Part shown: positions 1 to 60,866 of the stretch, one piece after another | Numbering within the stretch: position 1 is the stretch's first letter | How the letters are laid out: each line of letters begins with the position of its first letter | Translations under genes and position numbers: made by a program | The notes under the pieces: model-generated | Database searches by the model: none | The model's input: the letters and a program-made list of their open reading frames with translations, nothing else | Told to the model about the DNA's origin: nothing | NCBI GenBank assembly: GCA_001938485.1 | Contig: MQRK01223612.1 | Location: forward strand, 1 to 60,866 | Length of the DNA: 60,866 nt | Source of the DNA: Girardia tigrina | Lineage: Eukaryota | Reading direction: 5' to 3'

Positions 1-154
1 CATCGAAAATTGTCTTCAAAATCTTTTTGCGGGCCACATCTACTTAGGTTTATTAAAAATTCAAATTTTGAGTGTTAATTGAATATAAATTTACCATAAA
101 GAAAACAAAAAATTTTTTAATAGAAACATATTTATTAATAAAAAAGAATATGAT

Positions 155-3100
155 TTATTTTTTGCTGGATATAATGCGCCGCTTCTCATTTTTCAAATCA
201 TCAAAATTTGATATAAAATTTTGGCTTGATGTAATTTTTAAAATTGATGCTAAATGTTCTTCAGTCAATCTAGTTCGCTGTGTAGTTTTATTCATCTTCA
301 TTTGTGAAAAAAGCTGTTCACAAATATATGTGCTACCAAACATGGATAATATGCGAATAACAAAATGTCGAATTCTTGGAAAACGATCTGCGGGTAAGTA
401 TCCGTAAAATTCTGGAATACCAATTTCCTTATATTTTTGGTTCAATAAAGTGTCGCATCGTAGTTCTATAAATTCCATTTGCAAATTTTCATCAATATTT
501 TCAATGTCAACAGATATCGAATAGCAAAAAAAATTTAAATGAGACTCGCTACTTTGAAAATTCGAAAACCTCTTTTCAAAATCTTCTTCCAACATCTTTA
601 ATTGTTTCTCAAATTTGTCAAATTTTAATTCTGGATGTTCAAGCAAGAGTCTTACAACTTGAAAAATTAGATAAATTTTCTTTTTTTATTTGTATTTGCC
701 ACAGGGATATCTTTTGCTTGAATGTATTTATTTGGTTATACAATGAAGTTATGAGCAAGTTTCTACCCTGAAGATTAATATTGAGTTGACTGAGATGCCC
801 AGTAATGTCAACTGAGAAAGCCAAATCCTGTATCCAATTAACATCTTTCAGTTCAGAGCAGTCATAACCTTTAATTTCTAAAAAAAAGCACGATTTCGTA
901 CAACAGTTGTAAAAATCTTCTTAAAACTTTATGACTTGAAAGCCAACGAACTTCAGTATAATATGACAAATCTTCCTATTCAGATTCCACGTCATTCAGC
1001 AATGACATAAATTCCCAATGGTTTAATCTGCGTGCTCGAATAAAATTAACAACTTTAGCAATTGTTTTAAATACATTATCAATTTTAATTACTTTTTAGC
1101 ATAAGACTTGCTGATGGAAGTGTTGAACAGATTTATTATAATGGGTTTTGTAGAAATAAATACTCAAATTAGATAAACCAAATGTCAACAAGGGAGTATT
1201 TATTTCTACTTACAGAAAAGAAAATAGTTATTATAAAACGTATAACTATAGATAACACAATATAAGAATAAAATAAAAATAAAAATAACCGTGAGTCTTT
1301 AAAATTTTATTCATAGTCATCAAAAACATGAATCGGACATCAACGATAAATTCACAAACAAATATGCGGTAATTAATTGTAATGTTATTTTGAATTTCCA
1401 ATCAATTTCTTTATTGATTTTTATTTTAGTTTTTATAATCATTATTCTGTCCAACAAATCTGGTGGAATGTCATGAGAAGATATCAATTCTTCCGCACCT
1501 CTGAACGATTTACATAAATCTACTCTCATATAACATGACAATTATGTCAACTTTCAACAGAAATATTTTATTTCTCCAATTTTTTGGCTGCTTTATAGTG
1601 TTATTATGTCAGATAAAACTTGATTACATGATATTTGATTATAAACCTCTGATTAAAGATTTAATTTTTGTAATTGAAAAATAAAAAAAACAGTTAATAG
1701 AACAACTAAATCCCATAATATTAATGACATTTATTGAATAAATAACTGAAGCGACATAGTTCAATCTAGAAACCTTCTAGTTCTTTTGTAATATANNNNN
1801 NNNNNNNNNNNNNNNNNNNNNNNNNNNNNNNNNNNNNNNNNNNNNNNNNNNNNNNNNNNNNNNNNNNNNNNNNNNNNNNNNNNNNNNNNNNNNNCCGCAA
1901 TTCACATTTAAATCAGTTAGATAGCTTTTTCAGTTTTTCTTCGATATCTTCCAACGATAAAATATTCCAAACATAACAACAAGCGAGCACAAACACACAC
2001 ACTTGACCAAATAAAAATGGTATCAAAAATATACAGAACAAGTACAGACAATTCAGGAAGGAAACTGGTGAGAGAAATTCACACTACGGGTTTTAACATA
2101 AGCTTTTAGTCTACCAACGACACCACGTGTAACTCCAGTCATATAAGGGGCCCCATCAGTTGCCAAAGATACTAAGCTATTCATTGGAAGATTATATTTT
2201 TTAATAGTAATCATAAGTGCATCGAAAATATCATCTCCAGTTGTTGTACCATGCATTGGAATTACTTCTAATAGCTCTTCAGTTATTGTCATATTCCGAT
2301 CACATCCTCGAATAAAAACGGCTAAATGTGCTATATCTGTTAAATCAGTACTCTCATCGATTGCAATTGAAAACACTTCAAAATTTACCAACTGAGCGAA
2401 GTTGGTCTCTTAAATTTGAAGCAATGTCAGTGATTCTATTCGCAACTGTATTTCGGGATAAAGTAATGCTTTTAAATTTATTTATCATATGGGGGCATAA
2501 CTCTTCAGCTGCTATTATTAAACATTCACTGATGAAATCGCCTTCCATAAATGATTTTGATTTTTTTGCAATTGCATGCCATAACCGATAACTAGCTGTT
2601 ACGGCGGCCACATTTTCTGCAACTGGTTTAGTGAAAATGCTTTGTTGTTTACGAAGAACTGCATTTAATTCGATCAACTTTTCCTCACGCATTTTTCCAA
2701 CGAAATTTTTATATTCTTCATTATGGAAGGTATTGTGATGCCTTTGGATATTATATTCCTTGCACACTAAAATAGTTTGTTAACATATCAAGCAGAAAAT
2801 TTTACCTTTTTCTTGAATGAAAAAATATTTAATTTCCCATTTTTCTTGAAAGCAACGATGTTCACTTTCAATCGATCGTTTTTTACTCGTACTTGGCTTC
2901 ANNNNNNNNNNNNNNNNNNNNNNNNNNNNNNNNNNNNNNNNNNNNNNNNNNCCGATAACTAGCTGTTACGGCGGCCACATTTTCTGCAACTGGTTTAGTG
3001 AAAATGCTTTGTTGTTTACGAAGAACTGCTTTTAATTCGATCAACTTTTCCTCACGCATTTTTCCAACGAAATTTTTATATTCTTCATTATGGAAGGTAT

Positions 3101-3269
3101 TGTAATGCCTTTGGATATTATATTTCTTGCACACCAAAATAGTTTGTTGACATATCAAGCAGAAAATTTTACCTTTTTCTTGAATGAAAAAATATTTAAT
3201 TTTCCATTTTTCTTGAAAGCAACGATGTTCACTTTCAATCGATCGTTTTTTACTCGTACTTGGCTTCAT
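155..3269 (-). pseudogene. hAT transposase, frameshifted and interrupted
   Basis: ORF pieces include an N-terminal Zn finger (CLICQQ..NIQRHY..H), FSIAIDESTD, LATDGAP, HQQVLC, and the C-terminal dimerisation motif SMFGSTYICEQLFS. Confidence 0.92.
1121..2055. mobile_element. TG..CA insertion (solo-LTR-like) in the hAT transposase
   Basis: It starts TGTTGAAC and ends ACAATTCA, with GGAAG on both sides (1116-1120, 2056-2060). Transposase homology stops and resumes near these points. It contains an N gap. Confidence 0.6.
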
Positions 3270-5643
3270 CTACAAATTGAAGGGCTTTAATATTGTAATA
3301 TTAAAGAAAATTGCATGTTCTGTCTTAAGAAAGAAAATACTAATAAAACTTACCGCATTAAAATTTATATTTATGAAAAAAAGCTGNTNAAATTAGACNT
3401 AATAAAATTCGAAAAAATAAAAAAAACAATAATATTTAAACAAATTTCCTAACTATTTAAATTTAATAATTGTTGATCTGAAAAATAAATAGAAATGCAC
3501 TCGTATAAATTTTCACGAAGATTTGTTTTTATTTTTTCAATAAATTTGATTTTTATAATAGATTTTTTTTTAGAAAATTTTAAAAATTTGTTAAAATTTT
3601 AAAACCATTGCGGGCCGCAAAAAAGTAAGCAGCGGGCCGTGAGTTTGACATGCCTGTTGTAAATAATACACTAAATTAGTAATGGACATTTATTTAAAAT
3701 TAAAGTATTTGTAAATAAAAGAAACTAATAAATGAAGTTTTAAACAAATAGACCCAAAGTCATCATAATTTGACTTCATAATAAAATTAATAAATCAAAC
3801 CAGAGACTTTATTAATAGTCAATAACGGTTACCCCACCCATGGTGAACAAAAATAAGACAGTAAAATAAAATAAAATATTATAATTGTTACGTTCCATAT
3901 TTTGCACCTCAAACCCAGAACCCTTTCACACATTACATTACCCTGCGCGCACGAAAGTTTGTCAGAGTTGTGGGGATAGTCAAACTCGACTATCCCCGGT
4001 AGTTTTAAATGATTCCATGCACGCCGGACGCAGAATAGGGTGAGGGATCCTTGGTAAGGAATGCTTTCACCCGGGAGTCCCTTGCGATCCTTGAGAAACC
4101 TTGAGCAACCTTCTAAAACAAAATAGAAAATTAATTAGCTTAATTAGACTAATTAAAAACTTTACCTAAGATAATCCAAGCCAATTCACCCAACGAACGG
4201 AGAATTGTTTATCAGATAGATGGAGANCGGATACCGAAGATAAACAGTTCGAGGACCACATCCTGTAAGTTCGCGGCAAACAGGCCGGATGACCGCGAGC
4301 GCAAAACCCCGACAGGCGAGCTACAAGAAACAATGATAAACAAACTATTACCAGATTACCCTGACGCAGGATATCGCGAATCGGACGAATAAACAAATCA
4401 TTCCTAGCTCTCTGCCGCGCACGCAAGATGCCGAAATCTCAGACGATTTTTGTGTCTGACGAGGTATAAGTAACCGAACTGGTTTGCACATTGAGCAGAT
4501 AGCAATTTTTAATTTATTTTTCGTACAGCATTTTTAAAGAATTTGTATCAACCCACGATTAAAGCGAATTATTCTTGTTTAACTCAATTGACATCCTTTT
4601 GATCACAAACATTTATTTTTACGAAAATTTATTGTTAATTGTACGAAGAATTATTTGAGCCAATTTATCTCAAGAAAGCTTATTTGAACCAATCTCATGA
4701 AAGTTATTATACGAATTATACGAAGAATTATTTGGCAAAAATTTATGCGAATTTATATTTACGGAGCCGACGAAATTTAAGAATTCCTTATATATTATAC
4801 AATGTTATATTACATTATATTATATTATATTATATATTCCCCTGAACTTATCTAGATCGTTCCTGAGGTTTTCCGAGATCCCTGGCTCCGTCTGAGAACT
4901 CCTTGTAATCCTTCGAAATTCCTTTGAGGCTTCCTAAAATAAAACAAAAAGTTAGCAATTTTAATTAGTCTAAGTGACATTACCTCGATAATTTATAAAG
5001 TCCATCCACGCGAGAACTTCATAAATCACCATTGTTTATCGTGCCAAATTGCCGAAACGATAAACATCGTTGGTCCACGCGCCGACATAATCTAAAGTAA
5101 CAATCGGCATTGCCTTCCTCCTGTAAACAGGACGTTGTCCGAATCCAAAAACATAAACAGGACGCTTCGAGTCCCTGTAGGGTATAAATACCCGAAACGA
5201 CAAAAAAACACACAATTAAAATAATTAAAACAATTTATTATTATTGACATTAACAATTCATTGTTCGCACCACATTTTTAACGAAGTTGAAGTTAATTTG
5301 TATCAAGAGAAATATACGAAGAATTATTTGCCAAAAATTTATATTTACGGAGCCGACGAAATTTAAGAATTCTTTAAAGGTATACTCGCTGTTTATTGAA
5401 TAAATTTTTATTTCCTTTAATAAAATTCCCTTTTATATGTTCCTATTTATTATATTGTTTCCATAAATAATTGTTTTCGGTTCATTATTATTTTATTGTT
5501 GTCTCAATTAAATACTCGCTTTCCATGTGTTGTTGTTTTGTTATTGACGTATTTGATTAAAATATCTTATCACGATTGATTTTTCATCTCTACTAATTAC
5601 TGTTTTGCCATTAATATAATTGATTAAAATACCTAACTTCATT

Positions 5644-5793
5644 TGTCACGACCCTTTTGTTCATAACGGTTTTAAGTGCTCAAAGCCCCCAGTGGCTATT
5701 AGGGGTCAGCCACAACTCGATTTCAACTTATACTATTTTACAAACTGTTTTAATACTTATTTAATTACTAAGTTCATTTGTGGGTCGGACGCC
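5644..5793 (+). ncRNA. Family-A structured domain, partial (hairpin and pseudoknot)
   Basis: GTGGCT/AGCCAC is crossed with GGGT/ACTC at 5692-5718. Homology is lost after GGGTCGGACGCC. Confidence 0.6.
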
Positions 5794-8202
5794 TACACGA
5801 CTACACGACAATTAAATTAATAAAATTAGTAAACCAAACAAATAAATTATCTGTCACTAATATAAACTTTCAAATTCATTTCAAAACTTTCAAAAAAAAA
5901 TTTTTTTAAATCCAATTTCAAAATTCGTAACCCTAAATTTATTAAAAATTTCATAATAACATCGTCATTCCGAAGTAGGAATTTTTCAGCAGTATTATGT
6001 AAAAAAATTAATTAAACATCGAAATTTAAATAACGGAATTTGCAATAAATTTTCAAGCGTTCAAATTCTTAACAAAACTTTTGTTTAGTAAATTATAAAC
6101 TTCGCGTGAATAAAATTATCAAAGAATTGTAATTGAAATTATCGAAATCATCATACAATTCGAATTGCTTAATTTAATTTTAAAATTATATAGGCCCTAA
6201 TAATTAATTACGGAAAGGTCAAAACACCCTTAATAATATTCAAATCAGATAAAAATTACTGTTATTATTATTGTCGAAATTAAAGGTGAGAAAGTAAAAA
6301 AAAAATTTCAAAATTTATTTGTTTGAATAATCTCATTTCGACCTTTAATTCGCGGTATGAAATCAAACCTCCTCAAAAGTCATAATTATCAATCGAATTA
6401 TATCGCAATGATCGTCTTTCAAAGTTAACAAGAACGTTCACAGTTCCTAACTAGGGCCGGTAACTCTTACTATTTAATTTTCCTTTCGATAAATCTCGTT
6501 TTTTCATATCTAAGCTTTATATCTCTGTTTTATAAAATCCCATTACTATTTATTCACGAGTATAATAATAGTCCCTGTCTCTTACTATAACAAAACTATT
6601 CACAAAAGATAAACGTCAAAGGCCAATAAAATTAGAAATATAAAAAAATTTATTAAATTATTGATAAATGGTTAATATCTCGCAAACGGGGTAATCGTTA
6701 TTTCGATAATACAGGAATTGCTAGATCGCCCGTTGTGTGTGAATTGGCGGCTCCATTTCGTCGAGGAACGATATAACGCGCTCGCCCCCGATGAACGCCT
6801 CGAGAGAAATCAACACCACGTCGATAATCATTGGGACCAGGAGGCCCCCTTCACACTCTCGCGGCTCCGGCAATTGCAAATCGAGTTGGGGCATTTACGG
6901 CGAGGATTGATGGCGGTGGTGATGGTGCTAATTAATTACTTGTACGAAAAAGGTAATCTATTTCTGTAGTCGTGCGATTAATATTTAAGTAAAAATTCAT
7001 AAAAACACAAATCATAAATAAAATTCATATTAAGTCAGTAAATAGATACATAAATTAAAATTTACAGCTTTAACAAGAATTTCGGGTTTCGGAAACTCGG
7101 ATTCGGAGGAATGTCGTCGGTTTCTCTTCGCGTATCGTCGTGTAGAGGGAGTTCTCTTGACGCTTGGTTAAGTCGGAATCGGATGATCGTCCTGGCGCCG
7201 GAAGCTATCAGATTCTCGTCTCTTCGTCAAATGGGTCGTTCGTCGGTTATCTGTCGTCGCTCTGCGTCGGGTTCTGATATTCGTTTGGTTTTGGAATGAA
7301 TAACGCTCAGTAATAAGTTGTGCAAAATATTTTTGAAAAATGTGCCATTTGCGGCAGTATGGCTGTTGGATTTATAACAGTCATCATCTCACCTATCGGG
7401 GTGTGCTTTGTCGTGGCATCTTCTGATTCGCTCTTGTTAATAATTTCGGGCTCTCATTTGTCAGGACTGTCGTACCATACAGTGACTGCTTGTCACGCGG
7501 TTCTTTGTCACCGATGACTATTCATCGCGTGATGTTGTTTTTTCTTTGTGGGCCTGACTCATGGTAAGTTTTGTTTATTGTTCTTTGTCTTTCTTAATTG
7601 GCCTTTGTCCTTTTTCAATTAATTTATATATCTTTACAGGGGTATAACTTTTCAGGGGAATATCTCACAGCTTTGCCGATTTCGTTCAGGACCTTGTCAT
7701 TTTCGGGGCTACAAGTGGAGGGTCCGTTAACCTCGTAGTGTTAACGGATTGCCTTGGAAGTAACTTTATTAATTCTTGACCTCTTTTTAATTAATTAATT
7801 TTCTTTTTAAAGCTCTTAGTGCTTTTCTCAATCTTCCGGAGCACGACCATTTATTCTCAGGGATGTGTCTCACTCCACTCTACTTGGAGTGAACCATTTG
7901 TTCGTTTTCTCTTATCAGGTATGTTTTTAACCCGTTTATTTACTTTCTTGACTGATTGTTTTTAGTCCTATCTCGGCGTACAACATTCCTCTGGGCGATC
8001 GGGAGTATCTCAAACTTAATTTGTAATATTATGGTTTCTAAATATATGTATTATTCTTGTGATTTTCGCTTTTTCTCTCTTTGTTAATTGTTTTATAGTT
8101 GATAGTTGATATTGGACCGTAGTGTTATAATTAAATAGTGTTCTTTCTTTTATTTTCTCTTCTTATTTTTATAATTCTAATTTCAATTTCTAGACCGCAA
8201 CA
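5644..8202 (+). mobile_element. Family-A element (TGTCACG..GACCGCAACA), nested
   Basis: TSD CATT (5640-5643, 8203-8206). Both ends and the spliced 3' part are homologous to 20056-22875. Confidence 0.85.
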
Positions 8203-9669
8203 CATTATTGTTATCTCAATTCAAATATTCCGATAATATGATGAAGCATGTAGAGTGGGAAGGTCTTCTCGAGATAACGACCGGAGAGTGCGGGGACCGG
8301 GATTGAGAGTACAGTTCACCTCTTATCCAAGGGATCGAGCGAGAGGGTCCTTGGATTCGGACGTGTAAGCGAGTCGTGAAACCGTTGTAAATAATTGTAA
8401 ATAACTTTAAAACGATGACTACGATTAATTTAATTATTTTTTTTTATTTTCATTTATTTTTATTTTTCCTTTTGTTGATATTTTGGTATTTCCTTTAAAA
8501 GTTGAAAAAAATTCCAAATTAATTATTCTAACGCCGTTTATAACTATTGTTATACTTTCTGTTTTACATTTGAATTTCTTCTAATAATTTGGGCTATTTT
8601 AACAAATTTTTTTCGGAACATTCTCTAACCAATTGTTATCTTTCGCCAATTTGGTTGGGAGCACCTGGTACATTTGCATCTTGACTTATTTTTTATTTTA
8701 CTAATTTTATTAGCCGTATCGTTTCGTAATTAATGTGATTTATTTGTTAGTTAACTGTCGTAAATGTCTAACCTTTCTTTGCTTTAAAAATTGTTCTGAG
8801 TAGATTTCCATCTGATAAATTTTAGTAATAAATTTTGTAAGGTTTGTAATAATTTTTGTAAGATGCTGTAAGATAAAGGCTTACGAAATTGCAAGTAATC
8901 GTAGTGAAGTGATGTGAATCATGATGCGTTACCTTCGAAGTGTTATACAGATCAGTTTGATTTCTTTGTTTCGTGATTAATATTGAGCAGTTAGAGTTAA
9001 AAAATTAAAATTGTAAAGTGAGATCTCGATTGAAACCATAGAGTCCAGAGCACGTTTACAAACTCAAAGTTTAAGCAGTGAAGTCGAATAAATGGCCAAA
9101 TGTTAATGTCAGCGAAATATGGAAATCAGACGAATATAAACTATTAGAAGTTCTTCGAGTTATCAATCAAGTCCCAGTCTACAATCAATTAAATCTTTAA
9201 TTAAAATCTTGAATCGAATAAAGTCGAAAATCGAAAAATGGTGTAAGAGTAAATTCGAGTAATTTGTGAATGTGAGAGGTTAATGATCAAGAGGACGAAT
9301 AAATTAGATAACAGATAGAATACCGAAAGTGAGGAAATGTTATCAGTGTAAACTCATGGTCCGAATTCAACGTGTTACGACTGTCAGCTCGGGTTTAGGA
9401 GAGTATTGTAAAGTGAGACCTGAGCTAAATAATGCGAGTGATTACGTATCGACAGATGAAAACATGTTACATCCTATTTCGATATGGAGGATAAACCAGT
9501 TTCGATTTCTTTGAGTTGAAGCAGGAATTGATATCTTGGTTTAAAATTCTACAGCTCGAAATGAAAAGAAAAGAGAAAAATATTTATTAACGATCGATCG
9601 ATGTTATGCAAATTAAGGTTCTATTCTTAAAAAAAATTAAACCAAAAATTTAACACATAATATATACGA

Positions 9670-10050
9670 TGTCGTGTTCCCCTTCAAAACAACATTATTG
9701 ATGACTCTGAGCCCCCATCCGTTTTCCATTAGAGTTCAACGGCAACTCTATCAAACTAAGCTAATTACATCTCAACGGGAACAGACACGACTCCTTTGCC
9801 TACATCAACGAATTGTGCAGACATTAGAGCGCCTTCGGGTCCTTAACCAGTAACGAGGATGGCCCGACTGGTGACTGAGCTTCTAGAGGGGATGATAATA
9901 ATTCTATACTACGACTATAACCATACCAACGCACTAATACTCGAAACTACAGGAAACGAAGAGAGCCTCAAGAAAGAAAATGACGATCGGTCCGCGTGTC
10001 CCTTGCATGCTGCAGCCGGTCGGCATCACCCTCCCAGGTTCTTCGCCCCA
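9670..10050 (+). ncRNA. Family-A structured domain, full
   Basis: Pseudoknot CCGTT/AACGG plus AGAGTT/AACTCT (9719-9749), GCC-TTCG-GGT (9831-9840), stem ACCAGT/ACTGGT, GGGGATGAT, and a long stem at 9985-10021. Confidence 0.7.
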
Positions 10051-10841
10051 TAAAAGAATTTAAATAAATTCAAATTCATCATAGGTTGTTTATTAGATTA
10101 GTTATTCAATATTGATGTCTCACAGAAAATAAATAGTGGAGTTACGTTAATTTCGGATTGTCAAGGCAAATTAATTTTAACGAGTATTAAAAAAAGTTAC
10201 TTAACACTTCTTATTGATTTTAAATAGATTCATTTGTCACTTTCATGTTACTTAAGATGAATACAAAGTTTAATGAAGTAGCGATAGAAGCCTTGAGATT
10301 CAATATAACACATAAATTTGATAATGAGCAAAATGAAAAGGATCACAAGTCACTTTTAATATTAAATTAAGAGTTTTGATTCACTTGAGTCTTGATTCAC
10401 TTTTCGATACTTTTACATAGGGTTCTCCACTTCTTATAGTTGTGACATGCAAGTTTAGCCATCCTTTCTTATACAATGTAAAATAATTCGGTTCGAAAGT
10501 TTATTATGTCAAAATAATTAAGATGTATAACAACTTTTGTTATTAATTTTCTTTGCAAATTCTTTTTTATATTATTTCAGTGATACGGAAATTTGTTTCA
10601 GTCGTTGAAATATTTTAAGTACACAGAACATAATCAGGAATGAAAATGTGTACACCTCTTCCAAGGCTCCCCAAGCTCACACTCTAATGACTACGATCAC
10701 CAGATTAGGATTGGTGATACTATTGATTTGTTATCGTAGTTCGTTGATCTGTTTATATTTAAATAACAGACTTCCTAAACATCAAACTGGTCACTTATCA
10801 TTCAATAAACAAAAACGGAATATCCGCACTTGACAATGTTG

Positions 10842-11336
10842 TCAATTCATATTTTCATAGCAAGTTGATGGCAACGAATTCGATTCGGGAACAAAATGAA
10901 CGTCTAATTCACTATTACTTAAATATGTTATTGGGTTTGTGTTTTGTGGATTGATTAAAGGTGTTTGTTCAGTGTTGTTAGTCTGTGAAACTGGAGAAAT
11001 ACTATCAACACTGTCTGAGTCATCATCACGACCGGGAATTTTAATTTTATTCTTACAAATCGGACAATTTCGTTTTTGTTTCAGCAACCAAGGATCGGTA
11101 CAAGAAGAATGGTACGCGTGGTTGCAGGGCAATATCCTTAATTTATCTCCCTCTTTAAAGTCATCAAGACAAATCGTACAAGTTTCAAAAGGGTCTTGGC
11201 CTTTTACAAATTTTTTTTTCATATTAAAGAATTTATTTAGATGATCGAAATATAACATAAAGTCCATTATAATATATCGGCATTGAGCAGTAATAATAAG
11301 ACAAAAACACAAAAAAAGAATAAAACTCAGTATCAA
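10842..11336 (-). CDS. TM plus RING-H2 E3 ligase, RNF13/RNF167 (Godzilla)-like, intronless, no PA domain; start codon uncertain, possibly a pseudogene
   Basis: CTICLDDFKEGDKLRILPCNHAYHSSCTDPWLLKQKRNCPICK has all eight ligands and follows a hydrophobic helix. An acidic/Ser-rich tail contains TEQTPLI. Confidence 0.85.
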   Translation of the reverse strand: MILSFILFLCFCLIITAQCRYIIMDFMLYFDHLNKFFNMKKKFVKGQDPFETCTICLDDFKEGDKLRILPCNHAYHSSCTDPWLLKQKRNCPICKNKIKIPGRDDDSDSVDSISPVSQTNNTEQTPLINPQNTNPITYLSNSELDVHFVPESNSLPSTCYENMN

Positions 11337-12029
11337 AGCACAAGCAAATAACCGAATAAAAAAATAAAAATTAATTAAAACATGAATACATACTTCATAA
11401 CAATAGATTTTCTCTGACTCAGCTAATAGGTTTTCTTTGACTCGGCTCTTCCTAACAATAGATTCTCTCTGTATCGGTTTTGTTCAATTAATAACCAAGA
11501 TTTGAGGAATAATGAAAATTCAACAAATTTTCTCTCTAACAAAAAAAAAATTGCGTGCGGCCTTATATACTTCCATCCGAATCGTTCAAATGTTCACGCA
11601 GGATGTGCGTGATCAACAGGATCATGAGGTAATTTTTTTGTTTTGTCATTCACATATTTATTAAATTCACGCAAGATATTCGTGAATAAACCATCTGGAA
11701 TGTCGACTAGAATTCCAAATGTCAGATGTAAGTACATATTAATTAATTCATATTTTTAATTATCTTTAATTTTCTAGCTTGGCCCCAAGCAGCGAATTGG
11801 AATCCCGACCCGATTCGACGCCCCGACAAGCTGAGAGTCATTTAACACTACATGAGGATAGTCTAGTTTGACTATCCTCAAACACTCTGAACACGGGCTC
11901 TCATGCGTAAGGGGTGTCGGGTTTGGGACAGGGTTTATATGCAGCTACCTCAGGAAAATGAAAGGGTTTGTGTAATTATATCTCTGTCGTAACAACGAGT
12001 TAAACCTAATTACAAGCAATAATCGAGTA

Positions 12030-12420
12030 TCCGGACGAAGGGTTTTGAGAAGCGGTGCGGCAGCCCATAGCATGCACAGAGGCACGTGGGCTGACCATCA
12101 CTTGTTTCTTCGAAGTGTCCTCGCCAGATATAAATAAATAAAATCGACCTTGACGAAATCGAAGAAAATAAAATCAAAAATCATCCCCTCCAGAAACTGA
12201 GTTACCAGTCGGGTCATCCTCGTTACTGGTCAAGAACCCAAAGGTGCTCTAATGTTTACACAACTTGTTGATGTAAGCAAAGGAGGCGCGTCTGCTCCCC
12301 AAGTGTAGTGAGTATCTATGTAGAGAAATAGTGATTGTTAGAATGATTGCCGTTGAACTCTAAGAAAACGAATGGTGGCTCAGAGCCATCATTAATGTTG
12401 TTTTGAAGGGGAGCACGACA
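12030..12420 (-). ncRNA. Family-A structured domain, full
   Basis: Reverse-complement homolog of 9670-10050 with all blocks in the same order. Confidence 0.7.
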
Positions 12421-13747
12421 TAATAATAATAAACAAATTAACCAAATAAACTTTTATTGATATTCAGCAATAATCACATCATTCAAAGTAATTAAAGACA
12501 AAAATAAAATAAGAATAAAAAATGAAATTAAATTAAATACAATAAAATAGTAATAATCGATCCATACCTTTAAAGTAGAATTAATAGAATTAAAATAACA
12601 GTAACATGATCGTGAATTCCAACCGTACTGGATCGACGTACATGGTGCGCATACGCACCGATCAGTATTTATTGTACTGACCGACGGTTGCACCGGTTCA
12701 CTGACCGGTGTGCGCGATCGCGATCGATCGTCTCCGTACCCCGGCTTCAAATGGTGTGTCGTCGGCATACCGGTAAGTATATTATATTATTATATGATTT
12801 ATTGATTTTTGCTTCAGCTAACGCTTCTCACAACCATCACTGTGCTGATCGATCAATTTAATGTATATATTTTTTTAATTTTATTAAGAATAGGTACGGA
12901 TCAAATTGCAACATTTCGTTTCGATTGAAACACACTAATTATTACGAGAATCTGTTTTGGAAAGGAATCGCAACATTTCATCAGCAAGTATACACTGTTT
13001 GATTTTATAATTGTTATTTTATACTTTATATTTTACTATTTTAACGTCTATCTGTACTTAGTGTAATAAAATTAATCCATTTTGGATGACCTAATGGTAT
13101 TTATTTACTTATTTCGGACGATGACGCTCACTCTAATATTTAAAAACGCAGTAATGAAGGGAAATTTTAACACCATTTTGTGGTGTACAAGAGTCTTGAA
13201 GGTACTTGGTAGAGTTCGAGTAGACGACGGTAGGGCAACAATTGCGAGAGAGAGTGCGACATAAAGAAGGAGACATAATTTGTACTCCTTATCTGTCAAC
13301 AGAGTAGTAAATTAATAAATGTGTTATAAGTAATTAATAAATGTGTAATAAGTAAATAAATGAAGTAGCAAATGAATGAATCCTCAACCATGAATATTTT
13401 GATTATAATAGCAATTGATTAGGGTTTGACTTAGCATTTGGTTTAATGGTTGATTTAATTAATTTTTTGTTAAGCTTAATTTTAATCGATTTGATAGTAT
13501 TTGATTTATTATAGTAACATTTAGTCGAGAATATTATTTGATATTTTTAGATAGAAATACTTTTAATAGAAATCATATATGGTTATATTATTTAAATAGA
13601 AAGGTTTCAGATAATTCGAAATAATTATTTAAAAGATTCCGTTTCCTTTCAATACACGATTCTGAACAATGTTTAATTGCAACAATTAGATAAACAGATT
13701 TTATATTAATAAAAATAAAAATGTATTGATAAAAATGTTTTTGTAAA

Positions 13748-14268
13748 TCTTTATCTTATAAAAGCCCAAGTCACTCACTGCCTGCCTCACTGCCTCACTA
13801 ACGCTGTAAGGTAAATTTTTGAAATGATTTTATAATCAATAAAGAAATGATTGTATATTAATTGTATATTATATATTGTATATTTTTTATTTTTTATTTT
13901 TTTTTATTTTTTTTTATAAAAGCCTAAGTCACTCACTGCCTGCCTCACTGTCTCACTAACGCTGTAAGGTAAATTTTTGAAATGATTTTATAATCAATAA
14001 AGAAATGATTGTATATTAATAAATAAATATTAGACTGATATTAGAATGAATGCGATTTTTGTAACCGTAATTTCTTAAATATCATTTTGTCTCGAGATAT
14101 GATTTTCAAACTTTGCATTATTAAACAGAAATAAAAACTTTTGTTATACGATTTTTTATACTCGAAACACTGAAATTTTCAATAAAAATGCTTTCAGAAA
14201 AAAGTCGCGTGATCTAATAACATGAACCCCCAGCAAGAGAGGGCCGCGAAGCGGGCCGAGCGCGCTAG
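13748..14268 (+). mobile_element. Non-autonomous Helitron
   Basis: A|TCTTTATCTTATAAAAG 5' end, GC-rich hairpin GGCCGCGAAGCGGGCC, then CTAG|T 3' end. Contains an internal duplication of about 155 bp (13756-13862 vs 13914-14020). Confidence 0.85.
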
Positions 14269-14934
14269 TTAATAAATATAAGTCATAAGTAAGAGTAAAT
14301 CAACATGGGCATAGTGAAACCAAATTGTTATTGATGTAAGTTACCATTGCGAATTAAATAAAATAAAACAGTAAAGTATAGAATGGCATTTATATAGTAG
14401 GAATCGTCAATTAACCTTATGAATTCGCAAAATGACGTCGAATACGAAATCGAACGTGAATATTCAAGTATCACTCTAAAAATCATTTCGTCCAAAATTG
14501 TTAGTAAATTTGATTGTTAAAAAATTATTTGAATAAAACATGATCAAGATAAAATGCAGTATTGATACTAGTTTTGTGAACAAATAGCGTCGTCATATAA
14601 AGTAATTGTCATTCTTACGAGGTAGAACAATAAAAGCGAAATGAAATTAATTACTGGAATAATGACATTAATAGAATTAAAAATAAGTCATGACAAAATA
14701 AAAATTAAGTGGAGTGAAAAAAAATAAATTTTTTTCTGTAAAGGTATAATGAATTCTTTAAAGAGTAGTATGGAGATCCGAAGTCAATGATCCGAGAAAC
14801 CTTTTAGCAATGACGAAGGTCATTCCAAACCACCGCCATTCATTTTTGAAGGCTCTCCTCGGTATATAGACTGCACAGCAAAGTTTACCAGTTGGACTCA
14901 AATGTATATATATATGACGAAATAAATTTATAAA

Positions 14935-15100
14935 CATACCCCGTGGATGCTGAGACCACTAGTCGGGCAATACCCGTTACTGGGTAGGACCCGTAGGCGC
15001 TCCGAAACCTACACTACCAGTTAGATGAGCGTGAAAGAGGAGCGTCCGCTCACCTTGCAGAAGTAAAAGTATAGAGTAATAGCGGGTTTCAGTTCCCCGT
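14935..15100 (-). ncRNA. Family-A structured domain, partial
   Basis: The minus strand has a GGTGAGC..GCTCATC stem, GCC-TACG-GGT and CGGGT-ATT-GCCCG. It appears truncated within the pseudoknot. Confidence 0.6.
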
Positions 15101-15651
15101 AATTTTCGAGCACAATTTCAATTGCTATTTTCCTGGTATAATTTATTTTGCAACTATCCGAAGTACGATTTAGAATCAATCCTGAAACCATTATTGGCGT
15201 ACCTTTTATTGACAATCAAGGTAAATTATATGTGGTCATGAATTCTATTTTATTTTTTTTAATTATTTGTAATGTTATATACTGATTAATATAGTTCATT
15301 TAATCTGATTTAGTCTCACTTAATTTTATTCTTATTTAACACTTATTATTAGCAATGAATTCTATTTTATTTTTTTATTATTTGTAATGTTATATAACGA
15401 TTAATATAGTTTATTTATTCTCATTTAATCTTATTCTTACTTAATATTTATTATTGACAATGAATTTTACGTAATAAAAATGAAGGTTACGACGAACAAC
15501 CATTACCAAAATGAAAATTGTAAATCACTTAAGAAGCCCATGATCGTCACACGTTTGTTAGTTGCCAAAGGAGTCGCTGTGAGGATGGATGGGAGTAATC
15601 CTGATCTCCTGGTTGAGAGAGAACTCATGGATACGAGTCTTGACTGAGGGG

Positions 15652-16029
15652 TGTAACGTTTCAGGTAAATAGTGTAGATAGAAGAGTTAGGCAGATTAGT
15701 GTAAATGACAGTATGGATAAAATATGTAATCAGCGTGAAATAGTGAGTAATGTAGTAAATAAATCGAGCGGCTCGATATTTAATTTAGCAATAATTAATT
15801 CAGCATGATGAATCTTATTTTAATCAATTCTTATTTTGTCATTTAATTTTACTTTTCTTTCACTTTTTTTTAGTTTATTTATTTTAATCTTAACTGTAAA
15901 TTTAATTTGATTTGAACAAGTGGCAAGATAATGATAACAGAGTGATAAAAAGAAACGATAATCACAGGTGAAAACAATGAAAGTGCCATAGTTTTAAGAA
16001 ATATAATGATGGGAGCTTCACTTGTTACA
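15652..16029 (+). mobile_element. Probable short 3' LTR
   Basis: TGTAAC..GTTACA ends, preceded directly by the purine run GAGGGG (PPT-like). Confidence 0.45.
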
Positions 16030-16689
16030 GCAATCTTCACTATTATTAAAACTTCTTAGCAACGTTCATTTAGTCTATGTATATTTATGTATATAATTAT
16101 TCTTTTATTATTCCAATTAATCATTTCATTTAATTAACTGCTTTAACTGCTTTTTTTAACCATTTCGTCTCGTTCATTAACCGGTGTAATTAAGTCTCAT
16201 TTTTAGTGTCACCAATATAATATTTTGTTAATGATCTTTCTTAATATATGTAAGTCAAACTTCGTGTTCCAACTTTCATATGTACAAATCGGTGGTTTGT
16301 TCGAAGCGGTTTAGACCAAACTTATCCCTACTATTACAATAATTAACCATTCCGACGTTAAAGCCGCATTGAGGAGATCACGGATAAAAAAATGATAAAA
16401 CGACACATACCAAAATCGGAAAAATAAAATGATGTGAATCTAAAATCAGAAATGCATAAAATAATGTGAACCTAAACTCAGATCGAAAGAGACGAGAATG
16501 ATGAGGTCGATGGGGATATGAATTTTTACGGGAGCAGAAGTCGCTCAACTAATGAGAACATAAGTTCGAATGAACTCGCACAAAGTCATTGTGTGTAACT
16601 ATACCAATAGATTGGCTAATAAGAGATGTATTTATATAACGTCGTGAGAGAGATAAAAGATTCAAATATTAAAGAATATGGGTGACTAG

Positions 16690-17073
16690 GACGAAGAACC
16701 TTCTGGAGGTGACGCAGGCCGACTGTAGCATGCAATGGGCACGCGGTCGACCGGCGTTGTTTCCTGACGTCTCTCTCCGTCCGATTTAATTGATAAACTA
16801 ACACAACAAAATACTTAGTTATAGGGTGAAACAATATCAACCCATTTGGACATTGAGACTACCAGTCGGGCCATACCTGTTACTAATTCGAACCCGAAGG
16901 CGCTCCGAAGCACACACAACTTGTTGATGTGCGCGGAAGAGACGCGTCTATTCCCTCAAACAGTGAATAATTATCGAAAGGAATAAGTAGTGCATAAGAG
17001 TTGCCGTTGAATTCTACAAACGGATGGGGGCTCTAAGCTAACAAAAATGTTGCCGAGAGGAGGGAAGACGACA
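16690..17073 (-). ncRNA. Family-A structured domain, full; far end of the element not found
   Basis: TGTCGTC terminus at 17073, followed by the pseudoknot, GCC-TTCG-GGT and the long stem GGTCGAC..GTCGGCC. Confidence 0.7.
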
Positions 17074-17591
17074 AATGAAATTGTGATCGTTTCTCAAGAG
17101 GACACACACAAACGCAGACACCACTAATCAACATCCACATTTACCAAGACATACTCGCATTGACAAAAAAAGAAGACACACACGCACACACTCACACACC
17201 ATGAATCATATTTACAAAACACAAAGGATATGTATCTACACAATTTTACAATTTCATTATTTACACACACTTTCTAATCGATTCAAATTGGTACATTTAA
17301 ATGGACAAAGAAACCCAATCTTATATTATATTTGGAATTCCTCATTAACGACTTTTAACAATTACTATTTATTTTTGCTACATAAAGTATTAAATTGACT
17401 CGAAATTCAAATTATTATTATTTTAATCATTTTAAGTTTAATTCCTTTATTTAATTAATTTATTTTCATTTTAATTTATTTTATTTTATTTATAAATTTA
17501 AAGATAAATAAATAACTAATTTAACCATAAATAAATAAATCAATAATTTAAATAAATCTTTCGGTCAAACCGACTAATTTCCGCTCCAACA
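17074..17591 (-). mobile_element. Family-B terminus (TGTTGGAGCGG) with CA-rich leader, abutting a family-A copy
   Basis: TTCGGTCAAA..AATTTCCGCTCCAACA matches 27203-27235 and 56493-56524. Confidence 0.6.
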
Positions 17592-17669
17592 TCTATTCAC
17601 TCAATTGACAATAATAATTAGTATTAATAATATTATAAATCTTATTTTAATAATTACTAAATCTTAAAT

Positions 17670-17866
17670 TCAGTCAAGGAATTCGAGTCCAGTTGAATCA
17701 GAAACATTTAGTAAGTGAGTCACAAGTCGAGTCATTTTTTTCAAATCGAGTCTATATTGTTTTAAACGAGTCACGAGTCGAGTTGAGTAAGTTTAATAAT
17801 TTTTCGAGTCTAGTCTGAGGAGAGTCGGTTGGTGGACTTAAGTCTCGAATCTAGTCGACAACATTG
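17670..17866 (-). repeat. GAGTC-motif array, likely the subterminal region of a hAT-type non-autonomous element
   Basis: Many (C)GAGTC copies end at GTCGACAACATTG (reverse complement CAATGTTGTCGAC). Confidence 0.5.
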
Positions 17867-18105
17867 ACAGCCAGTGTTATTTTCCATATCACATGTTAAT
17901 TTTTATCCAAATCTGATTTTTTTTCTTTTCAGTTCGTTCTTTTCGCTTGTCTGTAATTGATTCTTTCGAGAATATGTTGCATCGCAATCAAAACGGTATT
18001 CATATAGAACATCACATCTTTCCGACCGGGTTTGATCAATAATTGATCCCAATAATATCTTTCACTAGTAGTTCTCAACATCAATTTGTCTTTCTGCTTC
18101 TTTAA

Positions 18106-18364
18106 CCCTTCCAGTACCATGCTGTGTAACGTGTGCACATTCTAATCACTTAAATATATCTATGTTATTTTGATAATTCAGTCGACGATCGATATTTTTC
18201 ATGAATTTAGCAGATAAATTTCATTATTATTATATGTTAACTTCTACCATAAGAAATTTCAATGAATATTTCTATTTATATCGATTTTAAACCATTCGTT
18301 TCTGAATGTGTAGCTAATACACAGCACGGTAACACGCGTATTTTTTAGCACAGTAAGGGAAAGG
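18106..18364. mobile_element. piggyBac-type MITE
   Basis: TTAA on both sides, with degenerate TIRs CCCTTCCAGTACCATGCT / AGCACAGTAAGGGAAAGG. Confidence 0.65.
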
Positions 18365-20055
18365 TTAATAAACTTCGTTTTGATTTTTGTAATTCAACAT
18401 CACTTTTTTCTCATACGATTTATTATACCTCTATCTGTAAACCCTGGTAGGTAAGCATTCGCTCGGCGAACAATCGTAATCCTTGATGACTGGATGTTCA
18501 AAGTTAACAATGTTAATTATGACAACCCTGAAATATTGAGATAACTATGTTTACTTTATTTTTCCCCTTTAATCTTGTTTTGTCGAATATCTCTACATTT
18601 GTCGCAAACGAAATAGGCATCACCACATTCAAACAATGCATAATTATTTACCAGAAACATTCTTAAACCACATTACATCCACATTATTATTAAAAACATA
18701 TTTAACCTTTATTTAATTTAATAAATTTTCTTAAACTTAAAATTTTTATTCCTTTGAAATTTTATTTAATTATTTATTTTACTTAATTATTTATTCTTCT
18801 ATTCTGTCAATCCAATAATTTTTCACTCCAATTACATAATTATAAAGAATGGAATAAAAAAAATCCTCATCGCTTTAGGAACCTTTACAATTTAGTATTA
18901 ATTGAAACTACACAGTCCCTTGTGGCTGTCGAGTCTGTAATACATATTGACAGACGTACTTCATTGAAGAGAAATCATGCCCAGTAGAAGAACAAGTGTT
19001 GTTTTGAGATTAGTAGTAATATAATTAAATATAGAAGATGGAAGAAAGTTCGAGGCTAAACACTCCATGCATCTAATCTCAGTGTGATGCGCAGAATAAC
19101 ATCTGCAAGTTAGGGAAACATATTGTGGTATGTTAAAACCAACAAATCAGAAGTAATTTGTTCTAATAGTAGACGTTACAACAACCATTTGTAAATAATT
19201 AATTAAAAACTGAATATTTCTCAAAAATAGGTCTATCAACTAGCACCTGTTACTAGATTTAAATGAATCAGGATTAAGATCCATGAATTCCTCGATTTAT
19301 CAATTGAAAAATTATAGGTGTGAAAACAAATGCTGCGGTAATTTACACCAAAAATTTTTTTTGTTTTTTAGATTTTTTTCTATACGAGATGAATATTTCA
19401 TTACTGCTCAAAAACATCGATTGAAACTAATTGAAAAGCGAAAGCGATAGTCATACTTCATTTTTAGAAATATATTCTTCAAAGTTCAAATATTTTCTCT
19501 CATTGGACTTTCGCATTTTTCTTTATTCTTGAGGTGCTCCGATCAATCAATCGACAAAAAAAACAATAAAAAAACTGACTTTTGTTTAATTAAATGAAAC
19601 ACTAATTTGTGAACTAAATTTAAATTTTGTAATTTTTCGAATAAATAAATGTTTCAAATGAAATCGAATTTTTAATCTTTGTTTCGTCGTTTGATCGATC
19701 CACAACTGAAACCGTTCTGTTCGGACCGACCGACACCTCACTCGAGGTGTCGATACACGGACGAAACACAAATCAATCGACCGATCATCATACAAGACGG
19801 GACCGATAGCCAAACGCAGGGCGACACAAAACAGGGAATCACCACGAGTCGGTCACGGGACCGACATCAAATGACGTGGTCACTGGACCCGATCGGTACA
19901 CAGCCGCCGTTGAACCGATACGCTATTATTTCGAGCACCGAGTCCAGGAACATTAAAGAGATGCAGGTCTCCATAGCTTGATACGTTCGTTCAACAGATT
20001 GTGGATTTCTTTTGTTAAAATGGATTTATAGAAGGATTCTATTGTTTCTGAATCA

Positions 20056-20310
20056 TGTCACGACTCTCTTGAGTTAGAACATTTTTAAAAGCTCTTGAGC
20101 CCCCAGTGGTTATAAAGGGTCAACCACAACCCAATGTCGCTTTATGAGTTCATTTATTTATTCCCTTGAATGTGTTTGCACCTAAATGGGTCGGATGCCT
20201 CTTCTCACCTGACATCTGACTAGTAGTGCCAAGCTCGAAGGGCCTGCGGGTTCAGTTTAAAGATAGGACGGGCTGTGGGCCCCTCTGTCTCGTGTTGCTC
20301 GGGGATGATT
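20056..20310 (+). ncRNA. Family-A structured domain
   Basis: GTGGTT/AACCAC plus GGGT/ACCC (20106-20132), GCC-TGCG-GGT (20242-20251), AGATAG/CTGTCT enclosing GGGC/GCCC, and GGGGATGAT. Confidence 0.7.
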
Positions 20311-21664
20311 TCGTGCTAGGTAACATTTATATTCTTAGTGAATGCGTCTCATGCTGGTTATAACTACTGTGTTGTATGTGCCATCTGTAACATTTACTGT
20401 GGGTGCCGCTCATGCCACGTTTGTCGGTGTGTCTAAAACTATGGAGATATCGTCATTAATATTATTAATATTATTATCATTGTATACATAACAGTCTGCG
20501 CATCAACAACTAGTATCAACGACGGGTTTACGGTATTCACTTTACACCTCATTTACTAATTATTATAATATCATTATTGTATGTTGCTATGTAACCGCAT
20601 ATTGTCATTTTATTCTTATTAATTCTAAGAGTAATCATTTGTACACTTTCTATCGACAACAAATAACGCGTTTATATTTACGAAAAGACTTTTTGCTTTA
20701 TTTATATATTATTTATATATACATAAAATCACTCCTCTAATCACAATATTCAGTGTTCGATGTTGTGCGGATTTATTTACTCAGAACGGATTTTCATATT
20801 TCAGTTTGTTTAATACCAGGTAGAATCATACCAATATAATAATTCATCATACTATTAACCTATCTAATATTCAAATACGAGCTCGCTAGGCTTAATTTCT
20901 AAAACTCAGTCATTTAATATTAGTAATTCTTCGTCTCAAATATCTACAACGATTCATTTATGACTGGGCTCGTTTTATTGATTGATTACTTACAACATAC
21001 AGACATATCTCGATTTCAGGTCCCTGCGGACCGATGTATCATTACCATCAGAACGAAACCATTCTCTCTCTGTAAGACTTCACTGCCACTGGAGTTACTA
21101 ATTTGAGCAACAAGTTTGTAGCGTGCTACATTTGACGATCGGATTTCTTATCTTTCTAATGGATAAACGAGGATAACAACGACGGCTGGAACGAAAATTA
21201 ACTTCCTATTAACTTCCTAAAAGAGAAATTATCACTTAAACACTCGGATTATTTACAAATAGACAATAAAAAAGTTTGTATATATATATATATATATATA
21301 TGTATACAAAAAAAATAAAAAAAATAAAAAAACAATATTTTAAAAAATTTAAATTACAGAAAGATTTTTTAATACAAAGATATTTATAAGATATATATAT
21401 TTTTTTGCGATATTTTTCGCAATTGATAAGAAAAGGAAAAATTCTATTAAATCCGAACCGGTCACAAAGAAACTGAAACTTGCCAATGAAAAAATCGATA
21501 TATATATATATTATATATATAATATATATATACCAATGTTCTCGTTGGTATTGATTCGAAAGGATTGTGTCTCAATATGGGATTATATATATAATTATAT
21601 ATATATATATATATNNNNNNNNNNNNNNNNNNNNNNNNNNNNNNNNNNNNNNNNNNNNNNNNNN

Positions 21665-21704
<40 letters not shown>

Positions 21705-22875
21705 CAGGTTAATAATTCAACATTGTTACATAAAGATAATAATTACAAGAACGATATCGATACGGCCCGGAGGATAGTTCTGTGCCAATCAGTTCCCTAC
21801 GGTTGTATATTTCACCTGTCGACATGTCAGTAAACGGAAGTGCCTATCTCGGGAATTAGGATTGCGCCCTCTTGATTAGCTCGTTGCTCGCTGCGCTCGT
21901 CTTTCGTCTCGTTGTCAGATGCTGCTAACAACTTGTCTATTTGGTTCTGTCGAATATTTCGCTCTGTCAAAATTTTGCTGATTGGCGTTCTTTTATCTGT
22001 CAGTTGTCTAGAATTTTCGAAATGATTTTTGATTGTCGTCTCTAGTCTACAAATTACCGTCATATTTATAACAACATTTCTTGTATATTGTTGTGTCTTT
22101 TCGTCGTGGAACTATTTCATTGGCGCAAATTGTTGTTTCTGGAATTTCATTTGTCGGGGTCTATACAACATGCCGATTTCTGATAGTGGTTCTGTCATTC
22201 TCAGAACACATGATCGGTATTATTCATTGATAAATCGTGCTGATTAATCGCATGATGGTTATTTTTGGATTTACGGTTGACTCACGGTAATTCTTAATTA
22301 TTTTTTCTATTTTAATTGGTTTTTCTTTATATTTCAGGGTCTTATACCTCTGCTCAGGAAGATACCAGTGTCTCGCGGGCTTCATTTAGGGACTCGGCTT
22401 GCGAAGATATTTCAGGAGAGGGTCGGATGACCTTCCATCTTTACTGTGAAGTTCGGTAAGGAATTTTATTATTTTTTGGTTTCGTTTTAATTAACTTTTT
22501 CTTTCTTAAGGCTTACAACTTTTCTCGGGGATATGTGATCTTCAGAGGTGTTATCTCTATGAACTCATCTAACGATATTCTATCTAGGGGAAAATATTCG
22601 TTCGATTTCTTTTATCAGGTGGGTTTCTATTCATCGTTTTCTATTTTCTTTATGTCGTGTTTTAGCCTTTATGATATTCTCACTGCTCGATCGGACTGCG
22701 AGGGGATCAATAACAATTCCGGACAACTTCGTTAACCTCTGCATGTAATGTGATACGGCGGTTAAATATATGTATTAAAGTAATGTCTTACTTTCTTGTC
22801 CTTCTTTGTGCTTGCTGAATGTTATGTTTGGTAACCTGCATATGTGTGTACTAAAATAGTTTTTTGACCGCAACA
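20056..22875 (+). mobile_element. Family-A element (TGTCACG..GACCGCAACA)
   Basis: TSD ATCA (20052-20055, 22876-22879). Same termini and intron positions as 5644-8202. Contains an N gap. Confidence 0.85.
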
Positions 22876-24021
22876 ATCACTAGAAATTTCTGATTGATTC
22901 AAATTTGCTTTTTGTTATTAGATTTTTTTGATTTTTTTCGACAAAAAGCAAAATGAAATAATTTATTGAATTAGAATTAGAAAGATGTTTTGTCGTCATC
23001 TTTATCGAAATTATATACGACACTACGGAAATCTTTTAGAGTTATTAACTCGAGTTTATTGACTAGTCATCAATACTCGGCGTAGATAATCGTAGCTGTT
23101 TGTTGTCACTCTGGATCGTTTCAGATTATCCTCGTCTGGTTGGTCCGATATTCCACTTGGAAACCGCCTAGATTCCTTGTCGTCGTGTGGATTATCGTTC
23201 ATCCTTATTGTTGTGCATCTCACTTTGAATTTTTAACTTCTACATAACTATATATATTATTACTTTATTTATATTATATATTTATATTATGTATTATTAT
23301 ATTGTTATATTATGTATTTATATTATCTATTTATTTTTATGAATTTATTTTATGTATTATTATGTATGTAATTATTATTATTATTATTATTATATACATA
23401 ACTACCATACGTAGTTATGTAGAAATTAAAAAATTAAATTTTGAATTTAAAATTGGTGATCAATAAAATGATCATTGATTTTAATCAGAAATTATATTAC
23501 TTACCTCAAATTAAATTTTTAATTGCCGTAAAAAAAATCAATATTTTTATTAATTAATTATTACGGCTAGAATTATATACAAATTGCCACTGACAACTTA
23601 TGTATTGAGATTTCCTGTTTTTTACGAATTCGTTTCAGTATCTCAACTTTAAAAAGACACAAAAGAAAAGGTCCCGAAACTATTTATTCAATATTTTAAT
23701 TCAAAGTATCAAAAAACACTGCTCAAATTATATTTACGGATATTCCGAGTATTCGAAAGAATAATTGAAGAGAAAATTATCCTGACAATTTGTAGTCAAT
23801 TTCTGGTTGTAACGAACAATTCTGACAGTTTGCAGTCAACTTTATTTTTTTATTGTGATGAACGATTTACAACCCCTACAGTTTGAGTATTTTAGTAGGG
23901 GTTTTTTTGGTTGTGAGTCATACCCAGTTGATTGTTAATCAAGGTGTTACAAATAAATTCTATTGATCCCCTCTCTTAATATTATATAATTATAGTGGTA
24001 ATATAACCCAACTATAATAAC

Positions 24022-25400
24022 TGGTGTCAGAAGTTGGATATTGCATTCTAATAGCTCCCAATTAAAACCCTTATTTAATTATTTCTTTTTATTCACGTTG
24101 TTTGCCATTATGACTACTAAGGTGAAACTGAAAAATAAACAGGCTGATTTTATAGAACACCGGTTCAATAATAAGAACAAAATTTATTTTAAAGTCCCAG
24201 ATTTTAAATTAGACTGTAATGGTTCTCCTATACCTTGGTTAGAAACATGTATTAACCTCTTTAATTTTAATGATATTTTCGATAACAATGTTATATTAGT
24301 TCTTATATTATTAATAATCTACCACCGAATATCCTCTTCAAATTTGGAGATCAACTTCAACAATTTTCTAAAGCTACAAATCCTCTCAATAACCTACGCG
24401 AAATTTTTCAGAATTCTTTTCCATGGGACCAAGATCTGATTTTAAATGAATATTTCCATGATCATATTTTAGGTGATAAGAAACCCTATATTTTTCTCTC
24501 TGAATTAATTGATAAATTAAAAGATGAGCAGGGCCTAGTAAATAACTGCCTGGTAAAATTTTTCTTCTACAGACCACTACCCTGTAATATCAAACACTTA
24601 GCCAGAAACTAGTAAATTGGCTGACCAATTATATCAAAGTAATTCCTATAATGTCAACGCCATTCATAAACTTAAAATAAACGAAGAAAATGAAAGTGTG
24701 ACAATCAAGACCCTTTTAAATAAAATCGAATCTTTAAATGAGGAACTCTGTTCCCTAAAAGGAATCATAAAAGACCAGGAAATCTTCATAAAAAACTTAA
24801 AAAACAACCAACAGCAAAGGATTACAAAAATATCAACAACTTTCAATACAACAGAAATATATATTTTAATTCTTTTGACAGAAATTATTCTGACAGTTCA
24901 AAGAATTATAATGTGAATTTATGTTTCTACCATAATGAGTACGGAAATTCAACTTTTCGTTGTATCAAACCATGCAATTTTAATAATAATAGTTTAAACC
25001 CAGGGAGTCACTTGGATTAACACCCTTTCCGAGTGACGTTAATAATATTTAGAGTATCTGTAAATAATTTACCTCATTCATTTTTATTTGACTCCGGTTC
25101 AGTCGATTCTGTTTTACCTCGTTCGTTCGATGTTCAGCGTTCACACAATAATTCTAGTCTATATGCAGCAAACGGTTCTTCTATTGAAACTTTCGGCATG
25201 CGTAAATTAAAGATAGTTCTGGGAAAGGATATTTTCTGGTGGAATTTTATAGTTCCTAATGTACGACAGCCGATTTTCTTAGTAATTTTGGACTTCTAGT
25301 AGATTGTAAAAATCATTCTCTAATTTTTAAAGATAAAATATATTACGGTATCGGAGAGCCTAATGTTTGTTCTATTAAAAAAACTTTTGTTCAATACATT
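24022..25400 (+). pseudogene. Ty3/Gypsy gag-protease remnant with tRNA-Leu-type PBS
   Basis: PBS TGGTGTCAGAAGTTGGAT at 24022-24039, gag motif LCFYHNEYG..CIKPCNF, and aspartic protease FLFDSGSVDSVLP..LYAANGSSIETFG. Confidence 0.88.
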
Positions 25401-25640
25401 TTAACTGAAATTCCTAAAACAAAGGTGACTACTTTTTACAATTCTATTTTCTTTAAAAAAAATTCTAAAAATAAATCAATTACTAAAACATCAATCAACA
25501 AAAAACATTTTTGTACGTGAGATTATTCCGGTTAATAGTTTAACAAATACATTTTTTTTCACAGAAGGTAGATTTGTCTGTCCAAACCGATATTCATAAT
25601 ATATCATATATTTATGAATATTTATAAATTAATTTAATAA

Positions 25641-25849
25641 TACTGTTAATTTTAAAAATAACGGCAAATGTTTTTTGAGAATTAGAAGACATTTTAAAAT
25701 ATATTGAATAACGGAAAGGATCAGCACATTCGAACGTAGATATGCTCTCTGGACGAATGTGAAACATATGTAAAATGCTAAATGCAACACAAGTATTCAA
25801 AAACAGGGAATGTAAAGACCAGAAAATTTAATTCTATCGCATCAGAAAT
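25641..25849 (+). repeat. Duplicate (about 205 bp) of 27233-27442, the end of Gypsy RNase H
   Basis: Near-identical sequence encoding YIE.RKGSAHSNVD.LS. Confidence 0.85.
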
Positions 25850-26304
25850 AATGCCAAAACATCGGTGATTTGACCTTCGTTACATCTAAGAACAGATATT
25901 TTAATTCTTTTGAAATTAAGCCTTCAATTTGAACACTAATATTTTCTTTAGTAATAAATGAGTTTCATTTTATTTCTAGATACAATTTTAATGTCAGTTT
26001 TTGAATTGTAGAATATGTTTTTATTTTTGAAATTTTCAAAGATGTTTGCAAAACTCTAATTTATAACATTTTCCTAGTCCTAGGGTACTCTTGTAAAGAT
26101 TGATTTTAAATGAGAGTCAAAACGTTTTACTTGAACTCATTGAGATACAAATCTTCTAATGACTCAATATAAATACGGAAGAGATCAATGAGATAAAAGC
26201 GTAAACAGAGTCTCTCAGAATCACCAACCAGAACATGGTACGACTTGTTATTGATTTTGATTGATCATATATTTATGAATATTTATAAATTAATTTATTA
26301 ATAC

Positions 26305-27235
26305 TTGGACGGGATTCCGTGTCTCCACGTTGTTATTTTTTTAATCAATAGTTTCGCTTGAATTTTATAATTATTTAAACTCGTAACGATCTTTTTATCG
26401 TTTATTTTGGAATTTGTCAGCAATATCATCATTATATTCAGCGCATCCAGCGCGTCTCCTTCAATATATTCGGCTTGCAACAACGCGATATAATTTTCCC
26501 ATTTATTACCAATTACTTTTCCGCAAGTGAAAAATCGTATCGGAATAATCATTCTTTTGTTGTCAATCACAAATGAAATTTATAAAATTGCCAAAATCAA
26601 CAAAAAGACAAATTTTTCCCCTTTTATTTTTAATTGAAACAGTTTTTAATAATTGATCACACTTCGCTTGAAATTGGAAACCTTTTTTTCAAATTAGAAT
26701 TGTTATTGAAAAACTTTTATTTTTTAGAGACAAAGACTTGATTCAAAAAATTGACAAACTTTTTTTTAAATTGTGAAAACAATTCACACAAAAAAACAAA
26801 GCTCCTCACACACACACTCACAAACAGACATTCACCAATCATTATTTACATATCAAACATACATACACTCTGCATTCATACATTTCATTCAATCAAAACT
26901 ACCTTACATAATTACTTACCTCAATCAATTACATAATTACATTTGAGGCTCACCATTAATTAATTCGTATAAAGAATCGTTTATACCGGTTTCGTTTATG
27001 AATTTATAAATCAATGATTTACATAGATGTCTGTTATTTAAAATAGTACTGATACAGATTATTTAAATTAATTATTATTATTTTTTTTATTTTAATTATT
27101 AATTTGTTAATTTTAATTAATTTATTTAATTATTTTTAATTTATTAATTTAATTGTTTAATTATATATGTTTTATTTATAAATTTCTGAAACTGACAAAA
27201 ATGTTCGGTTAAATCAGCAATTCTCCGCTCCAATA
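26305..27235 (-). mobile_element. Family-B element carrying an RPB10 fragment
   Basis: Terminus T(A)TTGGAGCGGAGAATTG, TGGTGAGCCTCA at 26944-26955, a CA-rich leader, and a 24-mer at 26305-26328, all shared with 55326-56524. Confidence 0.7.
26433..26552 (-). pseudogene. POLR2L: RNA polymerase subunit RPB10 N-terminal 40 aa, fused in frame to unrelated sequence
   Basis: MIIPIRFFTCGKVIGNKWENYIALLQAEYIEGDALDAL. The first Cys is replaced by Phe and the RYCCRRM half is missing. Confidence 0.92.
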
Positions 27236-28260
27236 CTGTTAATTTTAAAAATAACGGCAAATGTTTTTTTTGAAAATTAGAAGACATTTTAAAATATATT
27301 GAGTACCGGAAAGGATCAGCACATTCGAACGTAGATATCCTCTCTGAACGAGTGTAAAACATGTGTAAAATGCTAAATGCAACACAAGTATTCAAAAACA
27401 GGGAATGTAAGGACCAGAAAATTTAATTCTATCGCATCAGAAAAAGTTTCAGTCACCTCAAAAAAGTTTAGTTGTCCGACGAGGAAATTAAAAGAAATGT
27501 TCATGAGATACATCAGTTGTTGACTCACACAGGAGCAAAGAATATAGAAAATCTACGGAGCAAAGAATATTCAAAGAAAATCCAACAAGTCATTCAGAGA
27601 TGTGTAGCGTGTCAAAAAGTTAAAGTATAACGAAATAAAAAAAAAGATGTGAAATTACAAGTAACTGATATTTTCAAAAGTAATTTTTATAGACATGTTG
27701 GCCGTTGACACAGAGAGTTGGAAATAAGATATATATATATATATATATACTAAATGTATAAAAACATTTCAAATACAATCCAGAATCGTGCATATTGATA
27801 AATTGTTGTCTGTTGATTAAAACTCTTCTTTAAAATCAGAAGTTTTAAATACATATCATTTACTGCTATATCGAAACATAACGAAGCAACTGTTCAGAAA
27901 ACTATTCTCAATAACTGGATTCTACGTTTTGGATTTTCAAGAATTCATGTTGATTGTTGGAAGGTGTTCGATTTAAAAACATTGAAGTAGATTGCTACAA
28001 GCTTATATGCAATGTTATGCTAAGTCCGTGCCATCAAAATTATAATGGAAAGATAGAACGACAATTCCAGACTATGATTGTCATGATGAGTACAACGTTT
28101 TACGATAGAAGAAAAACAGATTGGGTAGAAATTCTGCCGAAAATTGAGTAAAATTTGAATTTAACTACATAAAAATTAATTGAAGAGTCTAGCTGAAGTT
28201 TTCTTTAGTAAAAAGATCTGCAGGGAAAAATGGTACCCTTCAGGATATACAAACAGCATA
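27236..28260 (+). pseudogene. Ty3/Gypsy pol remnant (RNase H end, integrase)
   Basis: HQLLTHTG..CVACQKVK zinc finger, NWILRFG, HQNYNGKIERQFQT and DWVEILPKIE, with many stops. Confidence 0.85.
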
Positions 28261-28749
28261 TTCAAGAACGATGATACGGTTACAACAGATAGGAAGTTTT
28301 AAAAGAAGATAATGTATGATGATGACTTAAAATTACCAAATCATTTGCTTCATTATTTTTTAACGTTTCTGAGTTTTGCATTTCAGCCGAAATTATAAAA
28401 ATATCCCAACAATAAAGAATAGTCAACTCTTTAGTAGATGTAGTATCAGACTGAGTAATATTTTGTTTTTCTAATGAATCGCAGATGCAGCGAAAATTTA
28501 TTGATGCGAAAAAATATTGATATTTATCTTAGTTAAAATAATTATTTCAGAGTATTAGTAGGATATTATAATATAACTATATAGATGATTGATATAGAAT
28601 TACGACAGAATCGTATCACAGTCGCCTCGTGTAAATAAGTTTTTCCTGTGTAAATAAGTTTGAGTCTACAGTTTAGTTCCTGAACAGAGAGCCAATGCGT
28701 TCAGAAGTTTTGAGTAAATCAATTTGAGAACTGGAATTAACCTAATTAC

Positions 28750-28990
28750 ATCATCCCCGAACGATATTGAGCCGGCTGGGCGGCACATAGCCCGTCCTGG
28801 ATTAATTGAACCTGAAGGCGAACCAAACTCTTCACTATTTATAGATGAGGAGCGAGGGAAACGTGTCCGCCCACCAAATTTGTAAAACGGACTTACACAG
28901 AGATGTCATATACTGGGTACAGGTTAAACCCTTAAAAACCTCTGGGACTCAGAGTCGACAATAATGTCAACACCTGAGGTGGCCGTGACA
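28750..28990 (-). ncRNA. Family-A structured domain; far end of the element not found
   Basis: TGTCACG terminus at 28990, GACTC-T-GAGTC, AGGTT/AACCT plus GGGT/ACCC, GCC-TTCA-GGT, and GGGGATGAT. Confidence 0.7.
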
Positions 28991-30488
28991 CAGCGTATGT
29001 TATATACTCATTTATTTTGCTTATTGCAATTTTCTATTAGTTGTCAATGCTTAAAAATTTTAAAGCCTATTCCGGATGATCCTCGAGATGCCCTAAGAAC
29101 AAATTTGTGGTACCTGAGACACGCGGTGGATCATCTGCACACTCGGTCTCATTGTGATGGGCTAATACTTTTAAATAAATTAAAAGACTGTTGAAAAATC
29201 GAAAATGAATGTTCGATTTAATCGAGTTAATAACGTCATGAAAACAGATAATAAAGTCTTTCAAATTCCCAGAAGATGATTCGCAATATAATATAGAATA
29301 GACAGTGTAAATTAATACACAATTTTAATGTTAAAAGAGTTTCATTTAAATTTTCTATAATCAATTTGTTGACTGTTTTGATTAAATAATTCGAATTATC
29401 ATTACTATTGTCAGTGAAAATATATAAATCATTCACTGTTGAAAATTAAATCTATATTTTTAATACAGACTGTAAAGTCACACAGAGTTATGTATGTCCA
29501 ATGAGGATGTGTGTGGTTTGCTAGTCCCATGTTACCTGTAGTATGTGATCTCAGAGAGTTTTGTACATGTATGTATATTTATTTNTATGTATATTTATTT
29601 TTGTACATTTATGTATATTAATTTTTGCGTAATTATTATTTGAGCGTTATTTTGGTTTATAAATTGCGATGAATAAATTTTCGTTTTGTCTGAAGATTAT
29701 CGTATGTCTTATCAAGAAAACGAAGACTCAATACACGTCTTAATTTAATTCATTATTTTATAATTTCATGTAAGTCTTCTAATAAGTTTCTATTAAATTT
29801 TAGCATCAAGCCTAATGAATTAAAAAAAACTCTCGTAAAACAATAAACGGAAACATGGAATAATAAAAAAATCGAATTAAAACAATAAATCAATAGAATT
29901 AGAAAATGACGAATTAAAATTATATGACGAATTTCAGTAATGTATGAACATTAAATCGCCAACTTTTGACTCCTAATTCATAATTTCCAACGACTTTTGC
30001 CTCGAAATTTTCGTTTTATTTATACTCGACGATCCAGAATAGATTATTGACAACCATATCGGTTCATTTATATTTAATAATCCAGAAGTACCGTTTACAT
30101 TATCATTCTGTACCGGTTATAATTATTACGTTATATTTTTTTCTAACAATATAGTTATTTTATACGTTGATTTGTTTTTTTATTTTAGATTGCTAAGCTC
30201 ATTTAACTTATTCGTTAAATTAGCTTAGCAATTCTTACCTCATATAGAATAACTCACTAGTCACTAATGTCGATCTAATTGTGAGTCATTCTATATACAG
30301 ACCTTTCGATACAAAAATTACCAAAAAACAAAATAAAATCACAAGATTCTGTCAAGAGAAAAAGAATAATTCAATTTTCCATAAATTAAACCACTAGAGC
30401 CGACAATTCATAAATTTCATAAACTGAGTGTCTTAGAACCATCAAAAAGAGTTCTTCTCATAAGCAAAATTCAAATATATCGAGCATA

Positions 30489-30842
30489 TTAAAAATATCG
30501 ATTTAGAGGATTGCAGACCTGTGCGATGAGATCCGGAAGAGATTCTGTTAAAACAATCAATCTACCGTCACTGGGTGGCGTTTTGACATCTGTATCGAGG
30601 CCGCTACCTGACCCAAAGCGATCGAAAACCGATCGAGTATAATGAAACACCAAACCCCCGAATTGTTCCGAGGTCTCCAAAAATACCGTATGGATCTTGC
30701 CATCTCGCAAGGTCAACGTCGTCGATTCGTTCAAATAATCTAATAGATCGATTGCATGCGATGAATAAAAAGTATACAACCAGAAAACTGGTAGACAAGA
30801 CATAATTGATTTATTTACATCGATTTTTTGGAATTTTATCAA
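30489..30842 (-). CDS. Hypothetical ORF, 117 aa
   Basis: Open frame in a locally GC-richer island, with an N-terminal hydrophobic stretch. No family recognised. Confidence 0.3.
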   Translation of the reverse strand: MIKFQKIDVNKSIMSCLPVFWLYTFYSSHAIDLLDYLNESTTLTLRDGKIHTVFLETSEQFGGLVFHYTRSVFDRFGSGSGLDTDVKTPPSDGRLIVLTESLPDLIAQVCNPLNRYF

Positions 30843-31521
30843 ATTGTGTTTATTAAAACAAATTGTTCTTTTAGTCCATTTTTTAATTTCTTTTTTAAAA
30901 TAATTAATTATAAATAATTATAAGATTTTTATTATATAAGTAAATATTTAAATAGCCTAATTTTGGGGTTACTACAATCAAGAAACAACCTTTCAAAATC
31001 ATCATTTAAAATTATTAAAATTTAATTAAAAATGTTCAAGTACAATAAATTTCGATTACGTCAAATAATTTGAGAAAATGCTATTGAGAAAATATTTCAT
31101 TTCATCAATTCAAAAATTCGAGATCACAATATTGGAAATTTAAACTGTCAACAAACACTCGTTTCCAGATTCATATTGATAAAAATAAGCGAGAATTTTT
31201 TTCGAACCAGTAAGTCTCCCATTGTACCCATTACATGTGTATTGATAAACAATGTCCAAACACAATCCTAAAGGAATATGTGATTTATTGCAAAACATAT
31301 TCTTAATATTAAAGTAACATTTTATATAAACAATGTGACATTTGATATAAACAAAAAATGATCTTATTATAACATTTTTAATGACGCTTTTTATATTTTT
31401 ATTATTTTAATAACTATTTTTTTCAGAGTGATTTAGATTCAAAGAAACATAATATTTTGAATGTACAAAAAACTTGAATCTTATGATAAAATTATATTTA
31501 ATTTGATGCGTTGTATTCATA

Positions 31522-31960
31522 CAAGGGAATCCTAAAAATTCGTGGAAAAAATCAAATTATTGTGGCTGCATGTACATGTGTTACAATTACCGACTACCCT
31601 GTTTGTGTGGTTTTGCAGATGTCTACCAATTAGAAAATAGAATAAACTTGATTGGATGAATATATGTATGAATATAAATGGTTGTATTTTAAATAACTCA
31701 TTTTCTTCTATTTCAGAATAAATGGAAGACACAGTGCAGATACAACATGCAATCGTTTATTTTTTGTAGAAGGAAGACACGTCGGTAGCTCAAATTATAC
31801 TACGTTTATCCTGTGTATTTCTTTATTCAGCCATGTGTCAAAGTTCCGTCTACAAAAATTCGAAAAAGTTCGACAATCGTTGGAGAATGATGCCAGGACT
31901 AACCTACCAACAACCTCATTAACTGTGGAAAATGCAAAAGCAATTGAAGAAATCATTGAA
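31522..31960 (+). mobile_element. Mariner remnant (5' TIR and N-terminal HTH)
   Basis: TA|CAAGGG end. Translation from about 31722 gives MEDTVQIQHAIVYFL*KE..AQIILRL..KFEKVRQSLENDART.LPTTSLTVENAKAIEEII. Confidence 0.75.
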
Positions 31961-32716
31961 TGTGTTTGACTATGTGTTATATTACTACTAAATTTATTTA
32001 TTTTTATGAAATTTTATTTCTTGATCTTTATTTTTATATTTTATGGAATATTTATTATTTATTTTTGAAATTATGCTATGCATATAAATATTTTGAATTA
32101 TTAAAGTTCTTTTTTATAATTATATAACACGATGATGTTATATAATATCATTTGTATTAATATTTGTATCGTAAGAGTAAACTAAGAGATTTTAATTTTA
32201 GATCAGTTTTTACTGTCCAATATTTTAAATTGTTTTAATGTGTAAATGTTGTGATGCTGTATGTTGATTTAAGTATGTTGAATTTAGAATTGTGATTCTC
32301 CCGCCCAGATGGAAATTGGTATTTTTTATTTAAATTTAAAGTGATTGACTATTCGAACATAATTAAAATAATCATTTGATAAGTTCATATTTTTAATTTT
32401 AACAATTAATATTTTATAGTAAAATTTAAATTAAATGCATTTTAATAATTTGATAACATTTTTATTATTTGGGGATTTATTAAGAAATGGTTAAAATTAT
32501 TATTTTTAATTTATATTTTTAGAAGTTAAATATTTTTAAAAATGACTTAGAAAAATTATTCGAATAATTATGATTAAAAATAGAATTAAGAAAACCAATT
32601 AGAAGGATGACAAACGATGAAAGACTTTCTGAGAGTCATAATGACTCTAAATGTGATTGTAATAAAAGTTCAAAAGCGACTTGTCTAAATGTTCTTAAAG
32701 AAATGTTCTAAAAAAA

Positions 32717-32736
32717 TTGTGGCCCTAAAAAGGGCA
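32717..32736 (-). promoter_or_regulatory. Histone mRNA 3' stem-loop
   Basis: TGCCCTTTTTAGGGCCACAA lies 8 nt after the H2B stop and matches the metazoan consensus except at the first G. Confidence 0.85.
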
Positions 32737-32744
32737 GTATTTCT

Positions 32745-32957
32745 TTATCGGCTTGCGGCGTTCTTAGCCAACTCTCCAGGCAGCAGCAGTTTCACTCCCG
32801 TCTGGATCTCTGTGCTCGTGATCGTCGACTTCTTGTTGTAATGCGCCAATCGACTGGCCTTCCTTGCAATCCGCTCAAACACGTCGTTCACGAAACTGTT
32901 TATGATCGACATGGCTTTGCCAGAGATGCCAGTGTTTGGGTGCACCTGCAGCAGCAA
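32745..32957 (-). pseudogene. H2B: Histone H2B fragment
   Basis: [50 protein letters not shown]. The N-terminus is absent and the C-terminal helix is internally deleted. Confidence 0.95.
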
Positions 32958-33431
32958 GAATTCTATTATTTGTCTATTCAGAAATTCGTTTTTAATCTTT
33001 TCATGATAAATGTTTTTCTAGAATAATCCCGTGCAAAGCAATAATGATTTTTTTTAATTGTCAGTGATGGAATACGAAATATAGATGGTTATTGGTATAA
33101 TTTCTAATTCAATTCACAAAAGAAAAGTACAGAATAGATGTGAGATATATAAGTGTACATAATAATAATCATGAATTTTAATAATTACTTTTATATCATA
33201 TAAGATTATTATCAGAGAAAATATATATTTTTGTTCTACCTGGAAGAAATAAACGTTTTATGAAATTTAGGATGGGGATCATTTTGCTTATCAAAAGTAA
33301 AATTGATGCAATTATAGATTTACAATCACTATTGAACCTTAACGAAGTAAAATGAATGTATAATTAAATTTTATGACCAATGTTGAGTCTAACTTTTAGG
33401 AGATGCGTAAATAAAATAATCTATTCAACCC

Positions 33432-33432
<1 letters not shown>

Positions 33433-33478
<46 letters not shown>
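33433..33478. repeat. (TA)n microsatellite
   Basis: Perfect AT dinucleotide run; similar runs occur near 21279, 21590-21700 and 27729. Confidence 0.95.
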
Positions 33479-33480
<2 letters not shown>

Positions 33481-36400
33481 AAAGTACTTTCCATTATTTA
33501 AGTTTAGACGTGAAGATTTCTTTCTTTTTATATTATATAAAATATAATAGACGAGTCAAATAGATAGTGGTTTCGTAGCTGCGACACTCTGACATTGGGC
33601 GGCAGAATTCGGGTCGCGGGGAGGGAAAAAGACGAAGATCACTAGTTCGGTTCCCCACTATTCCTGCACCACATCGACACCTCTAATCGTCGATACCGTG
33701 ATGCAATCCATGTGACACTTCTTGACAGTCTGAGAGCACGTATGACCGCTGTAACCATCCACGACCGAGATAAAATGGCCAATATTTTCAAAGTCATCTT
33801 TTCCATTATAATCAGTAAAACTCAGTAAAGTGTGATTAAGGTATATGGTTCCAACATTGCATTTCTCGTTTACTAATTTGAAACTTTTGTTTTTTTTATT
33901 TCATCCTTTAGATTTTTTAATCTATTTAAATATTCTTCTCGATTATTTAATTTCACACTAAATTCAATCATCTCCAGTTTTAGATTTTCCAAAACATCAC
34001 TTTTATTTAAAATATTATTTTCTAATTCTTTCTCTTTTTTGAATAAATCCATAGCTTCTTTCAGTATACTATCCTCCTCATCAACATTTATCTTGTCCGA
34101 AACATCTGGCATAATTCTCACATCTTTCCTTTTAACTTGATCCCTAAGACTCTTCGGCACAATGAAAAGCTATCAAGTTTGACCATATGGAATTTTCACT
34201 GTCTGACAAATTACCAATGTATGTGATATCATCCGCTGCATTATACGTCTTATGCTGAACTTTTTGTACATTGACATGAGAACTCAGTTAATATTGCCCA
34301 TTGAACCTCTAACAATCGATTATTACTGTCTTTTTGTGAATAAGAATCACTCTTATATTTAATTTTAAAAATCGTTTATCTTGACTTTATATTTTATAAT
34401 AATTATCACTTTTGCGCCCTAAATGGTACTGGTCCAGGGCGAAAAGTGGTCCATAGTTCAAGGTCAACGTCAAGATTTTAAATATTCACAAATTGACCTA
34501 CTGTTGTTCTAAATGGAAAATTAAAATATATATATTTTTTAATTATAAAACCTTTTGTATTAAAAAAATTTAATGTTTTTGTGATTAAGAAAATTTAGTA
34601 GTAATTTGCATGTCGAAATCGTTAATTAGCAATATTTGTTTAATGTAAATAAAATTTGAATTTCGATCGAATCTTTTTTTCAAATTTAATCATTCTATTA
34701 ATAAAGCTTGGAGTTTAGAAAATATAAGTGTATTTTACAATTTTTATATTGGTTTAAAACAAGTAAATACTAAATACTATAAAATTTTAATTATTATTTG
34801 TTTTATATACTTTAAATTTTATTCTTGATTATAATAATAGATCAACAGTTATGTGAGGAAAATTGTAAATTGTTTGAATGTGTAAATGTATGGATGCTGT
34901 ATGTTGATTTAAGTGTGTTAAATTTAGAACGGTGATTCTCCCGCCCAGATGGAAATTGGTATTTTTTATTAAATTTATTAAATTTATGACTATTCGAACA
35001 TAATTAAAATAATCATTTGATAAGTTCATATTTTTAATTTAACAATTAAAATTAAGTTTAATAATATTTAGTAAAATTTAAATGAAATGCATTTTTAATA
35101 ATTTGATGACATTTTTGTTATTTTGGGATTTATTGAGAAATGGTAAAAAATATTTTTTAATTAATATTTTTAGAGGTTAAATATTTTAAAAAATAACTTA
35201 GAAAAATTGTTCGAATAATTATGATTAAAAATTAAATTAAACCTGTCACTTTAATTACAATTTCCAAGCACCTCGCTGTAGTATTTTAATATTTTTATTT
35301 ACCAAGGAATCATCGTCTATTATAGTGATACTGTTTGGAAATTTTTAAATTTTTAACTTTTCCAATTCAAAACTTACATATTAGATTTTTTTAATCATGA
35401 TTTCATTTTAAACATTCTAAATCGTTTTTTTATTTAAAATCAGTATTTAATCGACTACTACTTTTTCTCTAGTTTTATAATTTATTATCTCCTTTTCGTA
35501 AGACAATAAATTATTTTTTCTTTCAATTCTGCATTAATTTCATGTAATTAACTTTGCACTTTTTTGTTTTATTTCCATGTCCTGTAATTTGTCATTATGA
35601 ATCATTTCCGAATTTTCAATTTGATTTTTATAATTGCTTTCGATTTCGAGAATTTTTCTTTGACGTTTATCGATTAATTAATTTTTTTCCAATTTTAAAA
35701 TTATTTTCTAAACTTGAAATCTCTTTCAAATTTAATTGTAATTTCAGATACCCGATTTTTGTGACTCGTAATGAGATTCTTGATTTTCCCATCATCATCC
35801 GATTGATTTTTCGAATTATTGAAATTTTTATCTGAATTAATGTTATCGACTGCTTTTTTTTAATTCAATAATATTCGGTATTGAATAATACTGGAAAGTT
35901 GAGTTTTAATCATTAACATTTTCCTTTTCTTTATCTATAATGTTAGATATTGCGGTGATTGAATACCCATCTGTTTTACGTCTAGATGTTTCTTCGTAAC
36001 TTTTTTCTTTACAATTAACAATTCCAGACCGATGTTCCGATTTTTTTACTATCCTTAATTTCAATCACATTTTTAAGTACTTCTGGTTTTAAATTAATAC
36101 CCATAATGACATCTTTTAAATGAGAACAAATCTGATCATTATTTTCTCTTACGAAAGTATTATCTAATAGATCTGAGACTTTTGTTCAATCCAAAATTGA
36201 TATCTTTTTCATAATCTTCACTTTTACTATCAGATGTTGCTTATTAAATTCGGTTCATGATTAATAACATTCAAATCATTTGAAGTTATCTCATTTTCTG
36301 GGTTAAAACACTCAGGGGGTTCCACAATATTCCCAGTAATTTTGAAACATTCTTTAAAATTATTTGAGTCTACTTAACTATTTCTATTGGTGCATCGTAA

Positions 36401-36839
36401 ATACTCGGTGATTTTCCATTTGCGCCTAATATTAATATCTGAGTTGTTACATTCGTTACTTTCGTAATTGGGGCTTTCTTCACATTTATCACCGACCTTC
36501 TTACTTTGATTAATAAGTGTGATTGTGTCTTTAGAGCTATGTATTCAGTCCTTTTTTTAAGAAAGTGGAAATCATCGCAAAACAACAATTGTTAATTTAT
36601 TAACTTTCAGAATTTTATAGCTAATGAATTTAATAAAAAATTATTTCGGTTAAAAGGAATTTATTTAATCGTATACATTCTAACTTTAATTCTATTAATA
36701 TTAAAGATTTAAGTGAAATAATTTAATCTGAATTTTATTTGAATATTAAAAACTTTGTCAAATTTGAAATATCTAATATTACTGAAAGTTAATATATTTA
36801 AGAGATAATAAAATTCATATTAATTCTTTTTCCCAAAAT

Positions 36840-37177
36840 ATGAATTCAATTTTAGAAGAATCAACCAGCGTATGTAAATATAACACCATAAATAATGTTG
36901 ATTCTGCTATTTGCAGTAAATGTAATAAGGAAATGCAATATAAGGGATCATCAAATAGTCTATTTATGAAATGTGCTTTCTCAACACAAAATTGATACCA
37001 AAAGGAAATTTTCTGTTTCGGATTAACCGAATAATAATAAAAAAGCAAAACTGAATAAATTAGATAAATTTATAATTACAACATCAAATAAAAAACAATT
37101 AATGAATGAGATTGTGGCTAAGCTAGCTTCAGTCGGCGGTTTCTCAATAAATACAATCCTGAAGACTGATTTCCTTA
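36840..37177 (+). pseudogene. hAT-type transposase N-terminus (BED finger), cut by the Zator insertion
   Basis: SAICSKCNKEMQYKGSS..QHKI, then EIVAKLASVGGFSINTILKTDFLR. Confidence 0.7.
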
Positions 37178-38990
37178 GGGAACGTTCGCTTATTACGTAA
37201 CACTTTAGGGGGAGGGGGTCAATGATTTTGTTACGGTTTGTTACGAGGAAGGAGGGAGGTTCGAAAGGTTGTTACATAAGAAAAAAATATTTTGCATTAT
37301 TGCTCTACATTTCATTCCGTCTTTAAAAAAGAATATCTTTCAATAAAATGCATTTTTTCAGAATATGTTAAGTTAAAACTACATCAGGATATTTAGTAGT
37401 AAAGTAGAATGTTTTTACAAATAAAAAAAATTGAGAAGTGACTGATATCAACTTTAGTGAACTAAAAATGCAAAACAATCATCTTCAGCCAAGAAACTCT
37501 TGTTCTATTGATGGTAAAAAACATGTTAAAATAGTTCCAGTTCCCTTAATCAAGGCCTTGTGAGATAATCATAAAAGACACCCGGATTCTGTTTTTTGCA
37601 CAGCTACTTACAATAACCTCTGTGAGCCTGCATTATTTTTAGGTCCTGAGGAAGTAGTAATCATTAGTCAAGACGATAAGGCAAAAGTACCGATTGGTTT
37701 ACCTGCAGCTGATTGTCAAGCGCCGTTGTTGATGAACATGGAATATCGAGTCACACTTCCTGATCATGATTGGTTTATTGCTCAACAACACAAGTTGATA
37801 CCTTCAGTTTATGCTGAATTAACGATTGATAACAACGGTTTTGGTGATCCAAATGCAGTTCAATATTCTGTTCCTACATACATGGCTGTAAGATCAGGAA
37901 AGCATTCTCATTCGACCGCATATTCGCATGCTAAAGATTTTGAACGTTTATATGACATTGATCAGTTCAAACGATTTCTTTTCGGTGAAAATAATTTACC
38001 AAAACCTGTAATGATAATTTTAGTTGATGGTGGTCCAGATGAAAATCCGCGTTATCAAAAAGTAATTGAAACAGCTATACATCATTTCATCAAACGTAGT
38101 CTTGATGCGATCTTCATACTAATGCTCCCCAATCGCAGTACATTCAATCCAGTAGAATGTCGAATGGCTCCTCTTTCAAAACAACTGTCAGGACTCATTC
38201 TTCCACATGATAATTATGGTACCCATCTTGACTCAAATGGAAAAACTATAAATAATTATTTAGAATACAAGAATTTTAAATTTGCTGAAGAAGCATTATG
38301 CGAAGTTTTCTCAAATGTCATCATTGATTCTTTCGAAACCGTTGCTGAATTTATTGATCACGATAGCTCTAAAATGGAATCAACTAATTTAATTCACAAA
38401 TCAGAATCTTGGATTGCCCAACACGTTCGATCAACTCAATACATGATACAAATTGTAAAATGTTTAGACAAGAATTGTTGTGGAACCATTCAAAGTAAAT
38501 TTCATAAAATCATTAAATCAAGATTTTTACCGGCCCCAATTCTTCTACATTATGCTCCAATGATTGAAATGGAATCGATGGATATCAACAAATTGAAATA
38601 TACTTCACTATTTCAAAGCCTTCATCTTGAATCACCAGAATCACCATATGACCAATATTGTCCTAGTGTCAATGACAAAGTTCAATCAAGAACATATAAG
38701 AAGTGCAAAATATATTTTGCATCCCTTACTTTATTAAGCAATCATAAAAAAAATCACTCCCGAGAAGTGATTTCTCCTGCTGCAAAGACTAGGAAAAACG
38801 AGTGCTACGTCAGCGTGAGAGAGAATTTATGGTCATTACGGAAGAATCACCAGGATTGGATACATGCGAATGGGTAGATATGGATGATGTGATAGTAGAT
38901 TCAACAATGAATTTCGATAAATCATCCGAGGATTCCATACCAGTTTTTGACTTAAATTAGCGTTTAAACCCTTGGGTAAATGAATAAATG
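37178..38990 (+). mobile_element. Zator DNA transposon; right TIR not found
   Basis: TTA|GGGAACGTTCGCTTATTACGTAACAC terminus (GG start, TWA target), followed by a G-rich tract and a transposase. Confidence 0.75.
37480..38987 (+). pseudogene. Zator transposase (largest open piece 37726-38877)
   Basis: SQDDKAKVPIG, LPDHDW, HKLIPSVY, VDGGPDENPRY and FNPVE.RMAPLS motifs. There is an upstream stop and a probable 3' frameshift. Confidence 0.8.
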
Positions 38991-40290
38991 ATGTCTTCAA
39001 AAAATACAAAATTTATTTTTGAAAGTGTTTTGATTTTTAAAAATATTTCGGTAGTTTGTCATTTTTTCTAGCACTTTTTTAAATATAACCAACAATATTT
39101 ATTGTAAGTTTGTGAAAAAAATCATCAATTTTTATAAATAATTGATAATTTCAAGTTTGTTGATTGAAAAGCTTACTATTTTCAATTTAACATGTTCTGA
39201 TATTGTTGGGTTGATAGTGATTCGATGTCGTCGCACTTAATCAAAAAGAAAAGAATTCTAATTCTGATTGTACTTCGTTTTTTGGAGACAATGTACAGAT
39301 GGTGGGACGAAAAGTGATTATTGTTTTCAATTGGAAACAAAATGTTTGTGTGACTCTTTGATTAATGATGGTTAATTGTGATATTGTTCATTGTTAAATT
39401 TTGAAGATCGAGTGATTGATTTGCTATATTTTAAATAAATAAATTCATTCTAAGTTGAACTTCTATTTGCTACATCTGATTTAAATTGTCTATTATCAAA
39501 AAATGTTCGAAGTAAAAATTGATCGTCACAACCCGACAGCGAAATTTTTACTGTTATATTAAAAGAGTTGATCGACAATCGAGAATTTGAGAATTCAACC
39601 TAACGTGTAATAGAACCTGTGAAAATTCAGCGCAGAAAATTCGGTGTCGATCTGTATTTATTTAAGAGCGAAAATTATTATCCACTATATAACATAGCTA
39701 CCTATATCCGATTCTCGGGGAAACCTGATGATCGAGCGGAACAAATGGAACAGGAGTAACGAACTGGAAAGATAAAAGATAAGTAACATTTATTTCTTCA
39801 GATATTTTGAAATTTGAAAAAAATTTTATACTTTGTAGATTAACTTAATTATTTTAGACGAATTGATTCTAGAAGAAATTCTTAAAGGTGCGGAGACGAA
39901 AAATGTCTTGCGAATCCTGGGCCCCAATGATCATCCATCTGATGCACAGAAAATAAAGAAGATCGCAAAATTTGTATTTGATAGTTTCGACCAAACCGAA
40001 TTTAATTTTACAAATCTGTATCAAGCGCTGGGGTCTTTAAACAACGAATGCATCGTTGCTCTGGATTTGGAACATGACCTAAGTAATTCAAAATTTTAGA
40101 TGCTTATTTAATTTAATTTTTATTTTATATTTTGATAAATTTGGCTTTTTTAATAATGCTTAAATAATCGAATTATATTTTTTAATTTTAATTTAGAATC
40201 TTTTTAAACCTATAAATTTCTAATGTTTTAATTTATAAAATATATTTTACTCAATCATTTCTTCAGCTATTTTTAATGTATGAAATATTT

Positions 40291-41043
40291 TTAAATATTT
40301 TGAAAAGTTCCTAGACAGATTTTAAAATTCAAAAGTTTATCATCATTATCAATGACATTGTTTTGAGAGGCCTGCTTAAATAAATCTATATGTAATTGGT
40401 TGGTTTTTTCACGTATTATCAATTCACTAATACTTTCACCAGAAACCTGTTTCTTATTTATCCAAATCAATAATAATTTCTCTACCTCTTCTATTATTTG
40501 CGATCTTTGTTTTGTCAAGACATTCACGCCCTTTGCAACATTGGCTACGTTAATTAAATCCTTGTTTTTTTTAAATTGTTCTAACCGTTGATTTCATTAA
40601 ATTAAAATCTCTTGCAATATTGCTCATCTCATGTTTCTTAACAATTTCTTTCTTTTTTTCAATTGATATTTTGCGGCGTTTTGAATAAAATTTTGATGGT
40701 ACCATGAAGGGATAAGAACTATAAAATAAAACCTCATCACAAATAATATAACAAACCATTAATTAAACTATTAAGATAAACCATGCATTAAATTAATAAG
40801 ATTAACTATTACTTACAATAATTATCATAACCAGTGTTTCTTTCAATTTATATGATGTTTTTAATTAGTTTTCATTAAAATGGTTTATTTAAACACTAAA
40901 AATTTAAAATATCTACGTTTTTGTTAATCTGTATTTTGATGTTCGTAAATCGAAGCATGTTTGTAAACCGAGATAAAATTGACCAAAATTTATCGAAAAT
41001 TTTTTCTCGTAAACCGAGACGTTCGTAAACCGAGGTATCACTG
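40291..41043 (-). mobile_element. Tigger/pogo remnant (CENP-B-type HTH domains)
   Basis: TA|CAGTGATACCTCGGTTTACGAAC TIR, RRKISIEKKKEIVKKHE..KSTVRTI and EEVEKLLLIWINKKQVSGESISE. Confidence 0.9.
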
Positions 41044-41380
41044 TAATAACTTTAAAGCTCTCTTTGAGAACACATCCTGATTGTTCAGATCTTGAAGTTA
41101 GAACAGGTTCCACTTATCTCTTTGTATTTTTGATAAAGTTTATTACTTTTATCTATTTTAGGTGTGAATTGTTTTCCATAGGGAAATAAAATTTTAAAAT
41201 TTAACTATGAAATCTTTCTGATTCCGGATCATTTGGATTATCCTTTTAAAAATCTAACTCATTTTTGAGTTTTAGCTCATTATTTAGTATATTTGTTTCA
41301 TTTAATTTAGTTTCATTTATGAAAATATTAGTAATAACCAACAAAATTGTAATTATGCCTTATTAAAATAATGTTACTTT

Positions 41381-42026
41381 TGTTGGATATACAATTAAAA
41401 TCTCGTTTTATTTTAAATTTTTAATCAACTACTAATCTGACTCCAAATGAACAAAAGGTTTCTTCCAACAATAATATATGAAGAATGAACAAGACCTTTT
41501 AATAATAATTTATTCTGCAAACAACAATTGAAGTACAAATATAAATTCAACTTTTTCAGTATACTTCAATTCAAAGATCAACTTCGATTAAACAGTTACA
41601 ACAACTTTTTAGTTCGAGCGATGCTTAAATATTTTATTTAAAACTTAACTTCTCCTTTATAGGATACTGATACTTTCGTAATGTTTCAATTTATTTTATA
41701 AACTTAACCTTTCTCCTTTACAGGATACTTAAATATTTCTTAATATTAACAAAAATCAAATTTACCGTACATTCAGGTTTTAAATCTTCTTTGAGTAATA
41801 ATTTGTGTGAATTGTAACTGAAATAACTATTGCTTATATACTAATTTATCCTAACCTTGAAAATTGAATAACTAAAACAATTCTCAAAATATTTACAAAT
41901 ATTTATAAATTTTATTAAAATACTATTATAATAATCAAAAAATTATAAATTTTAACCAGCGAATTATTTTAAAAAATTTTTTTATTTGATTTAAAAATTT
42001 AATTTATATTTTTCGGAACCCCAACA
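41381..42026 (-). mobile_element. 3' LTR with polypurine tract
   Basis: The minus strand reads AGGGGAAGA-TT-TGTTGGGG at 42037-42019, has TATATAA near 41835 and AATAAA near 41510, and ends CCAACA at 41381. Confidence 0.65.
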
Positions 42027-42712
42027 AATCTTCCCCTAATGGAGAAATATCGTCCTCGTTATTTAAATTAGAGTAAAAGGCAATCATTGAAATTCTTTCA
42101 AACAAAGGTCAAAAGAGATTTTTCAAATAAAGAAAAACATTACAACCATTAAAACAAACATCGTGGAGGGAATCGCAATTTAAATTCAGAAGTTTTAGTC
42201 TACCAATGTCATTTACCATTATTCCCTTCTTCACTACTTTTAATATACATGCTTTCGTGTCATATACCCCCTTATATTATCCAGCTAATATTATACTGTC
42301 CGGCCTCATTTTACAATTAACTCACTTCACATGATGTTATCAGGGTATTTGTATTTTGCTATAACGTATCGATTGAATGATCTTTCCAACAAATTATATC
42401 ACAATTACTATTGTTAATAATAAGGCATTTAGGATCACCAGAGCACTTTTCAGAGACAATTCTGTATAGATCTTGATAGAATCTGATTGCTTAGTTTTTA
42501 TGTGAACTCATGATCGAGTATGATTTTACACACATAAATCTTAACAATATAAAATAACTGACCCATATGATTTAACAGTAACGAAATCCCCACTTTTATT
42601 TAAGAATACTACATTTTTTTTAAACTTTCATACATTCATGAGGCTTAAATAATAATCGATTTTTCGATTTATTATTAATTAACATTTCGTAAATATCATT
42701 TTGTGATGTCGG

Positions 42713-43187
42713 TTTTAATTTTTCTTGATTAAGGATTATTGAAAAATAATTTTTTAATAGAAAAAAGAAAGGTTTTCCACTGACGACTGTTATTTATTAG
42801 AAAAAAGTTTTTTTATATAAATAATATTTATTATAAAAATTCTTTTTTTAAAATTTAAAATAAATAAATTCTTTTTATTTTAATTTATAATAAATAGATG
42901 ATTTTTTTATATTGTAACATTATCTTATTTTTTTTAAATTTAACTGTTATTTATTAGAAAATTTTTAATTTTTCTTGATTAAGGATTATTGAAAAATAAT
43001 TTTTTAATAGAAAAAAGAAAGGTTTTTCACTGACGACTGTTATTTATTAGAAAAAAGTTTTTTTTATTTAAATAATATTTATAATAAAAATTCTATTTTT
43101 AAAATTTAAAATAAATAAATTCTTTTTACTTTAATTTATAATAAATAAATGATTTTTTTTATATTGTAACATTATCTTATTTTTTTA
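42713..43187 (+). repeat. Tandem duplication, unit about 250 bp
   Basis: TTTTCTTGATTAAGGATTATTG..GTAACATTATCTTATT occurs twice. Confidence 0.9.
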
Positions 43188-43649
43188 AATGGGAAATTAT
43201 ATTCCCAAAACATTTCAAAATAAATGGGGAAAAACCCCGAAAATGTTTAACGACAAAGCCGCTTTATTTAATATAAAAAAGAATAATAATGATGGGGAAA
43301 ACCCCGAGTCACCCCGAAAAACGGTGACTTCAAATAAATTAACTCACTCTCCGGATAAAAATATTTTTTTCCTTTTATAAAAAAAAAATTTTTTATCGGG
43401 TAATGCGCCTTTGTCGGCGCACCCCGAGTCACCCCGATGCGGTGACAATTTTCGACTTAATTATCTCCTCTCTAAACTAATGTGGAAAACTTTGTTAGCA
43501 TGATCAAGGAATTTATTATATAAAGAAAAATATTTCCAGAAAAAGGACATTTATTTTTTTGTAACAATAAATGTAAGTCGGTTTTTTTTATATTTTTATT
43601 TTAAATTGTAAGTTTTTTATATACATAAATTTGATATAATTTTTTTTAT

Positions 43650-46600
43650 ATATATAAAATTTTTTTATTAATAAATAAATATATTTTTTTGAGATTTTAA
43701 CTAATAATAATAAATCCAAATAAAAAAAATAAAATAATAATATTATTTTCAATTAAATAATAATAATCATAATAATAATAATAATTCTAAATCATAATAA
43801 TAATGATAATAATAACTAAAATAAATATTAAAAATAAATAATCATAATCATAATAATAATTCTAATTAAATAATAATAATAATAAAATAAAATAATAATC
43901 ATAATCATAATATTACTATCTCAAATTAAATAATGATAACATATTTTAATGATAATAATACTACAGAATTAATAATAATATTTAAATATATACATATATA
44001 TTTATAAGTATTTTTTATTAAAATATTTATAATAATAATAATAAAAATAATAATATCTCTTTTGTTATATCCAACCGAACGACAAACTCCGGACCTGAAA
44101 TTCCGAAGTCCAAATCGAAGCCAGGGAAGATTTTTATTATGATTATTTATTTTTATTATTCTTTTTTTGTAATTATTTCATTTTATTTGACTTTGTATAT
44201 ATATAAATATATACACACATATACACGTATATATACAAATATACATATTTGAATATATTTAAAAGACTAACGGTTTTCTATATAATAATTTTTTTAAAAG
44301 ATTTTTTTTATTAGATTTAAAAATTTAATTTATATTTTTCGTAACCCCAACACTTTCATTTAAAATAATATTTTACACATTAAGTTTAATAAATAAATAA
44401 ATGATTATAATATTTTTATGAATGGTTATGAATTTATTTATGAATATTAAAATCGTTAATTTTGTTTAAAAATTTGTTAAACAAAATAATTATGGTGTTA
44501 GAAATGTATAATTTTCAGATCTAATACTATATTCTTTTAGGATTCGTAAAGCCTCGGTGGCATGGATACTTGAGTAAGAAAATCCTATTCAAATTTCATA
44601 CATTCTGGACGCTATATTCAACAAACATTAAATCCATAGGAATATCAATAATTGACGAAATTGAAAAGTAATAAAATATTTTTATATTCTTTTTTACTTT
44701 TTTGAAATAATAGGTCTTGTCAATTATTTGATATTCATCTATGTGATGGAAATACACGACTTTACTACACATGTAGTGAAGTCGCCGAAATATTCAATCG
44801 CATGAATATAAAAGACAAAACCTATGCGACATATACAAATATGATGGTTGAATCATCAGAATTCATAAAAAATGTTCTTAATAAAATAAATGATCCAGAT
44901 TTCAATATAGAGGCTCAATCATCTTTTTTGAATGGCCTTCTTTTGGACAATTGCAAAGGATTGGCAGAGACACTTCAAAAAATTAAGTTTGAATGCCGTC
45001 AAGTAAAATAAATAATATTTATTATTATGTTTAATTCGTCTTTCCTTTTTAAATAGAATATAGATTCTCAAAAGCTACACGTTACAATGGGAATTATAAA
45101 TGCGCTAAAATTATTACTATTGAATACCAAAAACAATAGTCGTACATAATGGATTTTACGACATTTTTGCTTTTTCTAATTTTTTTCTAAGAATATAAAA
45201 AAGAAAGTATAACTGAAGAATCAGATGATTTAGTGATAATTTTTAGTAATTTAGATTTAGTAATAAGAACGTATAATTTTTTTATATTTATAAAATTTTT
45301 TATTAATAAATATATTTTTTTGAGATTTTAACTAATAATAATAAATCCAAATAAAAAAAATAAAATAATAATAATATTTTCAATTAAATAATAATAATCA
45401 TAATAATAATTCTAATAATAACTAAAATAAAAAATAATTCTAATAATGATAATAATAACTAAAATAAATATTACTAAAAATAAATAATCATAATCATAAT
45501 CATAATAATAATTCTAATTAAATAATAATAATAATAAAATAATAATCATAATCATAATATTACTATCTCAAATTAAATAATGATAACATATTTTAATGAT
45601 AATAATACTACAGAATTAATAATAATATTTAAATATATACATATACATATATATAAGTATTTTTTATTAAAATATTTATAATAATAATAATAAAAATAAT
45701 AATATCTCTTTTTTTATATCCAACCGAACGACAAACTCCGGACCTGAAATTCCGAAGTCCAAATCGAAGCCAGGGAAGATTTTTATTATGATTATTTATT
45801 TTTATTATTCTTTTTTTGTAATTATTTCATTTTATTTGACTTTGTATATATATAAATATATACACACATATACACGTATATATACAAATATACATATTTG
45901 AATATATTTAAAAGACTAACGGTTTTCTATATAATAATTTTTTTAAAAGATTTTTTTTATTAGATTTAAAAATTTAATTTATATTTTTCGTAACCCCAAC
46001 ACTTTCATTTAAAATAATATTTTACACATTAAGTTTAATAAATAAATAAATGATTATAATATTTTTATGAATGGTTATGAATTTATTTATGAATATTAAA
46101 ATCGTTAATTTTGTTTAAAAATTTGTTAAACAAAATAATTATGGTGTTAGAAATGTATAATTTTCAGATCTAATACTATATTCTTTTAGGATTCGTAAAG
46201 CCTCAGTGGCATGGATACTTGAGTAAGAAAATCCTATTCAAATTTCATACATTCTGGGCGCTATATTCAACAAACAATAAATCCATAGGAATATCAATAA
46301 TTGACGAAATTGAAAAGTAATAAAATATTTTTATATTCTTTTTTACTTTTTTGAAATAATAGGTCTTGTCAATTATTTGATATTCATCTATGTGATGGAA
46401 ATACACGACTTTACTACACATGTAGTGAAGTCGCCGAAATATTCAATCGCATGAATATAAAAGACAAAACCTATGCGACATATACAAATATGATGGTTGA
46501 ATCATCAGAATTCATAAAAAATGTTCTTAATAAAATAAATGATCCAGATTTCAATATAGAGGCTCAATCATCTTTTTTGAATGGCCTTCTTTTGGACAAT

Positions 46601-46885
46601 TGCAAAGGATTGGCAGAGACACTTCAAAAAATTAAGTTTGAATGCCGTCAAGTAAAATAAATAATATTTATTATTATGTTTAATTCGTCTTTCCCTTTTA
46701 AATAGAATATAGATTCTCAAAAGCTACACGTTACAATGGGAATTATAAATGCGCTAAAATTATTACTATTGAATACCAAAAACAATATAGTCGTACATAA
46801 TGGATTTTACGACATATTTTTGCTTTTTCTAAATTTTTTCTAAGAATATAAAAAAGTATAACTGAAGAATCAGATGATTTAGTGA
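43650..46885 (+). repeat. Tandem duplication, unit about 1.65 kb, containing an (AAT)n tract, an LTR-like end and exons of an unknown gene
   Basis: Identical ORFs at 44802 and 46451 (offset 1649), with short GT-AG introns around them and a few SNPs and indels between copies. Confidence 0.92.
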
Positions 46886-48726
46886 CCCATATCCATAAAC
46901 AATATGGATTAAAGTGAGCTACTTTTATGTTTCATTTAATAATTTTTAAAACATGTTTTTTACATCATCTTTGTAAAATAATTCAAATAATTCTATGTTA
47001 ATATTTAAAAATTGAAAACATTATGGAAAGCAAAAATTATATTTTGGAACACCGTTTTGAAATTTTGTGTGAATTAATAATTTTGGCAGATTGCCTACCA
47101 TCATAAGAATAAATTAACATTAGCTTTGTATCTTATATTAAGAAGCGATTATTATGAAATCAGTAATGTCATCATCTTATTTGGGCTACTTTTCAACAGA
47201 TACGTAGAGTGTAAAGCATAAACAATTATTTTCAGATCTATTTATTATTAAAATCCTTAAAAGATTTCTAATCTAAAAGTTTTTACATCTTCACTCTCTT
47301 CAAATAATCATTAAATTATTTACACAAAATTTTAAAGTATATTTTCTACTTTCTATTTATAATTTGTACAAGAATTTCTTCGCTATATAAGCAACAAAAC
47401 TAATGTTAATTTTAGTCTGAAGATTGGGGGCAATTCATTTTACGTTACATAAACATTTAATTTAAAAATTTGTTTCAAAATGTTCACTTTATATCGTTTT
47501 ATTTTTAAGAGTTTATGCAGAAATGTGATAAACCAATAAATAATATTTTACAAACATTTTAAACTGAAATTTATGTGAAATATCATATATTTTTGTATTA
47601 TATTTGTACATAAAAGATTTCATTAAATTTTAATTTTAAGACTGCGGGATTCGAAACTTATTACTCGGTATTTTCAAAAGATATTAACTGTAAGATTATT
47701 GATTTTATTAATAAATTAAAATTTTTAATTTAGAGCGATCTCCTGACAGTTTTTTCCATGCTTCCTTTTTCAACTAAAAAAAGGATGTACAGTAAGTTAT
47801 TTATTTATATTTCAGAAACCCTATAATATTATATTATATTAAGTTATATTATATTATACTAGGCTTTCGCAAAAGTTTTGTAAAGAAAAAGAAATATTTT
47901 ACAATTCTCAGTTTGGCTGGGCTTTAGAACGCACCACTGCGAATTTTCAGGAATTTTTTTAAATTTTTGATTTCAATAAAATATTAATGGTTTTATTTTT
48001 TGGTAAAATTTAAAAAAAAAGAATTTAAGTAAAAGAATTTTTTAATGAAATTTTAACATTTTTCATTTATAAAATAGAAAAACATTTATATTTCCTTATT
48101 ATAATAATTAATTAATATAAAACATAAAAAATTTCATTTAAAAAACCATTTTTTGATTGACTTTGATTCAATCGATTTTGATTTAAATTTTGATATTTGT
48201 TTTAATTTATAAAAAAATTTAAATTGTCCAAATTTCAAGTAAATTAAGTAAGATGTATTTTTTAATTATAAATATATATATTATAAATATTAAAATCAAT
48301 GATTGCATTATGTATAATAAATAATTTTCGCAAAAAAAGATATTTAAAAAAGATATTAAAAAAGATATTTTTTATTTTTAAATAGTTGTTAAATAGTTAA
48401 AAATAGATTTTTTGATAGTTGTTTTATTATATAATTTTTAATTTTAAAATATTTAATAAGCATATTAACATTAAAATATTTTAACTTTTAAGTAAAAAAA
48501 TAATAAATTATTCTGGTGAGATTCAAATGTAAATTAACCCCTCATAAAAATAATTAATAAAATAATAATTTCTTTATTATTTATTTTATCATAAAATTAA
48601 TTAAATATTTTATTAATTCTTGTATTTCTTTATTATTTAATAAATTAATTGTTTATTTATTCTGTTTGTTTAATTAATTTATTATTTTAATTTTTGTTTT
48701 TTTTCTAAATAAAAATAAATGAAATA

Positions 48727-48791
48727 CTCCCTCTGTTCCGAAATAATGTAAATACATAATAAATGTAAACATTATTTCGGAACAGAGGGAG
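48727..48791. mobile_element. 65-bp Tc1/mariner (Stowaway-like) MITE
   Basis: 23-bp TIR CTCCCTCTGTTCCGAAATAATGT, with TA on the left flank. Confidence 0.85.
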
Positions 48792-49553
48792 GAATATATT
48801 TTATGAAGAGTAAACTTCAGAAAAATATCTGTATCGATTGCATAATTCGTGGGGCAATATAAAAGCCACTTTGGAGTTTTAATGGAACGACTTTTATATT
48901 TTTCCTTACTTAAACTTACTCTTTATAAAATTAATTAATCTATTAATTCATTTATTTTTATTGAGTTCCAGAAGGAAATTTTTGGTGAAATTTTTGTTTA
49001 AAAATACAACAAAAAATCAAATAATAAATTAATTAAATAAAAAAAATAAATAATTAATTAAGTATCTACATTGAAAAATATCTATATATGATTACACAAT
49101 CATTGATAACACAATTTGTGGAAAAAAATATAAAAGTCGTACCCCGAGGAGATTAATGGCAAAATTTAACATTCAATTTTGCATATCTTCATTTATTTTA
49201 TTCTATTTTGTTCATAATTTTAGAAAATTATTTTGGGTGTAGTTCCGTATGGGCGCCAGCGAAAATAAATGTAAAATTGGAATGTTTCGTTTGAAAGTGT
49301 CCGAAATTCAAAATATGTTTGATTACTATATATAGACTTTTTCAAATGATTTTTTTGATCTTGTTCAATGTAATAAACAGTTACAGGAACAATTTCAAAA
49401 CAACATCCAATAAATAATTTTTCGTATATAATTTTAATTTTCAATTTACGATTCTATTGCGAATCAATATCGCTAAAAGAATCATAAATTCAAATATAAA
49501 TAAATTTTAATTTTAGGTAATTTATAATATAAATATGAAAATATAAATAGATA

Positions 49554-49905
49554 CAGGGTGGCCCAATGGGTACGCAGCCTCTAATTTTTGCATATTCTAA
49601 ATCTACTCGTCAAGACGAGTATTTTGATATATAACATGTGAATAATAACATTTATAATATTATAACATTNNNNNNNNNNNNNNNNNNNNNNNNNNNNNNN
49701 NNNNNNNNNNNNNNNNNNNAGGGTGGCCCAATGGGTACGCAGCCTCTAATTTTTGCATATTCTAAATCTACTCGTCAAGACGAGTATTTTGATATATAAC
49801 ATGTGAATAATAACATTTATAATATTATAACATTTATAACATTATAGAATTATAACATTTAGAATATGCAAAAATTAGAGGCTGCGTACCCATTGGGCCA
49901 CTCTG
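49554..49905. mobile_element. Tc1/mariner MITE (left part duplicated across an N gap)
   Basis: TA|CAGGGTGGCCCAATGGGTACGCAGCCTC.. TIR of about 49 bp, ending ..GGCCACTCTG|TA. Confidence 0.9.
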
Positions 49906-51050
49906 TATACATATAATTAGAAATACATATAATTATGAATGTCACCCGTCTATTTGGGGCCGCCTAATGAAGGGCTTAATATACTGGACTGACAAAATGA
50001 CTAAATAATATAATAAAATAAATAACTTAAGATAAGGTTTTATACATAAGCCACTATCCTTAAGAGTGTAACTAAAGCCACAATAAAATAATAAGATTAA
50101 GACCGAAAATGTTTTTACGGTAATTAACTGAAGGGAAAAGATCGTAGAGATGGATATGAATGGAGTTCACCGTTACGAAGATTGTATGGTTTTTCTTTCG
50201 GTTAATTAAACAGGTGACGTTATTTGAACCCAAACTAACGATAGGAAAAGGGTCTGTTAAAATTCTTAGAAGCCTGGATTTTAATGTAGCAAGAATTGTA
50301 TTTACCAACATTTTTCGATTTTATATCATTATCCGATATCTGAAGAAAAAATTTAATGCATATCGAATATTAATTGTATATTTCTCAATATTATTTGATG
50401 CTTATTCAACATATTTAATTTTTTATCCTTTTCTGACATTAAAAATCTAAATATTATTTGGTCTATTATACATAAGTAGATATAGATATGTGTGTGTTGA
50501 TTTTATAAAATAAAAATTATTTTTAAAGAAATATTCTGTTTTAATTAATAGATATTATAAGAAATTATTTATCTGTTTATCATAATAAATATAAATTATA
50601 TATAAATAATTAAAATAAATTAAATATTAGAACAAAATTCATAATTAAGAAATGGAATAAGATTTATAGTAAAAAATAAAATAAACATTAAATTTATAGA
50701 AGAAAAATTATATATAAAATATAAATATAAACGGAGAAAGAAATTTTAAAAAGATCGCACTGAAATATCTAAGAAAGTAAAAGAAAAGATTAGTAAAATT
50801 CATATCAAAAGTTACATAATTTATATACATTTAAAGTAATCATATTTTTATATAATTTAAACTCTAGTTGGTGTGAGTATAATTGTTTCACCATCTATTT
50901 AAACTTTAAATTCATAAATTAAGGCTTAAGTTTTTGTTAAACTATCTGTAATTTGTACATAAAAAATAAATATTTAAAAAGGAAATAATCTTATTTTTTG
51001 ACTTCCTTTTATTGATAAAAATTCTATAATCACACCGATAAGCCTATATA

Positions 51051-52630
51051 CAGTGCTTAACATAATTTTAAGACCACCCAAATTAAAACTATTTTTAATC
51101 ATCTTTGGTATTTGTTTACTTTAACTTTTAATAATAGACACTAAGTTTTGTTTTTCCTAAAGTTTTTTCCAATAGAGCTTGAATTTGATGAAAATGATCA
51201 TTTTGTGGAAAATCGTCACGTAGGTGAGTAACCTAATTTATAAAATTCTTTATTATTGCATATTATATTACACATGACTTACTACAGCGTTTACTTTTAT
51301 GCAAGTCAATTTCATTGACTTTTTCTAGTTAATTAGTTGTCTAATGATGTATGATATGTGTTTAATGACGTTCTATAATGTTTTAGCAACCTTGACCTTG
51401 ACCTTTACACAGATATCACCATATTATCGATTGATTTGTAAATGTCGCGGTGGTTACTGTGACGGGGCTTCAATGTCACTGATTAAGTGAATAGTGTCCG
51501 TACATCGTATAAAAACTGGATTTTGAGTTGACGGTGTTCGATTTATTGAAGAAGCGGATTATCGAGATCGTATATCCCCAGGTGATGGAGTGCGATCCGA
51601 CATTCAAAATAAGAGGACCCTGGGTCGATAAGAAGTACGGAAACGTGCCATTGGCATTCCACGGATTGAAAAAGCTGTCGAATACTGAGCTCCTCTGAAC
51701 ATTACCACTGTAGTCTACTAAAACTTTTTAATGACAATAAACGATTTGTATCCCAGAAATTTCTTCTGAATTTTTGTAGGGCTCATCAAACAAAACTTTG
51801 ATTACTCATTGGTTTGATTGATTAATCGCATCGTTATGCGATTTTTTTTATTTACTGCATTTATGCTGTTTAGTTTTTTAATTATATTGGTTAAATAACA
51901 ATCATACGAAGAGGTTCATTCATATTTATGGTATTTTTTTATGTTTTAGAATAATCCATACAAGATGGGTAAGCGATGCAGTCTCTCTCCTACAAAACTT
52001 TCACAGGTTATTGCTCTCAAGAGCATAGACCTTAGTGAAAGAAATATTTCCAGTCAACTGGGGATACCCAAGACTGCCGTCCATGGAGCAATTGTAAAGT
52101 ATAAAACGTCAGCATCATTCCGTGATGCACCCTGAGCAGGCGCTCCGAAGAAACTACGCCAGTCGATAACCGCGTAATTCGACGAATGGTAGTTGCTAAC
52201 CCTCGCATCATCACTTGTGACATTGGGGTTAATCTACAGGAGTCAGGTGTGAAGGTCAATAGGATGACCATCAGCAGGTGATTAAAATTGATGAACCTAT
52301 CAGCCTACAAGCCAACCAGAAAGCCAATGTTAACAAAAGCGATGAAAGTGAAGCGCCTCTACTTTGCAAATCAACACAGACATTGGACAGAAAACAACTG
52401 GCAGATAGTTATGTGGTCAGATGAGTGTTCAATTACTCAGTTTGTGGAACGTATTTCACATGTAAGAAGGCCTATTGGAGCTCGATATAGCGAAAGGTAT
52501 ACAGTACCAATGATGAAACATCGGCTTCAATAATGATTTGGGGATGTGTGAGCAGCTATGGGCGTGGGGCTTGGTGATCTTGGAAAAGAATGTAAGAATG
52601 AATTCCAAGATATATACTGACATGCTAAAG
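51051..52630 (+). mobile_element. Tc1 transposon, 3' truncated, transposase decayed
   Basis: TA|CAGTGCTTAAC TIR; MGKRCSLSPTK.. from 51964; RKPMLTKAMKVKRLYFA..HWTENNWQIVMWSDE; MIWGC. Confidence 0.9.
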
Positions 52631-52639
52631 ATTCCCTGA

Positions 52640-53033
52640 TACAATCCATTGCCATACAAAATTTTGGCTTTATACATATCTTAACGTTGTGACCGGATTG
52701 CAAGCAATTAAAACATAATCTCTTTTCCATAGCCACATCCCGACGCTGATCTACTGATAGTTTTTCGAATAACTCACACTGATTTATGTAATTATCTTCA
52801 TGACAAAATTGACACGCTATCCTTTTTCTTCCTGAAATCTCGTCGATCGATCCGCTGGACACACTCCTTTCAACGTAGTTCAAAAATGTATTTTTCCTCA
52901 TCGGTTCCAGCAGTGACTTCTTTAGAACCTCATCTGTCTTTTTCAAATAGTCGCTGAAATTTTCATGTTCAAGAAATTGGTTTTGCAACAAAAATCTGTT
53001 ATTTTTGTTCTTCATTCCATTTCTTTTGTCCAA
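52640..53033 (-). pseudogene. BEL/Pao gag zinc-knuckle fragment
   Basis: CQFCHEDNYINQC..LSVDQRRDVAMEKRLCFNCLQSGHNVKIC. Confidence 0.85.
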
Positions 53034-53851
53034 GAAAAAGTATTAATTTACGAATAAAACTGAACTCTAATGAATTTTTAAAATAGGTTAAATCACTTTC
53101 ACCGATTGGTTTAGATCTAGATTTTTTGGTTGAAGAATATGCTTCGAATAAGGGCAAATATCCAAGACTAAAGACCACAATAAACCGTCTATATATTATT
53201 GATCACAGATTCGGCAATATCAATCATTTTCATTGATGATTTGATAAACATTATTATCGATTTATATTTATTCGTTTTTTTATATCACAAATAAGAAATA
53301 ATGATTTCAAAAAAAGTGACGAGATTAATTTAACTTTTATTTATTTTTAACCACAATAATTTGACAATCATTTCATCATTTCTTCGATTGTTGTCTCATT
53401 ATTCGTTGATTACTCGTCTATTTCTTACTGCCACCTTTTCACTAACTCCCGAGAGAACTTTCTAATGATCATGTGATAGAAATCTCCTCGACCATATTCT
53501 CCATCTTTATTTGATTTGAAAAGGTATATCAAATAATCTAGAAGCTTGATAACCGCTTCTAAGATCTTCGATATTATCCTTTATTGGTCGCAGCCTTTGA
53601 AGGTATTCCGGCAAACAAAGGAACAAATAAAAGCCTAATTTATGTAATTAATGTCCACGGAGTTTTATATTATAAATACAATAACGGAGCTTTCAATTCG
53701 GAGACATTTTTACAATTTTTAAATAAAGGACTTCTTGACTATTTAAATGCCAATCCAAGCAAAATTCCTGTTATGGTCAATGCTACGATTCACAATTCGA
53801 TCAATGTAAAACAATTTTTACCCTCAAGAAATATTTCCTATAAGTTTTTTA

Positions 53852-55259
53852 TATTGGGTATTTAATTTGAATTTGAATTTTAAACACAGAAATCAGAAGG
53901 ATTTGTTTGGTGTTCGGCGCTCAATTATCAGACCCAACGTTTAAACTCGATGAACTCTGATTCCAATAAATAACAAACTTCTTCGAATAATCGTTTATTT
54001 AAATATACAAATACAATCTTTGAGCAAAGGTTTGTACAACTTTTTAAATGATTGGAGGAGATATTATAAGATGCTATACAGATTAGAAGATATTAAAATA
54101 ATTCTGGAATCCTATACAGGAATTTTGTTTCACTAATTAATTTTTCTTGCTTTTACTCAATTTTTGCTTTTTTATTTTTTTAGCTTTTTGTATAAAAATA
54201 TTGCTATATAAAAATATTTATACAACATTTTATATGATATCTAAATATTGATCAGGAATATCAAAAATCTTGTATTGATGTGTAGATGGAATCACCACTT
54301 AGTGTTTGCAAGCTCTCGATTGTTTGTTTTTTTTACGTGTTCGTGCATTAAGAGTTTTTTTGTCAGCAGAGCTTTTCTTGATAAACTTGTTGAGTTAGTG
54401 ATCTTGTATGTGTTTGGGCAAACGGTCGCTGATAACATGAGCACCTTGATTCATGATTAATAAAAATTTTAATCATCATTCAAATCCAGGGTCGATTTGT
54501 TGTTATTGTTATTTTCATGGACAGGTTGACCAAATAATAGGTAAAATAATTGGTAAGTACAATACTAATATGATGTACAATACCATTCGAGATGGGAGGC
54601 CCACATTGGTAAGTAACATAACAAGGTAGATCAAATTATCATATGAAATAAAAGCTTTCCGGTAAATAGGAATGACAGTGAAAGACACATTTTAATATCA
54701 TTTATATAAAATATTTTAATTAAAAAATTTTCTTTTTTAAAAAAAAATTTAAAAAATTATTATTTTGAAAAGGCCAATTAGGCCAAATAATCTCTTAGTT
54801 AGGCCATTAAGGCCAAAATCCAATAATTAGTCTATTAAGGCCATCGAATAAGTCAATTAGGCATTAGGCCGTGTCATATTACAAATTCCAATTAGGGATA
54901 AAAATTGATGATCAAACTCATCGATGAAATTAGCTAATAATGAAATGGCCTAATGGCCAATTTCTTATTGGTCGGCTGATAGGCCGATCGAACAAAAAGG
55001 GGAATATTCCCCAGAATTTTCATTTTTTTCAAAAAAAAATTCAAAAGACCATCTATACAATTTTTATATTTATTTTATTTAATAGATTTTTTTAGATATA
55101 TTTTTCTCTAAAACCATAAGCTCCCAAAATTCGGAGCCATTCCGGAAATGAGGCAAAATAGTTCCTCATTCCCAAGAATGACCGAAAGAGGAGCCTCAAG
55201 CTTCAAAAAATTTTTTTATATAAAGTTAATTACCGTATGGTACATTATTTATATATACA

Positions 55260-55292
<33 letters not shown>

Positions 55293-56524
55293 ATTTTTAT
55301 ACACAAGACCTCAACATTAATACCTTTGGACGGGATTCCGTGTCTCCACATTATTTTTGAAAGGAGACGGTAATAATCGCCTTTCATTTTTAAGAACACT
55401 TTAATGAGCGGAATTCCATCTCGTTTACGCAATTCAAATTTACAAAGGTCTTNNNNNNNNNNNNNNNNNNNNNNNNNNNNNNNNNNNNNNNNNNNNGTTT
55501 TTACGGAATTATTTTGGTCATTAGAATCTTTTGTATTCTCAGAATCTTCACAACATGCAATAATATCGATATTTGGTAGATTATTTTGGTTACGATAATT
55601 ACAGTTTTCAAAATCCTTATTAAGTAATTCAATACAAGCGGCTCCGACATTAGATTCCAAATCTGCGATTAGAACCAAAACATTAAGCATGTACCTTCGT
55701 GATTCAGAACCAAAAAGTCTATCATATAGATTTAAAGGTGAATTTTTTAAATCAATTAAATTTTCGCCCGAGAAAACTTTTTTTAATCCGTTCAAAATAT
55801 CTTTCAAATAATGAAGAGGTAAAATAAATTTTGCTCTTTTAAATTTAACATTGTAAATATTAGTAATGTCAAAAGAATCAGACATTAATTTTTATTAATC
55901 CGTTGGAAGCTTCAATATTTAATTATAGTTCACTTTTTAATCGAACTTTGTTATTGGATCACAGTTCACCTTTTTAAAATTGTTATTGAAAAATTGTGGC
56001 TGATTTTCATTTTCAAAAAACAAATCACACACCACACACATACTCAAACCAATCACATTCCACATCAAACAAAACATGCACACACACCCACATGCAATCC
56101 AAAGGTTCACTCAATCAAATCACACCACACAATCACACAAACAACTCACTCACCAGACAGACATTAGCATTCAGAATTAAAGAAATTAACATAAAAAAAT
56201 GAGGCTCACCACTTGATTATACATTTTCAATTAAAATTGCATAATTTGACCTCATTCAAATCAATCAATTACCACGAACATTTTCTCTTTAAAAATTCAA
56301 CAATTTCAATAATGAAACTATGAAATTCGGCAATCAAAAAAAAAATACTAAATGTCTGTCTCTTATTTAATTGTTTCCACATTCAGATACCCATTTATTT
56401 AATTTAATTAGTCTATTTAATTTATTTAACTATTTATTTAATTTATTTAATTATATTTTTTAATTATATATTGAAAACTGGCAAAATAAATGTTCGGTCA
56501 AAATTGGCAATTCTCCGCTCCAAC
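53852..56524 (-). mobile_element. Family-B insertion
   Basis: Boundaries come from the split transposase. Termini are GTTGGAGCGGAGAATTG and CCCAATA, with TGGTGAGCCTCA at 56200-56211 and the 24-mer at 55326-55349. The TSD is imperfect. Confidence 0.7.
55226..55885 (-). CDS. Unknown cargo ORF in the family-B element (spans an N gap)
   Basis: ATG start with about 129 open codons before the gap. It occupies the same slot as RPB10 in the other copy. Confidence 0.5.
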
Positions 56525-59500
56525 CTTATTCCCCAGAACTAAATCCTATCGAAGAACTTTTTCGATGATCAAGTATAGATCTTGCTCATACATAAATTTA
56601 AATTCTAACTACGCGATTAAAGACTCTGAAATCTATTTTAGGCAGTGAAAATAATTTTTCTGAACAACGTGTTGGCTTGTTTCGAAGCATGAGAACCTGG
56701 ATCGGAAAAGCCAGAGGATAACAATTTTATAACCCTGTAAATAATTGAAAATAAACTTTTTATGCTATTAATTTTTCTATTGAAATTTTTGTGGCTATTC
56801 GCGAAATTGTTGTTCTTCAAATTAGAAAAGTTTGAATGCCATGACCTTTGTAAGGTACGTCCAGAATTTGTTGTTTCAAATGAACTTTCAACATTTGTAG
56901 TTTTTGCTTCAATCACTTTCAACCTTTATGACAAGTTCGAACAATGAAAATAAATAAAAGCTAGTTAAATAAAGGGTTATATAATTATGAATAAATGGGT
57001 ATATACCGTTACTTGCATTTGATAAAAAAATTATACTAAAAATTCCAATATATTCCAAAATATCTCGAGTTGTTTTTTCTTTTGCACACTTTGTTTGTCC
57101 GGTTGAGAGTATTTCTTTCGAAAGATCATTTGATCCCGACAATCATTTTCAATCCATATAATATCAATTATTTCGAAACTACAGATCTACTTCAAAATTT
57201 ATCGTGAAGACACAATCACAATAACTACAAATATCGAGTGATCATATTTTCTCTCGGACAATTCTCCAAACCAATTATTAACTATCATAATAGAAGACTA
57301 ACTCTGATATTGAAACACCTATTTTCCTGTTACGGTGATTATTACTGTTCCTTCTTTTTTTCTCTGTTATTTTATTATAAACTTAACATCCGTGATTTAT
57401 TTATTAGTGTGATCATTTATTCATATATTTATTTTTATTAATCATAGTAAATAATAAATTTTAAATATTATCTAAAACTCATAGTTACATATAAAAGTGG
57501 GCCAACAGTTATTTTCTTTTAAACGTTATTTTGTTTTTTTTAACTATTGGTCCATTTATATATATAAATGAAAATAAATCCAAAGATTAAATCACAATCT
57601 TTGATCTGTATATTTAAATGCTGATTTCAGTTAATTCTGTAAATTTTAGCAATCATTGATAAAGTTCTTATCCAAAAATATGAAAAATTAAAATTATTTA
57701 TGAATTCAAAATGATTTTGTACTAAAGTTTTTGTAATTGACTATTTCGATTGAATTGATTGAATCTTGTCAAACATTTTTTTATCACATATACAAAAATT
57801 GATTCATTAAAAACTTCTAAAAATTTCTAAAATCGTTTTTTAATTCCTTTAAAAACTTAGATATTTTTAATGTTTTTCAAAATAAGATTCAATTAGTAAA
57901 ATTTTTAATAGTTTTTATTGCAAAAAAAATTTTTTTTAATAATAAAATCAAATTTTAAGGAATATATCGCTACACCTTTCAATTTCAAGACATTAAAATT
58001 GATTCATTTAAAGTTTCTACTATTTTGTATAGTGTACTATTTACCTTTCTCACACCAACCGAAAATATTTATTCCTACTTTTATTTTTTTTGCCTTATCA
58101 TCATTTTTGTCCAATCATGTATTTTATTTGTTTTTTTATTATTTATATTGCGATAAGTTGTTTTCATTGTATTTTTTAACCAGAGTGTACAAATATGTAA
58201 CACCATTTTTTTATTCTTATCGCGTTATTATTTATTATTTTATTTTTATTTGGTCGAGAGTTTCGGAAAAAAAAGGAAGACAGAAATAGGAAAAAGAAAA
58301 TCGAAGTGGGATGATTAATGCCAGAAAATTTCCCCACCGTCATCTAATTATATAATTTAGTATAATACTAATAACAAAATTTAAAATTCAAAAAAAATCA
58401 ACTCATCAATTGCTATGCAATGCTGAAATAATAGTTCCAAAAGACAAAAACATAAATCTTTTTTATTATTACTCCTGCTGAGCAAATTTAAACTATTCTG
58501 TCTCGTACTGAAGTTAACCATTGACGACGATATTTTTTTTATTTATTGGAAATAGAAGAGTTGCCGATTCGATCAAGTCTCTAGAATATTATTACTCCAC
58601 GATCGCGTTTCGCTGCTAATTCAATCGTAACTCATCAATTGACAAAAACAAATTCGATCGTGTTTACTTTATTTATCAAACGTCCTAACGCTGCATAATC
58701 GTGACTTTAGCTCGATTCTCATCCAAAAGACGTTGAAAATTACCCGAGACGGTTACACGTTAATTTCTTGTGTTTATTTATTGCGTTTTTTAACGAATTA
58801 TATATCATTTAACGACATACTCTGTTATTCTAATCATTTGATTATATTTTTATAAAGTAGAAGTAATCTCAAGTTTTAAACAATCAAACCTCAGGTTACT
58901 TCGACATTTTGTTGTGGCGTACGTGATAAAGACACTTACAGAAAAGCAACCAACGACTGAAGAAATAAATTTGTATTGTAATATTTATTATTTAATTTAA
59001 TCTGTTATTTACCTTCTTTGAGAGTCCTGACTCATTTATATTTTGTTGAAAGTTACCCAATCAGCCTTATATAAATAACCTCATAATATTATTATTATTT
59101 ATTAAATATAAAAGTGAGTTTTTTGGGATCACACCTCTTAACCAGAAAACCCATTTTATACTACCCTTTCTTTTTAATCTGACATCTTTCATTGCTTACG
59201 ATCCATCAGAATGACTCTCAGATCCATCACCATTGCTCTGATTACTTGTTTCTTAATTATTTACATCTATATCTATGCAGGACCTAATAAATACCTCTGA
59301 CAAATCTAATCGATAATGTGTATTCAAAAGAAATCATAGTGTTATTAATCCCCGAAATAAGTCTTAAATTAGTACAACAAGTTTTACAACAAGTTTCAGT
59401 CGATACTAACGACGCCTCAGTTGATCGATTCCGCCTCTCATTCCACCACACACGCGACAGAATCATTCAAATACCCCAAATTCACATTGATAAAACGATT

Positions 59501-59890
59501 CACTCAAACATTTCACACAAATTCAAACAAATTCGACAAATTTACTCACTTGATCCAACTTCAACAGAAATTTCGTTCATTCGATTTCATCGATTTAAAA
59601 TGGCTCAATAAAATATCATTTGACGCATTTAAACAAATTTGTCATTTCTGCATTTCACATTTAATGTTTATGTTTAAATGAAAGTCACTTTGTCGGCGTC
59701 ATCTGCCAGAGATTTTTTAATGATAAAAAAAACAAAATAAAAAATGGAATGTTTGAATCAGGAAAAATGGAAAATATGCGGTCAGATTTGCTGGCGAAAT
59801 ACAATATCAAATGGATTTGATTAAAGCGTTATTAATTTATGTTACGATAGAAAATATTTGCAAGATGATAATTGAATAATCACATTATGA

Positions 59891-60170
59891 AATATTATTA
59901 ATAAAAAAAATTTTTTTATAAAAACAACCACGTTTTTCAAGCATTACCAATGCACTAAAAAGAGGAAATTAATTTTTTTTTTCTAGACATGTGCGAAATT
60001 TTATACCTAACCAAAAACGTGGGGTGGATTTCTGAATTACTGCTATTAGTAACTGCTATTTCCTCTTTACTGCTTTTTAGTAACAATCGATCATTTCTAT
60101 GCCCCACGTTTTAGGTAATGCTTGAAAAACGTGGTTGTTTTTATAAAAAAATTTTTTTATTAATAATATT
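59891..60170. repeat. Foldback/MITE-like inverted repeat
   Basis: Arms of about 57 bp at 59891-59948 and 60114-60170, plus an inner pair AAAACGTGGGG/CCCCACGTTTT. Confidence 0.85.
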
Positions 60171-60866
60171 ATTTTACTATTTTTAGTTATCATTTACGAA
60201 TTCAAATCTTTCGATTGATTTCGAATAACAGAAATGATAATAAAACCAAAATAACAGTTTTATTTTAATAAAAGCAAGTTTTATTTCAAAATAATTTTTT
60301 TGTACGTATTAATTAATATTATTGATTTTTTTAATAAAGTAAAAATTTTCATAAAGTTAAATTATAGCATGTGCGGTTTATGTAGAGCCGTAAATGTTTT
60401 AAAATATTGTATTTTCATCGGAAGCAAGTCTGTATAAAAAAATTCAGCTCAATTGGATGACTGAAAGTGGTCGAAAAATCAATCGCAACATTTGTTCCAG
60501 ACAAGAAAGCAAGCTAATAAAAACGTAGTAAAAGGGACTTCATTACAGAATTTTTATCGTATACTGAACAGCTTATTATTACACTCAGTAAGATATTGGT
60601 GAAGATTTGAACTTACCGAAAAAATACTGAAAATTCGTAAAGTTAAGACAAATTAAAAAATAATTATAATAACTGCCTCCGTACACAGTGTACATTTTTG
60701 GTATTTGTAAGTGGGTTATTTGTACCGCCATCATCTTGATGTACGTTTTTTTGTTGCGTGTGAGCCGAGGGTTCGTTATACATATATACAGTTTTCTTAT
60801 ATAGTAAGAGTCATTGTAAATGTAAGTGCCATGTAGTAGGGGAAAAATGGGCATTCTCCCCACATG

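Follow-up and report, generated by a model that had tools for sequence, protein, structure and literature searches.

An AT-rich animal genome (Girardia tigrina, contig MQRK01223612.1; the 60,866 nucleotides analysed are referred to as the window) contains, in a stretch rich in transposons, seven copies of one family of non-coding mobile elements with retroviral-type ends and a conserved fold at one of them. The explanation that we tentatively favour is that all seven are LTRs (solo LTRs and fragments) of one old, diversified LTR-retrotransposon lineage.

Inventory of the copies

All seven copies, four of them complete (E1, E2, E3 and E4) and three partial (P5, P3 and P4, the three that the sequence-only reading had also seen), fall inside 25 kb, in both orientations and with identities of 60-80%. 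For the complete copies, the strand given is the direction that runs from the A end to the B end.

3886-12420, + strand: E1, complete; A end TGTTACG, B end ..CACGACA; target duplication TAAT at 3882-3885 and 12421-12424
5644-8202, - strand: E3, complete, subfamily II; 2559 nt; target duplication CATT on both sides; B end first on the + strand
9670-11994, - strand: E2, complete, subfamily I; 2325 nt; target duplication ACGA on both sides
20056-22875, - strand: E4, complete, subfamily II; 2820 nt (estimate); target duplication ATCA on both sides
14795-15092, + strand: P5, partial B block; terminal ~60 nt missing
16640-17073, + strand: P3, B block with intact terminus (..GACGACA)
about 28598-28990, + strand: P4, with a diverged B block at 28708-28990 ending ..CGTGACA

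E3 and E2 are nested in E1, whose own pieces (3886-5643, 8207-9669 and 11999-12420; 3643 nt in total) were compared separately and never joined; with E2 at 2325 nt, the size of 2.3-3.6 kb given previously holds. E4 contains an assembly gap (21615-21664) flanked on both sides by a (TA)n run, so that its length is only an estimate; the gap is crossed only by a spurious TA-repeat reading frame, the homology between E3 and E4 restarts at 21670, and the matching ATCA duplications on either side argue for a single insertion. Neither an A end nor a target duplication was found for P3. No target duplication was found for P4 either; its positions 28600-28609 are an exact 10-mer of the A terminus of E2, and P4 may be a short (~393 nt) family member.

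Termini and mode of insertion

The complete copies have TGTTACG or TGTTGCG at one end; the other end reads CACGACA or CGTGACA on the same strand and, inward, TGTCGTG or TGTCACG. The longest exact duplication around the copies is exactly 4 bp in 4/4 cases. The four TG..CA elements with TAAT, CATT, ACGA and ATCA duplications described in the sequence-only reading were thus read again from the sequence and checked by script. The chance of a 4-mer match in this sequence is 0.007, and that of all four about 2e-9; four different exact duplications contradict local segmental duplication or chance similarity of non-mobile sequence, an explanation that could appeal to the confinement of all copies to 25 kb and that is further opposed by the precise nesting of two members in a third, by the presence of both orientations and by identities of 60-80%.

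TG..CA ends with a 4-bp duplication are the mark of DDE integrase-type insertion in general and not specifically of a Ty3/Gypsy-type integrase, as had been proposed: BEL/Pao and other LTR groups likewise make target duplications of 4-6 bp, a range that includes the 4 bp of all four complete copies. Ginger DNA transposons, too, combine 4-bp duplications with TGTNR ends (PMC2836005). The terminal heptamers of the complete copies fit the short inverted-repeat consensus of LTRs, TGTTRNR..YNYAACA (PMC3601003). In E2, E3 and E4, inverted repeats between the ends are limited to 7-9 nt, and internal or terminal direct repeats are absent.

A conserved fold at the B end

The B end is a conserved block of 150-430 nt, in which three helices are kept across the two subfamilies with compensatory changes. 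The terminal folded domains are as follows.

9670-9825, + strand: E2
12258-12420, - strand: E1
16914-17073, - strand: P3
28832-28990, - strand: P4
5644-5811, + strand: E3
20056-20229, + strand: E4

A closing stem joins the last 12-13 nt to a site 110-140 nt further in and encloses two hairpins. Paired cells amount to 93.3% as opposed to 81.5% in shuffles, both sides have changed in 9/20 pairs, none of 500 shuffles reaches the observed value (slid controls, 34-42%), and the column-shuffle z is -13 to -14. Such covariation supports the view that the B-end fold is under selection, and it bears out the earlier observation that the same stems recur at one end of the elements. When 300 nt of subfamily I are considered, folding is better on the A-first strand (z of -7.1 versus -4.4); over the terminal 165 nt both strands fold about equally, the B-first strand marginally better, and the fold could therefore represent paired protein-binding sites in DNA. 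Rfam gave no match at the gathering score across the window, none for the A and B blocks at E-values up to 1, and no hammerhead or other self-cleaving ribozyme. An 8-mer that begins with TGG on the A-first strand is conserved 41-50 nt from the B terminus. The canonical AATAAA was not found; ~25-35 nt from the B end, an AT-rich hexamer stands before a G/T-rich run, a non-canonical arrangement that is only suggestive of a polyadenylation signal.

Intron-like intervals and cargo on opposite strands

At the A end, a long hairpin is present in E1 and E2, with one compensatory G-C to A-T change between the two, and absent from E3 and E4.

3913-4058, + strand: long imperfect hairpin around an 11-bp stem, A end of E1
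11795-11940, - strand: counterpart hairpin, A end of E2

Toward the A end, 4/4 complete copies also carry short intervals that we call intron-like from their GT..AG pattern, as sequence features alone; 12/12 lie on the B-first strand, i.e. the strand running from the B end to the A end.

7564-7639, 7760-7812 and 7919-7965, and further 6953-7067, + strand: intron-like intervals of E3
22287-22337, 22456-22510 and 22619-22665, + strand: intron-like intervals of E4, equivalents of the three of E3
11629-11675 and 11728-11777, + strand: intron-like intervals of E2
4113-4165 and 4934-4983, - strand: intron-like intervals of E1

The intron positions had been described as conserved, and as sequence features they are: three intervals sit at equivalent places in E3 and E4, and the last 3' splice-like site is 227, 217, 237 and 210 nt from the terminus in E1, E2, E3 and E4, respectively. 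TATA-like motifs precede the intervals on the B-first strand at positions that are not fixed between copies, among them a 10-nt motif common to E3 and E4 and a palindromic TATATA near 11563 in E2.

The middles, previously noted as hard to align, share little: homology detected between copies by nhmmer is confined to the ends, plus ~1 kb common to E3 and E4. We agree with the sequence-only reading that reverse transcriptase, integrase and transposase are missing inside the elements, as is gag. The only recognisable cargo gene is found in E2.

10842-11336, - strand: RING-H2 ORF, E2 cargo; 141 aa from the ATG at 11267; closest to RNF13

The reading frame of this RNF13-like RING fragment runs unbroken where the related database ORFs P0002 and P0001 end and begin, respectively, which suggests an intron in the parent RING gene. 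The fragment itself is intron-less and lies on the A-first strand, opposite to the intron-like intervals that make up the 'spliced end' of the sequence-only reading, and this arrangement fits an RNA intermediate with the A-first strand as sense. Of the two options in the earlier proposal, giant gene-bearing solo LTRs and non-autonomous units bearing cargo and an RNA fold under selection, both are still live; covariation supports the fold, and the RING fragment is an instance of cargo. 'Gene-bearing' can be said of the copies only as regards an ORF fragment, not in a functional sense.

A neighbouring retroelement remnant

A decayed retroelement, treated here as a neighbour and not as a family member, lies upstream of P4.

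24041-28302, + strand: gag / protease / integrase-like LTR-retroelement remnant, from sub-threshold Pfam matches

It holds at least five interruptions (stops or frameshifts) and inserted foreign DNA, has no recognisable RT and RNase H part and is too decayed for clade placement. Between its end and the downstream P4, which shares its A-first orientation, lie ~300 nt, and P4, judged by its position relative to the integrase-like part, would stand where a 3' LTR belongs. No matching 5' copy was found upstream of the gag-like part; within the window, no copies form a direct pair around gag-pol, and neither a primer-binding site nor a polypurine tract adjoins any element end.

The copies as possible LTRs and the alternatives

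If the copies are LTRs, a retroviral-type (DDE) integrase would have inserted them, leaving TG..CA ends and 4-bp duplications, and they would have accumulated by nesting in this transposon-rich region. Sense would run from the A end to the B end, the first ~200 nt being the U3 start, the long non-aligning middle a U3 enlarged by tandem duplication and uptake of foreign sequence, and the last 150-430 nt (B block) R-U5, kept among lineages because the fold and the terminal integrase site would be needed for replication. In position, the closing stem would correspond to the U5 inverted-repeat stem beside the retroviral primer site. The U3 would further contain a TATA-led antisense unit interrupted by one to three short introns; its last exon would exit through the U3 start, and its introns would survive reverse transcription because they are antisense to the genomic RNA. 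The RNF13-like piece of E2, sense and intron-less, would match the expectation for a spliced host mRNA that was taken up during reverse transcription. In LTRs, R and U5 are usually more conserved than U3 (PMC3601003), and a variable part followed by a conserved 150-430 nt matches this pattern if the copies are read from A to B; the architecture that the sequence-only reading did not recognise would then be the usual one, read from the opposite end. Read directly from the sequence are the termini and their duplications, the nesting, the fold, the intron-like intervals and the cargo; LTR identity, the A-to-B orientation, an RNA intermediate and any function of the antisense unit are inferred. 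Six points weigh against LTRs: (i) no direct pair, primer site or polypurine tract is seen in the window; (ii) the remnant near P4 is based on sub-threshold Pfam matches and has no 5' partner; (iii) the canonical AATAAA was not found; (iv) both strands fold equally over the terminal 165 nt; (v) usual animal LTRs are far shorter than 2.3-3.6 kb; (vi) the intron proposed for the parent RING gene comes from a comparison with two database ORFs.

Solo LTRs could also be read with sense running from B to A, the folded block being the U3 start, the intron-bearing stretch an R-U5 leader and a TATA 430-830 nt from the A end the LTR promoter. We consider this rather improbable. TATA-like motifs do lie upstream of the intron-like intervals (the 10-nt motif in E3 and E4, TATATA in E2), the last exon is near-constant at 210-237 nt, and the terminal 165 nt, with 93% of cells paired, fold marginally better on the B-first strand; however, in all lineages sense introns must then have evaded splicing, the cargo, which has no intron, would be antisense, a conserved U3 start with a less conserved R-U5 would reverse the usual pattern, and P4 together with the integrase-like remnant indicates the opposite orientation. 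It is unlikely, too, that the copies are non-autonomous elements without LTRs, mobilised as DNA by an integrase-type (Ginger-like) transposase whose gene lies elsewhere, with the two unlike ends as binding regions, the closing stem as an inverted, co-varying second terminal binding site, and promoters, introns and retrogene simply travelling along as DNA. TGTNR-type ends with a 4-bp duplication as in Ginger1 and Ginger2, and the AT-rich targets preferred by Ginger2 (PMC2836005), would suit such elements, as would the conserved ends and free, cargo-bearing middles typical of non-autonomous DNA transposons, the retention of introns and promoters, the equal folding of the terminal domain on both strands and the solitary position of 4/4 complete copies. 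Yet Ginger1, Ginger2 and GingerRoot have TIRs of 40-270 bp where the ends here are alike over 7-9 nt only, GingerRoot makes 6-bp duplications, the window is without such a transposase, and the division of introns and intron-less cargo between the strands would be a coincidence.

Very unlikely, in our estimate, is a new stand-alone, LTR-less non-autonomous retroelement that replicates by way of RNA and borrows a retrotransposon integrase for insertion, its folded end being a replication or packaging signal and its spliced unit a carried non-coding gene. A fold under selection, the absence of internal terminal repeats, intron-less cargo with antisense introns and the TGG-starting 8-mer near the B terminus would agree with it, but strand transfer in reverse transcription of the retroviral type regenerates both ends and therefore leaves terminal repeats, which are missing in these units; each cycle would also lose the sequence upstream of an internal promoter, and a solo LTR accounts for the same facts without a new mechanism. 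Rather improbable, on a par with the B-to-A reading, is that the units are self-complete, i.e. a class of LTR-less, non-coding elements with retroviral-type integrase insertion, whose lineages would keep only a ~150-nt fold, one integrase site per end and a small spliced non-coding unit while swapping their middles freely, host mRNA copies included.

Should the copies be LTRs, as we prefer, they would be among the longest in an animal genome, tandem duplication and the capture of spliced host mRNA could extend a U3 to several kb with selection still maintaining a terminal fold of ~150 nt, and the covarying stem, in which the extreme terminal nucleotides of the element take part, would be a candidate RNA element for reverse-transcription priming or strand transfer. 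Were pairs absent from the genome altogether, the copies would exemplify retroviral-type insertion without LTRs or inverted repeats, a type of mobile element not known to have been described. In both cases, host genes could acquire neighbouring promoters and splice sites from the intron-bearing unit that faces outward at one end.

Relation to known elements

Akin to solo LTRs of Ty3/Gypsy (Metaviridae) or BEL/Pao elements, the copies have TG..CA ends with short imperfect inverted heptamers and a 4-bp duplication, lack coding capacity, run from a variable into a conserved part and are nested in repeat-rich DNA; unlike them, they reach 2.3-3.6 kb, contain an intron-bearing, transcription-unit-like stretch as well as, in one case, a piece of a host gene, and in this window are seen neither in pairs nor beside a primer site or polypurine tract. 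Plant Ogre/Tat elements, of which the sequence-only reading had named Ogre, are of Gypsy type, with multi-kb LTRs paired around gag-pol and a known intron in the internal region; compared by description only, they are alike in multi-kb length and differ in that their intron is internal and not in the LTR. LARD and TRIM elements are non-autonomous and non-coding, with integrase-type ends and two LTRs around a non-coding core, and a conserved RNA structure has been proposed for LARD; E2, E3 and E4 are without terminal direct repeats that would flank such a core. Retrozymes, and Penelope-like elements with hammerhead ribozymes, resemble the copies in being mobile, non-coding and partly made up of structured RNA; the difference is the lack of a hammerhead here. 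Helitrons, which make no target duplication and have 5'-TC..CTRR-3' ends, are excluded by the 4-bp duplication and the TG..CA ends. In retroviruses, the last U5 nucleotides pair with an upstream U5 segment directly beside the primer site. PMC3601003 mentions this U5 inverted-repeat (U5-IR) stem of the retroviral 5' end, and the closing stem of the B end, here known as covarying sequence alone, would be similarly placed. Among DNA transposons, Ginger1 and Ginger2 have TGTNR termini and a 4-bp duplication, Ginger2 with a preference for AT-rich targets (PMC2836005), GingerRoot makes 6-bp duplications and carries gene fragments (PMC6839031), and all three have TIRs of 40-270 bp (PMC2836005, PMC6839031). 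No inverted repeat of that kind joins the ends of E2, E3 and E4, and the duplications are not the 6 bp of GingerRoot; the copies share termini and a 4-bp duplication with Ginger1 and Ginger2 and, with GingerRoot, the carriage of gene fragments.

A family of elements with two conserved ends and 4-bp target-site duplications

We mapped the family by BLASTN and nhmmer self-comparisons together with direct reading of the sequence, and the resulting map matched the copy count and coordinates proposed earlier from the sequence alone (hereafter the sequence-only reading). Two kinds of conserved end recur: an A end that starts with TGTTACG or TGTTGCG, and a B end that finishes with ..CACGACA or ..CGTGACA and is conserved over 150-430 nt. 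Both are present in the complete elements E1 to E4, while P3, P4 and P5 are partial copies.

Members of the family in the window, with target-site duplications (TSDs)
3886-12420: E1, both ends, TSD TAAT
5644-8202: E3, both ends, inserted in E1, TSD CATT
9670-11994: E2, both ends, inserted in E1, TSD ACGA
20056-22875: E4, both ends, TSD ATCA
14795-15092: P5, partial copy, B block
16640-17073: P3, partial copy, B block
28708-28990: P4, partial copy, B block

The three pieces belonging to E1 itself (sum 3643 nt) were compared separately and never joined. Searching the window with a covariance profile built on the B terminus recovered exactly the six terminus-bearing copies and no other site. E1, E2, P3 and P5 make up subfamily I, with P4 as a distant member, and E3 and E4 make up subfamily II.

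All four complete units are flanked by exact repeats, each of precisely 4 bp. As two places in this sequence share a 4-mer with an empirical chance of 0.007, finding four of four has a probability of about 2e-9, and the insertions are therefore real events; the observation of a TSD-bounded family was correct and well above chance. The inserting enzyme cuts its target with a 4-bp stagger. The length of E4 is an estimate, since a gap (Ns at 21615-21664) lies inside it. This gap is bordered on both sides by a (TA)n run and crossed only by a spurious TA-repeat frame; homology between E3 and E4 is limited to the first 150 nt of the element on its left and resumes at 21670. The matching ATCA on either side argues that both sides of the gap belong to one insertion.

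Conservation between copies is confined to the ends. The subfamily I copies align only in a B block of ~400 nt and over ~130 nt near the A end, E3 and E4 align over the first 150 nt of the B end and about 1 kb adjoining the A end (about 61-72% identity), and between the two subfamilies the B terminus is the sole alignable part. Because evolution after insertion is neutral and all 32 duplication bases are intact, this pattern reflects what active lineages had to keep. Within E1, an internal tandem duplication of a TATA/intron-like module (4080-4175 resembling 4901-4992, and 4713-4843 resembling 5309-5431, 69-73% identical) shows one route by which the variable middle grows. The B-block homology of E1, P3 and P4 starts about equally far from the terminus (390-440 nt), beside an ..ATA..ACG.. 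motif (11995-12000, 16634-16645 and 28598-28609), and the insertion point of E2 in E1 is exactly this border, which could be a coincidence or could mark a hot spot of recombination or insertion.

A conserved fold at the B end

RNAalifold analysis of the four subfamily I B blocks (300 nt) gave conserved helices on either strand, with column-shuffle z values of -4.4 when read from the B end (B-first) and -7.1 when read from the A end (A-first). Over the terminal 165 nt of all six copies, z was -13.9 and -13.3 on the two strands. In a profile-based alignment, standard pairs occupied 93.3% of cells vs 81.5% in shuffles (0/500), 9 of 20 pairs had changed on both sides (again 0/500 shuffles), and sliding the partners by 1-3 columns lowered pairing to 34-42%. 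The fold comprises a closing stem, in which the element's terminal 12-13 nt pair with a site 110-140 nt further in, together with a 3-bp hairpin and a 5-bp hairpin that passes through four pair types. Since the sequences are related, these pair changes perhaps represent nine or ten independent events and not more. The pairs do not tell which strand is used, so that in place of an RNA fold they may reflect paired sites for protein binding in DNA.

There are four occurrences of the 8-mer AGCCCCCA in the window (5684-5691, 9710-9717, 17025-17032 and 20098-20105; 0.2 expected), every one lying in an unpaired part of the fold, at 41-50 nt from a B terminus. Its complement, on the A-first strand, starts with TGG, as primer-binding sites do.

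At the A end, E1 and E2 have a long imperfect hairpin in common (z of -1.8 and -5.1, respectively), while the A ends of E3 and E4 have no such hairpin and no more structure than shuffles. Searches of the A and B blocks against Rfam at E-values up to 1 returned no family. Elsewhere in E4, TA-rich simple sequence at 21481-21548 (-) weakly matched the mir-1277 precursor family (32 bits, where the gathering score is 81; E 0.017), most likely by chance.

Intron-like intervals near the A end and the cargo of E2

E3 and E4 carry, at equivalent places, three short AT-rich intervals that start with GT and end with a pyrimidine run and AG, resembling introns. There is a fourth in E3, and E1 and E2 have two each. 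All 12 are on the B-first strand, with TATA-like motifs upstream on the same strand, and the end of the last interval is 227, 217, 237 and 210 nt from the A terminus in E1, E2, E3 and E4, respectively. Aligning E3 with E4 shows stronger conservation at the splice-like sites and in parts of the intervals than in the intervening stretches. These exon-like stretches gave no convincing reading frame and, for the pieces of E3 and E4 searched singly, no Pfam match.

On the opposite, A-first strand, E2 carries an ORF of 141 aa with a RING-H2 domain (Pfam 3e-15), whose nearest solved structure is RNF13 (3.7e-23); Pfam searches with every longer ORF of the elements found no other domain. Neither the RING ORF nor its relative P0001, a database ORF, had an exact match on record. 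Two database ORFs (P0001 and P0002) match the E2 ORF, over residues 41-75 in one and 74-163 in the other, and both turn into unrelated residues at that junction, where the E2 ORF is continuous. The simplest reading of these sequences is that the relatives' genomic copies have an intron at the junction, in which case the cargo would be a copy of a spliced mRNA.

Solo LTRs as a probable explanation

The combination of TG..CA ends, of the type TGTTRNR..YNYAACA, and a 4-bp duplication marks long terminal repeats (LTRs) (PMC3601003) and Ginger DNA transposons (PMC2836005). Several known kinds of element were considered and rejected: Ginger1, Ginger2 and GingerRoot need inverted repeats of 40-270 bp, and LARDs and TRIMs need internal LTR pairs, neither of which is present in E2, E3 or E4; ribozyme-bearing elements were ruled out by the Rfam results.

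Solo LTRs are the most likely explanation and fit all tested features. No direct pair that encloses gag-pol, a primer site and a polypurine tract occurs in the window, and because this defining pair is absent we hold the solo-LTR reading, both orientations taken together, to be probable but well short of assured. The sequence-only reading, which had proposed solo LTRs or non-autonomous cargo units, is partly right; the orientation that it used, B end to A end, is the less likely one. Read A-first, the elements would consist of a variable U3 followed by a conserved R-U5, fitting the conservation pattern (PMC3601003). Four weak, independent hints point the same way: the 300-nt B block folds better on the A-first strand; the cargo would be sense and intron-less; the intron-like intervals, all antisense, would survive an RNA intermediate; and P4 lies ~300 nt downstream of an integrase-like remnant in the same reading direction. 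We give solo LTRs in this orientation slightly less than an even chance, and consider those in the reverse one distinctly improbable.

Two further readings assume elements without LTRs. An element moved as DNA, which could share its ends and 4-bp stagger with Ginger transposons and in which the paired B-end sites could bind protein, is unlikely, though a little less so than the reversed solo LTR; a new LTR-less retroelement is more doubtful than either. Chance or segmental duplication, set against four exact TSDs of four, is extremely improbable, and even with readings that we have not thought of leaves only a small remainder. The family most probably represents an ordinary type of element in a form with long LTRs; unusual are how clearly the fold at one end is selected and, at the opposite end, an odd antisense unit that is predicted to be spliced.

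Scans for the family motif gave four GC-rich matches in metagenome contigs and three bacterial matches in bacterial and archaeal genome contigs, none of them with homology.

The neighbouring remnant and the setting of the window

Gag-, protease- and integrase-like fragments lie in colinear order at 24041-28302, recognised through sub-threshold Pfam matches only, with a single, weak link to the integrase core. None of the three genes is intact: the fragments are separated by at least five stops or frameshifts, no RT or RNase H part can be made out, and foreign DNA has been inserted. Searches of PDB and a representative library with pieces of the remnant gave weak matches only and no solved relative. 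Inside it, the first 40 residues of an ORF at 26298-26570 (-) match RNA polymerase subunit N/RPB10 (Pfam 9e-14); this ORF is flanked by 212-nt direct repeats (25639-25848 and 27232-27443, 95% identical) and may be a piece of a host gene brought in by a further insertion.

The window is AT-rich (GC about 0.2-0.36), and contains no tRNA genes by ARAGORN and no Rfam families at gathering score. Transposon debris is dense in it, including a Spin-doc zinc-finger ORF, a widespread animal transposon-like ORF and the decayed gag-pol-like stretch. Both the relatives of this transposon-like ORF and the shortness of the GT..AG intervals suggest that the DNA comes from an invertebrate. Direct repeats stand flush against two 50-N gaps (2585-2901 and 2952-3268, 98% over 317 nt, at the gap 2902-2951; 49555-49669 and 49720-49834, 100% over 115 nt, at the gap 49670-49719), and look like duplication made by the assembler rather than biology; the Spin-doc type zinc-finger ORF (2883-3269 (-), Pfam 2e-9) spans one such duplicated edge. 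In the most AT-rich part lies a tandem repeat at 43595-47727 (unit ~1.63 kb, about 2.5 copies, 82-97% identical). Direct repeats at 31992-32589 and 34634-35240, which lie 2.64 kb apart, share a well-conserved core (~400 nt, 88%) and may represent the termini of a further small element; their alignment showed no TG..CA ends. Outside the family, a 383-aa ORF without a Pfam domain (37726-38877 (+)) had 322 relatives in a protein search (E <= 1e-5, 40-61% identity), those named coming from insects, Hydra, Daphnia, a slug, a leech, bryozoans and rotifers, and some being annotated as C2H2-domain proteins; it looks like a transposon protein, of an unclassified type that is widespread in animals.

Follow-up and report, generated by a model that had tools for sequence, protein, structure and literature searches.

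The 60,866-nucleotide contig of Girardia tigrina analysed here (MQRK01223612.1; the window) raises a compact question: what is the small fold of two crossing stems that recurs in it close to sharp sequence ends, on which strand does it act and what could it do? The first-pass annotation had described six copies of an H-type pseudoknot, and six are present, with both stem pairs found in the sequence. The stem that it numbered 1 reads CCGTT/AACGG at 9719–9723/9738–9742 and at 17.0 kb, TCGTT/AACGG at 12.3 kb, GTGGTT/AACCAC at 20106, GTGGCT/AGCCAC at 5692 and AGGTT/AACCT at 28.9 kb; its crossing stem 2 is intact at 9730–9736/9744–9750, while the 17.0-kb copy has a single mismatch in it and the 12.3-kb copy a degenerate form. 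The proposed distance of about 50 nt from a terminus also holds, all six copies lying 47–51 nt from a sharp TGTC terminus. The observation is confirmed, its interpretation was partly right and its choice of strand was wrong.

The copy at 9719 lies in a 2,325-bp solo LTR (9670..11994, minus strand) that belongs to a Burro-like giant retrotransposon of the Gypsy type, recognized from its ends, its target-site duplication (TSD), the PBS and polypurine tract (PPT) and an internal region found elsewhere in the genome. Its U3 starts at 11994 and its U5 ends at 9670, the sense strand being the minus strand, and an ACGA target duplication flanks it at 9666–9669 and 11995–11998. TGT..ACA ends with 4-bp TSDs were found for four elements in the window and about 20 others of 0.66–5.7 kb; the three further window elements and the roughly 20 elsewhere share the end type and have unlike middles, and no transposase was found inside these elements. 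The genome searched is 1.43 Gb in size, AT-rich and holds thousands of relatives of the window copies, a 12-nt terminal pattern giving 7,296 genome matches versus 1,472 for the reversed control. With a genome-wide pattern, a PBS starting 0–4 nt past the pseudoknot end was found at 227 places (control, 1), and about 88 of the first 100 PBS junctions listed, counted by eye, bear a pseudoknot-type LTR end. Over 18 nt this PBS is complementary to the 3′ end of the tRNA-Pro(TGG) that the genome itself encodes, perfectly so at, for example, loci L352, L356 and L365. A purine tract precedes the opposite LTR end at 223 places (control, 1); this PPT is short, with 7–10 purines (examples at L406, L411, L414 and L438), and at L414 and L438 a hairpin-type LTR start stands directly behind it.

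Past the PBS, the internal region holds short accessory ORFs followed by gag-ubiquitin-env-PR-dUTPase-RT-RH-IN, an order of gag, env and pol that was traced behind the junctions of one subfamily group only. Pfam domains recognized there are a Ty3 capsid, zf-CCHC, ubiquitin, a viral fusion glycoprotein, protease, dUTPase, RT, RNase H and integrase; gag and the order PR-RT-RH-IN are present on L427–L431. The env-like fusion protein (PF24664) matches with E-values of 1e-24 to 1e-48, with the protease following it in one frame, and the dUTPase (E 0.002–0.005) and ubiquitin (E 3e-5) matches both score below the curated cut-off. For the window's own subfamily a PBS, a PPT and a weak integrase match (E 8e-7) were found, and its first accessory ORF gave no match. 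Taken together, the PBS, the PPT and the internal domains in Burro order identify the window copies as solo LTRs and their pseudoknot end as U5, so that the pseudoknot sits in U5, 50–80 nt upstream of the PBS. At least five short (140–170 aa) coiled-coil-like accessory ORFs without a Pfam match lie ahead of gag in the first 7 kb past the PBS (L420, L428, L430 and L436). No BCL2-like, BIR, MATH or ankyrin domain was matched by Pfam in the 16 ORFs scanned, and searching the genome with PF00452 and PF00653 yielded 13 and seven short-frame matches, respectively, none linked to the element.

Burro/GYPSM1 elements are giant Gypsy-like LTR retrotransposons of dugesiid planarians (PMC6431247), and BURRO1 is described as abundant and controlled by piRNAs (PMC8532177). 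As far as the published description goes, Burro and the present element are alike in their accessory ORFs, CCHC-knuckle gag, ubiquitin-like domain, RH and IN, in an env-like fusion protein between gag and protease and a dUTPase between protease and RT, and in having multi-kilobase LTRs and thousands of copies (PMC6431247). By predicted domain content and order, the element is placed as a member or close relative of this known family. That description covers the proteins only and mentions no LTR RNA structure, primer identity or LTR-captured pieces of host genes (PMC6431247). A literature search found no description of Burro LTR structure or of a duplicated PBS in U5, a point on which the supplement of the primary Burro paper may bear. 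The element is therefore known and its U5 structure apparently undescribed.

Other identities were considered for these termini. A Ginger-like or Pack-type DNA transposon came into question since no PBS was seen at 94 sampled termini, only two of which had TGG within 4 nt, and about 55 other ends share no flank; this reading was rejected because the PBS was found once a spacer of 4–5 nt was allowed, spacers of 0–3 nt having caught few. Ginger elements are described as having 40–270-bp terminal inverted repeats, an integrase-like transposase of their own and no PBS or PPT (PMC2836005), whereas the ends of the present elements are unlike beyond about 9 bp, no transposase is present and both PBS and PPT are. 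A PBS-like flank at L107 proved to be an insertion into an unrelated Gypsy element, and Polinton-type polymerase pieces near two copies showed no link to the element.

Three of the LTRs in the window are nested. An older solo LTR (3886..12420, plus strand, TSD TAAT), with its pseudoknot at ~12340–12372 and a degenerate S1 (one of the two stems defined below), received both the 9670–11994 LTR and a solo LTR of another subfamily (5644..8202, minus strand, TSD CATT; pseudoknot ~5692–5717, upstream helices lost), each of the three having its own 4-bp TSD. A further solo LTR lies at 20056..22875 (minus strand, TSD ATCA; pseudoknot ~20106–20131). U5 domains of two more LTRs, for which the other end was not found, are located on the plus strand at 16831..17073 (pseudoknot ~16997–17023) and 28744..28990 (pseudoknot ~28915–28942). 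A terminus profile finds seven copies within the window, the seventh being a partial U5 domain on the plus strand (14928..15094) that is truncated, so that the 3′ part of the knot is missing along with box A (see below) and the terminus. Target sites favour A/T at positions 2–3 and 6–7. Genome-wide, some 5,800 excess U5 termini stand against about 225 PBS and 225 PPT junctions, or roughly 24 solo LTRs per internal junction, a rough figure given the duplicate haplotypes in the assembly. A contig from a leaf-litter RNA library joins a pseudoknot-type LTR end to PBS-like sequence and is an independent sighting of the junction.

The 9670 LTR also carries a captured piece of a PA/RING-H2 host gene in LTR sense (10708..11483, minus strand; zf-RING_2, E 1e-14), which we take to be RNF13/RNF167-like; the PA domain was detected in a longer copy of the piece (L036). 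Positions 10708–11217 align collinearly with a deep contig from one of the public runs, with 16 differences and no gap. More generally, solo LTRs of 0.66–5.7 kb have very different middles with host-gene pieces in either orientation (L036, L032, L325 and L024), among them a PA/RING ligase, an innexin and a piece that by eye resembles a peptidyl-tRNA hydrolase. A separate covarying hairpin lies in U3 (11854..11879, minus strand), about 115 nt from the LTR start, with 883 exact 22-mers in the genome and none in the control. In some subfamilies the start of U3 forms a structured domain, with a 26-nt hairpin, compensatory outer pairs and flanking complementary arms (L031, L034, L166–L195, L414 and L438); other subfamilies have a different, AT-rich U3 start. 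Elsewhere in the window, 48724–48794 is a short inverted-repeat element ending CTCCCTC..GAGGGAG, presumably a Tc1/mariner-type MITE, with sub-threshold matches to plant miRNAs in Rfam. Pieces of hAT transposase, the first matching PF05699, and two frames of 437 and 221 aa without a Pfam match occur among 155–685, 2378–3269, 37564–38877 and 55226–55891; 55226–55891 resembles the cargo of LTR copy L024.

The functional strand is the one opposite to that read in the first-pass annotation, namely the LTR sense strand. On this strand the H-type pseudoknot (9719..9750, minus strand) rests on covariation and geometry: S1 pairs 9750–9744 with 9736–9730 (7 bp) and S2 pairs 9742–9738 with 9723–9719 (5 bp), with L1 at 9743 (1 nt), L2 at 9737 (1 nt) and a purine-rich L3 at 9729–9724 (6 nt). 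Across copies the loops measure 0–2 nt (L1), 0–1 nt (L2) and 3–6 nt (L3), which as modelled is classic H-type geometry, with a short L1 spanning the deep groove and a longer L3 the shallow groove. Ideal A-form distances, which follow from the helix parameters, are 19–26 Å across the shallow groove versus 10–13 Å across the deep groove. On the opposite strand a loop of 0–2 nt would have to span the shallow groove of a 5–6-bp stem; with these distances an L1 of 0–2 nt and an L3 of 3–6 nt fit the sense strand only, and the H-type loop geometry fails on the opposite strand as RNA. The non-canonical pairs point the same way: read on the sense strand, G·U outnumbers A·C by 12 to 2 at the subfamily level (p 0.013) and by 113 to 55 cells.

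A DNA fold on the opposite strand is nevertheless a distinct proposal, in which the pseudoknot would act as minus-strand strong-stop single-stranded DNA in strand transfer or in forming the integrase end. In B-form a minor-groove loop of 1–2 nt is allowed, so that steric constraints permit the antisense fold in DNA but not in RNA, and one subfamily has a fixed C·A in S2 (14/14) that would be G·U on that strand (G·T in DNA); these two points speak for a role of the strong-stop DNA. We nonetheless regard it as very unlikely to be the main function, as the fixed non-canonical pairs across the domain favour the sense strand in the proportion just given and the tRNA-complementary boxes A and T described below are complementary on the sense strand only.

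On the sense strand, both crossing stems show compensatory change. For S2 (stem 1 of the earlier reading), five of six pairs are changed on both sides and 90.5% of cells are paired in 42 copies from six subfamilies, a percentage that is biased upward as the seven copies from each subfamily were picked by best S2 score. Natural variants of S2 include CCGTT/AACGG (9670), GTGGTT/AACCAC (20056), GTGACT/AGTCAC (L346) and GAGGTT/AACCTC (L082). S1 (the earlier stem 2) comprises 4–7 bp and its register moves by one base between subfamilies; counted in the subfamily-specific register it is 93.5% paired, versus 56–65% when slid, over 105 of 117 copies (12 were left unparsed, and 11 in the S2 count made before copies were selected), and it has two compensatory changes between subfamilies. 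This count replaces a tool count on the 42-copy alignment (70.8% paired) that was out of register for three subfamilies. S1 is real but less well proven than S2. With each of the two stems changing in a compensatory manner, a pseudoknot is the predicted fold; it includes an invariant U–A junction pair, and L3 and the linkers differ between subfamilies.

The pseudoknot is one part of a larger domain. Conservation between subfamilies spans the last ~235 nt of the LTR, for which six helices are predicted from the alignments. P1, a long-range stem (9671..9786, minus strand; 9786–9777 with 9682–9671; 6/10 pairs changed on both sides, 90.9% paired), closes a single loop that holds the pseudoknot, box A and the att nucleotides at the LTR terminus. 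It is followed upstream by H3, an extended hairpin (9787..9832, minus strand; 10/16 pairs changed on both sides) with a 6-bp lower and a 10-bp upper helix, two single-nucleotide bulges and a purine-rich internal loop, and by H5, a bulged hairpin (9848..9870, minus strand; 7/8 pairs changed on both sides, 92% paired). In the upper helix of H3, eight G·U stand against one A·C at the subfamily level. A conserved segment (9888..9896, minus strand) forms the 5′ border of the domain; its imperfect complementarity to the tRNA-Pro D-arm is suggestive only, and no perfect 6-mer there passes the threshold.

When all column pairs were scanned without bias, P1, the upper helix of H3, a pseudoknot stem and H5 came out on top. 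In the 42 sense-strand copies, 89.5% of the cells of the named structure are paired and 28 of 44 pairs are changed on both sides, with a covariation score of 0.436 versus 0.192 for shuffled (0/500) and 0.066–0.143 for slid alignments. Relatedness inflates the shuffle test, and more weight is given to the count at the subfamily level, in which majority pairs comprise 215 Watson–Crick, 12 G·U, 2 A·C and 3 others, with 26 extra Watson–Crick pair types, five of them in S2. Twelve truncated, mis-started or outlying copies had been removed early and a k-mer filter for near-identical copies reduced 168 to 118. These data support the earlier claim that the fold is under selection. RNAalifold on the mixed alignment found only P1 and S2, because S1 changes register between subfamilies. 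Folded one at a time, decayed copies do not outperform their shuffles (z +0.75 and -0.64; means per family of 0.0 to -2.0), and such single-copy scores are uninformative. A UNCG/GNA-type mini-hairpin at box T showed no covariation and was left out of the counts. Coverage by public runs peaks on 9674–9934 in all four runs (contigs only), which may merely reflect conservation. Upstream on the sense strand, a second GC-rich conserved block (9956–10048 and 16689–16780), 75% alike between subfamilies, may be a promoter or the start of R.

A compact H-type pseudoknot with an invariant U–A junction pair could also suggest an exonuclease-resistant RNA or a piece of a self-cleaving ribozyme, and an exonuclease block, an export element and a ribozyme were among the roles first proposed. 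A search against the Rfam covariance models found no family at E ≤ 5 in the window and none at E ≤ 10 in six junction loci, with no match to ribozymes, xrRNAs or frameshift elements. There is neither a three-way-junction ring nor a nested double knot, no catalytic-type core is conserved, L3 and the linkers vary between subfamilies and the location is in U5 beside a tRNA-Pro PBS. The three proposed roles are unsupported, and a resistant element or ribozyme piece is, in our estimate, highly improbable.

That location gives meaning to the best-conserved unpaired motifs. Each pseudoknot had been described as adjoined by a GCTC..GAGC mini-hairpin and CC(C)CA; the hairpin shows no covariation and was left out of the counts, and its conserved half is a copy of the PBS. 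This box A (9707..9717, minus strand) repeats the first 9–11 nt of the tRNA-Pro PBS, matching the 3′ end of tRNA-Pro(TGG), and reads TGGGGGCTC(AG) on the sense strand. It lies directly 3′ of the pseudoknot, behind S2, and 47–51 nt before the LTR end, and the spacer that follows it diverges. The perfect 9-mer is present in 36–95% of copies in each of the six subfamilies and was equalled by one of 300 shuffled tRNAs. A second motif, box T (9836..9842, minus strand), is the complement of tRNA-Pro nucleotides 49–55, the 5′ strand of the T arm, and is a candidate primer activation signal, sharing its position and T-arm partner with the retroviral signal as reviewed (PMC11181671). Its perfect 7-mer occurs in 65–79% of copies in four of the six subfamilies, 165–206 nt before the LTR end, and in 11% and 0% in the other two, which include the window's own, the window copy having one change; nine of 300 shuffled tRNAs did equally well, and GGTTC is common to all tRNAs.

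Instead of being a tRNA site, box A may supply the U5 strand of a stem that frames the PBS. A conserved C-run lies in the leader 15–20 nt 3′ of the PBS and, with the PBS blocked, 38 of 42 junctions are predicted to pair it with box A at p > 0.5 (mean 0.87 versus 0.45 with a shuffled leader), in a thermodynamic test in which the junctions are mostly from one subfamily and the shuffled background is high. Box A is invariant between subfamilies, so that covariation speaks for neither proposed partner.

The U5 domain probably serves, and here we claim only moderate confidence, as a platform for primer loading and the initiation of reverse transcription. In the 5′ leader of the genomic RNA, with the R/U5 border assumed, P1 would close a loop around the pseudoknot and box A, and tRNA-Pro would anneal to the PBS over 18 nt; the freed strand of the tRNA T-arm would pair with box T in a contact like that of a primer activation signal. 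Box A could pair with the leader C-run, framing the PBS as a U5–leader-type stem, or it could dock the 3′ end of the tRNA first, stacked on the pseudoknot, with the knot blocking wrong priming. The pseudoknot would be a rigid scaffold or a brake, which Gag/NC and RT would have to unfold during minus-strand strong-stop synthesis. A bolder version, which we consider fairly unlikely, is two-site priming: the 3′ end of tRNA-Pro would dock on the PBS copy, stacked on a knot that blocks extension, and would then be handed to the PBS 50 nt downstream or be joined there by a second tRNA, box A switching to the leader C-run. If true, it would be a pseudoknot-gated tRNA switch timing the reverse transcription of a 30-kb genome, a two-site mechanism undescribed for any LTR element.

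The phrase 'RT or packaging signal' in the first-pass annotation belonged to the right family of ideas, although the fold was read on the antisense strand and is not a free-standing motif. Packaging is the other half of that phrase: the domain might mainly be a packaging or dimerization signal bound by Gag, with the knot as a protein-binding scaffold and the tRNA matches secondary. The bulged A's and purine-rich internal loops in H3 would suit this, and the Ty1 pseudoknot is reported to frame kissing loops used in dimerization (PMC5454406); yet the hairpin loops differ freely from one subfamily to the next, no self-complementary loop common to them was seen, and a signal wholly within the LTR would mark solo-LTR transcripts too. 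That the best-conserved unpaired motifs are tRNA-complementary supports a primer platform over packaging, and we judge the packaging reading unlikely.

It is likewise quite unlikely, in our view, that the fold chiefly controls LTR expression by suppressing or directing polyadenylation, stabilizing the RNA or governing translation of the accessory ORFs. The domain does occur in both LTRs and within the 5′ leader of the first ORF, the accessory ORFs starting ~80 nt past the PBS, and in one subfamily 18 of 21 copies have AATAAA/ATTAAA 90–120 nt ahead of the LTR end. However, none of the 18 copies from the window's own subfamily has this hexamer, which most other subfamilies lack as well, and expression control leaves the PBS copy unexplained.

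As a primer platform, the domain resembles several known systems in part. In Ty3 the PBS is bipartite and the primer tRNA likewise touches LTR-internal sites besides the PBS. The second part of the Ty3 PBS is located in U3, where it binds other regions of the tRNA, whereas the extra site in the present element, 50 nt upstream of a PBS that is itself complete, matches the acceptor end a second time. The 5′ (TIPIRT) pseudoknot of Ty1, as described, also has two stems with an interhelical loop of 1 nt, lies in the 5′ leader close to the PBS and is accompanied by further boxes complementary to the tRNA; breaking either of its stems lowers retrotransposition (PMC3592414; PMC5454406). It differs in being long-range (nt 1–326), with long structured loops, in extending into GAG and in holding the PBS in a loop (PMC3592414; PMC5454406), while the present knot is compact (30 nt) and lies entirely in U5 upstream of the PBS, inside a closing stem and followed by the PBS copy. 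The retroviral PBS segment shares an 18-nt PBS, which in MLV and HTLV-1 is likewise for tRNA-Pro, a T-arm-complementary motif upstream of it and an att site in a stem; in contrast, the main text of the review does not use the word 'pseudoknot', and none of its passages considered here describes a second acceptor-end match (PMC11181671).

The analysis fixes the polarity, the primer (tRNA-Pro) and the ends of these LTRs and shows that pieces of host genes are borne by thousands of solo LTRs. Cis-acting RNA structures have been mapped for few LTR elements, namely Ty1, Ty3 and retroviruses. Here, a 300-nt fragment, which is suited to in vitro probing with one tRNA, brings together a compact pseudoknot in U5, the duplicated PBS and a box like a primer activation signal. 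The element, an env-bearing giant of the Gypsy type, fills planarian genomes, and its six diverged subfamilies form a natural series in which covariation of the primer domain can be followed.

Follow-up and report, generated by a model that had tools for sequence, protein, structure and literature searches.

The stretch of DNA analysed here, hereafter the window, covers 60,866 nt of contig MQRK01223612.1 of Girardia tigrina (assembly GCA_001938485.1). It has a G+C content of about 29%, carries many simple AT-rich repeats and short runs of N, and contains remnants of hAT, Tc1/mariner and pogo-type transposons: a broken hAT-family transposase with Dimer_Tnp_hAT and DUF4371 matches (155–3269, minus strand), a Tc5/pogo HTH fragment (40294–40593, minus strand) and Tc1/mariner remnants with HTH_Tnp_Tc3_2 and DDE_3 matches (52282–53862, plus strand). 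An open reading frame with a CCHC gag-like knuckle is found at 52530–53042 (minus strand) and a histone H2B-like fragment at 32748–33017 (minus strand). Furthermore, a 437-codon open frame at 37564–38874 (plus strand) shows 40–61% identity to uncharacterised, partly C2H2-annotated proteins of mosquitoes, Hydra, Daphnia, leeches, rotifers, slugs and others, one of which has a PF07592 (transposase-like) match; no copy above 61% identity was found in the protein database. Several duplications are present as well. An N gap separates the two members of a 300-nt duplication with 98% identity (2585–2884 and 2952–3251), which may have arisen during assembly. At 43600–46100, long (TAA)n arrays accompany a tandem duplication of 1.65 kb, parts of which are 98% identical, and shorter units are repeated 1.9 times at 42713–43190 (251 nt) and at 13756–14060 (158 nt). 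A perfect inverted repeat of 45 nt with its arms 165 nt apart (59904–60158) and inverted and direct repeats of 48–59 nt around an N gap (49544–49915) look like small foldback or MITE-like elements.

The segment at 9780–9897 belongs to an interspersed repeat of about 385 nt, in one copy of which it forms the central and most conserved domain; the repeat unit has the ends 5'-TGTC(G/A)(T/C)G ... CTTCGYCC-3'. Copies were detected by a blastn self-search, by nhmmer (--max) and by a covariance model run with filters off, and the three gave mutually consistent results. With nhmmer seven diverged copies were found in the window, on both strands and all within 5.6–29 kb, and none elsewhere in the 60.9 kb. 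The covariance model found six and, even with filters off, no further copies in the window. The domain itself is present in six copies, at 9773–9897 and 20183–20310 on the plus strand and at 12179–12303, 14932–15057, 16835–16959 and 28749–28878 on the minus strand. Pairwise identity between copies ranges from 64 to 87%, and their G+C content of 44–48% clearly exceeds that of the surrounding DNA (about 29–30%). An isolated G+C-rich island in AT-rich DNA at 14212–14270 (minus strand, CTCGGCCCGCTTCGCGGCCCTC) gave a marginal nhmmer match without being a copy of the repeat.

The copy containing 9780–9897, as delimited by the blastn and nhmmer self-searches and the alignments, is a full one of 380 nt (9670–10049, plus strand; TGTCGTG...CTTCGCCCC). 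It and the copy at 12033–12420 (minus strand) are each other's closest relatives, with 87% identity over the first conserved block, and are inverted with respect to each other with their TGTC ends pointing outward. A second full copy, of 385 nt, lies at 16689–17073 (minus strand). In the copy at 14790–15127 (minus strand) the TGTC end is degenerate and the second block shortened, hence its ends are approximate. Two copies belong to a TGTCACG subfamily (20056–20312, plus strand, and 28749–28990, minus strand), and the seventh, at 5644–5803 (plus strand), is truncated, consisting of only the first 150–160 nt from the TGTC end, without the domain of 9780–9897. In the three long copies the distance from TGTC to CTTCGYCC is 379, 388 and 385 nt and so stays constant despite variable linkers. 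The first conserved block ends with GGGGATGA (9888–9895), the second most conserved stretch, as quoted in the original prediction. The second conserved block (9957–10045), recognised in the three long copies, is closed by CGAAGAG/TCTTCG and includes the palindrome TGCATGC (10004–10010). The linker between the blocks is far more diverged than the blocks themselves in the 87%-identical pair.

The 5' part is intact in six copies, the truncated one included, and all of these begin at the same TGTC(G/A)(T/C)G. In the 130 nt upstream of TGTC no similarity was detected among these six, not even within the 87%-identical pair, nor was an upstream promoter-like motif common to them. Only the copies at 5644 and 17073 have about 10 nt (AAYTTCATT) in common beyond TGTC. 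The common TGTC start, the unrelated flanks and one copy cut at about 155 nt argue for the insertion of a defined unit and against segmental duplication of a locus. Judged by these alignments, the 118 bases at 9780–9897 are a domain of a dispersed repeat and not a free-standing RNA gene.

Two kinds of sequence accompany the copies. Paralogous blocks of about 700 nt, approximately 61% identical to each other, lie at 7359–8068 and 22053–22792 (both plus strand), each 1.6–1.9 kb downstream of a copy of the repeat (5644 and 20056, respectively) and in the same orientation. They carry short AT-rich GT...AG intron-like inserts, and tblastx detected no coding conservation between them. Exactly between the inverted copies at 9670–10049 and 12033–12420 lies a 213-codon open frame (10845–11483, minus strand) with a transmembrane segment, a RING-H2 finger and the tail of an RNF13/goliath-like E3 ligase. 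Its best named relative is from Macrostomum (47% identity). A PA-domain exon belonging to it was not found in the window.

One alternative to mobile insertions would be a local paralogous family of genes for a structured, possibly catalytic non-coding RNA, with a multibranch domain on the TGTC strand that has a UNCG hairpin at the tip of one arm. The clustering of all seven copies in 5.6–29 kb would suit such genes, as would an identity of 71% between the copies at 5644 and 20056, against only 61% between the paralogous blocks beside them. This is opposed by flanks which are unrelated up to the first base of the unit in six copies, by the absence of a common promoter motif from them and by the copy that is cut to about 155 nt. 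Together with the structural evidence given below, we regard this explanation as unlikely.

What class of element could have inserted? In this 61-kb window the repeat has what is expected of a SINE with respect to dispersed copies, a defined end and unrelated flanks. Searches for target-site duplications of 2–10 bp were negative, both at single units and at the outer flanks of the inverted pair (9670/12420), and the longest words common to both flanks were no longer than those in shuffled flanks. No A-rich or simple-repeat tail is common to the copies. A and B boxes or a tRNA, 5S or 7SL head were not found by Rfam at E<=10 on four copies or by ARAGORN, and what could be seen of boxes by eye was not convincing. 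The repeat therefore does not fit a SINE of the polymerase III type, which would be expected to have head, boxes, target-site duplication and 3' tail. Moreover, T4–T5 runs occur in the loop of an upstream hairpin (Hb, see below) of three copies on the TGTC strand, where they would stop polymerase III. Other classes did not fit either. A solo LTR would agree with the TG start, but a conserved CA end (the far ends read CCCCA, CCTA and CCGGA), inverted termini and a 4–6-bp duplication are lacking. A MITE or other DNA transposon with terminal inverted repeats is contradicted by the absence of such a repeat within the unit and of a duplication: the reverse complement of the first 8–12 nt has no match at the unit's far end. 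The one candidate, CACGACA, is a match of only 6–7 nt, occurs 29 times in the window, and the similarity between copies continues past it. A Helitron would have 5'-TC and 3'-CTRR ends, the latter after a hairpin, and insert between A and T, whereas this unit runs from TGTC to CTTCGYCC and its flanking bases differ between copies.

In a broader sense, the repeat might still be a DNA-level element: either a transposon end, of the cut-and-paste or integrase type, or a solo LTR. Gypsy LTRs and the ends of Ginger transposons start with TGTNR, and all copies start with TGTCG or TGTCA, which fits. In this case, the copies at 9670–10049 and 12033–12420 would be the long inverted ends of a 2.75-kb element with a captured RNF13-like RING exon, and the hairpins described below would serve as dyads for protein binding or belong to a single-stranded DNA intermediate. 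The inverted pair speaks for this, as its members are mutual closest relatives (87%) with TGTC ends outward and enclose a lone open frame with transmembrane segment and RING finger, the PA-domain exon being found nowhere in the window; equal helix scores on the two strands and the lack of a strand signal from wobble pairs would also agree with it. Against this stand the other five copies, which are solitary, and the absence of a 2–10 bp target-site duplication from single units and from the inverted pair alike, of a terminal inverted repeat in the unit, of a conserved CA at its far ends, and of a direct pair around an internal region with primer-binding site or polypurine tract. We consider a DNA-level element doubtful.

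With respect to secondary structure, the original prediction described a multibranch RNA domain on the TGTC strand, capped by an extra-stable C(UNCG)G tetraloop. Conserved helices with compensatory changes are indeed present, but the C(UNCG)G arm itself has no covariation in its support. The comparative statistics were computed from six or seven related sequences, all from this window, and so have low power. The best-supported helix of the repeat, the upstream hairpin Hb (9719–9742; CCGTT, a 14-nt loop, AACGG), lies outside 9780–9897. In other copies it reads GTGGTT/AACCAC, GTGGCT/AGCCAC or AGGTT/AACCT, and 7 cells of the alignment are changed on both sides; its covariation score of 0.516 compares with 0.21±0.08 in shuffled alignments and was reached by 2 of 500 shuffles. 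Within the domain the hairpin P3 (9803–9817; CA-T-CAA, loop CGAA, TTG-TG) has 94% of its core pairs formed and is present in most single-sequence folds. Its variants are CAA/TTG versus CTA/TAG, CTG/TAG and CTAT/ATAG, the pair beside C-G being A-T in one half of the six copies and T-A in the other.

P3 includes the conserved CATC, which had been proposed to pair with the downstream GGGGATGA block. This pairing is possible in five of six copies (83% of cells paired), but none of its pairs is changed on both sides, and P3 competes for the same bases: CATC pairs with the nearby GTG at least as well as with the GATG of GGGGATGA. From the comparison of copies, the local hairpin P3 is better supported than the closing pairing.

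A bulged hairpin, P4/P5, follows at 9846–9872 (ACCAGT, AA bulge, CGAGG..CCCG, ACTGGT, with ACCAGT at 9846–9851 and ACTGGT at 9867–9872). The outer stem, predicted as ACCAGT/ACTGGT or AGATAG/CTGTCT, and the inner GGG/CCC stem were both recovered, but in place of the proposed (A/G)AC bulge, an AA bulge with an adjoining C-G pair is the better reading. In the MAFFT register its 10 pairs are formed in 80% of cells, and three are changed on both sides. In the copy at 20.2 kb, AGATAG/CTGTCT stands in place of P4; when this copy was folded singly, AGAUAGG/UCUGUCU and GGGCU/GGCCC formed in a shifted register, replacing P4 wholly. As a rough estimate, one would expect such a 6-bp replacement to match by chance with a probability of (6/16)^6 per register, which for about 10 registers gives roughly 0.03. 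P4 is broken in the copy at 28.8 kb. The second block is likewise closed by a stem, CGAAGAG/UCUUCG. Finally, the RNAalifold consensus contains a candidate long-range helix, P1/P2 (9777–9842), in which GGGAAC..ACG-A-CTCC pairs with AGAG-CGC..GGTCC and encloses P3 (consensus strands GGGAxC..GCG-x-CUCC and GGAG-CGC..GGUYC). Of its 13 pairs, formed in 83% of cells, two have both partners replaced, in each case in the 20.2-kb copy. Compensatory changes in several helices would also be expected of RNA genes. However, single-copy folds are no more stable than shuffled sequences on either strand (z +1.3 to −2.0), which speaks against genes for a structured RNA.

The original prediction centred on GCC-TTCG-GGT at 9831–9840, a proposed 3-bp C(UNCG)G hairpin within the most conserved 10-mer of the domain. 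The loop variants were quoted correctly: at homologous positions the six copies have TTCG twice and TACG, TGCG, TTTG and TTCA once each. Besides the site at 9831, these are GCC-TTCG-GGT at 16892–16900 (minus strand), GCC-TACG-GGT at 14989–14997 (minus strand) and GCC-TGCG-GGT at 20243–20251 (plus strand), and, with the UNCG motif lost, ACC-TTTG-GGT at 12236–12244 (minus strand) and GCC-TTCA-GGT at 28810–28818 (minus strand). Thus, a U-N-C-G loop with a closing C-G pair exists in four of six copies. The hexamer C-T-N-C-G-G occurs 30 times in the window where 22.5 instances are expected by chance; therefore its presence alone is unremarkable, and the real part is its conservation. The mean pairwise identity of GCCTTCGGGT is 0.84, as compared with 0.56 for the domain, and is the highest of any 10-mer therein. 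GCCUUCGGGU, the domain's top-conserved decamer (0.84 versus 0.56), has its least conserved column at loop position 2, which is the pattern a cUNCGg hairpin would give; the loop changes among the six copies (position 2 twice, positions 3 and 4 once each, position 1 never) do not suffice in number to establish a greater freedom of position 2. GGGGATGAT reaches 0.79 against the domain mean of 0.56. This uneven conservation (GCCTTCGGGT 0.84 and GGGGATGAT 0.79 versus 0.56), combined with a linker that is hypervariable even in the 87% pair, is again a feature which RNA genes would share.

The hairpin itself fared less well than the sequence. Two pairs of its stem are invariant and the third is changed on one side only (G.U to A-U), none being changed on both sides; invariant or one-sided pairs give no covariation signal. 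Furthermore, the hairpin uses the same bases as the 13-pair helix P1/P2 and the two are mutually exclusive, with RNAalifold preferring P1/P2. According to ViennaRNA its ensemble probability is 0.003 in the 9670 copy and 0.10, 0.015, 0.001 and 0.055 in four others, and rises to 0.47 only in the TTCA copy, which itself is without UNCG. The view that C(UNCG)G is the favoured local fold was thus not borne out, with a probability of at most 0.10 in five copies. A hairpin disfavoured in the ensemble is a further point against genes for an RNA capped by it, as are the disruptive changes in the proposed hairpins (TTTG, TTCA and A.C mismatches, A.C being as common as G.U). On the basis of these six copies, GCCUUCGGGU may be either a small hairpin capped by cUNCGg or one strand of a long-range helix. 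As for the two lost motifs, TTTG and TTCA are transitions at a CpG, and CpG decay had been proposed as their cause. The CpG observed/expected ratio is 1.26 in the whole window at 29% G+C and 0.92 in the copies. The window shows no CpG depletion, which is evidence against the germline cytosines of this genome being heavily methylated, and therefore CpG decay is not a demonstrated process here.

Which strand would be the RNA? The preference for the TGTC strand in the original prediction turns out to rest on one inherited G.U pair of the 3-bp hairpin, the other helices being balanced. Over P1, the two-pair joiner J, P2, P3, P4 and P5 we counted 14 G.U and 14 A.C cells; these about equal numbers carry no wobble-based strand signal and are what neutral decay of double-stranded copies gives. 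RNAalifold on both strands had been put forward as a check of the TGTC strand, and it yields slightly better scores for the opposite one in both blocks (−29.7 versus −24.9 kcal/mol for the first, −28.3 versus −23.3 kcal/mol for the second). In addition, the truncated copy keeps the TGTC end, and AAYTTCATT beyond TGTC is common to the copies at 5644 and 17073. Both hints would suit an RNA of the opposite strand whose copies share their 3' end and carry a ragged tail there, as in target-primed reverse transcription. Taken together, the sequences do not allow a choice: the RNA strand cannot be chosen from these copies.

The statement that the domain matches no ribozyme or snRNA held up in the searches. 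With Rfam 15, the whole window was free of matches at the gathering score, and a search of four copies on both strands at E<=10 returned nothing relevant (no ribozyme, snRNA, tRNA, 5S or SRP); ARAGORN detected no tRNA or tRNA-like gene. This absence of a known family would allow for a new one, also in the case of RNA genes. Degenerate-pattern scans of JGI metagenomes, IMG/VR and GTDB genomes gave no convincing copy from outside the window. The sole pattern match, in a Chloroflexota MAG, is attributed to chance, with about 0.3 such matches expected and flanks without similarity. An exact-protein look-up of two open frames of the window returned no record, and a Hydra locus had no repeats in common with the window.

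The sharp end, identical in six copies, is what one would expect if it were set by self-cleavage, and a compact multi-helix domain with invariant unpaired bases also recalls a ribozyme. The repeat might then carry a new self-cleaving ribozyme, in the manner of the hammerheads known from Penelope-like elements and retrozymes, or of the HDV-like ribozymes with which some retrotransposons begin. However, the models for hammerhead, HDV-like, twister, pistol, hatchet and other ribozymes have no match at E<=10 in four copies. An HDV-like P1, formed by the first 7 nt with a downstream ACACGAC, is possible in the 9670 copy only and was discarded, as the other copies reach at most 5 of 7 pairs by eye; such a pairing is not conserved, and nothing in the sequence points to catalysis. 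We regard a ribozyme as extremely improbable. Very unlikely, too, is the wider proposal that the unit of about 385 nt is an undescribed multi-domain RNA with a cUNCGg arm, be it a lineage-specific gene family or a catalytic or reverse transcriptase-recruiting module of a retroelement, whose TGTC end would be set by RNA processing.

Summarizing, we favour, albeit with limited confidence, the explanation that 9780–9897 is the core of dead copies of a structured, non-autonomous mobile element, most likely RNA-mediated. The copies would be dead insertions of this element, which most likely would have spread via an RNA copy, as a SINE-like retroposon lacking any polymerase III head that could be recognised. 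In the lineages of active source copies, compensatory changes would have maintained Hb, P3, P4/P5 and the stem closing the second block. In these source copies the hairpins, together with the GCCUUCGGGU and GGGGAUGA blocks, would have been selected, for instance as a handle that recruits a reverse transcriptase or because they stabilise the RNA. Once inserted, the copies would have decayed neutrally. Such an element is supported by seven copies of 64–87% identity with a sharp TGTC end, unrelated flanks, a constant unit length and higher G+C; by the compensatory changes in Hb, P4/P5, P2 and P3; by the lack of a known RNA family or tRNA-like head; and by surroundings which are rich in transposon remnants. 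The changes seen in single copies (loops TTTG and TTCA, the broken P4 and A.C as frequent as G.U) fit the neutral decay of dead copies, not maintained genes. On the other side, target-site duplication, tail, A/B boxes and a tRNA, 5S or 7SL head are missing and T4–T5 runs are present; all seven copies fall within 24 kb, leaving 37 kb without any; the two most similar copies are inverted, their TGTC ends outward; and no copies were obtained from outside the window. A LINE partner was not found in the window either. The linker, being more diverged than the blocks in the 87% pair, could also mean continuing selection.

If a mobile element of this kind is the right explanation, it adds one more unclassified interspersed repeat, the main use of which lies in annotating the repeats of this genome and in illustrating, on a modest scale, how RNA-style hairpins persist across subfamilies. 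Should the copies be confined to this locus or be transcribed as a discrete RNA, they would represent a new structured RNA family that is not in Rfam.

Among known systems, the repeat resembles SINEs and further non-autonomous retroposons with conserved stem-loops, such as those of the UnaSINE1/UnaL2 type, recognised by the reverse transcriptase of a partner LINE. Like these it is short (about 385 nt) and non-coding, with diverged copies on both strands, a G+C content above that of the surroundings, a sharp common end and unrelated flanks, and compensatory changes between subfamilies have maintained its hairpins even as single copies decay. Unlike SINEs, it has no tRNA, 5S or 7SL head, A/B boxes, tail or target-site duplications that could be found. 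With solo Gypsy LTRs and Ginger ends it has in common the TGTCG or TGTCA start, a length of a few hundred bases and solitary copies, but it lacks their YNACA end, the 4–6-bp duplication and a direct pair around an internal region. Ribozyme-bearing repeats such as Schistosoma Sm-alpha, Penelope-like elements, retrozymes and the B2 SINE also have a compact conserved RNA fold; in contrast to them, the copies here are not in tandem, show no known ribozyme core according to Rfam and give no evidence of cleavage. With regard to the tetraloop, the cUUCGg (UNCG) hairpins of rRNA and other RNAs differ from the repeat's stem of 3 bp, one of them G.U, with its low probability, its rival long-range helix and the loss of the motif in two copies. 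Still, C-U-N-C-G-G is present in four of six copies, with position 2 as the most variable one in a near-invariant block, just as in those hairpins.

Follow-up and report, generated by a model that had tools for sequence, protein, structure and literature searches.

Transposable elements carry pieces of host genes, and two described routes come closest to the locus analyzed here. LTR elements capture host sequence by template switching at microsimilarities; the resulting retrocopies hold a partial piece of host mRNA within a retroelement, have no poly(A) or TSD of their own, show short similarity at the fusion, and keep their reading frame while young, with loss-of-function changes coming later (PMC5131818). 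TIR elements capture fragments by gap filling at microhomologies (PMC8277862), and both single-copy Pack-TIRs (PMC8277862) and gene-carrying GingerRoot elements (PMC6839031) are described as holding a low-copy host fragment mid-element with microhomology at a breakpoint. In planarians, the giant Gypsy elements named Burro have taken up ubiquitin- and apoptosis-related domains in an AT-rich host, and their description indicates that fixation of domains of this kind in a retroelement is possible (PMC6431247). Here, we analyzed a 60,866-nt stretch of Girardia tigrina DNA (contig MQRK01223612.1, referred to as the window) in which an element carries part of a host gene for a RING-H2 protein of the RNF13/Godzilla type. 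We think it probable that a non-autonomous LTR-like element captured this fragment, and that the capture is young, low in copy number, and now drifting. A decaying host RING fragment of this sort would be best filed as ordinary gene-fragment capture, an event of a known kind. Literature searches, judged by the titles listed and without most subscription papers or any supplements, found no report of an RNF13 fragment in a transposon.

The locus resembles the LTR-mediated retrocopies in the features listed above for them, with a candidate, imperfect similarity near its 5' fusion point. However, those described in PMC5131818 replace internal ORFs between two LTRs, whereas here the piece lies inside one TG..CA unit of 2.3 kb, for which neither a second LTR nor a PBS or PPT is seen, and intron loss is no more than plausible. 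Like Pack-TIRs and GingerRoot, the element has a low-copy host fragment in its middle, but the elements in those descriptions have TIRs and a 6-bp TSD, while ours has no TIR and a 4-bp TSD. With the PA-TM-RING ligases RNF13, RNF167, and Godzilla, the encoded frame shares the RING-H2 domain, the acidic patch, and the dileucine-type motif, yet it has no signal peptide, PA domain, or family TM and so lacks three of the four features by which that family is defined in PMC8834447. The likeness to Burro is one of description only, and the domains reported there are old and lie in the polyprotein or accessory ORFs (PMC6431247).

The element itself is as the original prediction described it. It starts with TGTCGTG, finishes with CGTAACA, and is flanked on both sides by ACGA. 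A contig of the DNA run X1 holds the empty site, joining 9665 to 11995 and skipping 2329 nt, which is the element plus one TSD; the joint contains four ambiguous letters. This inner element sits in opposite orientation within an older copy of the same family. Within the first 30 kb of the window lie the starts of six TSD-flanked motif pairs, of which three are homologous units of 2.3-2.8 kb (5644-8202, 9670-11994, and 20056-22875), all with 4-bp TSDs. The units at 5644-8202 and 20056-22875 have the ends TGTCACG..CGCAACA and the TSDs CATT and ATCA. All three units show the TGTNR...CA ends (a pattern given in PMC2836005) and the 4-6 bp TSD of Gypsy-type solo LTRs. Terminal inverted repeats are absent from the three, with matches at 4-6 of the first 10 nt (4 of 10 in 9670-11994) and 9-16 of the first 40. 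Ginger1 and Ginger2 agree with them in the 4-bp length of the TSD, but need TIRs of 40-270 bp, and ACGA, CATT, and ATCA are unlike the CCGG/CCGT specificity of Ginger1 (PMC2836005). Without terminal inverted repeats, the units fall outside the definition of Ginger given there and fit a solo-LTR-like type. The coordinates of the features are collected below.

Features of the element, the captured host piece, and their surroundings (strand "." where none is assigned)
Feature	Position	Strand	Basis or remark
Non-autonomous TG..CA element, 2,325 bp	9670..11994	.	ends, TSD, empty site in X1
Left TSD ACGA	9666..9669	+	flank match
Right TSD ACGA	11995..11998	+	flank match
Conserved family end	9670..10060	+	homologous copies at 12420, 17073, ~15100, 28990, 20056, 5644
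Structured element end, z=-5.7	11700..11994	+	partly homologous to end at 3886
Outer same-family copy, part 1	11995..12420	-	inner element inserted in opposite orientation
Outer same-family copy, part 2	9373..9665	-	continuous with part 1 at empty site
TATATAAG, candidate inward-facing element promoter	11562..11569	-	sequence match
23-nt tandem repeat	11402..11447	.	spanning X1 and X7 contigs align with 31 and 37 gap letters
Element-side open stretch in RING frame, with pseudo-TM 11348-11292	11218..11396	-	no ATG before pseudo-TM; stop 11399-11397 in 4/4 runs
First in-frame ATG	11265..11267	-	would yield soluble 141-aa RING protein
Candidate guide for template switch	11229..11244	-	15/17 vs host, by eye; chance 0.4-1.9%
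Host-derived RNF13 fragment, ~374 nt, 97% identical to host-type contigs	~10844..11217	-	X3 record 21, X7 record 31
RING-H2 domain	11055..11180	-	8/8 ligands; derived T103, T129
Dileucine-type sorting motif EQTPLI	10953..10970	-	motif search
Stop codon at 3' junction	10842..10844	-	lacking in 3/3 runs covering site

The predicted structured end is the right one: it folds more stably than all 200 shuffles, whereas the left end (9670-10070) folds no better than its own (z=+0.6, 76 of 100). A hairpin-like motif at 11853-11880 in the structured end recurs in opposite orientation at about 3975-3995. A spliced plus-strand leader was dropped as a candidate, as a short-intron strand test at the element ends was unbiased (2-4 matches per strand), and a sigma-70 promoter scan was set aside as irrelevant to a eukaryote. 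No Pfam family was found in the ORFs of the sibling units (118 of the 129 listed ORFs scanned), no match to the family-end motif in viral and prokaryote contigs, and no Rfam or tRNA match in the window.

The window is AT-rich and full of hAT, Tc1, pogo-type, and retroelement debris. Transposase fragments of hAT (dimerisation, Spin-doc finger, DUF4371), pogo, and Tc1 type lie at 72-3269 (minus strand), 40294-40593, and 52282-53862. A separate decayed retroelement at 23946-25517 (plus strand) starts with TGTTACA, has a PBS-like TGGTGTCAGAAG near 24022, and has no Pfam match; by eye, we presume that its frames are gag- and protease-like. At 37564-38874 (plus strand) there is a 437-codon open frame with no Pfam family, which gives us the impression of being transposase-like, and at 43635-46885 a 1.6-kb tandem duplication of 96.6% identity has a 101-aa ORF in each copy. 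Other stray host fragments seem common in the region. They include a decayed RPB10 fragment at 26301-26579 (minus strand; RNA_pol_N, E=1e-13), which may sit in another repeat and whose WRHGIPSK recurs in the ORF 55229-55891; a degenerate histone fragment at 32748-33017 (minus strand; Pfam Histone, E=5e-12), which we take to be H2B; and a weak TIP49 fragment at 1323-1541 (minus strand; E=1.5e-4).

How much of the element comes from the host? We compared the window with contigs of 4 of 24 listed sequencing runs (X1, X3, X7, and X10), none of them recorded as RNA; metagenome rows of small share were left out, also as evidence on habitat. The evidence rests on the part of the output that was listed: 32 pieces (4627 in total), 24 loose ends (648 in total), and 40 variant rows (406 in total). 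Two deep contigs, one of X3 (depth 662) and one of X7 (depth 501), share 97% identity with the window as far as 11217, beyond which 222 nt follow that are unlike it. The 30 of these letters that were listed read, in the RING frame, as the basic LKKIP-type linker found ahead of the RING in the family consensus. We take these contigs to be the host gene; most of the listed pieces of the element interior have a depth of 3-10. The X3 contig also departs from the window at 10844, with 75 loose nt, and the element contig of X1 ends at 10874, still 30 nt within the piece, which is what a k=31 branch at 10844 would produce. Because X3 leaves the window at both 11217 and 10844 and the X1 element contig ends nearby, about 374 nt can be assigned to the host. 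A low-depth contig, X3 record 22, runs along the element between 11416 and 11220, beyond which it has 99 differing letters on the RING side, as would a sibling element without the RING insert. X10 is uninformative, with no cover over 10693-11136. We regard the host origin of the piece and its 5' limit as shown. The piece holds the RING, the acidic patch, and the dileucine motif, with the PA domain, the TM, and most of the juxtamembrane linker left behind. The original prediction had the host RNF13 origin right, but not the loss of the PA domain alone. No PA domain matched Pfam in the window frame, where host-like sequence begins only at 11217.

The frame that reads through the piece has 213 open codons (11483-10845, minus strand, in an ORF scan of the window). 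Its C3H2C3 RING-H2 domain has all eight ligands (C102, C105, C120, H122, H125, C128, C140, and C143), and the host-derived part has neither a frameshift nor an intron. The domain matches zf-RING_2 in Pfam (E=3e-15) and RNF13 as its top PDB hit (E=9e-23); protein searches likewise returned RNF13 first, the top named relatives were animal proteins, and no close relative was found. The motif EQTPLI at residue 172 has the form [DE]xxxL[LI] of the RNF13 branch, which occurs in 139 of 149 relatives. Over the tail, the closest relative is P0005 (92 aa, 53% identity), whose own tail is about 40 aa longer; a search for longer proteins with P0005 found none, and a metagenome search for related loci found seven generic RING loci (33-51% identity). 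Translation from 11267, residue 73, would give at most a soluble protein. Two further in-frame ATGs follow at 11258 and 11222, four out-of-frame ATGs lie upstream of 11267 in the window copy, and no in-frame ATG before residue 73 could supply a signal peptide.

The promoter-like sequence that was predicted about 230 nt upstream exists: TATATAAG lies on the minus strand at 11569, about 220 nt ahead of the hydrophobic stretch, but 302 nt ahead of the first in-frame ATG. Eight-mers of the identical kind occur 10 times in the window on both strands, and looser matches are common (356 of TATAWAWR). Inward-facing TATA-like boxes are found in all three of the other family ends checked, reading from the right-type end.

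Is the captured RING under selection? At six sites, X1 and both host-type contigs carry one and the same letter and the window copy another, which marks six derived substitutions of the window copy; X1 record 5 may be the host gene or an element copy. The six cause four amino-acid changes, and four of the six steps are nonsynonymous (a double-hit codon counting as two steps), close to the 3.9 of 6 (65%) expected of neutral transitions; the pattern has P=0.007 at an omega of 0.1, P=0.13 at 0.3, and P=0.32 at 0.5. T129, an I/V to T change in the CIDPW motif, is found in none of 147 family members; for T103 the count is 1 of 149. The window differs from X1 at 6 of 322 positions in the RING and at 8 of 483 in the non-coding flank (Fisher p=1), and from X3 by 3.0% in the RING and 2.4-3.4% in the flank. 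Because the RING diverges as fast as its flank and its substitutions look neutral, we take the capture to be young, and nothing points to constraint on the RING, within the small numbers of six substitutions. X1 depth over the RING is about 7-8e2 vs up to 5.6e5, summed, at the family ends, roughly 700-fold lower; summed contig depth is not copy number, and several RING-bearing copies are possible, yet the insert is probably low in copy relative to its family. The window copy most likely gathers substitutions at a neutral rate and in a neutral pattern, and as a protein it probably does nothing.

These data bear on the reading of an element-borne effector in soluble form, in which a TATA-driven transcript yields a 126-141 aa RING with a dileucine tail that would bind E2 enzymes or adaptor complexes and act as a free ligase or compete with host RNF13, perhaps functionally in other copies even if the window copy is damaged. 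The ligands and dileucine motif are intact, in-frame ATGs lie downstream of a family-type TATA box, and the sequence across the 3' junction occurs under two organism labels. Moreover, RNF13 is naturally cleaved so that its RING is freed from the membrane (PMC8834447), and the domains of Burro are a precedent among planarian elements (PMC6431247). Against this reading stand the neutral-looking substitutions, including T129, the upstream ATGs, a RING depth of ~7e2 compared with ~5e5 at the family ends, and the lack of a close relative in protein searches. The original prediction named a single copy with neutral dN/dS and no expression as grounds for giving up an effector; the neutral-looking pattern and the low depth go in that direction, while an omega of 0.3-0.5 is compatible with the data. 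We regard this soluble effector as improbable, and an effector role of any kind, over all such readings combined, as unlikely.

The hydrophobic stretch upstream of the RING is what led to the prediction of an intronless RNF13/RNF167-like TM-RING protein. The RING-H2 and the missing intron stand; a translatable TM-RING is not supported, and its TM is not of host origin. The stretch at 11348-11292 precedes the first in-frame ATG, with none upstream of it. Its DNA lies on the element side of the junction and is 64% T, and similar hydrophobicity is found elsewhere in the window (32 segments with KD >=2.5 in six frames). Scored on an HMM of 144 RNF13 TM-plus-linker segments, the upstream 68 aa reach 11.0 bits (the members' mean is 88.7, in-sample). 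Among 500 block shuffles, 124 attain this score, and among 500 full shuffles, 22 do. The upstream 68 aa lack the PF/PL motif present in 130 of the 144 members and have three K+R residues vs a member mean of 9.4. The stretch matches no Pfam family, and an Atlas search displayed a single match at chance level (0.83). The apparent TM is T-rich element DNA.

A second possibility is that the TM-RING is real in origin, with a fresh RING recombined in frame behind a membrane-peptide ORF of the element's own or an old, diverged RNF13 capture. The 60 codons of 11396-11217 are open in the RING frame. Dinucleotide shuffling leaves such a frame open in no more than 33 and 17 cases of 3000, and among 1217 overlapping windows matched in composition it is open in 98 (8%), so that the stretch has more order than pure chance predicts (0.6-8%). 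An element ORF or older capture upstream of the RING keeps some small probability. The spacing from TM to RING is like that of the family, element and host are alike at 15 of 17 positions next to the junction on its upstream side, and X3 record 22 may hold a diverged RING in its 99 unmatched letters. However, the upstream 68 aa give no RNF13 signal or Pfam family, the Atlas match is within chance, no ATG precedes the TM, all four runs have an upstream stop, and X3 record 22 has 10 gap letters across the stretch. We hold this origin to be as improbable as the soluble effector.

What mobilizes the family? About 350 nt away from one of the family ends there is a decayed stretch that resembles an integrase (Integrase_H2C2; its E of 0.003 does not reach the curated cut-off); it has no PDB match, and the family end beside it leaves no room for a full LTR. 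If this stretch belongs to the element, the family sense strand would be the RING strand, which, from one adjacency, is only a lead. Decayed Gypsy-type integrase-like frames at 27450-28300 (plus strand) and 28650-28990 are followed by a reverse-oriented family end, and they may be the relic of an autonomous partner; in that case, the family would consist of integrase elements without TIRs. The window has no paired direct copy of the family sequence around a gag-pol. TGTTACG at 3886 and CACGACA at 12420 have the common flank TAAT, a word common here, and 3886-12420 is possibly one outer element with several nested insertions. A bolder reading makes the family an undescribed, TIR-less TG..CA group mobilized by an integrase, with a slot for promoter plus cargo in which, in one lineage, a host RNF13 RING was recombined in frame behind a membrane peptide encoded by the element and amplified as a new E3-type effector, the window copy being a damaged one; we consider this highly improbable. 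Scarcely credible is an assembly chimera in which a short-read assembler joined a host exon to a repeat by way of A-rich words that both contain. In its favor, the assembly of the window has gaps (298 N), the 5' junction falls in an A-run, and no bridging contig is among the pieces listed for it. Against it, two mis-joins would be needed with both ends tied to one insertion by matching TSDs, derived substitutions peculiar to the window copy have accrued at a flank-like rate, and the 3' junction is also reached in X1 (30 nt) and X3 (16 nt). Among the pieces listed, at least 31 letters bridge the 3' junction only in X7 record 31, a contig that is host-type at its other end and may itself be a graph chimera.

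We therefore return to capture by a non-autonomous LTR-like element. The captor would be a non-autonomous member of a high-copy TG..CA family with 4-bp TSDs, solo-LTR-like and of the Gypsy-integrase type. It would have gained about 374 nt of host RNF13/Godzilla when homology guided a template switch from the element to the host sequence and back again, either in reverse transcription with a co-packaged host mRNA or in DNA gap repair. The captured piece would then lie downstream of the element's own TATA-like box and encode, at most, a soluble RING of 126-141 aa behind four upstream ATGs. By eye, element positions 11244-11229 resemble the host just upstream of the 5' junction. Of 5000 random 30-mers, 96 reach this likeness, as do 14 of 3274 that were matched in composition. 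The piece has no A-run of at least 7 downstream, and its flank repeats are no longer than 4 nt, which argues against a separate LINE-type insertion with its own TSD and poly(A). This absence, together with the 15/17 likeness, suits a homology-guided template switch. The mechanism, the kind of donor, the low copy number, and the lack of function are what we infer, whereas the ends and TSD of the element, the non-host nature of the apparent TM, and the derived substitutions are shown. The start of P0005 and a skip in P0037 fall at apparent exon borders inside the piece and so hint at an RNA donor, but an unbroken X1 DNA contig crosses the same borders and keeps both donors in play; we lean very slightly to RNA, and the label of retrocopy is plausible.

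Why does a probably inert fragment matter? First, it shows that T-rich repeat DNA can mimic a TM helix ahead of a genuine domain. Moreover, dated by its distance of about 3% to the host-type contigs, the locus would offer a snapshot of a route by which giant retroelements, and elements related to them, could gain domains of the ubiquitin system. If amplified and constrained copies existed, they would show a host RING giving rise to an E3 ligase encoded by an element.

Follow-up and report, generated by a model that had tools for sequence, protein, structure and literature searches.

The stretch analysed here, 60,866 nt of a Girardia tigrina contig (MQRK01223612.1; hereafter the window), carries on its minus strand two solo LTRs and a third, shortened LTR (Table 1). 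A first-pass annotation, made from the letters alone, had described two copies of a family with a fixed scaffold and exchangeable cargo, in which a terminus, a 12-mer, a TG-rich leader, the motif TTTTTCAATAACAATT, an ATG-started cargo frame and a 24-mer follow each other in the same order. The positions bear out that order, the TG-rich stretch included, and also the reading of the copy 1 cargo as an RPB10 fragment (PF01194, E 7.8e-14 in Pfam). Each unit is a single LTR that encloses its cargo. The 12-mer TGGTGAGCCTCA lies 277 and 311 nt from the left ends of copies 1 and 2, respectively, and the right-end 16-mer has two matches in the window at up to three mismatches, against 0.08 expected. 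The terminus and the 24-mer of the annotation are present, but each reaches into a 5-bp target-site duplication (AGTAT; AAGGT), the former by its first T and the latter by its final bases.

The frame read as WRHG at the right end is indeed common to the cargo ORFs of both copies. The annotation had regarded it as uncertain in copy 2, where the ORF crosses an N gap; it is supported there by the ATG-to-W distance of 537 nt, which is the same in eight of the ten gap-free copies of that type. The tail of the copy 2 cargo has a weak Pfam match to 14-3-3 (E 0.073), and the identical peptide is found in a host 14-3-3 gene. A third terminus had been placed at 17591. A diverged copy does exist there, but it starts at 17588, is not exact and has neither the 12-mer nor a right end; it is interrupted about 520 nt in by another repeat, an arm of which, related to the inverted arms at 9669-9896 and 12180-12421, cuts it near 17070.

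Table 1. Features of the window (positions in the 60,866-nt stretch)
Feature	Position	Strand	Basis or remark
Solo LTR, copy 1, 927 bp, TG...CA	26306..27232	(-)	family-end matches; left end at 27232
Target-site duplication AGTAT (5 bp), left of copy 1	27233..27237	(-)	
Target-site duplication AGTAT (5 bp), right of copy 1	26301..26305	(-)	
Copy 1 upstream variable slot	26964..27053	(-)	host exon piece (locus L295), sense
Copy 1 conserved 12-mer	26944..26955	(-)	sharp right border of variable slot
Copy 1 TG-rich, ATG-rich stretch	26800..26943	(-)	bounds approximate
Donor-like GGTAAGT within that stretch	26920-26914	(-)	
Copy 1 TTTTTCAATAACAATT motif preceding cargo	26698..26713	(-)	
Copy 1 captured RPB10 mRNA piece	26418..26591	(-)	host gene L155; 5' UTR remnant, ATG at 26552, ~40 codons
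Copy 1 in-frame tail	26328..26417	(-)	different donor, not traced; longer in sister LTR family
Copy 1 right end (22-mer), read WRHGIPS	26306..26327	(-)	PBS next in 5' LTRs
Copy 1 flank duplicate without LTR	25590..25848	(-)	empty site, one AGTAT
Solo LTR, copy 2, 1,196 bp	55327..56522	(-)	left end at 56522; includes 44-N gap at 55453-55496
Copy 2 target-site duplication AAGGT	56523-56527 and 55322-55326	(-)	
Copy 2 12-mer	56200..56211	(-)	
Copy 2 TTTTTCAATAACAATT motif	55993-55978	(-)	
Copy 2 mosaic cargo ORF	55349..55885	(-)	ATG at 55885; N-terminal piece without identity, shared middle piece, 14-3-3 remnant (55399-55368)
Copy 2 right 22-mer	55348-55327	(-)	
Third LTR, diverged, shortened	17070..17588	(-)	left end, AT-rich head, TG-rich stretch; lower bound approximate
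Presumed decayed hAT-like transposase	155-3269	(-)	
Inverted arms of another repeat	9669-9896 and 12180-12421		around RING-finger-like ORF
RING-finger-like ORF	10842-11483	(-)	
Presumed gypsy-like gag/protease	24002-25299	(+)	
Direct repeat	32219-32336 / 34859-34976		near the fragment at 32745-33017
Presumed histone H2B-like fragment	32745-33017	(-)	
Presumed further transposase-like frame	37564-38877	(+)	
Tandem duplication, ~1.65 kb	43665-46660		identical 101-aa frame
Presumed BEL-like gag piece	52527-53042	(-)	

Family ends and parent element

In the fragmented 1.43 Gb assembly that we searched, the left 15-mer has 2,251 exact matches, the right 22-mer 106, and a degenerate right-end pattern 2,021, with a reversed-pattern control of 0 in each case; the genome holds ~2,000 LTR copies. 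Among 76 LTRs examined with both ends present, 12 are followed by a PBS, three are preceded by a PPT and 61 are solo. The 5-bp target-site duplication of the solo copies is exact in 52 of 61, has one mismatch in six and more mismatches in three, and the 52 exact ones comprise 47 different sequences. Gap-free LTRs are 740-1,304 bp long (24 measured). The paired LTRs of locus L118, flanked by the duplication ATCAT, are 99.1% alike (a 329-nt length difference aside) and contain the same cargo, as do those of L114 (98.1%), which indicates that the cargo goes through replication as a part of the LTR.

The PBS, TGGTGGCCAAGATGGGG, stands 5 nt beyond the right end of the LTR at 118 sites (CA-N5-PBS) and can pair over 19 nt with the 3' end of tRNA-Ile(AAT) genes, for which there were 12 pattern matches, ARAGORN calling three genes in two of six loci. 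The PPT AAGGGGGGAGAATT precedes the 3' LTRs. The first-pass annotation had offered the 12-mer TGGTGAGCC as a possible PBS and recommended comparison with the species' tRNA 3' ends. We reject this candidate: it lies inside the LTR, with the real tRNA-Ile PBS just outside the right end, and a single tRNA-end pattern built from it had 0 matches (control 2). Among 29 gap-free LTRs the 12-mer reads TGTGAGCCTC in 12 and GGTGAGCCTC in 11, and its TGG start is not kept.

In L111 the domains ubiquitin, DUF1759, CCCH fingers, RVT_1, Peptidase_A17, rve and DUF5641 follow in this order, in pieces, and are succeeded by the PPT and a second LTR. The protease is represented by a motif only, with no Pfam match in that region of L119. 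BEL Gag usually has its own type of zinc knuckle; the fingers of this Gag score in Pfam as zf-CCCH types. The nearest proteins (P0001-P0003) are distant Pao-domain proteins of 24-28% identity. By every sequence feature examined except the type of zinc finger, the parent is a BEL/Pao element. The proposal of an LTR-derived gene-capture vehicle stands as regards LTR origin, capture of host genes and exchangeable cargo, but not as an internally deleted vehicle with its cargo between the ends.

Contig C197588 has a pol match 3.1 kb upstream of a right 22-mer of the type present in the window. Close pol matches are few, amounting to 25 rows in 23 contigs at 78% identity or above among the 150 listed (150 of 1,285 candidates scored). 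The interiors between paired LTRs measure 3.4-7.5 kb and are coding; in four of the six copies with a PPT-preceded second LTR they measure 3.4-4.2 kb, too short for pol, and L168, L114, L118 and L120 are pol-less derivatives of this size. Several further structures were seen around the ends of the internal region. The 5' leaders (e.g., L009 and L070) have tandem units of 27, 30 and 36 nt with a palindromic GGGGCCGTGTCCCC core after the PBS, a possible packaging or dimerisation signal. The sequence preceding the PPT of L114 can fold back on the first 40 nt of the LTR through a 15-bp inverted repeat, with the PPT and the LTR start in the loop (-16.3 kcal/mol, a value without a shuffle control). 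In L121 an LTR stands between PPT and PBS and is followed by a different, gypsy-looking gag/RT.

Captured host mRNA in two LTR slots

At least nine host gene families occur as cargo, mostly as 5' parts that carry their own ATG. Pfam matches at E<=0.001 were obtained for 13 of 19 in-frame cluster representatives (19 of 36 clusters), one of them probably spurious; the families are RPB10, 14-3-3, LSM, kinase, longin/synaptobrevin, USP8, Usp and ankyrin, to which L111 adds Sec1, and we take the genes concerned to include LSm3, RSK, SEC22 and Sly1. The profile match of the leading cargo starts at position 1 for RPB10 and kinase, 2 for 14-3-3 and USP8, 3 for Usp and 5 for LSM. The annotation had left room for RPB10 as a one-off secondary insertion into a family with one ORF in all its other copies, which fails in the face of 83 RPB10-like matches in the genome and at least eight other cargo families.

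For 14-3-3, comparison with the host gene identifies the captured sequence as that of spliced mRNA. Measured against the host 14-3-3 gene (L209), the cargo of L220 and L223 retains the host 5' UTR and exactly lacks two UTR introns (42 and 52 nt) and a 48-nt coding intron, the last being absent from all six aligned 14-3-3 cargo copies. The RPB10 cargo retains ~43 nt of UTR and 40 codons of its host gene (L155); intron loss is not clean here because the 50-nt UTR gap has GT at its start and no AG at its end. In the window, the RPB10 piece lacks its first Cys and breaks off at codon 40. Neither a poly(A) tail nor a separate duplication accompanies the cargo in the copies read, and a host source was traced for three pieces only.

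Cargo pieces are also stacked, in that LSm, USP8 and the copy 2 piece without identity each finish in a 14-3-3 remnant. The entire 24-mer has given way to the 14-3-3 piece in L120 and L220, where the junction is a shared CTGTCC, one base short of the LTR end; the former, the single such 5' LTR genome-wide, is still in frame over the PBS. Apparent junction similarity of this kind was seen for 14-3-3 and RPB10 only. The N-terminal piece of copy 2 has at least 150 genome matches; searches for its donor gave no accepted Pfam match (DUF7621, E 0.026, was disregarded), no Atlas match and, in a search for longer proteins, no homologue among 107 candidates, and the 20 long-frame loci examined are all LTR copies, LTR parts or a 14-3-3 paralogue. 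The LSm host gene was not found among the 150 scored out of 301 candidates.

A sister LTR-like family (L169, L170, L171, L177, L178, L179) has the ends TGGTCGCG... / ...GCTGAGATACA and shares the 12-mer, the TG-rich stretch and the RPB10 piece, with a longer cargo (a ThiF match and a weak chromo match); the likeness of the sequences suggests exchange between families. RPB10-like sequence also occurs in L162, L163, L165, L166 and L167, as short N-terminal pieces in another repeat context and as a divergent full-length paralogue.

Upstream of the 12-mer, as far as the AT-rich head, lies a second slot. It is hypervariable, with 43 types in 49 gap-free LTR halves, and therefore the constant scaffold consists only of the ends, the AT-rich head, the 12-mer and the TG-rich stretch. 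The scaffold is less fixed than annotated, as the stretch ahead of the 12-mer differs between copies 1 and 2 and one subfamily lacks the 24-mer. Two upstream slots were searched and one was traced to host mRNA: the slot of copy 1 matches a host exon over ~90 nt, and in L105, which has a longer version of it, two host exons are joined at the exact splice junction, with frame-breaking indels. The host-sequence search gave no clear source for the slot of L174. The same slot donor is shared by L105, L290, L291 and copy 1 of the window, in which the cargo differs (USP8/14-3-3 mosaic, copy-2 type, RPB10), which shows recombination between subfamilies.

The border of this slot at the 12-mer is sharp, to within ~4 nt over 62 copies, and donor-like GTRAGT sites stand just after the 12-mer in 43 of 62 related copies versus 11 in shuffles. 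The 12-mer may be a transcription start, a strong-stop point or a splice donor. The sharp border would agree with a strong-stop point there and removal of the TG-rich stretch by splicing; a start downstream of that stretch would fit too.

Reading frame and selection

For the frame count, loci were found by DNA pattern alone and right ends with 300 clean bases were retained (n=54). The WRHG frame is open for at least 60 codons in 44 of them, and each of the other two sense frames in 0 of 54; stops per 100 codons are 0.65 in the WRHG frame versus 11.05 and 9.72 in the others. Since the counted copies are related, the number of independent events is that of the donors, about nine. Off-frame or antisense pieces gave a Pfam match in one of 149, a frameshifted part of the same cargo (150 of 151 pieces scanned).

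In 5' LTRs the WRHG frame crosses the PBS and a repeat array, then a middle piece of Hsp90 and ubiquitin, and the repeat spacings behind the PBS are multiples of three in 120 of 126. Stretches of this kind include a 915-codon frame (6 X) in L168, from the same RPB10 ATG as in window copy 1 through Hsp90 and ubiquitin, and 355 open codons without N in L009, to the contig end; in L118 and L125 the ubiquitin end and the Gag DUF1759 motif share one frame. The frame of L168 ends in coiled-coil-like repeats. Most 5' copies are decayed: by distance 11 of 20 leaders are out of frame, and a path to ubiquitin free of stops exists in only four of 20 rows (three loci). A single frame spanning LTR to pol was not observed in any copy examined. 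Ubiquitin retains its own Met in the copies read. Its C-terminus is of the LCGG type, with Cys at position 74, in 15 of 20 and LRGG in only two of 20, the search pattern itself having required GG.

Between the 12-mer and the first in-frame ATG lie 5-25 ATGs, so the RNA must either start downstream of the TG-rich stretch or lose that stretch by splicing. In the 100 nt before the cargo ATG there are 32 ATGs versus 105 expected (59 related copies), a scarcity that the host UTR alone could produce. The RNA search gave contig-level runs alone, with small shares. Two records of RNA contigs that cross the LTR end and the PBS (X2 record 11, X3 record 19) have fewer than 31 letters on the LTR side and are uninformative on start, strand and level.

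The substitution analysis covered four cargo types in 76 copies, all differing in their flanks, and took the neutral model from the private spectrum. In this sample, which was partly chosen by protein search and favours intact copies, shared substitutions include 0 stops versus 4.4 expected and private ones 4 versus 9.5, dN/dS relative to neutral is 0.79 (shared) and 0.75 (private), and indels are multiples of three in 3/3 shared and 17/36 private cases; the contrast between private and shared is not significant for stops or for indels (Fisher p 0.31 and 0.23). The shared changes of the 14-3-3 set have a synonymous excess (16 synonymous to 24 nonsynonymous). An earlier set, without neutral baseline or de-duplication, had three shared indels in the Hsp90 region, none a multiple of three. 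Our reading of these sequences is that the open frame is constrained and the peptide little.

Origin and meaning of the cargo

Taken together, the evidence makes it probable that these are BEL/Pao solo LTRs with swapped pieces of spliced host mRNA, likely acquired by a jump of RT onto co-packaged mRNA and likely kept only if in frame with ubiquitin-Gag. Minus-strand synthesis would start at the PBS, and RT would switch at a short shared sequence to a co-packaged host mRNA, copy toward its 5' end and then return to the element RNA. Later captures would overwrite the upstream part of earlier ones, the stacked remnants staying beside the right end, and the captured product would be copied into both LTRs, recombination between which would leave solo LTRs. 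Such template switching would account for the sense orientation, the 5' bias, the intron loss and the stacking. In-frame products would be favoured if, as seems likely, Gag is translated from the captured ATG, or if RNA with an early stop is destroyed; selection for the open frame may thus act through Gag translation from that ATG or through escape from nonsense-mediated decay, with little selection for the cargo protein. More speculatively, host deubiquitinases may cut after the ubiquitin, which could thereby free Gag from its variable leader, although most copies have Cys at position 74.

A tentative alternative accepts the capture as described and makes the frame a by-product: Gag would start at or near ubiquitin, the captured ATG would not be its start, and out-of-frame captures would be lost through early-stop decay or blocked reinitiation. 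The near-neutral amino-acid change in the cargo, the many upstream ATGs and the retained Met of ubiquitin are in keeping with this, whereas the N-terminal position of the leading cargo pieces (profile starts 1-5), the inclusion of host 5' UTR in both traced cargo cases and the scarcity of ATGs ahead of the cargo ATG, for which the host UTR could again be responsible, argue for the captured ATG. We consider it unlikely that cargo is kept for an effect on the host or on silencing, be it through truncated 14-3-3, LSm and RPB10 peptides or through host-like sequence that blunts small-RNA attack. The donors are conserved housekeeping genes present in hundreds of copies, the 14-3-3 set has its synonymous excess and captured pieces in maize serve as siRNA reservoirs according to PMC13317346; but cargo types freely replace each other and form mosaics, the RPB10 piece of the window is truncated and without its first Cys, pooled dN/dS is equal in shared and private changes, and abundant mRNAs would be expected in particles regardless.

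Short inverted TGGA...TCCA ends and ~1 kb units with a target duplication might also recall a non-autonomous DNA transposon of the Pack-TIR type that takes up genomic DNA, or LINE-made retrocopies inserted into LTRs. Such an origin is highly improbable and we regard it as refuted by the intron loss together with the linkage to PBS, PPT and pol: PBS and PPT adjoin the same ends, Gag/pol lies between paired LTRs, introns are absent, and the cargo retains 5' parts and, in the copies read, lacks both a poly(A) tail and a separate duplication. Pack-TIR elements need terminal inverted repeats and carry genomic cargo, in contrast to the 4-nt exact inverted end and the absence of introns here.

Capture by template switching at the LTR, the reading that we prefer, applies to the LTR a model that Tan et al. 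2016 (PMC5131818) put forward for LTR-mediated retroposition in animals. These retrocopies and maize Bs1 share with our family partial spliced mRNAs, short shared junction sequences, chimeras of several parents and further amplification. The retrocopies described there replace part of internal ORFs, in few cases, whereas here the cargo lies in the LTR, is kept in solo LTRs, amounts to hundreds of copies for each donor and stands in a Gag-leading frame; the internal host pieces are Hsp90 and ubiquitin only, all other cargo being within the LTR. With BEL/Pao elements (PMC3118150) the family has in common TG...CA LTRs, a 5-bp target-site duplication, a tRNA PBS, a PPT and the order Gag(DUF1759)-RT-Peptidase_A17-integrase-DUF5641; it is unlike them in having host mRNA at two LTR slots, an ORF that begins in the LTR, an Hsp90 piece and ubiquitin before Gag, and CCCH-type fingers.

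Other elements share single features. GAG of Ty1 follows a UTR of 53 nt and begins before the PBS (nt 95-104), which its ORF crosses, but the start is Ty1's own fixed sequence (PMC5454406) and not an exchangeable host piece. The TRIMs Cassandra, Helenus and Ajax have host-RNA-derived sequence in both LTRs; theirs is one fixed, non-coding piece derived from tRNA or 5S (PMC10886601), in contrast to many protein-coding mRNAs in a coding family. A foreign retrotransposon piece lies in the LTR of BARE-2 (PMC13317346). Pestiviruses have captured cellular ubiquitin in a polyprotein ahead of a functional protein (PMC8310069); cleavage was shown there, whereas in this different kind of element it is a possibility, and most copies have Cys at position 74. 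Burro, a giant gypsy element, has host domains including a ubiquitin/SUMO-like motif in its polyprotein, with the extra domains internal and downstream of Gag and, as far as described (PMC6431247), without exchangeable LTR cargo. Our literature search, outside which lay Repbase Reports, most subscription papers and supplements, found no description of exchangeable, in-frame mRNA cargo in an LTR, and a sequence search elsewhere with the LTR of the window turned up no look-alike.

In this genome, partial genes for 14-3-3, LSm and RPB10 are false in hundreds of cases, which matters for annotation. Among LTR elements gene capture is known as an infrequent event of the internal region; here capture is routine and in the LTR, so that every captured piece is doubled, multiplies with the element and persists in solo LTRs. 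We also entertain, as a possibility short of an expectation, that the LTR is a start-codon capture device: RT would swap modules of 5' UTR plus ATG before Gag, ubiquitin would let host enzymes cut the leader off and the second slot would reshuffle the LTR of nearly every lineage, making the element a moving, host-like target for small-RNA silencing and scattering hundreds of promoter-linked chimeric ORFs. The family provides template-switch events in a dated series, and its two slots supply an internal contrast, the frame being kept in one and not in the other; this allows a direct test of how translation constrains retroelement RNA.
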